Shown here: in pieces, positions 1 through 64,000 of the stretch
Layout: the number at the start of each line of letters is the position of its first letter
Position numbering within the stretch: position 1 is the first letter of the stretch
Source: Planctomycetota bacterium
Lineage (GTDB): Bacteria > Planctomycetota > UBA8108 > SXIK01
Length of the DNA: 64,000 nucleotides
NCBI GenBank assembly: GCA_965223265.1
Contig: OZ244999.1
Location: 96,001-160,000 of the forward strand
Direction of reading: 5' to 3'
Position numbers and translations under genes: made by a program
The notes under the pieces: model-generated
What the model saw: the letters and a program-made list of their open reading frames with translations, nothing else
Database searches by the model: none
Told to the model about the DNA's origin: nothing

Positions 1-525
1 TTTGGACGTAAGTGTCTGGTTGCGCGCCGTCTGCTCGAGCGTGGTGTACGTTTTGTGCAGATCTGGATGGGTAACGACAACAGCCATCCCCGGCGCAATT
101 GGGATTCGCATGAGTACATCGAGCGTGACCACGGGCCACTCGGTATCGGTATGGCACGCGGCGCAGCAGCGCTGATTTCGGACCTCAAGGAGCGCGGCAT
201 GCTCGACGACACGATTGTGCACTGGACGACGGAGTTCGGGCGCATGCCGTGCGCGCAGGGCTCGAAGGGGCGCGATCACAACCCGTTCGCCTTCACGAAC
301 TGGCTCGCCGGTGGCGGCATTCGGGGCGGCGTGAGCTACGGGCCAAGCGACGAGTGGGGTTACAAGCCGCTCGACCGCGACAAACCAACGATGGTGCACG
401 ACGTCCACGCGACGATGCTGCACCTCCTCGGCATCGATCACGAGCGCCTGACGATGCGTCACAACGGCATCGACCGCCGCCTCACGGACGTCCACGGACA
501 CGTGATCCGCGATCTCATCGCGTAA
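1..525 (+). CDS. DUF1501 domain protein, C-terminal part (5' end outside window)
   Basis: Frame 1 is open from base 1 (FGRKCLVARRLLERGVRFVQ). It has TEFGRMP, GRDHNP and HDVHATMLHLLGIDHERLT...RLTDVHG motifs, as do the other DUF1501 genes in the window. Confidence 0.9.
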   Translation, partial: FGRKCLVARRLLERGVRFVQIWMGNDNSHPRRNWDSHEYIERDHGPLGIGMARGAAALISDLKERGMLDDTIVHWTTEFGRMPCAQGSKGRDHNPFAFTNWLAGGGIRGGVSYGPSDEWGYKPLDRDKPTMVHDVHATMLHLLGIDHERLTMRHNGIDRRLTDVHGHVIRDLIA

Positions 526-856
526 CGCTTAGTCGCGCAGAGCGACTTGTGCGTGGGGATGGAACGAAGCTTGGCAAACTTGTGCACCATGACATCGTCG
601 GTGGGACATACCCACACGAGTTTGCCGGAGATCAATAGGCGGAAGCGTGGAATCGTTTTTCGCCAAGATCTAAACTCGAGTTCAAGGAAGCCGCTTCGCG
701 GCAGGCCCGGTTCGTTCAGGCGTTCTGGGTGACGATCGCCGGCCGCCTCGGGCCACCGGTGTGCTCGCTCTGCGGCCCGTTCGATGAGGCGTAAAGGCGT
801 CGAGGCGTCGATGATGCTCTTTCTGCAGAAAGCAACCTCTCAGAAAGGAGCACGCT

Positions 857-1765
857 ATGACGCCTCTTCGCCAAAAGTTTCTCCAGGATCTGGAACTTGC
901 CGGCCTCGCCGACGGTACCTGCAGGGTCTACGTTTGGGCCGTCGGGCAGCTGGCGAAACACTATCACCAGTCTCCCGATACGCTCTCGGAAACTCAAGTC
1001 CGCGACTATCTTTTCCACCTCAGGCACGAGCGTCAGTTCGCTATCGGGTCCTTGAAAATCGCCTACAGCGCTTTGAGATTTTTCTTCAGACGCACGGTGC
1101 CGCGCGACTGGAAGACGCTGGAGGATTTGCGAACGCCGAAGGAATCCAAGCTGCCAGACGTCCTCAGCGTCGAAGAGGTTCACGAGATCATCGCGGCGAC
1201 CTGCAGCCAGCAGTGGCGCACCTGCTTCTGGATGATCTACTCCCTTGGCCTGAGGATCTCTGAGGGCATCTCGCTCGAAGTGGGAGATGTCGACGCGGCA
1301 CGCTCTTTCGTGCACGTTCGTGGCGGCAAGGGTGCCGCTGACCGCTATGTGCCGCTTCCCCCCGATACTCTCGAAGCGCTGCGCCGCTACTGGAAGACGC
1401 ATCGCAACCCGCGACTTCTTTTCCCCGCCCGCGGCCGCGGGGACAAGCAGGGACGATCGGCCACGCAGCCCGTGTCGAGGAAGACAGCTCAGGCAGCGTT
1501 GCGTCGCGTCGCCACGCAGCTTGGCATCAAGAAACGCGTTTCGCCCCACACTCTGCGCCACAGCTATGCGACACACTTACTCGAGGCTGGTGTCAACCTC
1601 CGTGTTATCCAGAAGTACCTCGGCCACAGGTCGCTCAAGGCTACGTCGATCTACCTGCACCTTACACGTGATGGCGAAGAGCAGGCCCACGCGACGATCA
1701 ACGCGCTCATGGTACGCCCTCGCTCAGAGGAGGGCAAAGCGGCGAGGACGAACGCCGGCCAATAG
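857..1765 (+). CDS. Tyrosine recombinase/integrase (IS91-associated type)
   Basis: N-terminal SAM-like domain. Catalytic set GLRISE (R), GGKG (K), HTLRH (HxxR), LGH, TSIY (Y). AAGGAG RBS upstream. Confidence 0.93.
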   Translation: MTPLRQKFLQDLELAGLADGTCRVYVWAVGQLAKHYHQSPDTLSETQVRDYLFHLRHERQFAIGSLKIAYSALRFFFRRTVPRDWKTLEDLRTPKESKLPDVLSVEEVHEIIAATCSQQWRTCFWMIYSLGLRISEGISLEVGDVDAARSFVHVRGGKGAADRYVPLPPDTLEALRRYWKTHRNPRLLFPARGRGDKQGRSATQPVSRKTAQAALRRVATQLGIKKRVSPHTLRHSYATHLLEAGVNLRVIQKYLGHRSLKATSIYLHLTRDGEEQAHATINALMVRPRSEEGKAARTNAGQ

Positions 1766-1771
1766 CGCACC

Positions 1772-2902
1772 GTGGCGTCGCTTGCGGAGATTTTCACGCG
1801 CTATGGCGAGGAGTATCTGGAGTGTCACGGTTCCAGCGTGCCTCTGCAGCACCGTCGTGTCCTGGCGCTGCTGAGCGCCTGTGGCACTGGCGATCTGGGT
1901 TACGTGCGCTGGCGCTGCGAGAGCTGCGCTCGCTCTCACCGGACGCCCCGCTCGTGCGGCAACCGCCATTGTCCGGGCTGTCAGTCCTCCAAGAACGTGC
2001 GCTGGCTCGCCGAGCAATTACAGCATCGACTCGAGGTGCCCTACTTTCTCCTTACATTCACTCTGCCCGCAACGCTACGACCCTTCGTGCGCTCGCAGCA
2101 GCGTGCCTGCTACCGGGCGCTCTTTCGCGCCGCCGCTGAATCGCTTCAGAAGCTCGCACGCGATCCACGCTTTCTCGGTGCGGCGCGCCTTGGCTTCACC
2201 GCGGTTCTGCACACTTGGGGACGGGCGTTGGCATATCACCCGCACCTGCACGTGTTGGTGCCGGCCGGCGGCTTGAGCGACGATGGTGCGAGCTGGATCA
2301 CCTCGCGCCCCGACTTTCTCGTGCCGGTCAAGGCGCTGTCGAAGATCTTTCGCGCCAAATTCCGCCACGAGCTGCAGCGGGCTGGTCTTCTCAAGGACAT
2401 TGCGCCTGCGGTGTGGACAGAGAACTTCGTCACCGACTCGCGCGCCGTCGGTGACGGCGAGTCGACACTCACGTATCTATCACGCTACGTCTTTCGCGTA
2501 GCGATCTCCAATGCCCGCATCGTCTCCTGCGACGATGGTCGCGTTCGCTTTCGCTGGAAGAAGTCGGGCAGTCGGCGGTGGCGGACCATGGAGCTCGATG
2601 CTCTGGAGTTCATCCGCCGCTTCCTCCAGCACGTCCTACCTCGGGGGCTACAGAAGGTGCGTCACTACGGATTCCTCAGTCCGCAAAGCGCCGTCTCCCT
2701 CCACGAGGTGCGAGTCTTTGTCGCTAGAGTGAACCCTCCCGCCGACGGCGCACAGATTCATTCCGATGCGAACGGAGCCAGGGCGGCGCCATCGACGACG
2801 ACGGACAGTCCCACCGAACACCCCTTCTGCTCGTGCTGCGGGGGCCGGCTACATGTCATTGCGATCGTCTTTCATCGCGTCGGTTTCCGCGACTCCCGGT
2901 AG
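1772..2902 (+). CDS. IS91-family rolling-circle transposase (Zn-binding + Y2 domain)
   Basis: CESC...SCGNRHCPGC zinc motif, LHTWG, HUH motif YHPHLH, YLSRY (Y-xxx-Y), FLQHVLPRG..KVRHYG. Confidence 0.93.
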   Translation: MASLAEIFTRYGEEYLECHGSSVPLQHRRVLALLSACGTGDLGYVRWRCESCARSHRTPRSCGNRHCPGCQSSKNVRWLAEQLQHRLEVPYFLLTFTLPATLRPFVRSQQRACYRALFRAAAESLQKLARDPRFLGAARLGFTAVLHTWGRALAYHPHLHVLVPAGGLSDDGASWITSRPDFLVPVKALSKIFRAKFRHELQRAGLLKDIAPAVWTENFVTDSRAVGDGESTLTYLSRYVFRVAISNARIVSCDDGRVRFRWKKSGSRRWRTMELDALEFIRRFLQHVLPRGLQKVRHYGFLSPQSAVSLHEVRVFVARVNPPADGAQIHSDANGARAAPSTTTDSPTEHPFCSCCGGRLHVIAIVFHRVGFRDSR

Positions 2903-3194
2903 AAAGACACCGTGAACACTCTCCCACCGACCGACCCACTGCGCCCGAAAACCCGCCATGCCAACGGCGGGGCGCCCCCGGTCTGCTCCCACAGTGACCA
3001 GCGCGACTGCCAACGCGAGATTCGGTGCGCTCAGCACGTCGCAGACACCGTTCACGCGGTTGATTCCGCTCCTGGGGCTCCCTCGCGTGAGCCTTATCGC
3101 CGCTGCCTCTCCCTCTGACCTCCCCGTCAAATCGAAGCGTTTCCCATCACGTCCGACGGTCGCTCCTGCGGCCAACGAGGAGCCGCGAGGCTCC

Positions 3195-3363
3195 TTGAAC
3201 TCAGGATTTGGACTCGGCTTCGCTCGCCCAAATCCTCATCCAGTTGAACTCAGGATTTGGACTCGGCTTCGCTCGCCCAAATCCTCATCCAGTTTCGCCC
3301 AAATCCTCATCCAGTTGAACTCAGGATTTGGACTCGGCTTCGCTCGCCCAAATCCTCATCCAG
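3195..3363 (+). repeat. Tandem 49-bp hairpin repeat (3 full copies + one 22-bp partial)
   Basis: TTGAACTCAGGATTTGGACTCGGCTTCGCTCGCCCAAATCCTCATCCAG at 3195-3243, 3244-3292 and 3315-3363; partial copy at 3293-3314. Each unit has the 9-bp stem AGGATTTGG/CCAAATCCT. Confidence 0.95.
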
Positions 3364-3606
3364 TTTGGCCATTTCGCGCCGGCCTGGCCGGACGAGTTTC
3401 GCGGGAATTCAACGGCCCTTTCGACTTTTTCGTACCCTGAGAACCCTTGTGCATGTTTAAAAACTCCTGTCCGGCCCTTCGGGGAACTCCAGGAGGGCCG
3501 ATGCCCGCGCCCGTCCTCCGCCACGACCCGAGCGGGATCGCGCCCGAGTCGCTCCTTGGCCTCGACGCTCCTGGCGTTCCCAGGCTCGACGCGAAATGGC
3601 CAAACT
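3362..3606. mobile_element. 245-bp non-coding segment bounded by perfect 17-bp inverted repeats (MITE-like or empty cassette-like)
   Basis: AGTTTGGCCATTTCGCG (3362-3378) and CGCGAAATGGCCAAACT (3590-3606). No convincing ORF inside and no clear target-site duplication. Confidence 0.55.
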
Positions 3607-3619
3607 CGAGCTAAAGCCA

Positions 3620-4627
3620 TCAAGGCTCAATCGCCACCCACTGCGCTGTTTGCCGACTCTCGAGCATCGCTAGGTTCACACGTAGCGTTTGCAGGCCTTC
3701 GGCCAACGTACAGCGCACGTCGCCTTTGCCCTCAAGCGCATCGAGGAAGACGTTGGCCTGGCGTATGAAGCCGTCGTCGCGCTCTGCAGATGCTGTCGCC
3801 TCGACGTTCCACTCACCGCCCGGCTCCGTGATCGACAGCCAGCGCTGGCGGTGCGACTCGAGCCGAACCGTGCCGTGCTCACAGTTGACCGTGATCGTCG
3901 ACTCGTTCGGCGCTTGAAATTGGTTGAGGGCGAACGAGCTCATGACGCCGCTTTGATGCCGCGCGATCGCGTGGACGACATCCTCGACTTCGACGCCGTC
4001 GAGCACCTTGTGCGCGGCGTCGGCGGTGACTCGCGTGATCGGTCCCACCAGCCACTCGACGGCGTTGACGTGATGCGTGAGCGCATCTTGGATGGCTCCG
4101 CCGCCATGTTCGTGGCGCGTGTAGTAGATTTCGCGGTAAGCCGGGCGGTACGTCGGAAAGTTTTGGCCCGACACCGAGACGACTTCAATCGGCTGACCAA
4201 ACCGCCCGGACAGCACAGCTTCGCGCAGTGATTCGATCAGTTCGATCGAGCGGAGTATGTAGGCGACCGCTACCGTCAAGCCTCTTTCTCGCACCAGCGC
4301 CTCAAGCTCTCGAAGGCCTTGCAAGCTTGTCGACAGCGGCTTTTCGATCAGCAGGTGGATGCCCGAGCGTGCCAGGCGCGTCGCTACCTCGATGTGGAGG
4401 TGAGCCGGTACCGCGACCACTGCTGCGTCGAAGGCGTGATGCTCCAACGCTGTCTCGAGATCATTGTAGGCGCCAACCAGAGGGTACCGCGATGAGACAG
4501 CTTGACACTTCTCGGCGTCCAGCTCGCAGATGGCGACTTCCGTTCTCTGCGTCGCCAAGAAACAGCGGGCGTGGCGCTCGCCAATCGAGCCTGCCCCGAT
4601 CACCAAGACGCGCGTGAGTTGTGCCAT
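3620..4627 (-). CDS. Gfo/Idh/MocA family oxidoreductase
   Basis: Rossmann motif VLVIGAGSIG, LIEKP motif, GGGAIQDALTH. Confidence 0.9.
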   Translation of the reverse strand: MAQLTRVLVIGAGSIGERHARCFLATQRTEVAICELDAEKCQAVSSRYPLVGAYNDLETALEHHAFDAAVVAVPAHLHIEVATRLARSGIHLLIEKPLSTSLQGLRELEALVRERGLTVAVAYILRSIELIESLREAVLSGRFGQPIEVVSVSGQNFPTYRPAYREIYYTRHEHGGGAIQDALTHHVNAVEWLVGPITRVTADAAHKVLDGVEVEDVVHAIARHQSGVMSSFALNQFQAPNESTITVNCEHGTVRLESHRQRWLSITEPGGEWNVEATASAERDDGFIRQANVFLDALEGKGDVRCTLAEGLQTLRVNLAMLESRQTAQWVAIEP

Positions 4628-4681
4628 GGGTCGTCGTCCTTCGTTCTCTATCGCTCGGAATTACCAACCGACCGAAATGCG

Positions 4682-5614
4682 TCACGCCAGGGCGTTTTGC
4701 AATCGTTCGAACAGGCGGTCGATGTGCTCGCGAGTCCCCGGGTCGATCTCAAATCCGACCGGGCCCCGCACCACTTGGTTGCGAAAGACGCCCTGCTTGG
4801 CGAGGAGATATTTCTCGACAGCTAGAAAAGCATCGAGGCTCGACTGCAGCGACACGAGCGCGATCAGCGGCGCGGAAATGCGGTCGGCGCGCTCTTCGTC
4901 ACCCGCGACGAGCGCGCGCCACAGGCCGACGTTCGCGTCGACGAGATCGGCGCCAGGCATGGTTCCCGTGACACCGCGGCGAAAACTGTCGACGAGAGCG
5001 AGGCCGCCTGAGCCCTCGAAGACGCGAGCCTTGCCGCCTGTCGTCTCTCGTAGGGCCGTGAGTCGCGGCCCGATGGGATGCGCTTCCGGCTTAAAGCAGA
5101 CGCGATCGGGGCCGTGGTCGACCATGAGGCGCGCCTGAAACTCGACGTTCATGGCGGCACCGACGTAGGCGCTGGCATCCTGCACGATCACCGGGATCGA
5201 TACGGCATTCAGGAGGCGGTCATAGTACTTTCTGAGCTCGCTTTCGAGAGCGCGTGTGGCGACGGGCGGGATTGCCATCACAGCGGTGGCGCCGCACGCT
5301 TCAGCATGACGCGCGTAGCGTTCGGCCACCACGGTGCTCTCCGCGCCGACGCTGACGACGACGGCGCCGCGCGACGCTACGGCGTCACACACGACTGCCG
5401 TGAGTTGTTCGCGCTCATCGCTCGCAAGTCGCAGCACCTCCGACACCATGGCGATGACCACGCCGCTCGCGCCGCGTGAGAAAACCCAGTCGACCTCGCG
5501 GGCGAGCGTGTCGTAGTCGATCGTCTCGTCGTCGTGATACGGCGTCTGCAGCACCGTCAAGACTCCGGCGAGTGCCGTGTTTGCGTCAGTCGATGGTTTC
5601 TTCCCACCACTCAT
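4682..5614 (-). CDS. Dihydrodipicolinate synthase (DapA-like) family aldolase
   Basis: GVLTVLQTPY...IDYDTL, VMAIPP, IPVIVQD, Schiff-base Lys in CFKPE. Start placed at MSGG. Confidence 0.85.
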   Translation of the reverse strand: MSGGKKPSTDANTALAGVLTVLQTPYHDDETIDYDTLAREVDWVFSRGASGVVIAMVSEVLRLASDEREQLTAVVCDAVASRGAVVVSVGAESTVVAERYARHAEACGATAVMAIPPVATRALESELRKYYDRLLNAVSIPVIVQDASAYVGAAMNVEFQARLMVDHGPDRVCFKPEAHPIGPRLTALRETTGGKARVFEGSGGLALVDSFRRGVTGTMPGADLVDANVGLWRALVAGDEERADRISAPLIALVSLQSSLDAFLAVEKYLLAKQGVFRNQVVRGPVGFEIDPGTREHIDRLFERLQNALA

Positions 5615-5699
5615 GTCTACGCCTCGTCGCAACTCAAGCTATGCATCTGATGTGGTTCATGAATCAAAGGTCGACTCAATCGATCTTGACCTCACGACT

Positions 5700-6704
5700 T
5701 CAGAACCACATCGCCTTGTCGGTGACATTTCGCAGTGGCTCGCCGCGACTGAAGCGACCGATGTTGTCAAGAAGGACGCCGAGATGCCGTTCCGGGATCT
5801 CAGGTGAGCAGCCTGCCATGTGCGGCGTGATGATGACGTTCTCCATCGCCCACAGCGGATGGTCTGACGGCAGCGGCTCGACTTCGAAGACGTCCAGCGC
5901 TGCACCGGCGATCTCGCCCGAGCGCAGCGCCGCCGTGAGATCGGCGAGGTCAACGATGGCCCCGCGACCGATGTTGATCAAATACGCGGTCGACTTCATC
6001 TGCTGGAAAACGCTGGCGCGAAACAGCTTCTCGGTCTCGGGGGTGTGCGGCGCGGCGATGACGACGAAGTCGCTTTGCGCGAGCAGGTCCGGCAGCCGCT
6101 CCGACGTCGTGCCCAAGAACTCGCAGCCCTCGGGAGGCGGCACTTCTTGAGCGTCTACAGCGACGACGCGCAGGTTGAACGCCCGCGCCCGTGTGGCGAT
6201 CTCACGACCGATGGCGCCGAGACCGATGACGCCAAGGCAGTGCGTCGACAGGTGCAGGTGGTTGCGGTCGAGGCCGGTGATTGCGCCCGGACCGCTGACG
6301 AAATTGGTGCGTTCGCTTTCGCCGCCGATCGGTTCCCAGCGCGCCTCGACCTGTTGACGTATGTAAAGATGCAGGTTGCGCGCAAAGCAGATGACGTAGC
6401 CCATCACTTGATCGGCGATGACATCGGAGTAGATGCCGCGCATGTTGGTCAGCGCGCATTCGTGCGCGATCAACTCCGGAAACACGTAGTGCTCAAGGCT
6501 CGCCGTCGCCGACTGCACCCAGCGCAGCCGTTCGGCGCGCGCCAGAAGCGGCGGGGTGATCTTGCCGAACATGGCGTCGGCGTCGACGATGTTGCGCGCC
6601 GCCTCCTCCTCGCTGGCGGCGTTGATCACCTCCAAATCGTCGGCGGCAGCCATGATACGTGCCAGCCGCTCGTCTTCGACAGCGGGGAAGAGGAGCAGTT
6701 TCAT
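5700..6704 (-). CDS. D-2-hydroxyacid dehydrogenase
   Basis: GVIGLGAIG, LINIGRG, AALDVFEVEPL, ITPHMAG. Start trimmed to MKLLLF. Confidence 0.9.
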   Translation of the reverse strand: MKLLLFPAVEDERLARIMAAADDLEVINAASEEEAARNIVDADAMFGKITPPLLARAERLRWVQSATASLEHYVFPELIAHECALTNMRGIYSDVIADQVMGYVICFARNLHLYIRQQVEARWEPIGGESERTNFVSGPGAITGLDRNHLHLSTHCLGVIGLGAIGREIATRARAFNLRVVAVDAQEVPPPEGCEFLGTTSERLPDLLAQSDFVVIAAPHTPETEKLFRASVFQQMKSTAYLINIGRGAIVDLADLTAALRSGEIAGAALDVFEVEPLPSDHPLWAMENVIITPHMAGCSPEIPERHLGVLLDNIGRFSRGEPLRNVTDKAMWF

Positions 6705-7084
6705 GGAAAGGTGGCCCTCGTGGTCTTTCGATTTGTCTTGCTTCCAACGCGTTTGCGTCGTGCGTCCCGTCGGGGCGAAGCGATGACTCTTGCCGCGCGT
6801 CTGCAGTTGTCGACGAATTCTCGTCAGTGTGAAGGAATCGGTCCACGAGTGTACCGTCGACCTGCTCAACTGCCGAAACCAAAAGTGACGATTCCGCGCT
6901 CACGTGACGTCAGAGCTACGCTCCTCCTGGTTCAAAGCGGGTGCCTGCTAGCGATCGGTCGATCGAGTCATCATTCGCTGCCAAGAGTCGGGAAAAACAT
7001 CTGGTCTACTCCGCCGGCATTCTTTAGGCTTCCCTTCAGTTGTCTCCTCGCATGGGCGATCAACGCAAACAGAGGACCTGATCA

Positions 7085-8194
7085 ATGGAAAGACGGGAAT
7101 ATCGGCGCCGGCCTTCGCGTGGGCCCGAGCTGTCGCCAGCAGCGATTCGCCGGCTGGTGGCCGGCGGCGTCATCCTTGCCGTGATCGTCGCTGCGGGGCT
7201 GACGATGATGTACCAGGTGGAGGCGCAAGAAGAGGGCGTCGTGCTGCGGTTTGGGCGTTACCTCAAGACCTCTCCACCGGGGCTGCATTGGCGTCTGCCT
7301 TTTGGGATCGATCGCGTCCAAACGGTGCCCTCTGCATTGGTGAAGAAACAAGATTTTGGACACATAAGTGACGACGTAGCGTCGCGGCGCCAGCGGCGTT
7401 CAGCATCGGATCCGTCACTGAAGAACGTCTCACTGATGCTCACCGGCGACCTCAACATCGTCGAGGTGCCATGGACGGTTCAGTACCGCATCAAGAACTC
7501 GCGAGAGTTTCTCTTCAACGTGCGAAACCCCGACGAGACGCTGCGGGACATCTCGGAGGCCGCTATGCGTCTGGTTGTTGGAGACCACAGTATTACCGAC
7601 ATCCTGACGGAGAAGCGGAGCGACATCGAATTGGAAGTCGCAGAACTGATCCGCACGACGCTTGATCAATACCGGGCCGGAATCGAGATCCATGCCCTGA
7701 ATATTCAGAACGTGACGCCGCCAGAGTCCGTCAAGGCCGCGTTCGACGATGTGACGGCAGCACGACTCGAAAAGGAGACGGAAATCAACGAGGCTCAACA
7801 AGAGTACTTCAAAGTGATTCCGGAGGCTCGTGGTGAAGCGCAGCAGATGGAAAGAGAGGCGGAAGGATACTATGCGCGACGCGTCAACGAAGCACACGGT
7901 GACGTGGCGCGATTTCTCGCCCTCTTCGAGGAGTATCAACGCGCGCCAGAAGTCACGCGTACTCGGCTCTACTTGGAAGTCATTTCCGAGGTGTTGCCGC
8001 AGATTCACCATATCTATGTCGTCGACGACGATCAGCAGGGGCCGCTCCAGGTGCTCGACTTGAAGCAGGGCGCCGCTGCAGCGCGCAGTCGTACCACGAC
8101 CGAGTCACGGGTCGGCGGACTGCACGGGCGTTCCGCTCGAAGTGGAGAGGGGACCCAGTCAACGAGACAGACGACAGGGAGGCGCGCGCAATGA
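7085..8194 (+). CDS. hflK: FtsH protease modulator HflK
   Basis: TM helix + SPFH domain: GVVLRFG, PGLHW, MLTGDLNIV, APEVTRTRLYLE. Confidence 0.9.
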   Translation: MERREYRRRPSRGPELSPAAIRRLVAGGVILAVIVAAGLTMMYQVEAQEEGVVLRFGRYLKTSPPGLHWRLPFGIDRVQTVPSALVKKQDFGHISDDVASRRQRRSASDPSLKNVSLMLTGDLNIVEVPWTVQYRIKNSREFLFNVRNPDETLRDISEAAMRLVVGDHSITDILTEKRSDIELEVAELIRTTLDQYRAGIEIHALNIQNVTPPESVKAAFDDVTAARLEKETEINEAQQEYFKVIPEARGEAQQMEREAEGYYARRVNEAHGDVARFLALFEEYQRAPEVTRTRLYLEVISEVLPQIHHIYVVDDDQQGPLQVLDLKQGAAAARSRTTTESRVGGLHGRSARSGEGTQSTRQTTGRRAQ

Positions 8195-9255
8195 ACGACA
8201 TCACGCAACATCCAAGCTACAAGGCCGGAGCGATTGGCGTACTCGCCGCAGTGCTCGTCGTGGTCGGATTGATCTGTCTTTGGGCAGCCGCGTTCGTTGT
8301 CTCAGAGGGCGAACAGGCTGTGGTGACGCGGTTCGGCAAGGTAGTCCGCGTCGTGAAAGAGGAAGCAGGTCTCTACTTCAAAGCCCCGTTTGTCGAAACC
8401 GTCCACAAATTCCAGAAGAGATTGTTGGAGTTCGATGGTGATCCAAAGCAGACGCAGACGAATGACAAGAAGCCGATTTCGATCGATACCTTCGCCCGCT
8501 GGCGGATCGTCGATCCGCAGAAGTTTTTCGAAACGGTGAGGGACGAACCAGGGGCGCGATCGCGGCTCACGGCGAGCATCAACTCTGCCACAGTCGGGGC
8601 GATGGCTCGCCATCGTCTTGTGGAAGCCGTGCGCAACACGAACCGTCATCTGACGCAGGATAAAGAGGTCGTTGCTGCACGCGCGCAAATGGAGGAGGTC
8701 GATCCAGGGTTAGCGACCGGTGACCCGGACAAAGACTCGGCCGAGGTAGACGACCTCACCATCGAGGTCGGCCGTGAAAAGATCGCCAAGGAGATCACGG
8801 ATTTTGCGTCTCGAGAGGTTGCTGAAATCGGGGTCGAGCTCATCGATGTGAAGATCAAGCGGATCAACTACGGCGATGACGGCGTCAAGAAGGCAGTCTT
8901 CGATCGCATGAAATCGGCGCGTGAGCAGATCGCGCAGAAGTATCGCTCTGAGGGTCGCGAGCAGCGATCGGTATGGATGGGGCAGATCGACCAAGATCGC
9001 AGCAAGATTCTCTCGGGTGCATTTCGCACCGCCGAGACGCGGCGTGGCGAAGCGGATGCCGAGGCCGCGCGCATCTACTCCGACGCGTACGGCAAAGACC
9101 CCGAGTTCTACGCCTTCTGGAAGACCCTGCAGCTCTACCGTGAGACGCTTGGTAGCAATAGCACGCTCGTGGTTTCCACCAATTCAGATCTCTTTCGCTA
9201 CTTGCAGCAGGGTGGTGTTCTCAACGGCACCGCGACCGCGGCCGGCGGCGATTGA
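8191..9255 (+). CDS. hflC: FtsH protease modulator HflC
   Basis: ATGA overlap with hflK. AVVTRFGK, GLYFKAPF, WRIVDP, DPEFYAFWKTL. Confidence 0.9.
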   Translation: MNDITQHPSYKAGAIGVLAAVLVVVGLICLWAAAFVVSEGEQAVVTRFGKVVRVVKEEAGLYFKAPFVETVHKFQKRLLEFDGDPKQTQTNDKKPISIDTFARWRIVDPQKFFETVRDEPGARSRLTASINSATVGAMARHRLVEAVRNTNRHLTQDKEVVAARAQMEEVDPGLATGDPDKDSAEVDDLTIEVGREKIAKEITDFASREVAEIGVELIDVKIKRINYGDDGVKKAVFDRMKSAREQIAQKYRSEGREQRSVWMGQIDQDRSKILSGAFRTAETRRGEADAEAARIYSDAYGKDPEFYAFWKTLQLYRETLGSNSTLVVSTNSDLFRYLQQGGVLNGTATAAGGD

Positions 9256-9339
9256 CAGCCCGTTGAAAGAGTGCTTCGAGCTGAAATCTGGGCGTGAAGA
9301 GGCCGGTTTCTCAGCCGAGTGACTTTTTCAACGGGCTGT
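9255..9339. repeat. 85-bp inverted-repeat element (MITE-like, IS5-type end) after hflC
   Basis: ACAGCCCGTTGAAAGAGT (9255-9272) and ACTTTTTCAACGGGCTGT (9322-9339) are 17/18 complementary. Confidence 0.6.
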
Positions 9340-9682
9340 TTGGTTAGCATGTGAACCCGTAGCCCCTCGCGCCGCCGAAAGGTGGCGGGCGTCGCCCTTC
9401 GTTGACTTGGTTTTCTTAGGTTCAAGTCTTCTCCAGAAGAAGTTTCTAACCGCAGAGTTGGGCAGTCAAAGATCCGGAGCGTTCCGCCTGGGGTGACCAA
9501 CCTCTGGACGCGACGTCGAGTTTCGGATTGGCGTTGAACACCCGCTCGCTGGCACGGTATTCGCCTTCCAGCTGGTTTTACGTCGACGCGTGGCCACAGC
9601 GGCGTCGGCACGCGAATTGCATTCCCTCCTTTCGCTGTAGGTCGAGAGCTTGTTGAGCGTTCGAGAAGGAGAGGGAAAGCTG

Positions 9683-11149
9683 GTGAAGGTGCTTCTGTCA
9701 CTCTTTGTCTTTGCGTCGTTGATCCAATGTGGGCTTCTCACAGCAGCCGAGACGGTTCGCATCACGACGAGCCAAGTCACCGTCCGCACCGGCCCCGACT
9801 CCGCCTACGCCGCTCTCGGAACAGTGAACGGTGGTGAGATCTACGTCGCCACGGAAGAGTCTGCCGGGTACCACAGAATCTGGTTCAACCGCTCTGAGGG
9901 TTGGATCCACGCGAGCCACGCCGAGCCGACGACATCTTTGTACGACGACGTTCACCGCGGCACGAACGTCCGCAGCGGCCCGAGCACGTCGTACTCCAAG
10001 GTCGGATACGCCAAGGTTGGCTCGAAGTGGGCCGTCGCGACGACGTCGAGCTCTGGAAACTGGCACATGATCTACTACGAGGGTCAGGCGTGCTGGTTCT
10101 ACGCCAGCGGTCGAGCAGACACTTTCGAGCACGTGGTCGCTGGGGATACGCTGGTCACCGCCGACGAGCCTGTGGGCATCACGTCGCCCCTGGCCGTCGT
10201 GCGTGAGGGGCCAGGACTGCACTACGACGAGATCGGCACCGCGCTCCAAGGCCAAGTCTACGTCTCGACGGAGTCGCTCGCCGGTTGGCGTAAGATCTGG
10301 TTCTCCCGTGAGAGCGGCTGGATCGCTGAGTTCGAGATGGCCGTTCAGAGCGCCGAATATGACGTCGTCGACTGGGAGTGGCTCAACGTCCGCACCGGCC
10401 CCGGGACAGAGCACGAAAAGATCACGAGCGTGCCCGCCGGATCCAAGTTTGTCAGCGCTGCGTACATAGGATCCTGGCACCAAATTTACTTTGCCGGCGA
10501 CCTCCGCTGGTTCTCCGGTGTTGGCGTGACGACCTTCGACTTCTCGATCGACGGCGTTTCGCCCAGCCCGACCTCGTCGAGCGTCGGCTTCGTCAAACTG
10601 CCTGCCAGTGGCCCCGGTTTTCTTCGCCGCTGCGGAGCGAACAATCCGGACCACGCGTGGGGAGACGCGCTGCTCGTCAATGGGTTCATCGCTGCCGCTG
10701 CTGACTGGGCTGCGACGTACCCGGACCGTCCGAGAATCCGAGTCGGCGATCTCAGCCTTCCGGGCGGCGGCCCTTTCGTCGAGAGCGATCAGGCCTATCA
10801 CGTCACGCACCAGCACGGCACGGACGTGGACCTCTTTCTTCTTCGCAGTGACGACTCCGATCTCGGCGCCGCGGACGTCTACGACGCCGCTTACTCGTCC
10901 GAGCGCACCCGCGAGTGGATCACCGACTTTCTTGCTGTACACCTCCCACAGGTCGAGACGCACGGAATCCTGCTCAGCGATCCGAATATCTTCGGAACGA
11001 TCACGACCGTCTCTTCGACTGCTGTGTGTCCTGGCGAGGGCTGCGCGCTCGACGAAAACGGCGCCCACCTTGTACCATCGAGTGATGGCGTGCCGTTCGT
11101 GCGGTGTAACCCTGGCCATCACGATCACATGCACGTCAACATCGACTGA
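9683..11149 (+). CDS. Secreted protein with four SH3b-like domains and a C-terminal MepA-like (penicillin-insensitive murein endopeptidase, LAS) domain
   Basis: Signal peptide. Four (N/T/V)VR(T/S/E)GP motifs. VGDLSLPGGG...HVTHQHGTDVD...HHDHMHV zinc-peptidase motifs. GTG start after a GGAGAGGG RBS. Confidence 0.8.
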   Translation: MKVLLSLFVFASLIQCGLLTAAETVRITTSQVTVRTGPDSAYAALGTVNGGEIYVATEESAGYHRIWFNRSEGWIHASHAEPTTSLYDDVHRGTNVRSGPSTSYSKVGYAKVGSKWAVATTSSSGNWHMIYYEGQACWFYASGRADTFEHVVAGDTLVTADEPVGITSPLAVVREGPGLHYDEIGTALQGQVYVSTESLAGWRKIWFSRESGWIAEFEMAVQSAEYDVVDWEWLNVRTGPGTEHEKITSVPAGSKFVSAAYIGSWHQIYFAGDLRWFSGVGVTTFDFSIDGVSPSPTSSSVGFVKLPASGPGFLRRCGANNPDHAWGDALLVNGFIAAAADWAATYPDRPRIRVGDLSLPGGGPFVESDQAYHVTHQHGTDVDLFLLRSDDSDLGAADVYDAAYSSERTREWITDFLAVHLPQVETHGILLSDPNIFGTITTVSSTAVCPGEGCALDENGAHLVPSSDGVPFVRCNPGHHDHMHVNID

Positions 11150-11224
11150 GTCCGCGAGCCTCCCCGGCACCATCGCGCACCTTGAACATCTCGAGTTGGC
11201 GCGCGCAGCGAAAGGTCGCCGCTC

Positions 11225-12325
11225 ATGAGTCGTGGAGCTATTTGGGCCGTGTGTGGGCTACTCGGGGTGACCTTTTGCGCCGGAGTCTGGATCGGGAGCA
11301 CAATGGACGCCCCTGCTGAGGCTACAGTCTCCTCGGGGCAGCGCGAAGCGGCGTACCGAGATCCGACCGCCCGCGATCTTGAACGCGCCCTCGCGCGGAC
11401 TCAGCTTGAGGCGGAGCGACTCAAAGCTGCCCTCGCCCACGAGGTGCGCGCTCGTGTCCGCGACCAAGTGGCGCGGCGCGCGGAGGAGGAACCGCGGGCC
11501 ACTGATTCGCTCGCCGCGTCGCAGCTCACGGACCTGCAGCTCGAAGAGTTGCCCCTCGCCGCTCTCCTCGAGACGCGCCGCGAGTTGGGCGACGACCATC
11601 TCGACGAATCGGTGATTCTCGACCACGTGCTTCGCGAGCGCATGGCGCAAGACCCGGACGTCTTGGCGGCAGTCTTGGATCGATTCGCCACGAATCCTGA
11701 CGACCATCTCGTCGCCCTCCTCGGGTCGTTTCCACACCCGGACACCGAACGTCTCGCAGTTGACCTCGCGGCTTCAACCGACCCGGCGGCGCGGCTGGCA
11801 GCATATGATCTGCTCGACCACTTCGAGCATGTCTCGCCAACAACGCACGCTGCGCTCCTCGATCAACTTGAGGTCGAGCAGAGTAGCGATGTCATAGCTG
11901 CGGCTCTCTACGCGCTACCGCATGGGGTGGTGCCTCCGGATCTGAATCGCCGTACCCGAGAGATCCTTCACCGGGCTGCAGCGAACTCCGAGGCGCAAGT
12001 CAGAGCGCGTGCAGCGATCGTGCTCGGCATGGGACCCGTGGGCGACGGCGATCTCGACGTCCTACTGAGCGGCGTGACGGACCCCGCGATCGAAGCCCGT
12101 GTCAGTGCGATCGCGGCGCTGCGAAACTATCGTGGCAGTCAAGCGTCGAGCGTCAAGGCGGCGCTCAGGGCGCGCATGAACGATGCCCTTGAGGCGCCGT
12201 CGGTGCGCCGTGCTGCGTGGACGATGTTGGCGTCGTTCACGCTGGCTCAGGAAGAGTACGACGAGTGGAAGACGCTCAAGCACGCGTTGGATGCCGAAGG
12301 CGAAGCCGCAGCAGATGGTCGCTGA
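11225..12325 (+). CDS. Membrane-anchored HEAT-repeat protein
   Basis: N-terminal hydrophobic helix, coiled coil, and repeated D-P/S-xx-(V/A)R-xx-A HEAT-like motifs. Confidence 0.65.
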   Translation: MSRGAIWAVCGLLGVTFCAGVWIGSTMDAPAEATVSSGQREAAYRDPTARDLERALARTQLEAERLKAALAHEVRARVRDQVARRAEEEPRATDSLAASQLTDLQLEELPLAALLETRRELGDDHLDESVILDHVLRERMAQDPDVLAAVLDRFATNPDDHLVALLGSFPHPDTERLAVDLAASTDPAARLAAYDLLDHFEHVSPTTHAALLDQLEVEQSSDVIAAALYALPHGVVPPDLNRRTREILHRAAANSEAQVRARAAIVLGMGPVGDGDLDVLLSGVTDPAIEARVSAIAALRNYRGSQASSVKAALRARMNDALEAPSVRRAAWTMLASFTLAQEEYDEWKTLKHALDAEGEAAADGR

Positions 12326-12407
12326 TTGCGTACGGTCTGAAGAGGAAGGCATTTGAACAGAAGCAACGAAGTGGAGAGGGTTCGGAGTGCTATTCGAGAA
12401 CGCGGCC

Positions 12408-12764
12408 TCAATCTCCCGGCTTCTGACTGAGATACTCCTGGAGCGCCATCGCATTGTTGTACTCCGATTCCTTGGCACCAAAGAGCAGCGTAACGTCTCC
12501 CGCCTGTGTCAAGGTGAGTAGAGCCTCAACTGCCTCTGGGTTCGCGTCGAGCTCGGCGAAATAGCGTCCTTTGAACTCGTCCCATTTGGCTGCATCGTGA
12601 TCGAACCAACGCCGCAGCTCGTGGCTTGGGGCGACTTCCTTCAGCCAATGGTCGACACCGGCGCGTTCCTTGCTGACGCCGCGCGGCCACAAACGGTCAA
12701 CGAGAACGCGGGCGGAACCATCGTCACGGCGTTCGTCATAGATGCGTTGAACTTGGACCGTCAT
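12408..12764 (-). CDS. DUF488 family protein (YeaO-like)
   Basis: RVLVDRLWPRGVSKE, WLKEVAPSHELRRWFDHD, YNNAMAL. Confidence 0.9.
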   Translation of the reverse strand: MTVQVQRIYDERRDDGSARVLVDRLWPRGVSKERAGVDHWLKEVAPSHELRRWFDHDAAKWDEFKGRYFAELDANPEAVEALLTLTQAGDVTLLFGAKESEYNNAMALQEYLSQKPGD

Positions 12765-12776
12765 GCGAAGCGAGCC

Positions 12777-14438
12777 TCATCGCCGCGAACGTCGCAGCCA
12801 TCCGAGCACGGGTGGCCCGAGCCAAATCGCGAGCGTCACGACGCCGAGCACAGCGGCGATCGGACGTGCGAAAAACTGTAGTAGAGAATCGGACTTGGTG
12901 AGGTTCTGGATGAAATACTCCTCGAGCCGACCGCCGAGCAGGAGAGCCAGTACAACGGGGCCGAGAGGGAGGCCCCAGCGCTCAAAGAGGAAGCCAAGTA
13001 CACCCATCGCCAGCATGATCCAAACATCGGCGTAGCTGCCGTTGAGCGCGTAGGCACCCACGATGCAGAAAAGAAGGATCGTCGGCAAAAGGATGCGTCG
13101 TGGCACCCGCACGAGAAACCTCCCGCTACTGACCGCGAGTAGGCCAAGAGGGATGAGCAGGATGTTTGCCAGGATGAACGTGAGGTAGATGCTGTAGACC
13201 AAGGCGCTTTGGTTAGTGAAGATCTCCGGACCGGGAGCGACGTTCTTCATCAGTAGGACACCGATGACGATCGCTGTGATCGAGTCTCCCGGAATGCCGA
13301 AAACAAGGGTCGGCACCCAGGCGCCAGCTAGCGCGGCGTTGTTGGCGCTGGTGGCGTCAGCGAGCCCTTCGGTGGCTTCATCGTCGCTGGTTGATGGAGT
13401 GTCGCTTCCTCGGAGAGCGGGGGCCTCCATCGACGCAGCGGCAGCGTCAGGAGCCGTGACGTTGGGAGCAGCGGCGCTGTGATCGTCTGTGCTGTCACTT
13501 GCCTCGTGCGAATCGCTTGGTGGCCCTTTTCGAGCGCCGCGTTTCGACACGCCGTACGAAATCCACGCGCCGATGTCCGCGCCCGCGCCGGGGAGCATGC
13601 CGACGAACGAACCGATCAAGCTGCTGCGCAGCGCCGCGGCCTTTCGGCGCAGGAGCATCGGTAGGGCACCCGCACACATCGTCTTGAACGGATGAGCAAT
13701 GAAGCTCAAACGACTCTTTCCTATATCTGGCGCCGCGGTTTCGATCGCATGGCGCAGGCTTCCTTTGCCGCGCGCGACGTTGCGCAGGACCTCGGAGACG
13801 CCGAAGAGTCCGATCAGTGCGGGGATGAAGTTGATGCCGGTCAGCAGCTCGTCGCGACCGACCGTAAAGCGTGGCGTGCTATGGACGGCGCTGAGGCCAA
13901 CTGTCGAAAGGAGGAGACCAGCGATGAGCGCGAGCGCTCCCTTCAGCCGCGAGCCACGCGAGACGACCGCAGCGCAGCTCAGGCCCAAAAGCGTCAGCCA
14001 AAAATACTCATACGTTGAGAAGTAGAAAGCGATTTTAGCGAGCTGCGGCGCCAGGGTGATGAGGAGAATAATCCCGACGAAGCCGCCTGCGACACTAAAA
14101 AGGAGCGCCGTGCTGAGAGCCTCGGCAGATTTCCCTTTACGCGTTAGCGCGTAAGCGTCGTCGGCATATGCGGCCGACGACGGCGTGCCCGGGATGCGGA
14201 GCAAGACGGTGGGGATGTCGCCGGCGAAGATCGCGCACGCCTCGAGCGTGACGATGGCGGCGATGGCGGGAACCTCATCGAGAAAAAACGTCAGCGGCAC
14301 GAGGAGCGCCACCGCCATCGTCGCGGTCAGCCCTGGGATCGAACCGACGACCAGCCCGTAAATCGCGGCGAGGACGATGACCGTAAGAACAAAGGGGTCG
14401 AAGACGTTGCTGAAAGCTTCGGCGACAGCGTTAGACAT
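12777..14438 (-). CDS. tctA: Tripartite tricarboxylate transporter permease TctA
   Basis: GSIPGLTATMAVALL, RIPGTPSSAA, LPGAGA, FGIPGD. Contains a low-complexity insertion. Confidence 0.9.
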   Translation of the reverse strand: MSNAVAEAFSNVFDPFVLTVIVLAAIYGLVVGSIPGLTATMAVALLVPLTFFLDEVPAIAAIVTLEACAIFAGDIPTVLLRIPGTPSSAAYADDAYALTRKGKSAEALSTALLFSVAGGFVGIILLITLAPQLAKIAFYFSTYEYFWLTLLGLSCAAVVSRGSRLKGALALIAGLLLSTVGLSAVHSTPRFTVGRDELLTGINFIPALIGLFGVSEVLRNVARGKGSLRHAIETAAPDIGKSRLSFIAHPFKTMCAGALPMLLRRKAAALRSSLIGSFVGMLPGAGADIGAWISYGVSKRGARKGPPSDSHEASDSTDDHSAAAPNVTAPDAAAASMEAPALRGSDTPSTSDDEATEGLADATSANNAALAGAWVPTLVFGIPGDSITAIVIGVLLMKNVAPGPEIFTNQSALVYSIYLTFILANILLIPLGLLAVSSGRFLVRVPRRILLPTILLFCIVGAYALNGSYADVWIMLAMGVLGFLFERWGLPLGPVVLALLLGGRLEEYFIQNLTKSDSLLQFFARPIAAVLGVVTLAIWLGPPVLGWLRRSRR

Positions 14439-14450
14439 CGATCCGACTCC

Positions 14451-15815
14451 TCACCACCCCAAATAGCCTCTCGGCAGCGACACACGCAGGAGGTGGACAA
14501 AAACATGGTAGAGGAGCGGTACGACGACCAGCGTGACGAGCACTGCCGGCACGAGTCGGGTGCCGAGCCGCCAAAGGAGAATCAAGAGTAGGCCAGTCGC
14601 CGCCAGGATGAATCCGACGGTTTCGACGCAAAGGAGGAACACCACCACGCAGGCGATGACCAAGGCGATCTGACTGGCACCCTCTTTGGAAATCGTCGCT
14701 GGAGTACGAGGCGCTTGCGGTGGCGCATCTGTGGCTGCTGTTGACCGCCGGCGTTTGATCGCGCTGGCTCCCAACAAAACGACCAGGATCCCGATCAGAA
14801 GGAACGGGAAGTCGTACGGCCGAAATTTGTCGGTGAGCAAGGCGGAGAACTCATCGCTCGTGATCAGCGCACCTAAATCCTTATCGGCGCGGCCGAGGAG
14901 ATCGCGAAAATCTTCCGGTCCGAGCCACGTTGCGCCGAACCCTTCGCGCTCCATGAAAGCGGGAAAGCTTTCGCCGCGGATCTTCGTCTTACCAGTGACG
15001 ATGTTTTCGAAAGCGCTGACAAGGCGCGCAGTGATCTTCTCATCGACGTCGAGCGGTAGTGCTATTCCGCGCCAACCACCGAGGGACCAATCCACGCCTT
15101 GCTCGCGGAAGGTCGGTACGTTCGGGCGCGCCGCGAGTCGTTCCTCAGCCATAATGCCGAGGCAGCGAATCTCGCCCGTGCCAAGGAGAGCACGCGCTTC
15201 GGGTATGCTGCAGCAGACCGTGTCCACCCCGCCGCTGGCAAGGTCTTGAAGGGACGGAGCCGAACCTTTGGAAGGGACCCACGTGATGTCGGTCGGTTCG
15301 AGGCCCGCGGTGCGCAGATAGCCCGCGAGCGCCAGGTGCCAAATGCCGCAGGTCGCCGTGCCCGACGACGTGAGTTTGCCTGGCTGCGCGCGCACGGCTG
15401 CGGTGAGATCGGCGACGCTTTGCCACGGTGAGTCCTTGCGCACAAACACAGCTGCGGCGTCGCTGTTGACGAGCATGATCGGCGTGTAGTCTTCCCACGA
15501 GATTCTCGTTAGGTGCCGCCAGCGCAGAATGTTGATCTCTGCGGTGATGGTCCCGAGGGTGTAGCCGTCGGGTTTGGCGTTCGCAATGCGGCTGTGCCCC
15601 GTGACTCCGGCCCCGCCCGTGGCGTTGATGACGTTGACGGGCACACCGAGTTCCAGCTCGAGAAACGCGCCCACCTGACGTGAGACACGGTCGGTGCCAC
15701 CACCCACCGCCCATGGGCAGATGAGGAGGAGCGGATGGTCCGGCCACTCCTTTTCAGCATTGCAACCGAGCTGGAGACAGATGAGGAGTGTGAGGAGCGA
15801 GGCGGACGTACGCAT
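14451..15815 (-). CDS. TctC (Bug) substrate-binding protein fused to a C-terminal TctB-like membrane domain
   Basis: Lipoprotein-like signal (LQLGC). CPWAVGGGTD, VINATGGAGVTG, KPDGYTL. C-terminal P-x-x-FP plus four TM helices ending LLRVSLPRG. Confidence 0.85.
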   Translation of the reverse strand: MRTSASLLTLLICLQLGCNAEKEWPDHPLLLICPWAVGGGTDRVSRQVGAFLELELGVPVNVINATGGAGVTGHSRIANAKPDGYTLGTITAEINILRWRHLTRISWEDYTPIMLVNSDAAAVFVRKDSPWQSVADLTAAVRAQPGKLTSSGTATCGIWHLALAGYLRTAGLEPTDITWVPSKGSAPSLQDLASGGVDTVCCSIPEARALLGTGEIRCLGIMAEERLAARPNVPTFREQGVDWSLGGWRGIALPLDVDEKITARLVSAFENIVTGKTKIRGESFPAFMEREGFGATWLGPEDFRDLLGRADKDLGALITSDEFSALLTDKFRPYDFPFLLIGILVVLLGASAIKRRRSTAATDAPPQAPRTPATISKEGASQIALVIACVVVFLLCVETVGFILAATGLLLILLWRLGTRLVPAVLVTLVVVPLLYHVFVHLLRVSLPRGYLGW

Positions 15816-15863
15816 GGCCGCCCATGGTAGTCGACCTGCACGCAGAGTTGAAGGGTGCTGCCG

Positions 15864-17183
15864 CTACACCGTGTGGGTCGTCTTCCATTCTCCCCACTGC
15901 GCTGACGACCGCGCTGGGGTCAGAAGCGTTCTGATGAGAGTTCCGTAGCGCTTCTCGACGTCGCTTTCGACGCCAACGCCGCGGCCGGCGAGATATTCGG
16001 CCCCGAAGTCCGCGAAACAGTTGCCGTGGCCTGAGAGTCCGGCGATACCGTGAATGCGCCGCTCGCGGTCAAACTCGCCGAGCATAGGCAGCTCGTCGCG
16101 CGTGAACGATTGCAGTCCGCCCCAGCGATGTGTCACGCGAACGCCGTGGAGGTGTGGGAAGAACTTCGAGAACTGTGCGTCAAGTCGCGCCTGGTGTCTC
16201 GCCGATGGGTTAAAGCCCTCGCTCTCGAGCTGAGGATGCGGTTCACCGCTGCACGTGTACTGTGGGAAGAGGCTGTCGGGCTCGTCACGCCTGCGGCCAC
16301 CGCCGAACAGGAGTCTGTAGCGCCCGTCGCCAGCGATGATCTCCCGCCACCAAGCCAGAGCGCCGCCATGACAGCCGCGGCATGGTCGCTCGCGGAGGGG
16401 CTCCGTGACGAATACTTGCCCGCGTTCGGCACGCAGGCCGCGCTCGAGTCGTGGGACGATCTGTGGCGCCAGAGCGTTCGTCGCCAGAAAGACTGAATCC
16501 GCCGTCACGTTCGCGGCTTCAGTCCGCACTCTCACCCCGGCTGGCTGTGCGTCCACGCCCACCACTCGCGCACCTTCGAACAGCTGAACGGTCGGCAACT
16601 GAGAGACGCCGGCGGCCAGGCCGACCACGAACTTCCCAGAGTGAAACTGCGCCGCATCGAGGTAGCCGAGTGCCAGCTGCGGAAAAGCGCTTCCCGAGCG
16701 CTCCCGGACTTCGTCAGCGTCGACCAGCTCGACGTTGAAACCGTCTTCGCGCAACAGATCGTGGTCGCTTCGATGCGTCGCAGCAAGACCGCCGGGGTCG
16801 TCGTCGTCCGGTCGTACGAACGAGAAGCATCCCGACGCTTCAAAGTCACAGTCGATTGAGTACTCCTCGATCTGTTCGCGCACGGCTGCCACGCCCTCGA
16901 GACCGATCGTCCAAAGCTGTCTCGCCGTGCCGCGCGTGTAGCGCGCGATCGAGGTGGCATACGACCCATGATCGTGCGTCATGCAGCCCTGATTGCGTCC
17001 CGAGGCACCTTCGCCGACTCGGCGAGCCTCAAGAATCACGACGGAGACGCCGAGGCGCGCTAGCGAGCGAGCCAGCTTGAGGCCACAGATGCCGGCGCCG
17101 ATGATGGCGACGTCCGCGGTGAGGTCACGCTCGAGTGTGGCGAAGTGGGGGCGGTCGAAATCGAGCCAGTAGGGGAGGGACAT
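15864..17183 (-). CDS. FAD-dependent oxidoreductase (DAO/PuuB-like family)
   Basis: DVAIIGAGICG, GASGRNQG, LATNA, HRWGG, GLSGHG. Confidence 0.85.
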   Translation of the reverse strand: MSLPYWLDFDRPHFATLERDLTADVAIIGAGICGLKLARSLARLGVSVVILEARRVGEGASGRNQGCMTHDHGSYATSIARYTRGTARQLWTIGLEGVAAVREQIEEYSIDCDFEASGCFSFVRPDDDDPGGLAATHRSDHDLLREDGFNVELVDADEVRERSGSAFPQLALGYLDAAQFHSGKFVVGLAAGVSQLPTVQLFEGARVVGVDAQPAGVRVRTEAANVTADSVFLATNALAPQIVPRLERGLRAERGQVFVTEPLRERPCRGCHGGALAWWREIIAGDGRYRLLFGGGRRRDEPDSLFPQYTCSGEPHPQLESEGFNPSARHQARLDAQFSKFFPHLHGVRVTHRWGGLQSFTRDELPMLGEFDRERRIHGIAGLSGHGNCFADFGAEYLAGRGVGVESDVEKRYGTLIRTLLTPARSSAQWGEWKTTHTV

Positions 17184-17353
17184 GCGGGGGTTCGCTTCGG
17201 GATGTGTCGGTATCCGTGAGCGTGTGCATCTTCCAAAGTAGCAGGCACACTCCGTGTACCGTCTGGACGTCGGTGAGCGAAGTATCAGGACACGTGTGCC
17301 GTCCGGCCGTGACCGTGGGTGCCTCTGCTGCAGTCTCTGTCATCTGCCTCCCC

Positions 17354-18766
17354 TCACGCGAGAATCCCAGACACTACGTCGCCGTGAACGTCCGTCAGTC
17401 GAAAGTCGCGGCCGGCATAGCGGTACGTCAGGCGTTCGTGATCGAGACCCAGCAGGTGAAGAATCGTGGCATGTAGATCGTGGATATGGACTCGGTCTTT
17501 GACTGCCGCGAAGCCGAAGTCGTCGGTTTCGCCGTAGGTCATGCCGCCGCGGACGCCGCCGCCCGCCATCCACATCGTGAAGCCGTAGTGGTTGTGGTCG
17601 CGGCCGTCCCCCCGGCCTTCGCTGAGGTCGCTCGTCGGCGTGCGGCCAAACTCGCCTCCCCAAATCACCAGAGTTTCGTCGAGGAGTCCTCGGCTCTTCA
17701 GATCCGCCAGCAGCGTCGCAATCGGTTGGTCGATGTCAGCGCAGAGGCGACGTGATTGTCGGTTGTGGTTGCGGTGGGTGTCCCACGGTTGGCCGTTGCC
17801 GTAGTAGAGCTGCACCATGCGGACACCACGCTCCACCAGACGGCGTGCCAGCAGACAACCATTGGCGAAGTGACCACTGCCGTAGGCTGCGCGCGTCCGC
17901 GTCGGCTCTTGGTTGAGGTCGAACGCTTCGGGAGCTTCCAGTTGCATGCGGAACGCCGTTTCCATCGCCTTGACGCGCGCTTCGAGCGGGTTCTCGGAGC
18001 GTCTTTCCTGCAGGTGGCGTGCGTTCAGTGCACGCATGAGTTCGAGCTGTTCGGTTTGAGTCTGCCTGTCGAGCCACGAGCTATCGAGAAACGGAATCAT
18101 CTCGCGAGGGTTGAGCTTGGAGTGGTTGATGTAGCTACCTTGATGCTCGCCCGGAAGAAAAGCGCTATTCCAAAGAATCGAAAACCGAACTGGACGTCCC
18201 GGGCACAGCACGATGTACGCCGGGAGGTTGTCGTTTTCGGTGCCGAGTCCGTAGGATAGCCACGCGCCCATGCTCGGTACGGTCGGCGTGATCGTACCGT
18301 TGTTCATGAGCAGTAGAGCCGGGCCGTGGTTCGGATTGTCCGTGTACAGCGAACGAATGACACAGATGTCATCGATTGTGCGGCTCAAGCGCGGCAAGAG
18401 TTCGCTGACTGCGACGCCGTTTTCACCGTGATGTGCGAACGCGAAGGGAGACGGCATCACGCCCGCCGTCTTGCGCTCGGTGCGGAGATTCACCGCCGCG
18501 GGTCGCTTGCCGGCGTATTTTTTGAGTCCAGGTTTCGGGTCAAAAAGGTCGCATTGAAACGGGCCGCCGTTCATGAACAGATGGATGACGCGTTTTGCGG
18601 TTGGAGCGAAGTGTGGGCGCTGGGACGCCGCGTGCAGTTCGGGGCGGAGAGCGCTCGCGAGTCCGAGCGTGCCGAGACCGCCGCCGATGGAGCGCATGAG
18701 AGCGCGGCGCGAAAGCGTCGCGCTCGACTTGAGATTTCGTAGGGAATCGATTTGATCCATCTTCAT
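17354..18766 (-). CDS. DUF1501 domain protein (Tat-type signal)
   Basis: SRRALM twin-Arg. AKRVIHLFMNGGP, LARRLVERGVR, WGGEFGRTP, GRDHN. Confidence 0.9.
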   Translation of the reverse strand: MKMDQIDSLRNLKSSATLSRRALMRSIGGGLGTLGLASALRPELHAASQRPHFAPTAKRVIHLFMNGGPFQCDLFDPKPGLKKYAGKRPAAVNLRTERKTAGVMPSPFAFAHHGENGVAVSELLPRLSRTIDDICVIRSLYTDNPNHGPALLLMNNGTITPTVPSMGAWLSYGLGTENDNLPAYIVLCPGRPVRFSILWNSAFLPGEHQGSYINHSKLNPREMIPFLDSSWLDRQTQTEQLELMRALNARHLQERRSENPLEARVKAMETAFRMQLEAPEAFDLNQEPTRTRAAYGSGHFANGCLLARRLVERGVRMVQLYYGNGQPWDTHRNHNRQSRRLCADIDQPIATLLADLKSRGLLDETLVIWGGEFGRTPTSDLSEGRGDGRDHNHYGFTMWMAGGGVRGGMTYGETDDFGFAAVKDRVHIHDLHATILHLLGLDHERLTYRYAGRDFRLTDVHGDVVSGILA

Positions 18767-18816
18767 GTGCACATTCGTCGTAGCGACGTGCGTTCGAACG
18801 ACTAAAGGAATTGCCG

Positions 18817-20847
18817 TCAATCGACGAATAGAAACTCGTTGCTGCCGAGCAGGACGTGGGCGTAACGTGCTAAACGGTCTTGTGTCGGCGTCTCGGGGTC
18901 GCGTGACGAGGTCAGAAATGTGGCGGCTAAGTCATGTTCCTCGGCCGCAGGTGTACGACCGAACAACAATTGATACGCTCTCTCAATCTGTGCTCGTTCA
19001 TCTCCAGGAAACTCGCGGCGCAATCGAGCCGCCAAAGCGGCGGCTTGATCGCGGATAAAGCCGCTGTTGAAAACGAGAAGCTGCTGCAGCGGTGTGGTGG
19101 TGACACTTCGGGCTGGGCTGTGCGCTGTCGGGTCCGGAAAGTCGAACACTTTGAGCATTGGCGCGAGGTCGCGCCGCGCAATTCTTCCGTAGATCGTGCG
19201 GCGTTGGTTGTCCGCTGCAGCCAGTTCGAGCGGTGGACCTCCCTGGCGCTCGTCCAAGCTGCCCGACACCGCGAGCACGGCATCGCGCCACGACTCCACG
19301 TCGAGCCTCTTGGGGTTCATGCGCCAGAGCCAGCGGTTTTGCGGATCGCTGTCGCTTTCGCGCGCGCGGGAGCGGCTCATCTGCTGGTATGCCGCGGAAA
19401 GCATCAGTTCGCGGAAGAGCCGTTTGATCGACCACCCATCTGTGACAAATCGCACCGCCAAGTCATCGAGAAGTTCAGGGTGCGACGGCGGCGCACCCTG
19501 GCGTCCGAAGTCACCTGGTGTCGTGACGAGTCCACGCCCAAAAAGGTGTCGCCAAACGCGGTTGACGATGACGCGGCTGGCGAGCGGTGCACCCTCATTG
19601 GCGATCGCTTCCGCGAGTTCAAGCCGGCCGCTACCGCGTTGAAACGGCCTCGGTGTCGACGTTAAGAGCACAGACAAGAACCGCCGCGGTATGACGTCGC
19701 CGGTCGTGGTGGCGGGATTGCCACGCAGCTGCAGCGGCAAGTCGCGCGGGGCGTCCTTGTAGATCAACTTCGTCGCGTCGGCGCCGTCCGGAAGAACGTG
19801 AAGGGACGCATCTTCTACTGCATGGACGGTCGGTGCATGGTAGTGCGGTGTCGATGATTGTAGTTCTTTGATCTCGGTGCGAAGTTGATCGATCCGTTTG
19901 GCTGCGTCGTTCGCGTCGCCGGCCTCGAGTTCGGCGATCTCTTTCTCGAGCGTTTGTACGCGTATGACCGCTTGCTGGACGCGATCGGCATCTGCCTTCG
20001 CCAAGAGTTTGCGATCGACGAGTCGCGTACTCGCGAAGACACCGGCGAGCGCATAGTAGTCGTGCATCGAGACCGGGTCGAACTTGTGATCGTGACAGCG
20101 CGCGCACGCCACCGTCAGGCCGAGAAAGGTCCGCGAGACCGTATCGATACGCTCTTCCCACTCTTCGGCAACGACGGTCTTGATGACGTCGGGCGACAGA
20201 CGGAGCTCTTTCCAGTAACGTGGGCTCAGGCCCAGAAACCCGAGCGCCGCAAGATCGGCGTGGTCAGTCTCGTCCATCTTGTCGGTTGCCAGCTGCCGCT
20301 TGATGAAGCTGTCGTAGCTGACGTCGCTGTTGATCGCTTGCACGACCCAGTCGCGGTAGTGATACGCTTGCGCGATGCTTTTGAGCCATTCGGCCGTCGT
20401 GTCGGAGTAGCGAGCCAGATCAAGCCACACGCGTCCCCAGCGCTCGCCGAACTGCGGTGATGCGAGGAGTCGATCAACTTGGTATTCGAACGCTTCGGGG
20501 TGATCATCGCCAAGGAATTTTGCCAACTCCTCCGGCGCCGGAGGGAGGCCGGTCAGGTCGAAACTGGCACGTCGAAGAAGCTGTCTGCGATCGGCTTTCG
20601 GGGAAGGTGTGAGTCCGCGGCGTTCAAGCGCCGCGAGCACAAACGCATCGACGTGGCTCTGGCACCATGCCTCGTCCTTGACAGTCGGTCGAGCTTGGCG
20701 GCGTGGCGCCGCGAACGACCACCAAACGTCGTCCCTGTTCTCGGAGTCGCCTGTGTCGCGTCCGGCTTCCACCGCAGGGACTTCCGTGTCGGCAGAAGTC
20801 GCGGCCGGTGAAGCGAACAAACTGATAGCGACGACCAGTTGGATCAA
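18817..20847 (-). CDS. DUF1549/DUF1553 (PSD1) domain protein
   Basis: WSF..P, LLRRASFDLTGLPP, FGERWGRVWLDLARY, CARCHDHKFDP, VNRVW, PSHPELLDDLA. Confidence 0.9.
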   Translation of the reverse strand: MIQLVVAISLFASPAATSADTEVPAVEAGRDTGDSENRDDVWWSFAAPRRQARPTVKDEAWCQSHVDAFVLAALERRGLTPSPKADRRQLLRRASFDLTGLPPAPEELAKFLGDDHPEAFEYQVDRLLASPQFGERWGRVWLDLARYSDTTAEWLKSIAQAYHYRDWVVQAINSDVSYDSFIKRQLATDKMDETDHADLAALGFLGLSPRYWKELRLSPDVIKTVVAEEWEERIDTVSRTFLGLTVACARCHDHKFDPVSMHDYYALAGVFASTRLVDRKLLAKADADRVQQAVIRVQTLEKEIAELEAGDANDAAKRIDQLRTEIKELQSSTPHYHAPTVHAVEDASLHVLPDGADATKLIYKDAPRDLPLQLRGNPATTTGDVIPRRFLSVLLTSTPRPFQRGSGRLELAEAIANEGAPLASRVIVNRVWRHLFGRGLVTTPGDFGRQGAPPSHPELLDDLAVRFVTDGWSIKRLFRELMLSAAYQQMSRSRARESDSDPQNRWLWRMNPKRLDVESWRDAVLAVSGSLDERQGGPPLELAAADNQRRTIYGRIARRDLAPMLKVFDFPDPTAHSPARSVTTTPLQQLLVFNSGFIRDQAAALAARLRREFPGDERAQIERAYQLLFGRTPAAEEHDLAATFLTSSRDPETPTQDRLARYAHVLLGSNEFLFVD

Positions 20848-20921
20848 TGAATTGACTTCCGATGCAATCAGGCGACACGAGCGCCGCGTTGTCGTCGTCT
20901 TTGAGTGCCGACAACCGGCTG

Positions 20922-22364
20922 TTAGAGCAAGATGTCCTCGACGACATGCCCCGAGATGTCTGTGAGGCGAAAATCACGTCCCGCATAGCGGTACGTAAGT
21001 CGTTCGTGATCGAGACCGAGCAGGTGAAGGATCGTCGCGTGGAGATCGTGCATATGAACTTGGCCGTCGACGGCAACGTGCCCGATCTCGTCAGTTTGCC
21101 CGAATGCGATCCCTGGTTTGACGCCGCCGCCTGCCAGCCAGACGGTGAAGCCGCGAGGATTGTGATCGCGTCCCATGCGGCCCTGGGCAAACGGCGTCCT
21201 GCCGAACTCGCCTCCCCACCACACGAGCGTGTCGTCGAGAAGGCCGCGCTGTTTGAGGTCGGCGAGAAGACCCGCCACTGGCTTATCCGTAGCGCGGGCG
21301 TGATCGGCATGCTTCGGCATGTTGGAGTGCTGATCCCACCTGGGAGTCGTCGACTCGTCTGAGTAGTTGACTTGGATGTAACGAACGCCGCTTTCGGCGA
21401 GGCGCCGCGCGAGGAGGCATTGGCGGCCGTAGTCATCCGTCGGCCCCTCACCGATGCCGTACATTGCGAGCGTGCGCGGACTTTCTTGGGAAAGGTCCAT
21501 CGACATCGGTGCTTCCATCTGCATCCGATGGGCTAACTCGAAGGCTTCGATCGCCGCTTCGAGACGATCGTCAGTGCCGGCCCGTTCGACCTGAGAGCGG
21601 TTGAGTTTCTGGAGAAACTCGAACTGCCGACGCGCCTGCGCCGGTGTCTGCCGCGACGTCAGGTGGCGAATCGTCGCCTCGCGTGCCGGCTGCCCCGCTC
21701 GGCCGACGGAGGTGCCTTGGAAGACCGCCGGAAGGAAAGCGTTTGAGTAGTTTCTTGGCCCCCCTTTGCTCGCCGAGGGACAGATCGTCACGAAACCGGG
21801 CAAGTCGTTGTTCTCTGTGCCGAGACCGTACGTGATCCAGCTGCCCATCGAGGGGCGGACCAAGTTGGTTGCGCCGGTATGAAGGAAAAGCGTCGACGGT
21901 CCGTGGGCCACACCTTCGGTGTGCATGCCGTGCAGAAAGCAGAGATCGTCGACGTGCGCCGCGATGTGCGGGAAAAGCTCCGAAACGGGTTGGCCGCAGG
22001 CACCGTAGCGTTCGAACGCCCACAGGGGCCTCATGAGGCGGCGTTTGCTTTCCTTGCCGAACGTGCCGAAACGAACACCAACGAAGTCGATGTCGCGTCC
22101 GTCGTTCTTCTGCAGATCTGGCTTGTAGTCGAACGTGTCGACCTGGCTCGGGCCGCCCTGCATGAAGAGAAAGATCACCCGCTTTGCGCGCGCGACAAAA
22201 TGCGGCGCGCGTGAGGCCAGCGGGCCATCACTGGCGGCCACATGATCTTTCGCGTGGCTCTCTTCTGCGCACAGGCCGGCAAGGGCGATCGAGCCGAAAC
22301 CGCAGGCAGCGCGGCGAAGCGACTCGCGTCGTGTCACCACTCCGGGTATCTCTCGCTTTTCCAT
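20922..22364 (-). CDS. DUF1501 domain protein (Tat-type signal)
   Basis: TRRESLR. AKRVIFLFMQGGPSQVDTFDYKP, WGGEFGRTP, GRDHNP. Confidence 0.9.
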   Translation of the reverse strand: MEKREIPGVVTRRESLRRAACGFGSIALAGLCAEESHAKDHVAASDGPLASRAPHFVARAKRVIFLFMQGGPSQVDTFDYKPDLQKNDGRDIDFVGVRFGTFGKESKRRLMRPLWAFERYGACGQPVSELFPHIAAHVDDLCFLHGMHTEGVAHGPSTLFLHTGATNLVRPSMGSWITYGLGTENNDLPGFVTICPSASKGGPRNYSNAFLPAVFQGTSVGRAGQPAREATIRHLTSRQTPAQARRQFEFLQKLNRSQVERAGTDDRLEAAIEAFELAHRMQMEAPMSMDLSQESPRTLAMYGIGEGPTDDYGRQCLLARRLAESGVRYIQVNYSDESTTPRWDQHSNMPKHADHARATDKPVAGLLADLKQRGLLDDTLVWWGGEFGRTPFAQGRMGRDHNPRGFTVWLAGGGVKPGIAFGQTDEIGHVAVDGQVHMHDLHATILHLLGLDHERLTYRYAGRDFRLTDISGHVVEDILL

Positions 22365-22475
22365 CCTTCGCTTGTCCTATGCACTGCTGATCGCACCCGT
22401 TCGCCACCCGCACGCAATCGAGGCGCCGAGATGTTCCACACGAACGCTGAACCGATTTTAGAGCGCCTTACGGGG

Positions 22476-24635
22476 TCAGTTCAAGTGACGAAAGTCGACA
22501 CTGGCGAACAGGGCCTGGTAGAGACCCGCCCACGCTGCGATGTCATCGTCCTGGCCGCGTAGCTCGGCCACATGGCGCAGCGACATTTCGTGCTCCTTCG
22601 GCGTCGGCTCGCGGCCTAGGGCATACAAGTACGCACGATGGATGCGTTCTGCGTCGTTTAGATCGACACCGCTGCGCTCGGTCTCCCTCAAAAGCTTCTG
22701 CGCGGCAGCGCGTGCCTCTTCGATCACGAAGGGGCTATTCATCAAAAAGAGAGCTTGGGTCGCCAGCGTGCTCTTCGGTCGCTGCCCCATGACGATGTTC
22801 GGGTTCGCCGCGTCGAAGACCTCGAAGAGGTCGAGTGTGGCATTGCGAAACGCCGGCACGTAGACGCTGCGCCGCTCCGTGTCAAACTCGTAACCGAGGT
22901 CGTATTGACTGAATTTGCGGATCGTGAGGCCCCCGACGGAATGGTCGAGGCGACCGCTCACCGCGAGCATCGCGTCGCGCAGGCTCTCCGCGTCGAGCGG
23001 TTTGCGATGGGCGTGCGAGAGCCACCGATTCTCCGGATCTTTGCTACTCGCCGGTTGTCGTGGTGACGTGCTCAAGCGGTAGGTTCTCGACAGGACGATG
23101 TGTCGCACGAGGCGTTTGATAGAACCCTCGTCGTCCTCCAGGAAGCGCAGCGCGAGGTAGTCGAGGAGCTCTGGGTGCGACGGTGACTCGCCCGAGGAAC
23201 CAAAGTCATCGGTCGTGCGAACGAGCCCGGTACCGTGGAGATGATGCCAGATGCGGTTGACGATGACGCGCGCGGTTAACGGGTTCCTCAGACTTGAAAG
23301 CCAGCGCGCAAGCTCCAGGCGGCCGCTCTGATCCGACGCGATCTTCGGGGTCGCTTTGAGCGCGTCGCTCGAGAGTGCTGTGAGAAAACCACGCCGGACG
23401 CGTGGCCCAAGTCGGCGTACCGCACCCGCCAGATGCACGTGCCCGTCCTGCGGTGCGTCGACGTCTTCGACCGACATCGTGCGGGGCGCGGGGACCGGCG
23501 CGTCTTTCGCGAGTTGTTTGAGCTCAGACTTCAGCCGCGCGGCGCGGGCTTCCAATTCAGCCGTCGCCGCATTCGATGTGTCGCCCGTCTTGAGCATCTT
23601 TTCGACAGGCTTGAGCTCTTGCTCGATCTGTGCGACGGCTCTGGAGTGGTCGTCGAGCGCACGGCGGTGCTCTGCCGTCACAGCGAGTTCGCGCTCGACA
23701 TAGCCAGATACGTTGCCAGGCGTCAGCGTCCTGGTGCTACCGAAGATGCCCGCCAGCGCGTAGTAGTCCGTCGTCGGGATGGGGTCGAACTTGTGGTCGT
23801 GACAGCGCGCGCAGCCGATCGACAGACCGAGAAACGTCCTTCCCATCGTATCGATCTGTTCGTCGATCACCTCCATGCGCAGGAGCTCCTTGTCCTGGAG
23901 CTCATAGTTCGTCGGCCCGAGAACTAGATAGCCAGTAGCGACAAGATTCTCGTCACGATCAACTGCGTCGTGTGCTGGGATGAGGTCGCCTGCGATCTGT
24001 TCAAGGATGAATTCCGAGTAAGGTTTGTCGTTGTTGAAAGCATTGATGACGTAGTCTCGGTAGCGCCATGCGTTCTTGAACATGAGGCTACGCCCGCCGC
24101 CGCTTGACTCCGCGAAGCGGGCGACGTCGAGCCAGTGGCGGCCCCAGCGCTCACCGAAGCGGGGCGACGCGAGGAGCCCATCGACCTTCTTTTGTAACGC
24201 TCGTGGCGAAGGGTCGGCAACAAAGGAAGCGATGACCTCTGGAGACGGAGGCAGTCCGAGCAGGTCGAAGTAGAGGCGGCGAATGAGCGTGCTGCGGTCC
24301 ACATCCTCGGCCGGCGCTAGTCCCTCTGATTCGAGACGCGCCAAAATGAAACGATCGACGTCGGTGTCAGGCCAGGCGTCGTTTTCAACCGTCGGCACAC
24401 TCGGGCGCCGCGGCTTAACGAAGGACCAGAAGCGGCCGGCCGCCCTTGCTTCCTGGACGCGCGAATCCAGGTCCGCGGCGCGCTCATTCACTGGGCCACC
24501 TGAGCCGCCAGTCGCGTCGGGAGGCGTCGGTTCGGCGGCAATCCCGCCGACGCAGGCAGCTATGAGGCCTGCGGACAGCACCGGCCAGCTGTGCCCGAGA
24601 CGAAGCAGTGACGTTAGAATCGACGTTAGAATCAA
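22476..24635 (-). CDS. DUF1549/DUF1553 (PSD1) domain protein
   Basis: FWSFVKP, FGERWGRHWLDVARF, CARCHDHKFDP, NPLTARVIVNRIW, PSHPELLDYLA. Start codon uncertain. Confidence 0.9.
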   Translation of the reverse strand: MILTSILTSLLRLGHSWPVLSAGLIAACVGGIAAEPTPPDATGGSGGPVNERAADLDSRVQEARAAGRFWSFVKPRRPSVPTVENDAWPDTDVDRFILARLESEGLAPAEDVDRSTLIRRLYFDLLGLPPSPEVIASFVADPSPRALQKKVDGLLASPRFGERWGRHWLDVARFAESSGGGRSLMFKNAWRYRDYVINAFNNDKPYSEFILEQIAGDLIPAHDAVDRDENLVATGYLVLGPTNYELQDKELLRMEVIDEQIDTMGRTFLGLSIGCARCHDHKFDPIPTTDYYALAGIFGSTRTLTPGNVSGYVERELAVTAEHRRALDDHSRAVAQIEQELKPVEKMLKTGDTSNAATAELEARAARLKSELKQLAKDAPVPAPRTMSVEDVDAPQDGHVHLAGAVRRLGPRVRRGFLTALSSDALKATPKIASDQSGRLELARWLSSLRNPLTARVIVNRIWHHLHGTGLVRTTDDFGSSGESPSHPELLDYLALRFLEDDEGSIKRLVRHIVLSRTYRLSTSPRQPASSKDPENRWLSHAHRKPLDAESLRDAMLAVSGRLDHSVGGLTIRKFSQYDLGYEFDTERRSVYVPAFRNATLDLFEVFDAANPNIVMGQRPKSTLATQALFLMNSPFVIEEARAAAQKLLRETERSGVDLNDAERIHRAYLYALGREPTPKEHEMSLRHVAELRGQDDDIAAWAGLYQALFASVDFRHLN

Positions 24636-24829
24636 ATTGAACCCCCCAAACGCCGACCATCGAGAGATGGCAGTAAGGATCCGCTCGATCCATTAGACAA
24701 CGGTTCGATGAGAGGGACAACACCGATCTGTCTGACTCCGAGCGTGGACGGAACCGAGCGGTCAAGGGCAAGGTCGTGGGCGACGACAGCGCTTTTCGTG
24801 ATCTCTTAGGCGATGTATTCTCAGTCAAC

Positions 24830-26617
24830 ATGATGCAAGACCCATCGCCCACCATCGCCATCCGTAGCTTTCAGGTGATCGGAGAAGACGCCGAAGACGA
24901 CGCCTACTTCGCTCTCTCTTTTGGGGAAGATCTGGTCACTGAGCTGTCGCGATTTGCGAACCTTCGGGTTGTCGCGGGGCCGTGGACGCCCGAGAGTCGC
25001 GACTCCACGGCGCACCCGCCCGACTTCGTCTTGCGCGGTAGCATTCGGCGCGATGCCGACACGCTGCGGGTCAGCGCACAGTTCATCGAGAGTTCGACCT
25101 CTCATCATCTTTGGGCGGATCGCTTCGACGTGCCGGTCGATCACACGCTCGAGGTCCAGGATGGTATCGTCCAAGCGATTTCCACAGCACTGGCGCTCCG
25201 AGTGGACGAGTCGCGCCTGAAGCGAACGCACGGCGTTCCGGAATCGAGCCTCGATGCTTACGACCTGTGGCTACGGGGAAGGGAGTATTTACTCAGGGGG
25301 ACGGTCGAAGACGATCTCGCTGCGCGAGAGTTTTTCAACAAAGCGCTGAAGATCGATCCAAGCTATGCTCGCGCTCACGCCGGTCTCTCTTTGTCGTACT
25401 ACAACGACTGGAGTTGCCAGAACTGGCATCTTTGGGAAGAGAGCGAGAGCGAGGCTTTCAAAGCGGCGAGGCGCGCCGTTGAGCTTGAACGCCGCGATCC
25501 ACTGGTTCACTGCGTTCTCGGCCGCATCCATCTCTATCGCAGAGAGTGGGACCTGGCACGGTCCCACTACGATCACGCTCTTTCTCTCAACTCGGTCGAT
25601 CCGGAGGCGATCATTCACGTGGCGTTGGGGATGGCGTATCTGGGCGAGTGTGACACAGCTCTTTCCCTTACCGATCGAGCCATAGATCTTTACCCGGCTC
25701 ACCATCGCTGGTATTACGGCTGCAAAGCGATCCCGCTCTTTGCGATGGGAGATGATCAAGCGGCCGTTCAGCTGGTTCGGCAAGCGAATCAGGCGTTCGT
25801 CGATTTGCCAGCGTTCGAGAGTGCAGCGCTTTCCTATCTTGGTGAGACCGACGCAGCAAGGCATTCCGCCGACGTCTTTTTGAGTGCTTATCGCACGAAA
25901 ATTCGATTCGGCGGGGAGTTTTCACCGGACGAACCCGTTCGCTGGCTTGCCCAAGTGAATCCGTTTCGAGACGAGCGACACGCAGAGCGTCTGTTCGAGG
26001 GTTTACGGCGCGCCGGTCTGGGGAGTCTACCGCCAGGGCATCGGCCATCCCGGAGCGACGCCGAGATCAGGCCCGCAGATCTTGGCGCCGACAACAATGC
26101 CTTTCAGCGACAAGGCGAACTTTGGTGCGTCGCATTTGCGGGCAAGGCCGCGCATCTGGTTGGTGTCAAAGGGTTCGAGGATATCTCGCGACTTCTTGCG
26201 CGTCCGGAGCAACCGATCCACAGCGCCGAGCTCATGGGAGTGACCTCGTCGCTTTCGGACGCCGACGGCGCACTCGATGCGGACGCTCGGCGGGCCCTTG
26301 ATCGTAGAATCCGCGAGCTTCGCGACGAGGTCGCCGCAGCCGAGCGGGCGAACGATCCAGGGCGCGCGGAAACGGCGTCGGGCGAGATCTCTCAGATCGC
26401 TGCCGAGCTTTCTCGGTCACTTGGGTTGGGAGGGCGTTCGCGTAAGCTTGGCGACCCCGCCGAGAGGGCACGATCGGCCGTCACTTGGCGGATTCGCAGT
26501 GCCATCAAGAAGTTGCGCGCCGCGCATCCAGAGCTCGGCCAGCATTTGGCAAAGAACATACGTACTGGTACCTTCTGCGTTTACGAGCCTCGGGAGGCGA
26601 TCGACTGGGAGTTGTGA
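24830..26617 (+). CDS. TolB-like/TPR protein with C-terminal putative DNA-binding domain (probable transcriptional regulator)
   Basis: YFALSFGEDLVTELSRF..LRV, HLWADRFD, AYDLWLRG, TPR repeats. C-terminal ERARSAVTWRIRSAI...IRTGTFCVYEP. Confidence 0.75.
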   Translation: MMQDPSPTIAIRSFQVIGEDAEDDAYFALSFGEDLVTELSRFANLRVVAGPWTPESRDSTAHPPDFVLRGSIRRDADTLRVSAQFIESSTSHHLWADRFDVPVDHTLEVQDGIVQAISTALALRVDESRLKRTHGVPESSLDAYDLWLRGREYLLRGTVEDDLAAREFFNKALKIDPSYARAHAGLSLSYYNDWSCQNWHLWEESESEAFKAARRAVELERRDPLVHCVLGRIHLYRREWDLARSHYDHALSLNSVDPEAIIHVALGMAYLGECDTALSLTDRAIDLYPAHHRWYYGCKAIPLFAMGDDQAAVQLVRQANQAFVDLPAFESAALSYLGETDAARHSADVFLSAYRTKIRFGGEFSPDEPVRWLAQVNPFRDERHAERLFEGLRRAGLGSLPPGHRPSRSDAEIRPADLGADNNAFQRQGELWCVAFAGKAAHLVGVKGFEDISRLLARPEQPIHSAELMGVTSSLSDADGALDADARRALDRRIRELRDEVAAAERANDPGRAETASGEISQIAAELSRSLGLGGRSRKLGDPAERARSAVTWRIRSAIKKLRAAHPELGQHLAKNIRTGTFCVYEPREAIDWEL

Positions 26618-26701
26618 GGTGCGGCCTTACACGGTGAGACGCGAACTCACGCCTTGCGGGTAGGAGTCCCAAAAGACAATTGCCCTGAAAGGAGATCCTA
26701 A

Positions 26702-27787
26702 ATGTGTACCGCGTGTCCTCCTCCCGTTGACGGCGATGCTCTGACGGAGCGTCTTTTCCAAAGCAGTGTGCATACGCTGGAGATCTTCAGCGTCTACCTA
26801 GGAAAGAAGCTTGGCCTCTATGAAATCCTCGCCGAGCGAGGTACGTGCACGGCCGCGGAACTTGCGGCTGACGCCGCCATCGACAGCCGCTACGCGCGCG
26901 AGTGGCTTGAGCAGCAGGCCGTGGCAGGATTTCTCACCGCTCAGCCGGCCGAGGGTGAAGATCAGTCCCGGCGTTTCGCGCTCCCCGTCGAGCACGAGGC
27001 GGTGTTTGTTCGGGAGAATGACCCGGCGTACGTGTCACCCTTGGCGCAGCTGCTCGTCGGTGTTGCCGGTGCGTTGCCGGCTGTCGCGGCGGCCTACCGT
27101 GCTGGCACGGGAGTGTCGTTTGCAGCGTACGGCGACGATGCGCGAAACGGCCAGGGAGCGATCAATCGCCCGGTATTCTCCCACGATCTGACGGCACACT
27201 GGATTCCGGCGCTTCCGGAAGTGCACGCACGGCTTCTGGCCGGGAACGCGCGCATCGCCGATGTCGGCTGTGGTCAAGGCTGGTCGACCGTCGCGGTCGC
27301 GAGGGCCTATCCTGCGTGCGACGTGATCGGCATCGACGCGGATCGTGCGTCGATCCAGGAAGCTCGTGCGCTCGCGGAGAGCGAAGGAGCAGGCGCGATC
27401 TTCACGTGTGCCGACGCTTCCCAGGTCGAAGCTGAGGGGCCGTTCGATCTCGTGCTGATCCTCGAGGCGCTGCACGACATGTCGAGGCCAGATCGCGTGC
27501 TCGCAACCTTTCGCGACAGGCTTGCACCGGACGGCGCGGTGCTCATCGCCGACGAACGCGTTGCCGACGCGTTTCAAGCTCCCGGCGACGAGCTCGAGCG
27601 GATGATGTACGGCTGGAGTGTCACGACGTGCTTGCCGACGAGTCGCGAGCAGCCTGACTCTCTCGCCATCGGCACCGCTATCCGCCCCGCCACCGTCAAG
27701 AGACTCGCAGCAAAGGCAGGGTTCGAGCGGTGTGACATCTTGGACATTGAGAACGATCTTTTTCGTTTCTACCGTCTTGGTGCCTGA
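26702..27787 (+). CDS. SAM-dependent methyltransferase with N-terminal wHTH (Rv2258c-like)
   Basis: RYAREWLEQQAVAG, IADVGCGQG, EALHDM. Confidence 0.85.
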   Translation: MCTACPPPVDGDALTERLFQSSVHTLEIFSVYLGKKLGLYEILAERGTCTAAELAADAAIDSRYAREWLEQQAVAGFLTAQPAEGEDQSRRFALPVEHEAVFVRENDPAYVSPLAQLLVGVAGALPAVAAAYRAGTGVSFAAYGDDARNGQGAINRPVFSHDLTAHWIPALPEVHARLLAGNARIADVGCGQGWSTVAVARAYPACDVIGIDADRASIQEARALAESEGAGAIFTCADASQVEAEGPFDLVLILEALHDMSRPDRVLATFRDRLAPDGAVLIADERVADAFQAPGDELERMMYGWSVTTCLPTSREQPDSLAIGTAIRPATVKRLAAKAGFERCDILDIENDLFRFYRLGA

Positions 27788-27852
27788 GGCTCATTTCTCG
27801 CTCGGGAGTAAGGCATGGGAGAGAGCCACGAGTGCATGCGACGTCCGTCGAG

Positions 27853-28671
27853 CTATTTTTCGGCTGCAACGATGTTCGAAACCATGCGTCCCATCGTTTC
27901 ACCGTCCGAGCTCAGCTCGCCGATGCGTTGAGCCATCGCATGGCGAAATGATGCCTGTTTTTCTTGGCTCAATGCGCGGAGTTTTGGCGCGATCGGCGTC
28001 GCGTAGGCGGCGTCGATCGCATGCTTCGCGCCACCTGGAAGAACGAGGTCCTGCTCTTGCTGTTTGACCTCCACGCTCGCGAATCCAGCCGCGTCAAAGT
28101 GTGAGGCGAGCTCCGTCTCGGGCATGAAATCGAAAGGCACGCGCATCGCATCGGCGATCTCTGATACTCCGATGCTGTTCAACGCGCTGCAGACCGCGCC
28201 GAAGAACTCGCACTCTGTCACAGGACGCCAAGTCGAGACGATGACACGGCCGCCCGGGCGAAGGACGCGATGCATCTCCTGCGCCGCGGCGCCTCGATCG
28301 GGAAAGAACTGAAATCCCTGTTGGCACACCACCACGTCGACCGTCGCATCCGCGACGTCAAGGGGGTGAGCAGGCGACTCGACAAAGCTGACGACGGAAT
28401 CGACGTCGGCGCAGCGTCTTTTCGCAATGGCTAGCATCTCCCCGTTGATATCGGCAGCGACAACTTTGCCGTCCGATCCAACCTGGTCTGCAAGCAGCCG
28501 AGCCACGATCCCCGTCCCAGTTGCGAGATCAAGGACCGCTCGTCCTGCCCACGGCTGATGCGCGCTGATGAGCCGCTCTGCCCATGGCTTGAAAAGAACG
28601 GGCACGAGGACATCGTCGTACGCGTTAGCTACCGATGTGTCACCGAATTCGAAGGTCTGCGATTCACTCAT
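27853..28671 (-). CDS. Class I SAM-dependent methyltransferase (UbiE-like)
   Basis: VLDLATGTG, VVCQQGFQFFPDR, RVLRPGG. GGAGGAG RBS before MSESQ. Confidence 0.85.
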   Translation of the reverse strand: MSESQTFEFGDTSVANAYDDVLVPVLFKPWAERLISAHQPWAGRAVLDLATGTGIVARLLADQVGSDGKVVAADINGEMLAIAKRRCADVDSVVSFVESPAHPLDVADATVDVVVCQQGFQFFPDRGAAAQEMHRVLRPGGRVIVSTWRPVTECEFFGAVCSALNSIGVSEIADAMRVPFDFMPETELASHFDAAGFASVEVKQQEQDLVLPGGAKHAIDAAYATPIAPKLRALSQEKQASFRHAMAQRIGELSSDGETMGRMVSNIVAAEK

Positions 28672-28705
28672 GACTCCTCCACGTCGACTTTGGAAACCCC
28701 ACAAC

Positions 28706-30184
28706 TCACGCCAAGAGTTTCTCGACAACCTGACCGCCAACGTTCGTCAGCCGCTGGTCGAGTCCGCCAAAGCGCTTGGAGAGCTTCAGGTGATCGAGTC
28801 CGAAAAGGTGCAGCAGCGTAGCATGGAAGTCGTTGATGTGCACCGGGTCTTCGACCGGCGCCCAGCCGAGCTCGTCGGTGCTGCCGACCACTTGGCCGCC
28901 TTTCACGCCGCCGCCCGCCATCCACAAGCTAAACGCGAACGGGTGATGGTCACGACCCGGCTTCTGACCGTTGCCCTCGTGATTGTCCGCGAGCGGTGTG
29001 CGTCCGAACTCGCCGGTGAAGACGACAAGCGTCGAGTCGAGGAGTCCACGCTGCTTGAGATCCGTGAGCAAAGCTGCCACCGGCTGATCCACGACGCTGC
29101 TGTTGTACTCGAGGTCCTTGTCGAGCGCGTCGTGGTGATCCCACGATGCGTGATAGAGATTCACGAAGCGGACGCCACGTTCGACGAGCCGCCGGGCCAA
29201 CAGGCAGTTGCGCGCGAACCCGGCGTGCGCGTAGGCGCTGTAGCCGCGATGGCGGCGGTTCTCCGGTTCGGGGCGATCGACGCCGTAGTCGCGCAGAGTC
29301 TTCTCCGTTTCGCCGGAAAGATCCATGAGCTCGGGTGCTGCGTTTTGCATGCGAAATGCTAGCTCATAGGAAGCGATGCGGCCTGCAATCTGCGGATCGC
29401 CCGAGACAGCGAATCGACGGTGGTTGAGCTCTTTCAGAACTTCGAGCCCTTGACGCTGCATCCGGCGCGAGACCCCCGGCGGGTTCTTGAGGTTGAGAAT
29501 TGGTTCCCCGGTTTCGCGTAGTGCGACACCTTCGTACGCGGACGGCAGAAAACCGCTCGACCAGTTGGACGTGCCACCGCTCGTGCCGGTTCCGGCCGAG
29601 AGAACGACGTATCCTGGCAGATCGCTCGACTCACTCCCGAGGCCATACGTCACCCATGATCCGACGCTTGGTCGCCCGAGGCGACCGACGCCACAGTTCA
29701 TCATGAGCTGCGCCGGATGGTGGTTGAATTCGTCGGTGTGCATTGAACGCACGAGCGCGATGTCGTCGGTGCAGGTGGCGATGTGCGGCAAGCGGTCTGA
29801 AATCTCCATGCCACAGTCGCCGTGCGGTGTGAACTTGCGCGGACTGCCTTTGAGCATCGCAGTCTTGGTGTTGATGAATGCGAATCGCACGTTCTTGGCC
29901 ATCGACTCTGGTAAGGGCTGGCCGTGTAGCTCGACCAGCTTCGGCTTCGGGTCGAAGAGATCGATCTGGCTTGGCGCGCCGGCCAAGAAGATGAAGATGC
30001 AGTTCTTCGCCCGCGGCTCGTGGTGCGGTGACTTGACGGCGAGAGGATTCTGAGCCTGCGCCTCGTTTGCGAGGAGACCGTCTCGCTCGAGGAGCGCCGC
30101 GCACGCCAGAGCGCCGAGACCACTGGCGCTGGTCGTCAAAAAGTGGCGACGTGATTGCTGGATGATTTCGTCGTTTAGATTCAT
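28706..30184 (-). CDS. DUF1501 domain protein (Tat-type signal)
   Basis: SRRHFL. AKNCIFIFLAGAPSQIDLFDPKP, GEFGRTP, GRDHHP. Confidence 0.9.
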   Translation of the reverse strand: MNLNDEIIQQSRRHFLTTSASGLGALACAALLERDGLLANEAQAQNPLAVKSPHHEPRAKNCIFIFLAGAPSQIDLFDPKPKLVELHGQPLPESMAKNVRFAFINTKTAMLKGSPRKFTPHGDCGMEISDRLPHIATCTDDIALVRSMHTDEFNHHPAQLMMNCGVGRLGRPSVGSWVTYGLGSESSDLPGYVVLSAGTGTSGGTSNWSSGFLPSAYEGVALRETGEPILNLKNPPGVSRRMQRQGLEVLKELNHRRFAVSGDPQIAGRIASYELAFRMQNAAPELMDLSGETEKTLRDYGVDRPEPENRRHRGYSAYAHAGFARNCLLARRLVERGVRFVNLYHASWDHHDALDKDLEYNSSVVDQPVAALLTDLKQRGLLDSTLVVFTGEFGRTPLADNHEGNGQKPGRDHHPFAFSLWMAGGGVKGGQVVGSTDELGWAPVEDPVHINDFHATLLHLFGLDHLKLSKRFGGLDQRLTNVGGQVVEKLLA

Positions 30185-30222
30185 GAGCTCCGGCTCTTGA
30201 TTCCTGCGTTTCGCGTGCATCT

Positions 30223-32949
30223 CTACTCGCGGGTGATGAACTCGTCTGTGTTGAGAAGCGTCCGCGCCACCGTGATCCATGCGGCGAGCTCCGGGTCCGG
30301 CGCGACGTCTTGGCGCTGTCTTTCATGACGATTCGCAGTCGACGTGCCGGGCAGCGCTCGTGTGATGGCGACAGCCGCCGAGCTGTCAGCCTCAAACTCG
30401 GTCAGTTGGTCGAGGTAGTAGGTGCTGAGGAGCGCAATTTCCCCGTCGGTCGGTCGCCGTCCTAAACCCATGAGGAATGCGCTCCGCAAACTGCGCTCGA
30501 CTGCGCCCTGGTCACGGGCGCCTGGGTCGCCGAGTTGATTCTTCGCGCCGGCCTCTCGGTGATGCAGAGCGATGCGACGGCCAAACGCCTGGGCGGCCTC
30601 GAAGAAGACGACGTCGTTCCATAGCGTCAGCGCCTGCAGGGGCGTGTTCGATCGTTCGCGCCGGGTACAGCTGGTGTTGGAATCGGCGGCGTCGAAGGTC
30701 GCGAACATCGGGTAAGGAACCGTACGCTGGAAGAACGTGTAAATGCCGCGACGGTAACGATCTCCGCCGCTACTTGTCGTCCACTTCACCCGGTTTTGAA
30801 ATCCGAGCTGGGCGACGCCCGCGGGCTGGGGCGGGAAGACGCTCGGACCGCCGAGGCGGCGATTGAGGAGGTTGCTCGCAGCGAGTGTCAGGTCGCGGAC
30901 GATCTCGGCTTCGACGCGTAGGCGCCTCTGGCGTGCGAGCAAGGTGCCGAGTGGGTCGCGCGCGGCGAGTTCCGGTCGCATTGCCGACGCTTGTCGGTAG
31001 GTCGATGACATGACGATGAGTCGATGCAGCGCCTTGAGGCTCCAGCCGCCGCGGCGCAGCTCGCTCGCTAACCAATCGAGGAGATCGGGGTGCGAAGGTT
31101 CTTCCCCCTGCGTGCCGAAATCGTTGTCTGAGGCAACGAGTCCGCGACCAAAGAACTGTTGCCAGACGCGGTTGACGATGACGCGCGCGGTGAGCGGATT
31201 CTGTGAATCGACAAGCCACTCTGCCAGATCGAGGCGATTTGGGCTGCTTGGTTGACCGGGCTCAGCCTCACGATCAGCGCCACGTCGCATCAGCTGCGGC
31301 AGTACACCAGGGACGCTGCGAGCGACGCGCACACCGCGGTTGAGAAAGTCGCCGCGGATGTGAACTTGTGTCGTACGCGGAGCTGCCAACTCGCTCACCG
31401 TCTGCGCTTTGATGACGTCGCGAGGATCCTTCGGTGCGCTGCGTGCGTGCTGTGCGGCGGCCGTGACCAAGGTGACAAGTTGCGCGTCGGCGTCGGCGAC
31501 GAAACTGTCGAGCTGACTCTTCTGCTCGCTGCTGCGATCGCGCTCGGCCAGCGTCAGGAGTTCTAAGACTTCCTTGGCTCGAACCGACAGGCTGTTACGT
31601 CCCTCGTGCTTTGCGATCGCCGCAAGATGCGCGGTTTGCTCCTTCTCGTAGGCGATCCTGGCGACTGCGTGCTCGTCCAAGTGACGCGGCAGGGGAGCCG
31701 GAATGTCGACCTCTTCTAGGCTGTTGAAGAAAGCATACAGGCTGTAGTATTCGCGCTGGCTCACCGGGTCATACTTGTGGCTATGACATTGTGCACAGCC
31801 GATCGTGAGGCCGAGCCAGACTTCACCAAGCGTGTTGGTGCGATCGACAGTGCGCTTGACGCGATCTTCTTCTCTGTCGACGCCGCCTTCGGTGTTGATG
31901 AGAGTGTTCCGGTGAAAACCGGTGGCGGTTCTTTGTTCCGTCGTTGCGTCGACGAGCAGATCCCCGGCGAGTTGCTCGATCGTGAACTCGTCGAATGGTT
32001 TGTCATCGTTTAGCGAACTGATCACCCATTCGCGCCAGCGCCAAGCATGCGGGCGGGCGCGGTCCTTCTCGTAGCCGTCGCTGTCAGCGTAGCGCGCCAT
32101 GTCGAGCCAGTAGCGACCCCAGCGTTCACCGTAATGTGGGGAGGCGAGCAGGCGATCCACCAGGCGCTGGTATGCGAGCTGCGTGTGACCGCCTGTCGCT
32201 TCCGATGCATCGGCGAGAAACTCTTCCACCTCGCCTGGAGTCGGGGGCAAGCCGGTGAGGTCGAGTGAGACACGGCGCAGCAAGGTTTCGAGCGGCGCCT
32301 CAGGAGACGGCTCGATCGCCTCCCTCTCCAAGCCTTCGAGTACGAACGCATCGATCGGATTGTGGACCCATGCGTCGTTCTGGACGCGCGGGGGGAGTGG
32401 GTCACGGATCGGCTGAAAGGCCCAGTGGTCGGGCGTGTGCCGCGCCGTCGTCTCTGGCTCTTCGGGCCACGCGGCGCCCTGATCGATCCACGCGCGGAGT
32501 AGCGCTACGTCGCTCGCGCTCAAAGGCGCGCCTTCGCCCACCGGCGGCATTCGGTTTTCTTCACCCGCGGCACCGGCGACGAGATGAATCAATCGGCTTG
32601 AGGCGCTCACGCCGGGAACGATCACCGTCCCACTGGTGCTACCTTCGAAGGCGCGTCGCTTGATGTCGAGGCGGAGGTCGGCGGCTTGTTCCTCGGCGCC
32701 GTGACAAGAGACGCAGCGCGCACGCAGGAGAGGTTGAATGTCGCCGACAAAGTCGACCGGCCGTATTGCCGCTGGCGGGAGTTTGCCAAGGTCAACGTCG
32801 TCGGCGCGATCCGCCGCAACGAACGCCGGATGGGGCGCCGCTGCGAGGAGGACCAGAAAAAAGGCGACAGCCCGAAACGTAAAAGGGCGCACTTCCCTCT
32901 CTTGCTTGAACGAAGGTTGTGTCATTCCGCGGGCGTCATCTCCATTCAA
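30223..32949 (-). CDS. Planctomycete cytochrome c + DUF1549 + DUF1553 protein
   Basis: Signal peptide. VDFVGDIQPLLRARCVSCH (CxxCH), WIDQGA, YGERWGRYWLD, CAQCHSHKYDP, PSHPDLLDWLA. Confidence 0.9.
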   Translation of the reverse strand: MNGDDARGMTQPSFKQEREVRPFTFRAVAFFLVLLAAAPHPAFVAADRADDVDLGKLPPAAIRPVDFVGDIQPLLRARCVSCHGAEEQAADLRLDIKRRAFEGSTSGTVIVPGVSASSRLIHLVAGAAGEENRMPPVGEGAPLSASDVALLRAWIDQGAAWPEEPETTARHTPDHWAFQPIRDPLPPRVQNDAWVHNPIDAFVLEGLEREAIEPSPEAPLETLLRRVSLDLTGLPPTPGEVEEFLADASEATGGHTQLAYQRLVDRLLASPHYGERWGRYWLDMARYADSDGYEKDRARPHAWRWREWVISSLNDDKPFDEFTIEQLAGDLLVDATTEQRTATGFHRNTLINTEGGVDREEDRVKRTVDRTNTLGEVWLGLTIGCAQCHSHKYDPVSQREYYSLYAFFNSLEEVDIPAPLPRHLDEHAVARIAYEKEQTAHLAAIAKHEGRNSLSVRAKEVLELLTLAERDRSSEQKSQLDSFVADADAQLVTLVTAAAQHARSAPKDPRDVIKAQTVSELAAPRTTQVHIRGDFLNRGVRVARSVPGVLPQLMRRGADREAEPGQPSSPNRLDLAEWLVDSQNPLTARVIVNRVWQQFFGRGLVASDNDFGTQGEEPSHPDLLDWLASELRRGGWSLKALHRLIVMSSTYRQASAMRPELAARDPLGTLLARQRRLRVEAEIVRDLTLAASNLLNRRLGGPSVFPPQPAGVAQLGFQNRVKWTTSSGGDRYRRGIYTFFQRTVPYPMFATFDAADSNTSCTRRERSNTPLQALTLWNDVVFFEAAQAFGRRIALHHREAGAKNQLGDPGARDQGAVERSLRSAFLMGLGRRPTDGEIALLSTYYLDQLTEFEADSSAAVAITRALPGTSTANRHERQRQDVAPDPELAAWITVARTLLNTDEFITRE

Positions 32950-33091
32950 CGCCGTCCTGATTCAGCCGCGTGGGGCGCTCGCGGTGCATTTTACTCGCTG
33001 CTCAAGCGGCCTGGAAACCTGATGTCGCGGAAACCGAGCGCGGGAAGCTTTCCGGGCGATACTATGGTCGCTCGAGGGAAACTCTCAGGCG

Positions 33092-34132
33092 CTACGGTGA
33101 GGCGGGAGGGGCGAACTCGACCGGCGTCCAAGGAAGTTCGTTCGTGGTTCGAGGCTTGTACCGGCCACGTTGGATCGCCTTTTGCTTGTGGCGCTGAGCG
33201 GCTTGGTCCACGCCTGTGGGAGGATTCAACGCTCGGGAAAGAAAGCGGAATACCTCGGGGAAGCGCCATCTTTTCGAGTGTCCCACGTGAGCCGCACCCC
33301 GGTGGAGGTGGTAGTCGTGCTCGATCGCAGCATCGAAGAGCAGACGGTGGAGAAGTTCGACGGAGCGGTAGTTCCCGTTCGCATCCTCGTCGCCGACTTC
33401 GATGAGGAGCTGGAGATTCGACGATCGCAAAGTGGCTGCGTTGTCGATCACCATCGTCGGCGGGTGCGTGCTGCGCCAGAATGAGGGGTCGACGGGGTTG
33501 CCGAATCGTCTGCCGTGATTCGCCATGACCTCGGCACCAAAGTAGCTAATGTCCCAATCCTCCAATCGCAGAACGGCGGGGAACCCCGGCGCCATCGCCG
33601 CAGCCGCGGTGAATAACTCCGGGTGACGGAGAGCGATTCGGAGTACTCCCTGCGCTCCGAAAGAGCTGCCCGCGATGACCGTGCCGGCTCGATCTTGACG
33701 CACGTGGTAGTTCGTTCGCACGTGGTCGAGTAACTGTCCCGTGATGAACGTATCCCACTGATTCGTGCCGTCATGCCAATCGATGAAGAACGATGCTCCA
33801 GTCACAGGAGCGACGACGACGCAGGGCGTCAGGTCGCTGTTGACCCACGCTCTTTCAACGAAAGGTCGCAGGTGATTCTCGAGGTAGTCTTTCCCCGACG
33901 TTCCACCGTGCAGCCAGATGAAGAGAGGGAGAGGCTCACCAGCTTGGCTGTAGCCCGGTGGCAAAAGGATGTCTATGGCCGCAGGGCTCGGCACGAGCTT
34001 TGTCTCGAGTCGGAGGTTGATCAGTCTCCCGCGCGGCGTCGAACGTTGCCCCGTGGTCTGGCAGCAGGAGGAGTGAGGCGCTAGGAGGATCAACAGCGTC
34101 AACGCGTTGACATAGTTCGCCATAGTTCTCAT
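33092..34132 (-). CDS. Putative secreted esterase (alpha/beta hydrolase)
   Basis: ILLPPGY, WLHGG, nucleophile elbow GSSFG, VGDED, GAAH. Confidence 0.8.
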   Translation of the reverse strand: MRTMANYVNALTLLILLAPHSSCCQTTGQRSTPRGRLINLRLETKLVPSPAAIDILLPPGYSQAGEPLPLFIWLHGGTSGKDYLENHLRPFVERAWVNSDLTPCVVVAPVTGASFFIDWHDGTNQWDTFITGQLLDHVRTNYHVRQDRAGTVIAGSSFGAQGVLRIALRHPELFTAAAAMAPGFPAVLRLEDWDISYFGAEVMANHGRRFGNPVDPSFWRSTHPPTMVIDNAATLRSSNLQLLIEVGDEDANGNYRSVELLHRLLFDAAIEHDYHLHRGAAHVGHSKRWRFPEVFRFLSRALNPPTGVDQAAQRHKQKAIQRGRYKPRTTNELPWTPVEFAPPASP

Positions 34133-34211
34133 GGAAGTGCGCCTCGCCGCTGGGGCTGGCATCAGGAGCGCCGGGACAAGTTTTGCTCGGCGCTCTCGAG
34201 GCGGTGAGCTG

Positions 34212-34988
34212 TCAACAATTAACTCCCGAGGCGAGGAAACCCCCATCCACCGTGATGCATTGCCCGGTGATGTAACTCGCTCCGTCCGAAGCGAGCAGCA
34301 CCGCGGCGCCGACGAGCTCGCTCGCCTCGCCGAAACGTTTCATCGGCGTACGGAGCTTCAGTTCACGGCCGCGGTCGGTCTTCTCCAGGAGCTCGGCGTT
34401 CAGCTCGGTGGGAAAGACCCCTGGCGCGATCGCATTGACGCAGATTCCGTGTGGTGCCCACTCTACCGCGAGACTGCGCGTCAGCGACAACACTGCCGCC
34501 TTCGACGCGCTATAGCCTGTGACCTCGAAAAGTGACACGAATGAAGTTAACGACGCGATGTTGACGATGCGAGCGTGCTCGCTCTCTTTGAGCGCTGGAA
34601 AGAACGACTGACAGCAGCGCAGGATGCCCGTGAGATTCGTATTGAGAATGTCCTGCCATTCCGCTTCTTCGATCTCGTGGGTCGGCTTCTTGAGCATCTT
34701 GCCTGCGGCATTGACGAGGACGTCGACGTGACCGAATTCGGCGCGCACCGCGTCGCAAAGTGTATCGATGGAGGCTCGCGTGCCGACGTCTGTCGGCTGG
34801 CGCAGTGTCTTTCGACCGAGCCCTTCGATCTCGGTGCAAACCTCGTCTAATCGATCCGCTCGTCGTCCCGTCGGTACGACGTCCGCGCCTGCTTCTGCCA
34901 GGCCGAGGGCTATCGATCGCCCGAGCCCAGAGGTAGCACCTACGACAACTGCAACCCTGCCGGCGAGATCAAGGCATCGGTGACCCAT
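34212..34988 (-). CDS. SDR family oxidoreductase (KduD/gluconate 5-dehydrogenase-like)
   Basis: GATSGLG, LVNAAG, YSASK, VNAIAPG, VDGGFLA. Confidence 0.88.
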   Translation of the reverse strand: MGHRCLDLAGRVAVVVGATSGLGRSIALGLAEAGADVVPTGRRADRLDEVCTEIEGLGRKTLRQPTDVGTRASIDTLCDAVRAEFGHVDVLVNAAGKMLKKPTHEIEEAEWQDILNTNLTGILRCCQSFFPALKESEHARIVNIASLTSFVSLFEVTGYSASKAAVLSLTRSLAVEWAPHGICVNAIAPGVFPTELNAELLEKTDRGRELKLRTPMKRFGEASELVGAAVLLASDGASYITGQCITVDGGFLASGVNC

Positions 34989-35174
34989 GGCTGGAGAACC
35001 CTTTCAAACGTGCATGTGTTGTCTGGTTAGAAGTTCGGCACCCCTGTGCGTCGACGCGCCGATTTTCGCGCACTCCTTTCCGCGAGCGTTGCGGTATATT
35101 GAGCGACGTCGGCGCCGAACTCGGCGAAGAGCCTACACGATCCGAGACCATCATGACAGGGAGACCACGGCAGA

Positions 35175-36248
35175 ATGAAATACGGCCTCAATATCAGAGA
35201 GGAAGGCGCGCTCGACTTTTTATCCCTGGGCGCCCTTGTCCACCGATTGGACCCGGGGATCATTCCCTTTCGCAAGGCGTCCGAGTGCGCCATTCACGTC
35301 AGCGGCGGCGAGTTCAACTGCGCGGCGAATCTGGCGGACTGTTTCGGCATGCGCACCGGCATGGCAACAGCGATGGTCGACTATCCCATCGGCGCTTTAA
35401 TCGCCGAGCGAGTGCGCGCCATGGGGGTCAAGCCGTTCTACAAACATTTCGAACACAACGGTGTGACCGGGCCGAATATGGCAGCCGTTCTCAGCGACCG
35501 CGGCCAAGGCGTGCGTGCGCCGGTGGTGTTTTACAACCGTTCGAACGAAGCCGCGGCACAGCTGAAACCTGGCGACTTCGACTGGCAGGCGATCTTTGCC
35601 GGCGGCGTGCGTTGGTTTCATAGCGGTGGAATCTTCGCGGCGCTGTCGGGGACGACATCGGACGTGATCGTCGAAGCGATGCAGGCGGCAAAAGCCGCTG
35701 GCGCGATCGTATCGTTCGACCTCAACTTTCGCGCCAAGCTCTGGAAGGTTTTTGGCGGTGAGGATCAATCCGTCTCGATCATGCGGCGCATTGTCGAAAA
35801 CGTCGATGTTCTCGTCGGCAACGAAGAGGATCTCCAGAAGGGTCTCGGTATTCCGGGCCCTGAAGTAGCGACGAAGTCGAAGCTCGACCCGAGCGTTTTC
35901 TTCGGCATGATCGGCCAGGTGAAGGAACGGTACCCGCAGGTCAAGATTGTCGCCACGACGCTACGCGATGTTCAGTCGACGAATCGACATCGCTGGAGCG
36001 CCGTTGCATGGATCGATGGCAAGACCTACGAGGCGCCGACGTGTGATCTCGATGTCTATGACCGCGTCGGCGGGGGCGACGGGTTCGCGTCGGGGTTCTT
36101 CTACGGTTTGCTCACAGGTGAAGCTCCGCAGGAGGCCCTTCGGCTCGGTTGGGCCCATGGTGCTCTCATCACGACGTTCCCCGGCGACACGACGATGGCG
36201 ACTGTCGAGCAAGTGAGGAACTTCGGCTCATCGCGCATTCAGCGGTGA
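35175..36248 (+). CDS. PfkB-family sugar kinase (2-keto-3-deoxygluconate kinase-like)
   Basis: GGEFN, SFDLNFRAKLW, GNEED, DRVGGGDGF. Divergent from the KduD-like SDR. Confidence 0.85.
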   Translation: MKYGLNIREEGALDFLSLGALVHRLDPGIIPFRKASECAIHVSGGEFNCAANLADCFGMRTGMATAMVDYPIGALIAERVRAMGVKPFYKHFEHNGVTGPNMAAVLSDRGQGVRAPVVFYNRSNEAAAQLKPGDFDWQAIFAGGVRWFHSGGIFAALSGTTSDVIVEAMQAAKAAGAIVSFDLNFRAKLWKVFGGEDQSVSIMRRIVENVDVLVGNEEDLQKGLGIPGPEVATKSKLDPSVFFGMIGQVKERYPQVKIVATTLRDVQSTNRHRWSAVAWIDGKTYEAPTCDLDVYDRVGGGDGFASGFFYGLLTGEAPQEALRLGWAHGALITTFPGDTTMATVEQVRNFGSSRIQR

Positions 36249-36606
36249 CGCGGTCCCCCAACGTGTCCAGAGAGTCGTGAACCTCACTTTTTCGTGTCCG
36301 GAGAGAGTTGTGTTTGCGGATCCTCCGCAAGCGTTGCGCCGCGCTGAGAAGGCACTATGATTCAGGGTGCGCGCCATGCGCAAGATTGGCGGCGCGGTAC
36401 GGCGTGAGCGGAGAGCGCGTGTTGGCACGGGTGCCGACGGGAGTCGTTTTCGTCACCGAGCCGCGTGGGTGGACATCGGTCGGAATGTTTGTTTCGTGAT
36501 TTGGCAGTTGCCCGGTGAATCGTTGTGGGAGACGCGCATTGTGGGGGATATAGTGGAAGACGACCGTCGTTCTATACGCGTTGCGAAGGAGCGCGAAAGG
36601 GGGATT

Positions 36607-37641
36607 ATGAGTTTGTCGTCCGTGAAGCCTGGGGAGATCGAGTACCCCGAAACCGACGGCAAGCCCATGGCTGAGACGGACCGTCATCGCGACTTGATGG
36701 TCGATCTCATCGCGGCGGCTCGCTACCACTTTCAGCATGATGCCGAGGTCTACATCAGCGGCAACCTGCTTCTCTATTACGTCGAGGGGGATCCGCGCAA
36801 GTGTGTGGCGCCCGATTTCTTCTTCGTGCGTGGCGTGACGCCTGGCCAGAGGCGTATTTACAAGCTCTGGGAGGAAGGCGTGGTGCCGCAATTGGTGGTC
36901 GAGTTGACGTCGAGGAAAACTCACCGCGAGGATCTCGGCGACAAACGCAGGCTCTACGAAGAGCTCGGGGTGTTGGAGTACTACCTCTTTGACCCGGAAG
37001 GCGTTCGTTTTCGACCACCGCTTCAGGGGTTTCGCCGTCAGTCGGATGGATTCCGCGCGGTCCAGGCAGAGGCGCGTGCTGACGGTAGCTACGTTTTTTC
37101 GAGTAGGGTGTTGGGACTCGAACTCCACGGTCGTGGGGACACGCTCAGGTTTGTCGACCCAGAGCGTGGCGAGCCCGTGCCGGTCTTTGACGACTTTGTG
37201 AGGATCGCTGCCGAGGAGCGCCGCCGCGCTGACTTCGAACGACGACGCGCCGATGCGGAGGGGCAGCGTGCAGACGAGGAAGGCCAACGCGCGGACGCAG
37301 CGAGCCAACGCGCCAATGAAGAGTGTCAACGCGCTAACGTGGAGAGTCAGCGTGCCGACTCGGAAAGTCAGCGCGCCGATGCGGAGAGTCAGCGTGCCGA
37401 CGCGGAAAGTCAGCGCGCCGATGCGGAGAGTCAGCGTGCCGACGCGGAAAGTCAGCGCGCCGATGCGGAGAGTCAGCGTGCCGACGCGGAAAGTCGACGT
37501 GCCGATGCGGAAAGGCAGCGTGCCGATGCGCTCGAGAAAGCCGCCGCGGCCGCGAGGGAGCGAGAGCAGACGATGGCTGCAGAAGTCGCACGACTCCGCG
37601 CTCAAGTCGATCAATCCACTGGCGAGGATCACCCTGCCTGA
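36607..37641 (+). CDS. Uma2/DUF820 family endonuclease-like protein with C-terminal heptad-repeat coiled coil
   Basis: YPETDGKPMAET, VAPDFFFV, VVELTSRKT, YEELGVLEYYLFDP; (ESQRADA)n tail. Confidence 0.88.
   Translation: MSLSSVKPGEIEYPETDGKPMAETDRHRDLMVDLIAAARYHFQHDAEVYISGNLLLYYVEGDPRKCVAPDFFFVRGVTPGQRRIYKLWEEGVVPQLVVELTSRKTHREDLGDKRRLYEELGVLEYYLFDPEGVRFRPPLQGFRRQSDGFRAVQAEARADGSYVFSSRVLGLELHGRGDTLRFVDPERGEPVPVFDDFVRIAAEERRRADFERRRADAEGQRADEEGQRADAASQRANEECQRANVESQRADSESQRADAESQRADAESQRADAESQRADAESQRADAESQRADAESRRADAERQRADALEKAAAAAREREQTMAAEVARLRAQVDQSTGEDHPA
37342..37530 (+). repeat. Coding 21-bp tandem repeat (9 units, alternating into a 42-bp period)
   Basis: GAGAGTCAGCGTGCCGACGCG alternates with GAAAGTCAGCGCGCCGATGCG. 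Degenerate copies extend upstream to about 37216. Confidence 0.95.
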
Positions 37642-37672
37642 CCGGTCTCTCTCGAAGCTTCACGAACGCTGG

Positions 37673-38668
37673 TCAATTGAAGGGCCGCACCAGCGTGGCA
37701 ACGCATTCTCCCTGCTTGGTGCGCGGAATAGCGCGGCGTCCCATCACGATCCCGTCCGTCGCGGCGGCGACAGGGTGCGGATCGCGCGCGGGCTCCTCGA
37801 TAAAGTGGATTTGGCCAATGGCCTGACCGGCGGCGACCGCATCGCCGAGCTCGATGAATGGTTCAAGGAGGCCAGAGACGGGGGCCATGATGTAATCGCC
37901 GCGTTCGGTGGCTCCGACGACTTGTGGTGTCGTTTTGGGTGGCTGCGGTTCGCCGCTGAGAATACCGAAGTGGCGAAGAACGTTGCGAACTCCTGACTGG
38001 GTCAACGAGAGTGTCTCGACGCCAAACTGCGCCTTGCTTCCCATTTCCGTCCCAAGCGTGATCTTTCCGAGGCTCTCCGCATAGCCGGGCAGTAAACCCG
38101 TACCGCCCACGTCACGGTAAACGAAGACGTACGGGGCTCCCCACGCGACAGCGGCATTCACCATGGCTTCCATCTGCCGGTCGTCCGGCACCTGATGCAT
38201 GTTGACCGACGGCAAGAACAGGGTTGAGCTGCCGCCCGAGTGGACGTCGATGACGATCTCAGTCAGAGGAAACAGAACGCTCGAGACGTAGTGCGCGATC
38301 ATTCCGGTGAGCGTGTCGTCTTCGCGGCCTGGGAAGGCGCGGTTCATGTTGCGGCCGTCGATGGGCGACAGACGAGTTCCAGCATCGATGGCTGGTCGGT
38401 TCAGCATCGGGACGATGATCAAACGTCCCGTGACATCTTCCGGCTGTAAGCTCCGCATGAGTTTGAGGAGAGCGACGGGTCCTTCGAATTCGTCACCATG
38501 GTTGCCGCCAAATAGGAGTGCCGTTCGCCCTGGGCCGTTTTTGATCACTGCGATTGGAATAAACTCCGTCGCCCATCCCGAGCTGTTCGTCGACTGCGGC
38601 ACACCGAGATGACCGATCTGTTTGCCGTCTTGTTCGAAGTCGACATCGGTGAAAACTTGAGTCGTCAC
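37673..38668 (-). CDS. Succinylglutamate desuccinylase/aspartoacylase family deacylase (DoeB-like)
   Basis: GGNHGDEFEG, NMNRAFPG, DVHSGG, TEMG, C-terminal hybrid motif APVSG. Confidence 0.88.
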   Translation of the reverse strand: MTTQVFTDVDFEQDGKQIGHLGVPQSTNSSGWATEFIPIAVIKNGPGRTALLFGGNHGDEFEGPVALLKLMRSLQPEDVTGRLIIVPMLNRPAIDAGTRLSPIDGRNMNRAFPGREDDTLTGMIAHYVSSVLFPLTEIVIDVHSGGSSTLFLPSVNMHQVPDDRQMEAMVNAAVAWGAPYVFVYRDVGGTGLLPGYAESLGKITLGTEMGSKAQFGVETLSLTQSGVRNVLRHFGILSGEPQPPKTTPQVVGATERGDYIMAPVSGLLEPFIELGDAVAAGQAIGQIHFIEEPARDPHPVAAATDGIVMGRRAIPRTKQGECVATLVRPFN

Positions 38669-38674
38669 TGTGGT

Positions 38675-39721
38675 CTATCTCAGGTAGTAGGGTTCGAACG
38701 AAAAGACATGTGGATCTTCGGTGTCGACTGTAATGACGACGCCGGCGACTTCTGGCGCGCCGAAAACTTCGAGGCGTGTGAAATGCAAGAAACGTCGGCG
38801 CGTCTGCGTGTCGCGGAGCGGTTTGTCGATGCGGAAGTAGTGTGTATCACCGTGGACGCATAAGAGCGGGCGGTCTGTACGACGTGCGAACGCTTCGATG
38901 GTCTCGACGAATTTCTGGTGCCCGGAATGGGTTCTCTGCTCGAAGTCGGGGTTGGCGTGAATCACAACAACGACGCCGGAAGCACGACGCTCGATGGCTT
39001 GTGTGAAGCTTTCTTTCAGAAACTTCACCGTGGCCTGATCGCGCGCCTTGAATTCCTGCATCATAGCCGGGCTCTCCTCGTTGCGGCCGTTGTTGCTGCC
39101 AGCCACGTGAGCGACAACGAAGAGAACGCCGCTCTTGAAGAAGCGGAAGTTTTCCGTGTAGAGCTCGTGTTGCGGTTGCTCGCTCTGATGCTCTGCACCA
39201 AGAGCGGCGAGCCGCAGCACGTCCGGATCCGCGAACATGAGCTGTCGTAACTTCACCAGCCGCTCGACCGGGTCGAAGCTGCCGGCGGCCTCACCACCGC
39301 AATCGGTCCACTCGTTGTCACCCGGCGTGTACACGATCGGCGTCGGATAACTGCGGAACAGATCTCGCGTCGCTTCGAGACGTGCGTCTGAGCATGGCTC
39401 ACCTTGGCCTTTGATGTCGCCGACGTGAATCAAGAAGTCGAAATCGTCGTCGGCCGCCTGCTTCAGGAATTTCTTGAACCGAACGGTTTGCTCCTCTGAG
39501 TAGGGGGCGTCTCCAGTAGCAAGTATGCGAAGGACTCGGTGGCGGTGCCCCGAGCAGCCGCTCGCACCAAACGCCGCCGCCAGGAACACGGCAATCGAGA
39601 TGGTTTGCAGAAGGGAAATGATTCGAAGTTTCTTTCTTTCTCTCACGAGCACGCTCCCAGGACGAATCGCGAAACGGTTGGGATGATCGCTGCAACACAG
39701 TGTTTTCGTCGGCGGCCTCAC
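38675..39721 (-). CDS. Calcineurin-like metallophosphoesterase, probably secreted (start uncertain)
   Basis: GDAPY, HVGDIK, TPGDNEWTDC, HGDTH. Confidence 0.8.
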   Translation of the reverse strand: MRPPTKTLCCSDHPNRFAIRPGSVLVRERKKLRIISLLQTISIAVFLAAAFGASGCSGHRHRVLRILATGDAPYSEEQTVRFKKFLKQAADDDFDFLIHVGDIKGQGEPCSDARLEATRDLFRSYPTPIVYTPGDNEWTDCGGEAAGSFDPVERLVKLRQLMFADPDVLRLAALGAEHQSEQPQHELYTENFRFFKSGVLFVVAHVAGSNNGRNEESPAMMQEFKARDQATVKFLKESFTQAIERRASGVVVVIHANPDFEQRTHSGHQKFVETIEAFARRTDRPLLCVHGDTHYFRIDKPLRDTQTRRRFLHFTRLEVFGAPEVAGVVITVDTEDPHVFSFEPYYLR

Positions 39722-39900
39722 GATGTGATCAGTCGCATGTCAGGCGACAGGCAGCTCGGTGGGTCGCGAACAAGAACGCGCCATTATCTCCGTCGCTGCG
39801 GGACCTGAAAAGGGAAAGCACGTCGAGAGGCATGAAAAGCGTCGCGGCTGATCTGGACGCGAAGCAACCAGTGTTCAGCTCGAAGCGCTTTTCGAGGCTG

Positions 39901-41373
39901 CTAAGCCAGTATCTCGTGCACGACGCGACCGTGGACGTCCGTGAGGCTGACGTCGCGGCCGCCGAAACGGTACGTCAGGCGCTGATGGTCGATTCCCAGC
40001 TGGTGCAGGATCGTGGCATGGACGTCATGGATCGTGAGCGTGTCCTGGACGACTGAGTTGCCGAAATCATCCGTCTCGCCGAACGCGAAGCCACCGCGGA
40101 ACCCACCGCCGGCCAGAAAGATCGAGTATCCGTTGACGTGATGGTCGCGCCCACAAGTGGGAGTGATCTTCGGGGTGTGAGGTGTGCGCCCCATCTCACC
40201 TGCCCAGACGACAATGGTCTCGTCAAGGAGCCCGCGGCACTTCAGATCTTGAATCAACGCCGCGACCGCCTGCTCCGTGATCATGGCGTTCTCGGTGTGA
40301 TACTTTTTCAGCTTTCCGTGTTGATCCCACGGTGAGTTGTTGGCATGCGTCACGGGGCAGGTGATCTCGACGAAGCGTACGCCGCGCTCCACGAGACGGC
40401 GAGCGCGCAAACACTGAAGCGAGTAGTAGCGCTTGTACTCGTTGGTAGTATCGAGGCCGTAAAGTTTGCGGACGCTCTCCGGTTCATTGTCAACCTCGCC
40501 GACTTCAGGCACAGCGCTCTGCAGTCGAAACGCTCTCTCGTAGTTGCGGATCGCTGACTCGATCAAGCCGCGAGGGTCGTCCTTAGCCCCGAACTCTCGG
40601 TCCTGAGTGCGTAAAAGATCCAGCTTGCGGCGTTGGATGGCGACGGAATCTGCGGGAGCGATGTTGTCCACCGGAGCGCCGCGCGCGCGGAATTTCGTCG
40701 CCGCATGGGTCGCGGGAAGAAATGCACTCGAGAAGTTTTCAAAGCCGCCGTTCGGGATCCAGTCGTTGTTGAGGAGAACGTAGCCCGGCAGATCCGCGTT
40801 GTCCGTGCCGAGACCGTACGAGACCCAAGAGCCTAGACTCGGTGCACGTCCAGTCTCACGACCAGTGTGCAGGAGAAGATTCTGCTGACCATGCAGCGGT
40901 TGTTTGCCCACGAGCGACCGCAGGACGCAGATGTCGTCCGCGATCTCGGCGATATGCGGAAATAGGTCGCTCACCCACAGGCCGCTGTCGCCGCGGCGGC
41001 GAAAGCGCCAGGGGCTACCGAGCCAGACACGATGCGCAGCACTCTGCGATAATTTCGACACGGCGCTGTTGCCGATCTGCTTGCCTTCGTATCGCGTCAG
41101 CAGCGGCTTGTGATCGAAAGTGTCGACGTGGCTCGGTCCACCGTCCATGAAGCAGAAAATCACGCGCTTGGCGCGCTGCGCGTGATGCGGCGCGCCGCCG
41201 GTCATGCTCAAACCGGCGTAGCTGCGGTCGGCCATGAGGCTGGCGAGCGCCAAGAGGCCGAAACCGTTCGACGAGTGTTTGAGGAAATCGCGGCGGGTCG
41301 TTGCTGCTGTAACCGACCCGGGACAGACGTCGTGTCGTGACGGAAATGTTGTGTTCACGTGAGCGAGTTTCAA
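39901..41373 (-). CDS. DUF1501 domain protein (Tat-type signal)
   Basis: TRRDFL. AKRVIFCFMDGGPSHVDTFD, WAGEMGRTP, GRDHH. Confidence 0.9.
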   Translation of the reverse strand: MKLAHVNTTFPSRHDVCPGSVTAATTRRDFLKHSSNGFGLLALASLMADRSYAGLSMTGGAPHHAQRAKRVIFCFMDGGPSHVDTFDHKPLLTRYEGKQIGNSAVSKLSQSAAHRVWLGSPWRFRRRGDSGLWVSDLFPHIAEIADDICVLRSLVGKQPLHGQQNLLLHTGRETGRAPSLGSWVSYGLGTDNADLPGYVLLNNDWIPNGGFENFSSAFLPATHAATKFRARGAPVDNIAPADSVAIQRRKLDLLRTQDREFGAKDDPRGLIESAIRNYERAFRLQSAVPEVGEVDNEPESVRKLYGLDTTNEYKRYYSLQCLRARRLVERGVRFVEITCPVTHANNSPWDQHGKLKKYHTENAMITEQAVAALIQDLKCRGLLDETIVVWAGEMGRTPHTPKITPTCGRDHHVNGYSIFLAGGGFRGGFAFGETDDFGNSVVQDTLTIHDVHATILHQLGIDHQRLTYRFGGRDVSLTDVHGRVVHEILA

Positions 41374-41382
41374 CGTTGACGA

Positions 41383-44300
41383 CTAACGGATGTGAATGAA
41401 TTCTTTGAGATTGTAGAACGAATGGGCGATCTCTTTCCACACCGCGATGCTCGACATCACGTCCTCAGCGGCGACTTTGTGTCCGGCAGCGAGGTCTTGG
41501 ACCATGGCTGACCAGCGCTTGAGCTCGGCGGTCGAAGCCGGCCGACCCACTGCACGGAGAAACATCTCTTGCAGTCGCACGGCAACCTCGCGCTTGCCAT
41601 CGGCGACTACCCGCTCGGCCCACGTCCTGGCTTGATCGGTCACGAAGTGGCTGTTCAGGAGAGCTAGGGACTGCGCCACGGTGCTCGTGACGTCGCGGCG
41701 GCCGGTGGGGATTTTTGGGTCCGGTTGGTTGAAGGCGGCAAGGAATTTCGCCGGCTCCATGATCGTCACCTTGGTGTAGAGAGAGCGGCGGCCGCGGCCG
41801 TCGAGTGGGCCGGCGAAGAGGCGTTTAGTCGGATCTTCCTTTTCGCGAAATGGCTGCAAAGGCGATCCATGCAGACGTCGGTCGAGCCGACCGGATGTCG
41901 CAAGCATAGCATCCCGAATTGATTCAGCCTCAAGGCGCCGCAGCGGGTAATGGGAGACGAGGCGGTTGTAAGGGTCGGCAGCGAGAGCCTTCTGCGTCGC
42001 TTGGCCGCTCTGTCGCCACGTCCTCGACGTGACAATGGTGCGGACGAGTCCCTTGAGCGACCAGCCCTCGTCGACGAACCTCGCCGCCAGATGATCGAGA
42101 AGCTCTGGATGGGATGGCGCGTCACCAAGTCGACCGAAGTTATTCGGCGTCGAGACGATCCCTGTGCCGAAGAGCCAATGCCAAACCCGGTTGACGAACA
42201 CGCGTGCCGTGAGAGGATTGTCGGGACTGACAAGTGCTTCCGCGAGTTCGCGCCGGCCGCTGCTGCGCGTATTTGTTGCCAGCGTCGATGCCGAGAGCAC
42301 ACGGAGGTATCCGCGCGGTACGGCTTCGCCGAGCTGGTCGTAATCGCCGCGGATGTTGAGGCGATAGTCGTATCCCGGGTCGTGCTCGAGCATGCCGTTG
42401 ACGGTCGCCGGCGTGGAGAGTGCTTGTTCAGCGGTGCGATAACTCTCGACGAGTTGCTTGATCTTGTCGGCTTCTCTTGTTTTCTCTTTTGCCTGTTCGC
42501 CAGCGTCATTGCTTCCAACAACGATCCGATTCGTGAGGAGGTCGCTGCGCAGTAACCAGTTGATCAATCGAACGTCGTCAGGTGACGCCTCGCCTGCGCG
42601 CCAGCTTTTCAGTGCCGCGACGAGCCAGTCGGCGTACCGCTCAGCGGCTTGTTCCAGAGTCGTAGGGGCCGCTGCGGCGAACAGCGATTTGAATCGTGCC
42701 AGCTCATCCTGAGGTTGAGCATCGACGTCGTGGACGACGACGCGCGTGAGGCCGAACCAGCTCCGCGGATCGGCGGCCTGGTCTTCAGAGCACTTATCTC
42801 CGAGGCCGACGCGAGGCGGGAAGTTTGGATTGCTCGCCTTCGTAGCGAATTCTATGTAGACGTGTCGTTCCTGCTCGTCCGGTCGCGTGGCGAGCGAGAT
42901 CCACGTCGGTTCGTCCGCCTTCAGATACTTCTGCTTCTCTGTCAGAAACGCGTTGTCTATGACGGTGCGATGCGCCGCGAAGTCGCCGCCGGCAGTTTCA
43001 AAGCTGATGCGCGCCCTGTCGTACATGTCTAAGCGCGGCGTCCGCACGGCACCATTCATCCGGGGCGAGAGTGCATCGGTGGAGAAACCTCCGGGGAGCA
43101 GACGGCTGATAACCTCGCCGCCGTTGGTGGCGACAACAAAATCGCCGCATGCGACCCTGTCGCGCACGCCGACGCCGTCGACGGACCAACTATCAGGGAT
43201 GCCATGGCGGAAGTCGGCGATGAGCTCGAAGTTCTCGGCGTTGGCGCTGACTCGCTTGTGGGAGGCGTCCTCGTAGCGCTGCGCGATGTGGCGCCAGGCT
43301 GTCGCGATGTCAGCTCCCTCAGCCGCGGCCTTCGTCAGCTCGAACCAGGTGTGCAGGGGATGCTCAAGCTTTGCCAATGCGTCGCGGTCCAACGAATCGG
43401 ATAGACGTGCCCAAGCCTTGCCCCGCTCGTCTCTGTCATCTGTTGCGTTGTCGGTGCTGGACGGCGGCGGCGCTCCGACGCGCACCAAGTGTTTCGCGAA
43501 CTTCGTAGCGTCGGCGAGCCAAAGCTCGGCGATCAGTGGCTGGATCCTAGCCTTCAGGTCCTGAAGCTCGCGCAGCTGCGTCGCGTGCTGGCCGGGTAAG
43601 TCGAGAGTGCTCGTGATCCAACGCGAACTCATGAAGACGCCCGCGAGTGCGTAGTATTCGTTTTGTGAGATCGGGTCTAGCTTGTGGTCGTGACAACGCG
43701 AGCAAGAGACGGTGAGTGCTTGGAAGGCCTTCGAAAAGGCATCGATCTTGTTGTCGATCATCTCCTGGTGGACGCCGTTGAACTCGGAGCTGTCGCCGTG
43801 TCGGTTTTCGCCGAGCTGAAAGAACATCGGGCCGATGAGCGACTCGTTGAATTCGCTGCCCAGCGTCCGTGGATTCTCGAGAAGGTCGCCGGCGATCTGT
43901 TCACGGAAGAGCTCGTCAATCGGCACGTCCGCGTTAAAGGCACGCACGAGATAGTCGCGGTAGCGCCACGCGCCTTTGGCAGCAATGTCCCACTCGTAGC
44001 CGTAGGTGTCTGTATAGCGGACGACATCCATCCAGTGGCGTGCCCAACGTTCGCCGAAGTGTGGAGACGCCAGGAGTTCGTCGACCAGCCGGCTCCATCC
44101 GCGGGGCGACGGGTCCGAGAGAAACTCGTCGACGTGATCCGGACTGGGCGGTAGACCCGTGAGGGCGAACGCGAGTCGGCGTGCGAGCGTTCTGGGATCG
44201 GCTTGTTGTGCCGGTGAGAGTTCGTGGGCTTCGAGGCGTGCCAGAATGTAACGGTCGATACTACCCGCCGGCCATGTCGTGTCTTTCACGGCCGGCGTGT

Positions 44301-44913
44301 CCGGCGCGCGCACCGGCACAAAACTCCACCAGTCGCGCCGTTCATCGAACAGCGCTTGCCAATGCTGTGCCGCCAGGAGCTTGGGATCGGGCGGGTGGTC
44401 GCGCGGATCGGGTGCGCCCAGTTCGACCCAGCGCACGAAGTCACGGATGATGCGATCGGGTAGCTTTTTTTTCGGCGGCATCTCGAGGCCGCTGTGCTTG
44501 ATCGCATCGACGAGCAGGCTCCTAGAAGCGTCGCCCGGAACGACCGCCGGCCCGGAGTCTCCGCCGTGGCGGACGCCATCGCGACTGTCGAGTCGTAACC
44601 CACCCTTGGGCGTGGCGGCCGCGGAGGAGTGGCACTCGTAGCACTCAGCGATCAGAACTGGGCGGATCTTCTTCTCGAAGAAGTCCTCCGGATTTTCTAA
44701 GTGACGATCTCTGGGATTCTTCAATAAGTATTCCAGCGGAGACGCCACAGAGATCTCCCAAACACAAACACACAATAGACACGCAATCGATGCGTGTTTA
44801 TGAAACTTCGGAGGAGAAGATGATGAGAAAAACAAACTGACTCCTGAGTTGCGCCATTCGGCGTATCTTGCCTTCCAGAACATTAGACAGCGGTGCACGA
44901 ATCGCAACAACAA
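41383..44913 (-). CDS. Planctomycete cytochrome c + DUF1549 + DUF1553 protein; N-terminus upstream of DFFEK apparently element-derived
   Basis: DFFEKKIRPVLIAECYECH, FGERWARHWMD, CSRCHDHKLDP, PSHPELLDHLA. The 76 residues before DFFEK lie in AT-richer DNA and partly overlap an antisense integrase-related ORF. Confidence 0.85.
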   Translation of the reverse strand: MLLRFVHRCLMFWKARYAEWRNSGVSLFFSSSSPPKFHKHASIACLLCVCVWEISVASPLEYLLKNPRDRHLENPEDFFEKKIRPVLIAECYECHSSAAATPKGGLRLDSRDGVRHGGDSGPAVVPGDASRSLLVDAIKHSGLEMPPKKKLPDRIIRDFVRWVELGAPDPRDHPPDPKLLAAQHWQALFDERRDWWSFVPVRAPDTPAVKDTTWPAGSIDRYILARLEAHELSPAQQADPRTLARRLAFALTGLPPSPDHVDEFLSDPSPRGWSRLVDELLASPHFGERWARHWMDVVRYTDTYGYEWDIAAKGAWRYRDYLVRAFNADVPIDELFREQIAGDLLENPRTLGSEFNESLIGPMFFQLGENRHGDSSEFNGVHQEMIDNKIDAFSKAFQALTVSCSRCHDHKLDPISQNEYYALAGVFMSSRWITSTLDLPGQHATQLRELQDLKARIQPLIAELWLADATKFAKHLVRVGAPPPSSTDNATDDRDERGKAWARLSDSLDRDALAKLEHPLHTWFELTKAAAEGADIATAWRHIAQRYEDASHKRVSANAENFELIADFRHGIPDSWSVDGVGVRDRVACGDFVVATNGGEVISRLLPGGFSTDALSPRMNGAVRTPRLDMYDRARISFETAGGDFAAHRTVIDNAFLTEKQKYLKADEPTWISLATRPDEQERHVYIEFATKASNPNFPPRVGLGDKCSEDQAADPRSWFGLTRVVVHDVDAQPQDELARFKSLFAAAAPTTLEQAAERYADWLVAALKSWRAGEASPDDVRLINWLLRSDLLTNRIVVGSNDAGEQAKEKTREADKIKQLVESYRTAEQALSTPATVNGMLEHDPGYDYRLNIRGDYDQLGEAVPRGYLRVLSASTLATNTRSSGRRELAEALVSPDNPLTARVFVNRVWHWLFGTGIVSTPNNFGRLGDAPSHPELLDHLAARFVDEGWSLKGLVRTIVTSRTWRQSGQATQKALAADPYNRLVSHYPLRRLEAESIRDAMLATSGRLDRRLHGSPLQPFREKEDPTKRLFAGPLDGRGRRSLYTKVTIMEPAKFLAAFNQPDPKIPTGRRDVTSTVAQSLALLNSHFVTDQARTWAERVVADGKREVAVRLQEMFLRAVGRPASTAELKRWSAMVQDLAAGHKVAAEDVMSSIAVWKEIAHSFYNLKEFIHIR
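44671..44710. other. Putative attachment site, copy 1 (inside the cytochrome c/DUF1553 gene)
   Basis: CTTCTCGAAGAAGTCC-tccggattttctaa-GTGACGATCT; 34/40 identical to 62029-62068. Confidence 0.7.
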
Positions 44914-45556
44914 GGATTTTGACGACTACGGCGGCCGAGGGATCGAATGCGCGCTCTCGCAGGAGGAATTCGCCGATCTCTACTTCCGGACGGATTGCTG
45001 CGAGCTCTGCGGAACTCTGCTGAACGACGAGAACCGAAAGAAAGCGGACGGACGAACGATCGACCGGATCGACCACGACGGTGACTACTCGAGCGAGAAC
45101 GTTCGCGTCATCTGTCGCTCGTGCGGCAGGCGGAACGGGAAGATCCCGGCACGTCGGACGGCGAACGGGAAGCGCAAGGTCAACGGCAAGGCCAACGGCA
45201 ACGGCTGTCTCCCGACTCCGTTCCAGAAGAACGACGGGAAGTGGTACTGCCACTACCAAGGGACGCAGCACTACCTCGGAGAGAACCCCGACGAGAAGAT
45301 CCGGAAGCTCGTTGCCGGTGAGACGATCACGAACGGGGACCGGACGCTCTTGTCGACCGTCGTCGAGATGTACCTCGCCCACGTAGAGCCGATCCAGTCT
45401 CCCGATTCGGTCGCCAACAAGCGGAGGACGTACAGGCGGCTCGTCGAGGACGTCGGGAACATCCCGATTCGGGATGTCACGATCGAGCGTCTCGAGAAGT
45501 ACCGCAACGGTCCGTCTCGTGCTCTTCGCTCGAGATGTTCTTGCAAGCGGCGGTAG
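44820..45556 (+). pseudogene. HNH-endonuclease-like domain fused to the N-terminal (arm/core-binding) half of a tyrosine integrase; catalytic domain lost
   Basis: RQRCTN..YGGRGI..CELC..TIDRIDHDGDY...CRSC, then FQKNDGKWYCHY...YRN homologous to 62184-63191. Homology stops at 45508. GGAGGAG + ATG at 44820 is one base out of frame at an A5 run; the in-frame ORF starts at 44849. Confidence 0.75.
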
Positions 45557-45710
45557 AAATCAAGTGGCAAGCACAGGCACGGACGGCAGTTGAATCTCAT
45601 GCTCGCCGCGCGCACGATCAGCCTACCGCTCGGACTTGGGATGTGGTACTTTGCGTTCCCGGGACAAGCTGATCCACGGATCAGAAGATCCATGCTCGGA
45701 GGCGTACGCT

Positions 45711-46307
45711 ATGGTGAAGAGAAAAACGCCAGCGGCGAGTACGCGAAAGTCCACTGCTCTCGAAAGGCTCCAGCCCGCAGAGTCCGAAGAGGTTCTCGGA
45801 GCCTTTCTGAAAGCGCACCCAGAACTCCGGAAAGAAGCCGAGGAGATCGCGCGTTCGCTGATCTCGGACGTGTCGTTCGACGAGGTCGCCGAAAAGGTGG
45901 AGTGGGAGCTCGAGTCGCACGATCTCGACGAGCTGAACTCCAGGGCGGGAAAGACTCGCTGGGGTTACACCGACCCCACCGACGCGGCCCACGAGATCCT
46001 TCACGAGGCGATCGATCCGATCATCGAGGAGATGAAACGGCACCTCGAGCTGGGGCTCGAGCGAGAGGCGCTCGAGATGTGCAAGGGTCTCGTGCTGGGG
46101 CGATACGGGGTTCGCGACAAGAAGAACGATGGTTGCCTCGGTTGGGCAGGCGACTTCTGCTGGCAGACCGCAGAGGAAGTCCTGGAGAAGTGGTCGAAGG
46201 GGATTCGAGGGAAGGGGAGGAACGGAAGGAGCGCCAGACTGCGTTCGTTCCTCGACGAACTCGCTCCCGAGTGGATCTCGACGTTCGAACGTGTTCTGTC
46301 GAAGTGA
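45711..46307 (+). CDS. Hypothetical protein (acidic, helical)
   Basis: GGAGG RBS before ATG at 45711; protein-like composition; RAGKTRWGYTDP motif. Confidence 0.65.
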   Translation: MVKRKTPAASTRKSTALERLQPAESEEVLGAFLKAHPELRKEAEEIARSLISDVSFDEVAEKVEWELESHDLDELNSRAGKTRWGYTDPTDAAHEILHEAIDPIIEEMKRHLELGLEREALEMCKGLVLGRYGVRDKKNDGCLGWAGDFCWQTAEEVLEKWSKGIRGKGRNGRSARLRSFLDELAPEWISTFERVLSK

Positions 46308-46311
46308 CGTC

Positions 46312-46390
46312 ATGATTCGGAAGAAACCAGACCCCATCGAGCGCTCGATGGAGATTGCCCTGCGACCAGGGCGGTTCATCAGATACGCGG
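46312..46390 (+). pseudogene. 5' fragment of a hypothetical gene truncated at a deletion junction
   Basis: MIRKKPDPIERSMEIALRPGRFIRY starts 4 bp after the previous stop, then runs into the antisense strand of the deacylase fragment. Confidence 0.4.
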
Positions 46391-46939
46391 ATCCTGCTCG
46401 ACCACCACAGGAAAGCCCGTTGTTTCGGCCAGGCTCAATACACGTGCCCGGATGGCTTCGTCCTTTTCGGGCTTGCCAGGCGGATCGAGGAGCGTGTACG
46501 GAATCGAGCGAATCCAGTCGTTGTGCAGGTCGAGCACGACTTCGGGTTTGGTCTCTACGATCGCGCCGAAGATCTTCGACGCGATTCGTTCCGCCAGGGT
46601 ACCCGTCGGGTTGCCAGGAAACGATCGATTGAGATCTTCCTTGCTGAATGTCACATGCCGCGCGGCCATCTCGAAGCCGATCGGATTCATGAGCGGAAAC
46701 GCGTGCAGCGTGCCTCTCAAGAGCGGGGACTTGCGAAGCTGCTTGAAGACTTCCTGTACGACCACGATCCCGCCGACTTCGTCGCCGTGGGAGCAGGCGG
46801 TGAGCCAAACCGTCGGACCACGACGCTGGCTCCTGGCCTCCATGTACGGGATCCGCCTTGGAGACAAGTCGGAGCCGCTCAAAATCTTGAGGAGCGAATA
46901 GCGAAATCGCGTTCGGTCCTGGTCAATGCTCCGTGGCAT
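46379..46939 (-). pseudogene. Succinylglutamate desuccinylase/aspartoacylase family, C-terminally truncated
   Basis: ACSHGDEVGG, DLNRSFPG and LDLHND are present, but the ORF is only 186 aa and lacks the catalytic Glu region and C-terminal domain seen in 37673-38668. Confidence 0.75.
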
Positions 46940-47106
46940 GTCCGAGCGCGAGACCGCCGATCACGTCGACGGCACGATGTCGCAGCCGGAGCCACACACC
47001 GGTCCGGGGCGTCGTCTCGGCCTGCTAAGACGTCCCGCCTCTTCGCTCACTCGGGAGTCGCGTCGCCCGTCTTTGGACGACGGAGAGGCGGGACGTAGAT
47101 TCCTTT

Positions 47107-47214
47107 CTACCCGGCCGCTTTGGCTTTCTCCTTCCGCTTCGGCCGGCGCGGGGTCTTCTTGGCCTTGGAATCTTCCGTCGCGCTCGCCTTTTTGGGGCCT
47201 TTCTTTCGCGGCAT
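47107..47214 (-). CDS. Small Lys/Arg-rich protein (35 aa)
   Basis: MPRKKGPKKASATEDSKAKKTPRRPKRKEKAKAAG. Strong GAGGAGG RBS 8 nt upstream; lies just downstream of a sigma-54 promoter. Confidence 0.5.
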   Translation of the reverse strand: MPRKKGPKKASATEDSKAKKTPRRPKRKEKAKAAG

Positions 47215-47284
47215 TGAACCGTCCTCCTCAAGTAACGCCTTCAAGACTCGCTCTGAGACCATCCCAGAGCTCGTCGAGGGAGCA

Positions 47285-47301
47285 AGCACAGCGTGTGCCA
47301 A
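47285..47301 (-). promoter_or_regulatory. Sigma-54 (-24/-12) promoter
   Basis: Minus strand TTGGCACACGCTGTGCT: GG-N10-GC with TGGCAC. Confidence 0.7.
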
Positions 47302-47368
47302 TGCGGCGTGCGCGATCGCGATTCTGCGTCCCTGGGCTGCGCCCCCGAAAAGTTGACGCCCGTGATGC

Positions 47369-48805
47369 TCAGTACTTGAAGTGGTTCTTGTCCAGGTCGT
47401 GCTTCTTGAGCTTGTCGAACAAGTTTCGTGTCGTCATTCCGGCGCGCTTTGCCGCCTCACCGACACGGCCACCGCTGATCCGAAGCAACTCGGCGAAGTA
47501 CTCCTTCTCGAAGGCGTCGACGACCTCGCTCTTCGCCTCGGCGAACGGTCGGGTTGCCAGCTCTGCTGCCGGTCGAGGCCCGACGGGAGCCGCGTTCACT
47601 GTCTCGCCAGAACCGGCCGTTCGCTCAGAGCCGTTCAGCCAGACAGGCAGGTCGTTCGGTTTCACGGCACTCCCTCTGGAAAGAAGCATCGAACGTTCGA
47701 CGACGTTGACGAGCTCCCTGATGTTGCCTGGCCACGCGTACTGCTCCATGGCGTGGAGTGCCGCGTCGGAGAAGTGCTGCACCTTGGTCGCCATGCGTCC
47801 CTGAAAGTAGCGCGTGTACGTGGCGACGAGCCCACGGATGTCTTCCTTGCGCTCGCTAAGTGGCGGGACCTCCAGCGTGACGACTCCGAGTCGGTAGTAG
47901 AGATCCTCCCGGAACGTCTTCGCCGTCACGAGCTCCCGTAGCTCACGGTTCGTCGCCGACATGACTCTGACGTCAATTGCGATGGAGCGTTCTGCGCCGA
48001 CTGGCGTCACCTCTCGGTCCTGAAGCACGCGCAGGAGCCGAGACTGAAGGTGGAGCGGCATTTCGCCGATTTCGTCGAGGAATACCGTTCCGCGGTGTGC
48101 GAGCTCGAACCAGCCGCGGCGTGTCGTCGTGGCTCCCGTGAAGGAACCTCGCGCGTGGCCGAAGAGCTCGCTCTCGAGGAGGCTCTCCGGAAGCGCACCG
48201 CAGTTAACCGCCACGAAAGGTCCCTTTGCTCGCGAACTCGCCTGGTGAATCGCTCGAGCCAACCGTTCCTTGCCGACGCCAGTCTCGCCGGTGATGAGGA
48301 GTGTCGAGTCGCTATCGACCACACGCTCCACGACTGACATGAACGCCTGCATCGTGGCGCTCGTCGTCACGAAGTCGCTCAGTTTCGGAGTGTCGATCTC
48401 GCGCTCGAGGAGCAACTCATCGGAACGCTCCTGACGAACCCGGGCAAGAATCCCCTCGAGCGCTTGCGACAAGAGATCGTCGTCTAGGGAAAGGTCGAGA
48501 TGAGCGACGGCACCTGCGGCGACAATCCGCGCATCGTCGTCCGAGTCCTGCTGGGCGCTCAGGACCGCGAGTCGCGGCGCGCCCGGGACGTCGCTCAACA
48601 TAGCCACACTCTGAGGGGCCGGCTTGGGAACGAGCGCACGACTTACAAGGACTATGTCACCGGCATACTGGGCGAGCCGACCCCACAGCGGTTGCTTGCT
48701 CTTTCGAATCGTTTCGACAAACGTGTCGGGCTGCGGACGAAGAAGCCCTCGCAACCGCTTTGTTGTATCGCCGTCCTCGGCACAGATGAGCACTCGTAGA
48801 AGCAT
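47369..48805 (-). CDS. Sigma-54-dependent transcriptional activator (NtrC/Fis family) with degenerate receiver domain
   Basis: [46 protein letters not shown]-terminal HTH. The receiver-like N-terminus reads DIVLVS where the phospho-Asp is expected. Confidence 0.92.
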
Positions 48806-48955
48806 TGCAAATCGTCACTCGCGGCCTGGCAGTCCGGAAGAATTATCTCCGAAAAATCAGAAGTCGCAAGGATGTGCTCTCATCTCGCGATCGCAGCCCC
48901 GCATAACCTATTTAAAAACAGTCAATTACGGCTTTCCCCGTGACGCCGCTCGCTT

Positions 48956-48971
48956 TGGCGTACGAAGTGCT
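48956..48971 (+). promoter_or_regulatory. Sigma-54 (-24/-12) promoter for glnA
   Basis: TGGCGTACGAAGTGCT (GG-N10-GC), about 35 bp before the ATG. AT-rich tract at 48903-48928 upstream. Confidence 0.65.
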
Positions 48972-49006
48972 TGGGGCTCCTCCAAGTGCTGAGGAGTCTT
49001 ACGCCC

Positions 49007-51199
<2,193 letters not shown>

Positions 51200-51202
51200 G
51201 CG

Positions 51203-51236
51203 GCGAGGCGGTCCGCCGAAGCGGTCACGGCCTCGC
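51203..51236. terminator. GC-rich hairpin after glnA (no U-tract; terminator role uncertain)
   Basis: GCGAGGC...CCGC-CGAA-GCGG...GCCTCGC. Confidence 0.35.
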
Positions 51237-51342
51237 TAAAAAGCGGAAGTTTACCTTCTTATAAAGCGGAGCTGCTGGGCGCCACCCCGACCAGCAAGCC
51301 ACAAGGTGTTTTATGTGAGCCAGTTACGAATCCGGATTGGTG

Positions 51343-51358
51343 TGGCGCCACGTTTGCT
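51343..51358 (+). promoter_or_regulatory. Sigma-54 (-24/-12) promoter for the CBS-hsp20-groESL-ligase-ptsP cluster
   Basis: TGGCGCCACGTTTGCT: near-consensus TGGCRC-N5-TTGC. Confidence 0.75.
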
Positions 51359-51422
51359 AAACGTTCGCACGTCGACCTTCTGTCGAGTGACGGACAGTGC
51401 CGGAAAACTATGGTACTCAGCC

Positions 51423-51536
51423 ATGACAAAGACACCCGAGCAACCCAAGCCGGAGCCTGTACCGCCGCCGACCCAGGAGGACGGTGACGAGAAGCCGAGA
51501 CCCAGGCCCGGACCACGGCCTCGTCCCGCCGGTTGA
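51423..51536 (+). CDS. Small proline-rich peptide (37 aa)
   Basis: MTKTPEQPKPEPVPPPTQEDGDEKPRPRPGPRPRPAG. First ORF after the sigma-54 promoter; weak RBS. Confidence 0.35.
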   Translation: MTKTPEQPKPEPVPPPTQEDGDEKPRPRPGPRPRPAG

Positions 51537-51599
51537 TCGAAGAACTGAAACCTCGTCCATAGATGAGGCGATTGTAGGCAGGTCACAAGGAGGTAGCCG

Positions 51600-52076
51600 A
51601 TGAAAGTCGAGAGCGTAATGACGAAGGACCCACGCACGTGCTGTCGGACGGACACCCTGAACGTGGCAGCAAAGATCTTCTGGGAGCAAGATTGTGGGTG
51701 CGTGCCCGTGGTCGACCCAGAAGGCAGGGCGATCGGTGTGCTCACCGATCGTGACGTTTGCATCGCGGCCTACACTCAGGGCCGTCCACTGAGTGAGATC
51801 TCTGTGGAAACCGCCATGAGCCGCGAGCTCTTCGCGTGTGCCCCTGGCGACACGCTCGAGCAGGTCCAGGAGACTCTTCGAGATCGGCGAATTCGTCGGC
51901 TCCCTGTTGTCGACGACGATGGCCGGTTGGTCGGGATCGTGTCTCTCAACGACATCGCACGAGAAGCCAGCCGCCAGCGAGAAGGCCGCAAGAGGGATGT
52001 CAGCGAGCGGGAACTCGGAAGAACGCTGGCCGCTCTCTGTGAGAGTACGGGCCGCGAGCTCACGGCAGTCGCCTGA
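51600..52076 (+). CDS. CBS domain pair protein
   Basis: VESVMT, GCVPVVD..GVLTDRD, IRRLPVVD..LVGIVSLND. AAGGAGG RBS. Confidence 0.9.
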   Translation: MKVESVMTKDPRTCCRTDTLNVAAKIFWEQDCGCVPVVDPEGRAIGVLTDRDVCIAAYTQGRPLSEISVETAMSRELFACAPGDTLEQVQETLRDRRIRRLPVVDDDGRLVGIVSLNDIAREASRQREGRKRDVSERELGRTLAALCESTGRELTAVA

Positions 52077-52099
52077 GCATTTCGAAAGGAGTGTTACAG

Positions 52100-52537
52100 A
52101 TGGAACTTACCCGTTGGTCACCGTTTGGTCTAGCGTCGCTTCGACGCGAGATGGACGATCTCTTCGATGCTTTCTTGGGAAGGGCGCCGAACGCCCTTTC
52201 GAACGGAGGATGGACGCCTTGGTTGGACATGGCGGAGACTCCCGAAGAACTGGTGGTGAAGGCCGAGCTCCCGGGTATCAACGAGAAGGACATCTCGGTC
52301 ACCGTCTCTGGAGGTCAGCTCGTCATCAAGGGCGAAAGAAAGGCGGAAGAAGAAACAAAGGATAAACACATCCATCGCCTCGAGCGACGATTCGGTTCGT
52401 TCGAACGGGCAGTTCTTCTGCCCGTCGCGGTGGACGAAGACAAGACCGTCGCCGAGTACAAGAACGGCGTGCTCGAGGTTCGGCTTCCAAAAACGGTGAA
52501 GGAGCGCCCGAAGCAGGTCACGGTGAAGATCAAATAG
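52100..52537 (+). CDS. Hsp20/alpha-crystallin small heat-shock protein
   Basis: VKAELPGI, LVIKGERK, ERRFGSFER, AEYKNGVLEVRLPK. Confidence 0.92.
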   Translation: MELTRWSPFGLASLRREMDDLFDAFLGRAPNALSNGGWTPWLDMAETPEELVVKAELPGINEKDISVTVSGGQLVIKGERKAEEETKDKHIHRLERRFGSFERAVLLPVAVDEDKTVAEYKNGVLEVRLPKTVKERPKQVTVKIK

Positions 52538-52579
52538 CGTCGGGATCTCTGTGCCCGGTGCCTGGAGGTGATTTAACAA

Positions 52580-52879
52580 ATGGCCAAACACAAGATCCAG
52601 CCGCTTTACGATCGGCTTGTCGTCAGGCGCGTCGAAGCCGAGGAGAAGACCAAGGGGGGCATCGTCCTCCCCGACAAGGCGAAGGAGAAACCGAAAGAAG
52701 GTCAGGTCATCGCGATCGGGTCGGGAAGACTTCTTGACGACGGCAGGCGAGCGGAGATGCAAGTAAAGGTCAAGGACCGCGTTCTCTTCTCGAGCTACGC
52801 AGGCACTGAGATCAAGTTGGACGGCGAAGACTTCCTCATTCTCAAGGAGGACGATGTGCTCGCCGTTGTGGAGTCGTGA
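52580..52879 (+). CDS. groES: Co-chaperonin GroES
   Basis: [31 protein letters not shown]. Confidence 0.95.
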
Positions 52880-52925
52880 CATCAGAAGAAGTGAGCGCTC
52901 CATACCGTAGGAGCGAACCATAGCC

Positions 52926-54536
52926 ATGAGCGCAAAGAAGATCGTATACGACAACGACGCCCGCGAGGCTGTCCGTGCGGGAGTCAAGAAGCTCGCCCAT
53001 GCAGTGAGGGTCACGCTGGGACCACGTGGTAGGAACGTCGTACTCAACAAGAGCTTCGGGCCCCCGAAAGTCACGAAGGACGGTGTGACCGTCGCCAAGG
53101 AGATCGACCTGCCGGATCCCCACGAGAACATGGGTGCGCAAATGGTCAAGGAGGTCGCCAAGAAGACCGGCGACGCCGCAGGCGACGGGACGACGACCGC
53201 GACGATTCTCGCCGAGGCGATCTACGAGCAAGGCCTTCGAAACGTGGCCGCGGGCGCCAGTGCCATCTCGCTTCAACGAGGTATCGACAAAGCGGCCAAG
53301 GCAGTCGTCGAGCAACTCAAGAAGCGCTCAAAGAAGATCTCTACTCACGCTGAAATCGCGCAGGTCGCCACGGTTGCATGCAACCACGACACGGAAATCG
53401 GCGAGATCATTGCCGAGGCGATCGAGAAAGTCGGGAAGGATGGCGTCGTCACGATCGAGGAAGGAAAGAGCCTCGAGACCAACGTGGAATGGGTCGAAGG
53501 CATGCAGTTCGACAAGGGCTACCTCTCACCCTATTTCATCAATGCACAAGAGAAGATGACATGTGAGCTCGAGGAACCCTACATCTTGATCCACGAGAAG
53601 AAGGTGGCGTCGGTCAAAGACATGTTGCCCCTTCTCGAGAAGATTGCCCAGAGCGGCAAGCCCGTGTTGGTGATCGCGGAAGATGTCGAGGGAGAGGCGC
53701 TCGCGACTCTCGTCGTCAATCGACTCCGCGGTTCGTTCCAGAGCTGTGCGGTCAAGGCGCCTGGCTTTGGAGACCGCCGCAAGGCCATGCTCCAAGACAT
53801 CGCGATCTTGACGGGCGGACGGGCGATCTCGGAGGATCTCGGGATCGAGCTGAAAAGCCTCGAGCTCAAGGACCTCGGACGAGCCAAGAAGGTACTGGTG
53901 GAGAAGGACTCCTGCACCATCGTCGAGGGCCAGGGCGCTAAGTCGGAGATCAAGGCACGGATCGATCAGATCCGGACGGAGATCGGGAAGTCCACCTCCG
54001 ACTACGACAAAGAGAAGCTCCAAGAGCGACTTGGAAAACTCACGGGAGGGGTCGCGAAGATCAACGTCGGCGCGGCGACTGAAATCGAGATGAAGGAGAA
54101 GAAAGACCGCGTGGACGACGCTCTCCACGCCACCCGAGCAGCCCTCGAGGAGGGAATCGTCCCCGGCGGCGGGACAGCCTACCTGAGGTGCCTCGACGTG
54201 ATCGCGAAGCTGGAGGCGACCGGCGACGAAGCCGTGGGCGCTCAGATCGTTCTCCGCGCGCTTGAGGCTCCAGTACGCCAGATCGCCGTGAATGCTGGAA
54301 TGGACGGTGCTGTCGTCTGCGAGAAAGTCAAAAACTCGACTGGGAACGTGGGCTTTGACGCGGCCACGGGCGAGTACACCGATCTCGTCGACAGGGGAAT
54401 CGTCGACCCGACGAAAGTCTGCCGCATCGCACTCGAGAACGCGGCAAGCGTCGCTGGGCTGCTTCTCACCACGGAAGCGGTGATCTGCGAGAAACAGGAC
54501 GAAAGGAAGTCGGCCAAACACTCACACGACTATTGA
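52926..54536 (+). CDS. groEL: Chaperonin GroEL
   Basis: [43 protein letters not shown]. Ends in KHSHDY with no GGM tail. Confidence 0.96.
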
Positions 54537-54572
54537 ACGGGCTCCCCCAGGAGCAATGGAAGGAAATAACCG

Positions 54573-55151
54573 GTGCCGACTGAAGGTGTATTGACAACGT
54601 CTCAGTGGGGCCTGGCACTGGCCATATTCGCACTGCGAATCATCGACGTCTCTGTCGGAACGGTTCGTACACTTGCGGTTGTCCAAGGCAAAGTGAAGGC
54701 CTCGGTGATCTTGGGATTCTTCGAGGTTCTTGTCTGGCTGGTGGCGGTTTCCCACGTTCTCGGACAGGTAACCGCGAACCCTATCCTGATGTTCGTCTAC
54801 TGCGCCGGATTCGCCGGTGGCAACGCGGTAGGAATCGTTCTCGAGAAGAAGCTCGCCCTCGGCGGCGTCGTTCTCCGAGTGATCTCTACCGCAGATCGAG
54901 ACCAGATGCTTCGATGCCTGTACGAGCAGGCGGCACGCGTCACGACGTTCGAGGGGGCGGACAGCGGAACTCCGGTGACGCTGTTCTATGTCGTCTGCCG
55001 ACGTAGAATCCTGCGCGCTCTGCTTGACCAGGCTCGCCAACTTGACCCCGAGCTCTTCTTCGCAGTCGAACCTCTGAGGGAAAGCAGTCTGGAGCTGACT
55101 CAGCCTCTCCCCCGCGCTACCGGCTGGCGATCATTACGCAAGGCGAAGTGA
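54573..55151 (+). CDS. DUF2179/DUF5698 (UPF0316-like) membrane protein
   Basis: IFALRIIDVSVGTVRT, GFFEVLVW, YCAGFAGGNAVG, C-terminal soluble domain (VTTFEG...DPELFF). Confidence 0.8.
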   Translation: MPTEGVLTTSQWGLALAIFALRIIDVSVGTVRTLAVVQGKVKASVILGFFEVLVWLVAVSHVLGQVTANPILMFVYCAGFAGGNAVGIVLEKKLALGGVVLRVISTADRDQMLRCLYEQAARVTTFEGADSGTPVTLFYVVCRRRILRALLDQARQLDPELFFAVEPLRESSLELTQPLPRATGWRSLRKAK

Positions 55152-55158
55152 CGTAGAA

Positions 55159-57129
55159 ATGAAGAAGAACCTGGAGCGCGGTCGTGAAACCAAGCCATCA
55201 GCGAAAAACGGCGGACGGACGATAGGGCCGGTTTCGGACCTCGAGCGTCATTTGCCGTCCGATTGGTGGCGGACGCTCTTCAACTCCATCTACTTGAAAA
55301 CCGATGGAGATGTGATCGAGAACACTGCGAACACGAAACGCGAAGTGGATGCCGTGATTCGAGCGGCCGGACTCGAGGTGAACGACCGGATCCTGGACCT
55401 CTGCTGCGGTCAGGGAAGACACTGCCTGGAGCTCGCCCGGCGAGGCTTCGCGCATGTTACTGGCGTGGATCGATCGCGCTACCTCATTCAACTCGCTCGG
55501 AAACGTGCGAAAGACGAAGGCCTTTCGGTAGTTTTTCGCGAGCGTGACGCTCGGAAGCTCCGCCTGCGTGAGACGCCGTTTCACTGCGTTACCCTACTTG
55601 GAAACTCCTTCGGGTATTTCGATACAGAAGACGACGATCGACGGCTGCTCGAAAGCGTCAAGAACGCTCTTCATGGTGGCGGGATCCTGGTCCTCGACAT
55701 CGCCGACGGAGAGTGGCTCAGGACGCACTTCGCGCCGCGCTCGTGGGAGTGGATCGATCAGAACCACTTCGTCTGCCGTGAGCGATCTCTGGCAGCCGAC
55801 GGGACACGCCTGATCTCGCGGGAGGTCGTCGTGCACGCCGAACGTGGCGTGATCGCAGACCAGTTCTACGCGGAGCGACTCTATCCCAAGGAACGGCTCA
55901 ACGGGCTTCTGGAGTCCGTGGGTTTCGCGGATCTGCGTGATCATGGCTTTCTCTTTCCCCAATCGGAGCGTAACCAAGATCTCGGGATGATGGCGCAGCG
56001 CTACCTGCTCACGGCACAGGCGCCGCGGATCGTTCAGACGTCAACGAGAGCGGGTCCTCGCTACACTGAAGTTGCAGTACTTCTCGGTGATCCTCGGCTT
56101 CCGGACCGCGTCAAGCGTGAGGGACAATTCAATGAGGAAGACTTCGAGACGCTCCGCAAGCTGAAGGATGCCCTCGGTGAACTCGACGAGTACAGATTCG
56201 AGTACCTGGACAATCATGCGTCTCTGATCACCCAGTTGCGCGGCTGTCGACCAGAGTTTGTCTTCAACCTCTGTGACGAGGGTTTCGACAACGACGCCTT
56301 CAAGGAACTCCACGTTCCTGCCGTACTCGAAATGCTCGACATTCCCTATAGCGGTGCCGGCCCCGCTTGTCTCGCCATCTGCTACGACAAGTCACTTGTT
56401 CGCGCGTTTGCCGAGTCGCTGGACATCCCTGTGCCGCTCGAGTCGTACTACAACGTGGATGACCACGCGGCGACCTTGCCTTCCGTATTTCCCGCGTTGG
56501 TCAAGCCCAACTACGGCGACTCGAGCATCGGGATTACGAAGGACGCGGTCGTGAGGTCTCCGGAGCAGCTCGTGGCTTACCTCGAGAAACTGCAGGACGA
56601 GCTCCCGAGCCGCTCGATCCTCATTCAGGAGTTTCTTAGCGGACCAGAGTACAGTGTAGCAGTCATCGGCAACCCGGGGAACGAGCTGACGATCCTTCCA
56701 CCGCTCGAGGTCGATTACAGCGGATTGTCCAGCGGGCTGCCGGCGATTCTCGGATACGAATCGAAGTGGATGCCGGAGTCTCCGTACTGGAGCGAGATCC
56801 GTTACCACGAGGCGCGGATCGACGAGGACGCTCGACGCCAGCTTGGCGACTACTCCCTGCGCCTTTTTGAGCGACTGGGCTGTCGGGACTACGCTCGTTT
56901 CGATTTTCGTGCCGACTCCGCTGGCGTGATCAAACTTCTTGAGGTGAACCCGAACCCCGGCTGGTGCTGGGACGGCAAGCTGAACTTCATGGCGGGCTAC
57001 GCGGGGATGCGATACTCGGAATTGCTCCGAGGCGTGCTCGAAGCGGCTCAGGAGCGGATCGCCAATGGAGCGCCTCGGCGGGAAGTCCCTTGTCAAGGCA
57101 TCCCACTCACGGCCACCAGCTGCGAGTGA
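55159..57129 (+). CDS. Fusion of class I SAM methyltransferase and D-Ala-D-Ala-ligase-like ATP-grasp domain
   Basis: ILDLCCGQGRH, GNSFGYF; then VFNLCDEG, IPYSG, LVKPNYGDSSIGI, IQEFLSGPEY, DYARFDFR, LEVNPNPG. Confidence 0.88.
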   Translation: MKKNLERGRETKPSAKNGGRTIGPVSDLERHLPSDWWRTLFNSIYLKTDGDVIENTANTKREVDAVIRAAGLEVNDRILDLCCGQGRHCLELARRGFAHVTGVDRSRYLIQLARKRAKDEGLSVVFRERDARKLRLRETPFHCVTLLGNSFGYFDTEDDDRRLLESVKNALHGGGILVLDIADGEWLRTHFAPRSWEWIDQNHFVCRERSLAADGTRLISREVVVHAERGVIADQFYAERLYPKERLNGLLESVGFADLRDHGFLFPQSERNQDLGMMAQRYLLTAQAPRIVQTSTRAGPRYTEVAVLLGDPRLPDRVKREGQFNEEDFETLRKLKDALGELDEYRFEYLDNHASLITQLRGCRPEFVFNLCDEGFDNDAFKELHVPAVLEMLDIPYSGAGPACLAICYDKSLVRAFAESLDIPVPLESYYNVDDHAATLPSVFPALVKPNYGDSSIGITKDAVVRSPEQLVAYLEKLQDELPSRSILIQEFLSGPEYSVAVIGNPGNELTILPPLEVDYSGLSSGLPAILGYESKWMPESPYWSEIRYHEARIDEDARRQLGDYSLRLFERLGCRDYARFDFRADSAGVIKLLEVNPNPGWCWDGKLNFMAGYAGMRYSELLRGVLEAAQERIANGAPRREVPCQGIPLTATSCE

Positions 57130-57136
57130 GTGTCAG

Positions 57137-59473
57137 GTGAAAACGCGTCGCACGACGAACATCCCGCACGCGCTTTCGGAGATTCTGACGAGCACGACGT
57201 CGCTCGCGCAGATTCTCGAGGCAACGGTAGGTATCGTGGCGGAGCAACTTCGCGCCGACGTGTGCTCGATCTATCTTTTGGACCTCTTCAGTGGCCGACT
57301 TCGCCTGGTCGCCTCCAGAGGTTTCAAGGAGGGGGCCCTCGGTCGAGTCTCCCTGGGACCCGACGAAGGCATCACGGGCACTGTCGTCTCCACAATGTCC
57401 TCGATCGCTTCCGAGGACGCCAAGGAGCATCCCTCCTACCGTTACTTTCCGGCCACCGGAGAGGAGGAGTTCTCCGCCTACCTCGGGGCTCCATTGAGCG
57501 TGGGAAGGCGACCCGTCGGAGCGATTGTGCTGAGGAACCGGGAGCGGCGAAGCTACACCGAGTACCAGAAGAAGACGCTTCAGACGGTAGCGGCGCAGTT
57601 GGTCGGAGTCATCGAAAACGCACGACTCGTCGAGGCGCTCGATCAGCCCGATGGCGGGAGAGCCTACTTTGAGGAGCTGCACAAGTGGAACCGCGGTCTT
57701 CGCGAGTATCGCCCGACTCAGGATGGGCACGGGGAGGTGATTCTACGCGGAACCGCTGGTTCCCATGGAGTGGCCATCGGAAAGGCTGTCGTGCGGGGAT
57801 CATCGGATCCCACCTCCGAGCTCCACATGTCACCCGAATCTGCTGAAGAGGAACGACAACGCCTCGGGGTTGCGATTGAAAGAACTGGCAGTGACCTCGC
57901 TCACATCCATGCTGCAGCCGAACGTGAAACCGGCGAAGAGCACGCGCTTATCTTCTCTGCGCATCTCCTTATCTTGAGTGATCCCACGCTGCGAGGACGA
58001 ATCGAGGCCTTGATCGACGACGGGCTGTCTGCCACGCAGGCAGCGCACCGAGTGTTTGCCGACGTCGAGGCGCAACTGCGTGGTCTCGGAGACCCCTATC
58101 TCAAGGAGCGGGCTGAGGACATCCTCGATCTGCGTGCGAGGCTTTTGGGACATCTGACCGACCCGGCGACGAGGACTCAGGATTTGAGCGACCGGATCGT
58201 CGCTGCGGAGCGGCTTTCGCCTTCGATGATCATTGAACTCCGCGCCGAGGGAGTGCTCGGAGTTGCGACCGAACGCGGTGGAGACACCTCGCACGGGGCG
58301 CTCCTGGCTCGCGCCATGGGAGTGCCGGCCGTCACGGCCGTTCCTGAGTTGATGCGGAACGTTCTTCCCGGAGACGATCTCATTCTCGATGGCTCCACCG
58401 GCACTGTGATTGTAAGGCCGCAGCCGGAGACGTTGAGCAAGTATCAGGAGAAAGCACGGCGGTGCGTCGCGTCGGCTGAAAGGCTCGCAGGCATTTCGCA
58501 GAGTCCGGCCCAATCACTCGACGGCCGCAGCGTGAAGTTACTTGCAAACGTAGGGTTGGCCGCAGAAATCGACGAAGTAGCCGGGCGAGGCGCCCAAGGG
58601 ATCGGACTCTATCGGACCGAGTTCCTCTTCCTGGGACGGACCGACCACCCGACCTCGGAAGAGCAGACTCGCGTCTACCGTGCCGCCTGTGATTGCGTGC
58701 CCGACGGTCCGATCTACTTTCGTCTCCTCGACGTCGGAGGGGATAAGTGGTACGCCCGGTTGACGTTAGCAGGAGAGGCGAACCCTGCGCTCGGCTACCG
58801 ATCGGTTCGACTGCTGCTTGACGCGCCATGCGTCTTCAAGGAGCAGGTAGAAGCCGTCCTTAGAGCCGCTGGGGAACGCGAGGTCGGGATCATCGTCCCC
58901 CTCGTTACGGACCTCGAAGAGGCTCGTAGGGCGAAGACCCTCATTCGCGAGGTACACGATTATCTCTCTGAGTCCGAAGCGGACCCCGTAACTATGCCGC
59001 GAATCGGCATCATGATCGAAGTGCCGGCGGCGGCCGAGATCGCTTCGCACCTGGCAGAGGAGGCCGACTTCTTGTCGCTGGGAACGAACGACCTCGTCCA
59101 GTTTACACTCGCCGCGGACCGGGAGAACGCTCGAGTGGCGCACCGTGGTACTCCCTTCCATCCTGGCGTTCTGAGCTTGGTCCGCCGGACGATCGACGCC
59201 GGACGATCCGTTGGGAAGCCAGTCGGGTGTTGCGGCGAGCTGGCCGCGGTTCCCGAACTTGCGATCTTGCTTCTCGCCATGGGCGTCGACTACCTGAGTC
59301 TCGCTCCAGTGTCGATCCCCAGAGTCAAGCTGGCTATTCAGCACAACGACATCGGAAAGCTCGAAGCCCGCCTGGATGAGATATTGGCGCTGCCCGAGGC
59401 GTCACTCGTGGAGAACATGCTACGTGAGGCGGTGGTCAAGCCGAGATGGAAGGAGGGCCGTCGCCTGGAGTGA
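57137..59473 (+). CDS. ptsP: GAF-domain phosphoenolpyruvate-protein phosphotransferase (Enzyme I-Ntr-like)
   Basis: N-terminal GAF (ADVCSIYL...HPSYRYFPATGEEEF). Phospho-His TSHGA, GIGLYRTEFLF, EANPALGYRS, MIEVP, GTNDLVQF, CGELA. Confidence 0.9.
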   Translation: MKTRRTTNIPHALSEILTSTTSLAQILEATVGIVAEQLRADVCSIYLLDLFSGRLRLVASRGFKEGALGRVSLGPDEGITGTVVSTMSSIASEDAKEHPSYRYFPATGEEEFSAYLGAPLSVGRRPVGAIVLRNRERRSYTEYQKKTLQTVAAQLVGVIENARLVEALDQPDGGRAYFEELHKWNRGLREYRPTQDGHGEVILRGTAGSHGVAIGKAVVRGSSDPTSELHMSPESAEEERQRLGVAIERTGSDLAHIHAAAERETGEEHALIFSAHLLILSDPTLRGRIEALIDDGLSATQAAHRVFADVEAQLRGLGDPYLKERAEDILDLRARLLGHLTDPATRTQDLSDRIVAAERLSPSMIIELRAEGVLGVATERGGDTSHGALLARAMGVPAVTAVPELMRNVLPGDDLILDGSTGTVIVRPQPETLSKYQEKARRCVASAERLAGISQSPAQSLDGRSVKLLANVGLAAEIDEVAGRGAQGIGLYRTEFLFLGRTDHPTSEEQTRVYRAACDCVPDGPIYFRLLDVGGDKWYARLTLAGEANPALGYRSVRLLLDAPCVFKEQVEAVLRAAGEREVGIIVPLVTDLEEARRAKTLIREVHDYLSESEADPVTMPRIGIMIEVPAAAEIASHLAEEADFLSLGTNDLVQFTLAADRENARVAHRGTPFHPGVLSLVRRTIDAGRSVGKPVGCCGELAAVPELAILLLAMGVDYLSLAPVSIPRVKLAIQHNDIGKLEARLDEILALPEASLVENMLREAVVKPRWKEGRRLE

Positions 59474-59568
59474 CTCCCTATTCGGTGTGGAACTCCCGAA
59501 CTCCATTTAACGGCCTCCGTCGGCCTCCGTGAAGCGAGTTCTCTATGAGGAGGAAGTTTGGGGGTCAG

Positions 59569-61086
59569 TCATTCTTCACTCGTCCTCATCCTCTCCTCGT
59601 CTTCCATATCTACAGCTTCAGCAGCAAGCGTGACGAGGTCATCGCCGCTGAGTTCGTGCTCCGTAGAACGTTGGGTTCTGCGGAAGCGAAAGCCACGATA
59701 CAGACCGACCGGAAAGCGTAGCACTCGTAGCGGGGTGGCGCCAATGAGTTGCGTCATGACGTGGGGCGTCCCGTGCGCCTCTGGTTCCTGAATCCGCAAC
59801 GCGTAGACCACGCTGATCAACCGCAAGGCGAGGCTGGTAGCGAAGAGAAGCTCGAAGTTTCCAACCGTGGCCGTTCCGAGTTGCACCTGCCAGGAAGCGG
59901 TGGCTACGAGCGCCGCTCCCGCCAGAATCGAGGCAACTCCGCCGACCATGCCTGCCAGGGCGGTTCCGGCGGCGATGTACATCGTGCGGTTTACTGAAGG
60001 AGATTTCTTCAACATAAATCCATTCGAGGCAATGGCAATGCCCGCGTTGAGCCCAGAGTCGACAAGAAAGACGAGAGCGAGCAAACAGAAGGCGAATTCA
60101 AGATTCGAGGGGAGAAAGAGCAACGCGATCATGTTTGTCGACTTGAGTGAGGTACAGAGAACCAGGACGGGACGATTGCCGTACTTTTCGGCCGCTCGTC
60201 CGAGAGGGACTGCAACCAGTGCGCCGCCGGCCCAGCAGAACGTCCATAGCAACAGTAGGTGGAAGAGACTCAGACCGACCTCGGACAAGAGGTACAAACT
60301 GATGAACGGTGCTCCGATCATCGCAGCGAAGTTCCAGAAACACGCGTACGAGATGAACGTGCGAAAGCCGGACTCTTTGAACGGAGCGCTGAACACACGT
60401 ATCAAGCTTGGCTCTGGTACGGGCTGAACCGTTGGCTCCTCGATTTTGAGGAAAAAGAGGAGGTCTCCGACACCGAAGATCGCACCGACCCCGATCAGAA
60501 CGGCAAAGGCTGTGTGAGTATCGACTCCACTCTTGTGGACGAAAAACGCGCCTGCCAAGAGAGACAGCGCCCCCGCCCACTGCATCCACCGCTGTCGTAC
60601 TCCCCAGTAACTATTGAGTCCTGCGTGAGGAAGGTAATCCCCCATCCAGGAGAGCCAGAGCGGGGAGCCGAAGTGGAGAAGAGCATGGTTTACCGCAGTG
60701 GTGGCGACGAGCAACAACAACCAGGTCGCGTGTACCACGTCCGGGAACAAGAGCGGTCCAAGAGCGGCCGGCACGAGAATCAACCGCTGTACGATTGACA
60801 CGGCCAACCAGAGGGGACGACGGTACCGTAGGTGGTTGGCGACAACCGCGGCGACGAACTGCATGAACACCATTGCCGTGGGCAGAGCGCCAAGGAGGCC
60901 GATGTGGAAGGCGCTGGCATCCAGGGAACGGGCGAATTCTATGGTGGCCGGCGACATCGTCAGCTGTGTGTAAACCATCGACATGCAGCCGGCGATAATG
61001 ATGGCCCGTTTCGCAGTAGGAAGTGACCACATGATGGCACGTTCTCTCCAGGCAACCCTGCTCTTTGGCAATCCCAGGCGGAGCAT
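59569..61086 (-). CDS. MFS transporter
   Basis: About 12 hydrophobic helices, WLSWMGDYLP, GRAAEKYGNRPVL loop motif. True start may be 61032. Confidence 0.85.
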   Translation of the reverse strand: MLRLGLPKSRVAWRERAIMWSLPTAKRAIIIAGCMSMVYTQLTMSPATIEFARSLDASAFHIGLLGALPTAMVFMQFVAAVVANHLRYRRPLWLAVSIVQRLILVPAALGPLLFPDVVHATWLLLLVATTAVNHALLHFGSPLWLSWMGDYLPHAGLNSYWGVRQRWMQWAGALSLLAGAFFVHKSGVDTHTAFAVLIGVGAIFGVGDLLFFLKIEEPTVQPVPEPSLIRVFSAPFKESGFRTFISYACFWNFAAMIGAPFISLYLLSEVGLSLFHLLLLWTFCWAGGALVAVPLGRAAEKYGNRPVLVLCTSLKSTNMIALLFLPSNLEFAFCLLALVFLVDSGLNAGIAIASNGFMLKKSPSVNRTMYIAAGTALAGMVGGVASILAGAALVATASWQVQLGTATVGNFELLFATSLALRLISVVYALRIQEPEAHGTPHVMTQLIGATPLRVLRFPVGLYRGFRFRRTQRSTEHELSGDDLVTLAAEAVDMEDEERMRTSEE

Positions 61087-61295
61087 AGAATACGTCCCGC
61101 CGCTTCGAGCGGCCAGTCTTTCGTTTCATCGGGTATTCCGGGGTTCTTGATGAGATGAGGGCCTCGATCTCCGTCCCCACCGCCCAGTGGATTTGTGCCG
61201 AAGGCTCAGAGACAATTGGAAGGTGTCAGTGCGCGTGCGGTCGCTCACGTGGCTGGACGTGCCCACGAGAAGGAGTGGTAGTCGACAGATTCTAA

Positions 61296-61665
61296 ATGAA
61301 CACTGAGCAAGAAGATCTCAACCGGTTTCATATCGCTCGGCAGCAGTTGGATCGCGCCGTCCAGTTCCTTCCGGACTTCAAGAAAGGACTGATCGATTTC
61401 CTGAAGTCGCCGGCGCGCAGTATCACTCTCTGCTTTCCCGTCGAGATGGACGACGGATTCGGTGCAGACCTTTACGGGGTATCGCGTCCTTCACAGCCGG
61501 ATCCGTGGACCGGGAAAAGGAGGCATCCGGTATCACCCTGACGTCAGCGCGGACGAAGTGCGCGCTCTGGCGAGTTGGATGACGTGGAAATGTGCGCTCG
61601 TCGACGTTCCGTTCGGTGGTGCAAAGGGCGGTGTTGTCCGTGACCCGAAGGAGCTCAGCGAGACG
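61296..61665 (+). pseudogene. Glu/Leu/Phe/Val dehydrogenase (GdhA-like) 5' fragment, frameshifted and truncated
   Basis: FPVEMDDG, then a one-base insertion near 61458, then [23 protein letters not shown]...[23 protein letters not shown]. Homology ends near 61665. Confidence 0.85.
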
Positions 61666-61692
61666 TCGAGATCCACGCCCGACCGGTTGCTC

Positions 61693-62034
61693 CGACTTCT
61701 CCCACCACCTCCTCACTCCGAACGCCATATCGAAAGAGAAACCGCGGGTAATCGCCGGTTTCTGATCTGGAGCTCCAGCGTCCGTGAAAAACGCGTTTCA
61801 GATCGAAAGGTGCCAGGATGCTAGAGACGTTTTTACTAACGCGAGGCCGAGAGGACCGAGATCGAGATTCTGAATCTCACCCGTTGATCTGTCTGCCGAA
61901 TCTGAAGACAGTGCCTTTGTCAACTGCCGCGGCGGAAACGAAAAGGTATCGACTTCTCCCAGAAGGTGATCCCTCGATCCGTAACTCCGCGTATCCCGCG
62001 GAGAAAGGATCCGTCAGAAAGGTATCGACTTCTC
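61693..62034 (+). repeat. Direct repeats next to the second att-like site
   Basis: AAAGGTATCGACTTCTC at 61942-61958 and 62018-62034; CGACTTCTCCCA at 61693-61704 and 61950-61961. Confidence 0.8.
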
Positions 62035-62205
62035 GAAGAAGTCCACCTCGTTTTGTACGTGACGATCTTTCGGAGAGTTAGATAGATCGGAGAGAGGAGA
62101 AGTTGTCCCCTCGAGTACAGAAAACAGCGGACAAAGTTTCGCTTTGAGGACAACCAAAGCGGACAAACAGAGGAGAACCAAGAATGAAGAAGTCACCGAA
62201 GGCAT
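62014..62205 (-). other. Short signal-peptide-like ORF reading in frame into DFFEK (candidate replacement 5' gene end)
   Basis: MPSVTSSFLVLLCLSALVVLKAKLCPLFSVLEG...PKDRHVQNEVDFFEK-SIPF*; compare PRDRHLENPEDFFEK-KIRPVL at 44671-44713. Confidence 0.45.
62029..62068. other. Putative attachment site, copy 2
   Basis: CTTCTCGAAGAAGTCC-acctcgttttgtac-GTGACGATCT. The core overlaps the dyad GACTTCT-CGA-AGAAGTC (62027-62043). Confidence 0.7.
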
Positions 62206-63191
62206 TTCAGAAGAGCGATGGAAACTGGTATTGCCATTACAACGGCAAGCAGCACTACCTCGGCAAGAACCCCGACGAGAAGATTCGGAAGCTTGTCGCC
62301 GCGGACAACGTCAAGACCAGCAAGCTGACGATCAGCGACGTATCCACGCAGTACCTTGCCTGGATCGAGCCGACCCAATCGCCAGATTCGATCGACGGCA
62401 AACGACGAGCGTATCGACGGCTCGTCAACGACCTCGGCGACATTCCGATCCAGGATCTCACGCTCGAAAAACTCGAGGAATACCGAAACTCCCTGCTCAA
62501 GCAGGTGAAGAAGTCGACCGTACGGACGACGTTCATCAAGCTCAGCGCGCTCCTTCAGTTCTGTGCGGACCGCAAGATACTGCCTGACAACCCGTGCCGG
62601 AAGATGCGGAAACTGAAAGTGCCGGAGGACGCCCAGCCGGACGTGCTCACCGAGGAGGAGGTCTTGACGCTTCTCGACCTTTGCTCATCGAAACCGAAAT
62701 CGACGATAGTTCAGGAACGCGATCGCATGATCTTCCTGCTGATGCTCCACTGCGGACTCCGAAGGATCGAGGTGAGCAACCTCAGGTGGAGTGACGTCGA
62801 TCTCGAGCGGCGGCTCCTCGTCGTGCGCAATGGCAAAGGAGGGAAGGACCGTCTCGTGGCGTTGAACGACACGATGCACGATGCGCTGAGCAACCACGAA
62901 CGCCTCAACGACGAGTTCGTCTTGACCACGCGAGATGGCGATCAGCTCTCGCGCACGATGATGAACCGGATCACGGTGAAGTACCTCGACGATCTTGACC
63001 ATCACTACCGGGGCAAGAAACGGTTGTCGCTGCACGCACTTAGGGCGACCTTCGCTACGAGGCTCTGCGAGAAGGGCGTCTCGACGCGAGTCGTCCAAGG
63101 ACTTCTCGGCCACTCTGATCCGAGAGTGACGATGCGTTACGCCGCCGTCACCGAGGCCGCTTGTTTGGACGCGGTCAGGAAGATCGGGTAA
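62184..63191 (+). CDS. Tyrosine integrase, intact
   Basis: N-terminal WYCHYNGKQHYLG arm-type domain. CGLRRIE (R), GKGGKDR (K), HALR (HxxR), LLGH, TMRY (Y). GAGGAG RBS. Confidence 0.93.
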   Translation: MKKSPKAFQKSDGNWYCHYNGKQHYLGKNPDEKIRKLVAADNVKTSKLTISDVSTQYLAWIEPTQSPDSIDGKRRAYRRLVNDLGDIPIQDLTLEKLEEYRNSLLKQVKKSTVRTTFIKLSALLQFCADRKILPDNPCRKMRKLKVPEDAQPDVLTEEEVLTLLDLCSSKPKSTIVQERDRMIFLLMLHCGLRRIEVSNLRWSDVDLERRLLVVRNGKGGKDRLVALNDTMHDALSNHERLNDEFVLTTRDGDQLSRTMMNRITVKYLDDLDHHYRGKKRLSLHALRATFATRLCEKGVSTRVVQGLLGHSDPRVTMRYAAVTEAACLDAVRKIG

Positions 63192-63579
63192 CAGATCCGG
63201 CGATACGGCGGCAGGGGGAAGCGACTCTACGTGTGGTCACATCGCAGGTGCCGGCGTTCATCTACCGTGAAGCTTCCCGAAATGATAAGGACATTCCTGG
63301 TGTCAGCTGGCTCGTCCAGCCTCCCCACGTCGTTAACCCATCACCATCGTGCTGGACCCGCCAGTTAATAATCTCCCTCCAAATGTGAGTTTTCGTGACA
63401 GATTCTGGCGCTCCGCCACTCCACGCATGCATACGACAGTACGCAGCGCAGACGACTAAAGGCACGCAGCCGAAACCGCCGCCCAGCTTATCAGCCTGAG
63501 TGTCACTGAGTTCGCATGGGAGTAGCTGTCCCGATCGCGCACCGCCAACAGTGTAGGCGACTCGCTTCCCGGGCAGCTC

Positions 63580-64000
63580 ATGAATCGCGAGATGCAAGAT
63601 CACCTCGAGGATACAGTTGGGCGGGACCTTCCGAAGGATTCTCCCCGTGCCTTCGGAATCGAGTCGCTCTTGCGGAACGTCCTCTCGTACCTGACCGGAA
63701 CACCTCGGAAGTCAGTAGTGCTGCTCGGTCGTTCTGGAGTTGGCAAAACCGCCCTGGTACACGAACTGGCGACCGTGCCCAAGTTGCGAGTTCGCCGCGT
63801 CTCGGCGCAGGATATCATGGAAGGTACGTCGTACCTGGGGGAATGGGAGACGAAAGTTCGTAAGCTGGTAAACCAGGCTTCAGCGACAAAGGGAATCCTC
63901 GTCTATGTTCCCCGTCTTGATGAGCTGATGCACGCCGGCAAATGCAGCAAGTCGGACAGGAACGTCCTCGCAGCCCTTGCGCCCCACATCGAGGACGGTT
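63580..64000 (+). CDS. ClpA/ClpB-like AAA+ ATPase, 5' part (runs off window)
   Basis: Translated by hand: MNREMQDHLE...SVVLLGRSGVGKTALVHELA...IMEGTSYLGEWETKVRKL...LDELMHAG (Walker A and ClpA/B NBD1 pore-loop pattern). Confidence 0.75.
   Translation, partial: MNREMQDHLEDTVGRDLPKDSPRAFGIESLLRNVLSYLTGTPRKSVVLLGRSGVGKTALVHELATVPKLRVRRVSAQDIMEGTSYLGEWETKVRKLVNQASATKGILVYVPRLDELMHAGKCSKSDRNVLAALAPHIEDG

Follow-up and report, generated by a model that had tools for sequence, protein, structure and literature searches.

Phage 21 and the element e14 integrate within icd of E. coli, where attP carries the displaced 3′ end of the gene and the coding frame is intact after integration. At the other end of a gene, islands and prophages with dusA-specific integrases (DAI) replace the 5′ end of their target with new island sequence (Farrugia et al., 2015; PMC4482086). 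The window analysed in this work, a stretch of 64,000 nucleotides from a Planctomycetota bacterium, contains a locus for which a related behaviour is proposed. With a probability of roughly 80%, a family of integrases inserts at the DFFEK codons of cytochrome genes, displaces their signal peptide and supplies an in-frame leader carried by the element.

The locus is marked by a 40-bp site, found at 44671-44710 and 62029-62068, whose two copies align over 16 identical, 8 of 14 and 10 identical bases. The repeat reported in the initial annotation was confirmed by this alignment and by a search of the 9.18-Mb genome, in which the pattern occurs at three places with at most three mismatches and a reversed control pattern at none. 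Exact copies of the 16-bp core are also three in number, at g140671 (window 44671), g158029 (window 62029) and g185657. Read on the minus strand (G-GAC-TTC-TTC-GAG-AAG), the core encodes DFFEK, and the in-phase frames described on the integrase side were reproduced, with 76 open codons at site 1 and 54 from an ATG at site 2, ending in DRHLENPE-DFFEK and DRHVQNEV-DFFEK, respectively. At 44671..44686 the core (CTTCTCGAAGAAGTCC on the plus strand) forms the boundary between a PSCyt-specific and an element-specific flank, and flank identity changes exactly at the core in every copy compared. A family of Xer-like tyrosine integrases uses the 40-bp site as its att site, and the bases that differ at the edges of the core confine the crossover to 7-11 bp.

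At 44671-44686, an attL interrupts a PSCyt1/DUF1549/DUF1553 gene. The body of this gene (41383..44685, minus strand) begins with the D of DFFEK and runs intact for 1100 codons, free of internal stops, and matches the Pfam domains PSCyt1, PSCyt2 (DUF1549) and PSD1 (DUF1553), all near full length. Downstream lies a DUF1501 partner gene (39901..41373, minus strand; PF07394, E 1.4e-126), which is syntenic with its orthologue in the related genome G012 (79% amino acid identity). The native start of the split gene, an ATG and a signal peptide in frame with DFFEK, is located about 45 kb away, adjoining the third exact core at g185657. There, the right flank reads MRASVSWSPILIALYLAAQTGVANDSAVDSGSM-DFFEK in frame on the minus strand and the native leader runs as DFFEK-SIPL-stop into the P arm of the element. 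The end of the element, initially placed at 62205, is 25.7 kb past the end of the window. The closest uninterrupted orthologue, G012:C11 (61% identity over 1098 amino acids, 69% over the first 350), reads CGTATCGACTTCTTCGAGAAGAAGATCC at the equivalent place, an ordinary signal-peptide-like leader passing directly into RIDFFEKK. The native leader of this first island (island 1) showed no significant similarity to the leader of the G012 orthologue, nor the upstream side of the island any synteny with G012, and both observations weigh against the proposal. The junction at 44686 was bridged without difference by contigs of four sequencing runs (one study, at most two samples).

An integrase had been annotated at both sites. 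At site 2 it is intact, a Xer-like tyrosine integrase of 335 amino acids (62184..63191, plus strand; PF00589, E 5.6e-34), whereas at site 1 only a truncated and frameshifted pseudogene of the long form persists (44823..45556, plus strand), in which a Cys-rich N-terminal extension is followed by integrase residues 5-106. The ORF of this remnant (44849-45556) is 62% identical to the intact integrase over residues 5-103 (tblastn), with the frameshift at codon 5, and the pseudogene is collinear with the 456-aa P0003 and with P0025. Relative to site 3, one A is missing from the run at 44834-44836; this A is present in a contig of run X4. The intact integrase, which is presumably still active, has 32 homologues, the closest with 93%, 83% and 71% identity. 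A PSCyt1-like motif was found at none of the six loci of relatives with 44-62% identity, a result that counts against the proposal. Its best-scoring NCBIfam families are XerC/XerD (TIGR02224 and TIGR02225, 119-121 bits) and the integron integrase (TIGR02249, 83 bits), far below the curated cut-offs of 335, 330 and 265 bits; it scores below every NCBIfam equivalog cut-off.

Site 2 itself had been taken for a second cytochrome target. The minus-strand frame there stops four codons past DFFEK (DFFEK-SIPF-stop) and the left flank holds no cytochrome gene, and the site is read here as an internal attP-like junction from a second element inserted in tandem. Its core (62029..62044) forms, with the left flank, the 17-bp perfect palindrome GACTTCT-TCG-AGAAGTC. 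The conserved, non-coding P arm, named X (61650..62028, plus strand), carries a CTCCGCG...CGCGGAG hairpin and a second core-like inverted repeat (61942-61965) 76 bp upstream of the core. Its counterpart at g185500-185673 matches it at 86% identity over 175 bp. The genome has five full copies of the arm, each ending at the core, and no Rfam family was matched. On the other side, the P′ arm of the second element (62045..62205, minus strand) includes a conserved 10-mer (GTGACGATCT, 62059-62068) and the 54-codon frame, which begins with the ATG at 62205-62203, overlaps the integrase start by 22 bp and reads MPSVTSSFLVLLCLSALVVLKAK...DRHVQNEV-DFFEK. The first cargo gene of the second element encodes an AAA-type ATPase of 771 amino acids (63580..64000, plus strand; Pfam AAA, E 7.8e-10), whose full ORF, g159580-161895, runs off the window, and a stray C-terminal integrase fragment is found at g161929-162255.

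Comparable junctions exist at other loci. In island 2, a paralogue at g5906768 bears the element leader and the native leader stands 18.7 kb upstream, at g5887997, joined to an X arm (MKERVRVLPLVTVVCLLAQPATTG...NRI-DFFEK-SIPF-stop). The cores of this island read CTTTTCGAAGAAGTCC at attL and CTTCTCGAAGAAGTCG at attR, and their two edge differences segregate, as predicted by a crossover inside the core; no recombinase was found in island 2. At G012:C124, attL (about 2390) and attR (3874-3890) are separated by about 1.5 kb, the native leader reads ...TLAVTPSLLGAPGVDRDPVDRFEK-STPF-stop, and the only segment common to both junctions is TTCGAGA. The third DFFEK paralogue of the genome under study, g4230468, is uninterrupted. 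DFFEK is encoded at only 3 of its 63 PSCyt1-like sites, two of these three being occupied, and therefore the many landing sites proposed in the initial annotation exist across genomes and not within this one. Both split genes of this genome retain the three domains and the DUF1501 partner, and the adjacent integrases are truncated or deleted. Five leader-bearing PSCyt genes were readable as DNA (two in this genome, two in G001, one in G012); all five retain, next to the leader, part of the 5′ end of the integrase, and three have a matching far junction with a native leader in frame with the FEK codons.

How the DNA between the junctions arrived is a separate question. The cargo of the first, decayed element (45557..61649) comprises, according to Pfam, unnamed ORFs together with a sigma-54 activator, glutamine synthetase III, a CBS protein, Cpn60, a methyltransferase/ATP-grasp fusion, a GAF-PtsP-like enzyme and an MFS transporter. 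The cargo overall resembles ordinary planctomycete genes (glutamine synthetase III, Cpn60, PtsP, desaturases, a DEAD-box helicase, cytochrome P460 and an ECF sigma factor with kinase), and its G+C content is not distinct. With such cargo, and with no recombinase in island 2, en-bloc mobility of the large islands is no more than conjectural. A tentative alternative, which deserves real weight, denies that the 45-kb and 18.7-kb stretches each moved as one island. Small integrase elements would have inserted first, and the DNA now lying between attL and attR would have come later, either accreting at the att sites or through rearrangement by the integrase between dispersed att copies. The ordinary cargo and its G+C content, the internal att junction at 62029, the stray integrase fragment, the length of only about 1.5 kb in the G012 example and an attR-like junction in G001 that lies 1.5-3.5 Mb from the leader-bearing genes all agree with such a history. 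Against it, several cargo genes are second copies, with 70-74% nucleotide identity elsewhere in the genome (70% for glutamine synthetase III), as expected of acquired DNA, and the methyltransferase/ATP-grasp fusion has no full-length match in five relatives. This alternative bears on how the islands arose and agrees equally with insertion at DFFEK and leader replacement.

The element-borne leader (44686..44835, minus strand) consists of 50 codons in frame with DFFEK, starting with the TTG at 44835-44833 and comprising a basic n-region, the hydrophobic core ASIACLLCVCVW and ISVASP. It is present on at least 12 different PSCyt genes. The leaders are 47-96% identical versus 41-63% for the gene bodies beneath them, and a leader-bearing body resembles other such bodies no more than it does PSCyt genes whose leader is native (42-57%). 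In an 11-residue window, Kyte-Doolittle hydropathy peaks at 2.8 in the element leaders and at 2.0-2.9 in the native ones. A short (I/V)CLL motif is common to both kinds of leader. The leader region shares its DNA with the integrase 5′ end and probably with integrase-binding sites, a further source of constraint on the sequence. Candidate expression signals precede the leader (44841..44907, minus strand), namely TTGCGA (44907-44902), a 16-nt spacer, TAATGT (44885-44880) and a Shine-Dalgarno-like AGGAG (44845-44841) 5 nt ahead of the TTG. GTTGCGAT and CTAATG are invariant in all five leader copies, and homology stops just upstream in three or four of them. A sigma-70 consensus scan returned no promoter passing its criteria at either site, TTGCGA/TAATGT included. 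The promoter-like motifs may act as promoters, the leader would be translated and export the protein, and its sequence conservation suggests that the replacement N-terminus is functional.

An unlikely reading, though one to be weighed, is that integration is real and the leader inert. The insertion would inactivate the cytochrome gene, and the open frame would be a by-product of constraints on the P′ arm (the integrase promoter, binding sites and the integrase 5′ codons on the opposite strand). The five DNA copies argue otherwise. Their leader frame is free of stops and frameshifts, every other frame being stopped in at least one copy, and the TTG is kept in all five. Their leaders are 47-72% identical (blastp; the G012_C124/G001_b pair gave no alignment), with lengths of 147, 150, 150, 150 and 153 nt that differ by whole codons, and the P0034 leader has an insertion of one codon. 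The dN/dS values, 0.08-0.67, are below 1 in 10 of 10 pairs. Between sites 1 and 3, differences at codon positions 1, 2 and 3 number 9, 8 and 13, a weak skew. In a permutation test of these two sites, 14 or fewer amino acid differences were obtained with P = 0.048 (overall range 0.03-0.05), modest values that, like the lack of a consensus promoter and the overlap with the integrase start, favour an inert leader. In the site 2 leader a basic n-region is lacking and KAK follows the hydrophobic stretch, an atypical charge layout, unfavourable in topology for a signal peptide, that points the same way. Less easily reconciled with inertness, a module reaching from some 70 bp ahead of the TTG as far as the core is retained where the remaining integrase is lost, and the split bodies keep every domain and are intact over 1100 and about 800 codons.

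It is very improbable that one PSCyt subfamily natively begins with this leader, the integrase merely lying upstream and no gene being split. The leader-bearing genes do come from three genomes of one order and share (I/V)CLL with native leaders, but this candidate was rejected because at three far junctions another in-frame start with a signal peptide leads into the FEK codons and on into the X arm, because leader identity reaches 96% in gene pairs whose bodies are 44-45% identical, and because the gene body most similar to that of site 1 (69%) lacks an element leader. Antisense frames are often open in G+C-rich DNA, but chance is scarcely credible given the genome-wide pattern count, the flanks that switch at the core and the comparative evidence.

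At the level of DNA comparison, split genes, in-frame native leaders at far junctions, segregating flank differences and the spread of the leader over unrelated bodies are demonstrable. The main interpretation of the initial annotation, integration into the PSCyt motif with a leader of the element's own, is supported by the stranded native leaders and by the leader's presence on many genes. It also withstood the three refuting comparisons named in the initial annotation: the uninterrupted G012:C11 lacks the N-terminus encoded at 44687-44913, integrase remnants and far junctions adjoin the leaders, and the leader frames are unbroken. In the proposed mechanism, attP would consist of the P arm X (about 200-300 bp), the palindromic core and a P′ arm of about 140 bp abutting the integrase start. 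The chromosomal target would be the (I)DFFEK(K) codons where the PSCyt1 cytochrome c domain of PSCyt1/DUF1549/DUF1553 genes begins, and strands would be exchanged within 7-11 bp at the centre of the core (TTCGAGA / GACTTCTTCGA). Integration would separate the signal peptide of the gene from its mature part. In the attL product the body would be fused in frame to the 50-codon P′-arm leader, with promoter-like and Shine-Dalgarno-like motifs ahead, and the attR product, at g185657 beyond the window, would leave the gene's own promoter and signal peptide stranded before DFFEK-SIPL-stop. Site 62029 would derive from the second element, with its intact integrase, inserting in tandem at the attR of the first.

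As in phage 21 and e14, attP here appears to supply the displaced gene end and to leave the coding frame intact. In contrast to these elements, which carry a near-identical copy of a 3′ end, the 5′ end is replaced by a leader without detectable similarity to the native one, and this leader brings its own start codon and a candidate promoter. Like the dif site of XerC/XerD, the core is a short palindrome, and, as in integron integrase systems, unrelated cassettes are separated by X-core modules, here in a second genome region. Unlike in both systems, the integrase is element-borne and adjoins its own att site; neither an attC-like structure nor an attI, as in integrons, is present here. A close parallel is with the DAI (PMC4482086), in which a tyrosine integrase also lies at the island end beside the target, insertion is in the 5′ part of a protein-coding gene, the original 5′ end marks the outer island boundary, and retained function was likewise argued from sequence. 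However, dusA is a once-per-genome tRNA-modification gene whose replaced part is a TIM-barrel beta strand, whereas here the motif is common to paralogues of an expanded family and the replaced part is a signal peptide. Also unlike the DAI, the leader module persists on its dozen or more genes, often after integrase decay, and the integrase is Xer-like, with a short form and a long form bearing the Cys-rich extension. The initial annotation knew of no described system with this target. Replacement of a 5′ end by an island has a precedent at dusA, against which the novelty lies in the choice of target, in the spread across paralogues and in the exchange of a signal peptide.

The initial annotation had proposed that an element integrates into the DFFEK codons of cytochrome c genes and supplies a replacement N-terminus; the observation proved real, and this mechanism was supported with corrections. 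The two 40-bp sites, at window positions 44671 (site 1) and 62029 (site 2), were confirmed as 16 identical bases, 8 matches out of 14 and a further 10 identical bases. Searching the 9.18-Mb genome with the 40-bp pattern, allowing up to 3 mismatches, returned 3 places, against none for a reversed control pattern. On the minus strand, the 16-bp core reads G-GAC-TTC-TTC-GAG-AAG, and on the integrase side frames in phase with it stay open over 76 and 54 codons, as described. The left flank of site 1 is indeed a PSCyt1/DUF1549/DUF1553 gene (hereafter PSCyt gene), followed by a DUF1501 gene. A related integrase had been reported beside each site; the one at 62184-63191 is intact, but site 1 keeps only residues 5-103. 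The stretch between 44.7 and 62.0 kb contains ordinary-looking genes (a sigma-54 activator, glutamine synthetase III, a CBS protein, Cpn60, a methyltransferase/ATP-grasp fusion, a PtsP-like enzyme and an MFS transporter), so that the two sites are not simply the ends of one small element.

The layout became clear from a whole-genome search, which located a third exact copy of the 16-mer at genome position 185657 (genome coordinates are window coordinates plus 96000). Over about 175 bp, the DNA on the left of this core matches that on the left of site 2 at 86% identity. On the right of the core, a typical signal peptide beginning with an ATG runs on the minus strand in frame into DFFEK (MRASVSWSPILIALYLAAQTGVANDSAVDSGSM-DFFEK), and this frame meets a stop four codons into the repeat. 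This signal-peptide start natively belongs to the gene body that ends at window 44685, from which it has been displaced. Taken together, the third core, its X-like left flank and the in-frame native start define an attL at 44671-44686 (gene body, core and P′ arm), an attP-like junction at 62029-62044 (P arm, called X, then core, P′ arm and the intact integrase) and an attR at genome positions 185657-185672 (P arm, core and native leader). The insertion totals 45 kb, and its last 27.6 kb are the element with the intact integrase. Contigs from four sequencing runs (one study, at most two samples), compared over 44001-64000, bridged the site 1 junction; no excision joint was found in them over this stretch, which excludes attR. 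In all four runs, contigs join 62040 back to 61736 (a step back of 305, with a side of 32 letters), a joint that is unreadable as excision and could come from an X-core-X arrangement at another locus or in another organism of the mixed sample. The contigs also contain several long skips, with short sides (20-32 letters) and from the same mixed material. Separately, a C-terminal integrase fragment (genome 161929-162255, locus L043; residues 226-335, 75% identical) sits 2.7 kb downstream of the intact integrase, just past a 771-aa AAA ATPase gene, and points to a further decayed copy, to accretion or to a rearrangement inside the second element.

The same arrangement was found at a second paralogue of the source genome, on the plus strand at genome position 5906768, which carries the same element leader as the window gene. 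Between these two genes, the leader DNA is 83% identical and the conserved N-terminal part of the gene about 70%, and the homology with site 1 stops about 30 codons into the integrase remnant. The native start of this paralogue (MKERVRVLPLVTVVCLLAQPATTG...NRI-DFFEK-SIPF-stop) lies 18.7 kb upstream, joined to the X arm. The cores of this second island read CTTTTCGAAGAAGTCC at attL and CTTCTCGAAGAAGTCG at attR, and their two edge differences segregate as an exchange inside the intervening 11 bp predicts. A third case comes from a relative of another family in the same order (G012), where contig C124 carries a leader-bearing PSCyt gene with its attR only about 1.5 kb away, composed of an X-arm remnant, the core and a native leader (...TLAVTPSLLGAPGVDRDPVDRFEK-STPF-stop; at approximately 3890-3990). 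The sequence common to both junctions of this contig is TTCGAGA only; such a length, 7 bp, is the usual size of the overlap regions of tyrosine recombinases. Thus, the original 5′ end is kept in frame at the far island boundary at three loci (genome positions 185673-185788 and 5887997, and G012 contig C124).

That the window gene had been interrupted was borne out by its closest orthologue, on contig C11 of G012 (61% identical, 1098 residues), which is uninterrupted, reads ...LLAQPGPEDADRI-DFFEKK... and has CGTATCGACTTCTTCGAGAAGAAGATCC at the site; its DUF1501 neighbour is 79% identical. The native leader of island 1 gave no significant match to the leader of this orthologue with blastp-short, and the resemblance between the two (LAAQTG/LLAQPG) is by eye only. 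Upstream of the orthologue, there was no tblastx match to genome positions 120-200 kb besides the gene itself. A regular-expression search indicated that DFFEK is encoded at 3 of the 63 PSCyt1-like motif sites of the source genome; two of the three are occupied, and the remaining paralogue, at 4230468, is uninterrupted. A pattern search for attR-type junctions in five relatives, allowing 2 mismatches, gave 4-13 matches per genome against 1-6 for the control, so mostly noise, and 2 of the 30 loci examined were relevant. In the relative G001 (contig C4, 2907820-2907870; L181, L183), a palindrome of about 25 bp (TATCGACTTCT-CGA-AGAAGTCGATA) makes up an attR-like junction, at which a native-type leader (...ADENRI-DFFEK) is joined to a degenerate P arm. 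The two PSCyt genes of G001 that bear the element leader are 1.5-3.5 Mb away from this junction, a distance that suggests later rearrangement.

At the attachment site, the core and the adjoining P-arm flank form a perfect 17-bp palindrome, GACTTCT-TCG-AGAAGTC, and the P arm, kept over 200-300 bp in five full copies, contains a 7-bp hairpin and, 76 bp upstream, another inverted repeat that resembles the core. The RID codons (CGT ATC GAC) of the native targets mirror GTCGATAC of the P arm, and for this reason the attR junctions are palindromes of about 25 bp. By our reading, the codon string for IDFFEKKI is itself nearly palindromic, and it may mimic the recombinase core and so help the element. 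An alternative in which X would be the primary target, with the cytochrome gene as a secondary one, was rejected, because X is always on the element side and the native leaders lie beyond it. An Rfam search of window 44000-64000, with E values up to 1, gave no matches, so the X arm corresponds to no described RNA.

The element-borne leader was searched for with the first 62 residues of the chimeric protein and then with a profile of five leader sequences. The leader is present on PSCyt proteins from public assemblies (P0033, P0034, P0035, P0038, P0039, P0040 and P0043) and on the two G001 genes (P0042 and P0044), and the leader-bearing genes amount to at least 12 different ones, including two in the source genome and one in G012. 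Leader identity among them is 47-96%, against 41-63% for the bodies (first 350 residues); site 1 and P0033, for example, share 96% of the leader and 45% of the body. The leader-bearing bodies resemble each other no more than they resemble those of PSCyt genes with a native leader, and the leader is absent from the gene whose body is most similar to that of site 1 (69%). This comparison of leader with body identity shows that the leader is a mobile module and no inherited N-terminus. When the profile was compared with 1.84 billion representative proteins, only 3 weak matches were obtained, all of them fragments, in a collection whose 50%-identity representatives may omit the leader.

The five DNA copies of the leader are 147, 150, 150, 150 and 153 nt long and all start with TTG, which follows a purine-rich, GGAG-like motif by a few bases. 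None of the five copies contains a stop in the PSCyt frame, the other five frames are each interrupted by a stop in one copy or more, and all ten pairwise dN/dS values fall between 0.08 and 0.67. A permutation test on the leaders of site 1 and site 3 alone was marginal (P = 0.048; 0.034 with a no-stop requirement). The leader is a candidate Sec-type signal peptide, a type defined by a basic n-region, a hydrophobic h-region of 7-15 residues and small residues at positions -3 and -1. By eye, a basic stretch (KFHKH) is followed by hydrophobic ASIACLLCVCVW and by ISVA/SP; the hydrophobic core has 12 residues with an invariant A-C-L before ISVASP, and its Kyte-Doolittle maximum of 2.8 is like that of native leaders. 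Reading the invariant A-C as a lipobox was rejected, since only 4 residues separate the basic stretch from the cysteine. Upstream of the leader, GTTGCGAT and CTAATG are invariant (TTGCGA, 16 nt and TAATGT in the window), and in three or four of the copies homology ends just beyond these motifs, as though a dead integrase had been eroded by deletions up to the boundary of a promoter that was still required. Scans for sigma-70 promoters and terminators found no promoter-like sites at either site. Both split genes of the source genome are intact, with three domains and DUF1501 partners, and their integrases are truncated or gone. We estimate a chance of about two in three that the leader is a working replacement N-terminus.

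The integrase at 62184-63191 matches the phage integrase family PF00589 over residues 154-324 (117.8 bits, cut-off 27.1; E 5.6e-34). In an alignment of 26 sequences, R193/R194, K218/K221, H284, R287 and H310 are invariant and Y319 is conserved in at least 90%; we take these positions to be the catalytic R, K, H, R, H/W and the tyrosine nucleophile. The protein is Xer-like but falls far short of the equivalog cut-offs for XerD (121.1 bits, cut-off 329.6) and XerC (119.6, 335.15) and of those for integron integrases (TIGR02249, 83.3 bits, cut-off 265; NF011946, 53.9, cut-off 435). In every copy of the source genome, 137-140 bp separate the core from the start of the integrase or of its remnant, and remnants are present at all five leader-bearing loci examined. 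Two forms of the protein exist. The short form, of 335 aa, includes site 2, P0001 (93%) and P0002 (83%). The long form (P0025 and the 456-aa P0003) has a Cys-rich extension of about 120 residues (CxxC...DRIDHD...CxxC) before the integrase, which may be a zinc-ribbon DNA-binding or arm-binding domain; an HNH label was rejected (PF01844 E 0.26, no NCBIfam match). At site 1, integrase residues 5-103 (62% identical) follow such an extension, and the ORF at window 44823-45556 matches the N-terminal half of P0003 and of P0025. One A is lost from a run at codon 5 of this long-form gene, which stops after 235 codons. In run X4, from the second sample of the sequencing study, a contig at depth 9.3 carries an additional A at 44833-44834, which restores the long-integrase frame at codon 5, and T>C at 44821; another contig, in X3 and X4, shows 9 differences over 45150-45280. 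These differences imply a variant strain or copy in that material.

This integrase family is rare, with 32 homologues among 5.8 billion proteins. No match at E 1e-30 or better was found outside the source genome among 400 sampled genomes of the phylum, and a single-protein scan of genome contigs found no relatives. Scans with an alignment returned 45 and 80 loci, of which 6 are close family members (44-62% identical). None of these six loci, all readable as DNA, holds a PSCyt1-like motif or adjoins a PSCyt gene. At one of them (L091), a similar palindrome, TGACTTTTTCCGAAAAAGTCA, precedes the integrase by 128 bp. Window 911-1666 encodes another tyrosine recombinase, which shares about 30% identity with the 62184 integrase, and further weak relatives occur in multi-copy sets in the genome, such as those at 2249264, 3519432 and 3569666, with identical scores.

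Part of the island cargo duplicates genes located elsewhere in the genome at 70-74% nucleotide identity, and one cargo gene is without a full-length match in five relatives. The duplicated genes include a DEAD-box helicase with a fatty-acid desaturase (genome 181927-184508 and 5742141-5744865, 73-74%) and glutamine synthetase III (window 52580-54492 and genome 880095-882026, 70%). The second element carries three desaturases and a DEAD-box helicase, a set that, from general knowledge, recalls cold adaptation. The large islands may move as units; their cargo is ordinary-looking, if partly duplicated elsewhere. Just downstream of a PEPCK gene there are at least three copies of the X arm and the core, with a right arm of about 100 bp in common (genome 4234594, 4239379 and 4253820, within 4234480-4257000; L004, L005), accompanied by fragments at 4243169, 4240793 and 4256745. 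There they separate unrelated genes, among them an AAA_21/AbiEii-like ATPase-methyltransferase, two SduA_C-like proteins and a TOTE-type primase-helicase, and no integrase was found within the region. The region, at 4.234-4.257 Mb, may represent a graveyard of elements in tandem, or else defence cassettes in an integron-like array, in which case the X-core module would possibly be the cassette boundary.

PSCyt genes and the DUF1501 genes paired with them belong to the most expanded families of Planctomycetota, and here a mobile element is specialised on the codons of the one invariant N-terminal motif of the PSCyt family. Its insertion would exchange the signal peptide, and probably the promoter too, and the exchanged 5′ end survives on many genes. 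A bolder reading, offered tentatively and with somewhat more doubt than confidence, is that the P′ arm is a selected portable cassette of promoter, ribosome-binding site and signal peptide, that with every integration a PSCyt-DUF1501 pair receives other signals for expression and export in place of its own, and that the host has kept it as a working 5′ end long after integrase decay, on at least 12 genes in several genera. If so, the element would repeatedly rewire a gene family that is among the largest in planctomycetes. Native and element leaders on paralogous bodies in one genome provide a natural experiment on PSCyt export and regulation, and a compact integrase with a defined attP and an attB of 15-17 bp could become a genetic tool for planctomycetes, where few exist. 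A caution for annotation is that chimeric genes are called with various starts: the public call for the window gene (P0037, 41383-44748, minus strand) begins at an internal GTG (MASPLEY...) and omits the hydrophobic part of the leader, and that for the second paralogue (P0036) begins at the TTG. The stranded native leaders are unannotated and appear in no listed protein.

A full-text literature search, judged on titles and the beginnings of abstracts, gave no report of integration into DUF1553, DUF1549, PSCyt1, PSCyt2 or PSD1 genes, and among the matches listed for planctomycete integrases, attB sites or genomic islands there was likewise none. The nearest known system is that of the dusA-specific integrase islands, in which an integrase adjoins the target, island sequence takes the place of the target's 5′ end and the old 5′ end lies at the far boundary (PMC4482086). 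The islands described here are similar in that the integrase lies at the island end beside the coding body of the target and the original 5′ end is at the far boundary. They supply an in-frame, conserved 5′ end that may keep the gene functional. In contrast to dusA, the target is a PSCyt gene, at the motif that starts the cytochrome c domain in this expanded family of paralogues, and it is a signal peptide that is replaced; one module is found on many paralogues and orthologues, and decayed copies persist. These islands extend the dusA type of 5′-end replacement to a target that is a protein motif common to several paralogues.
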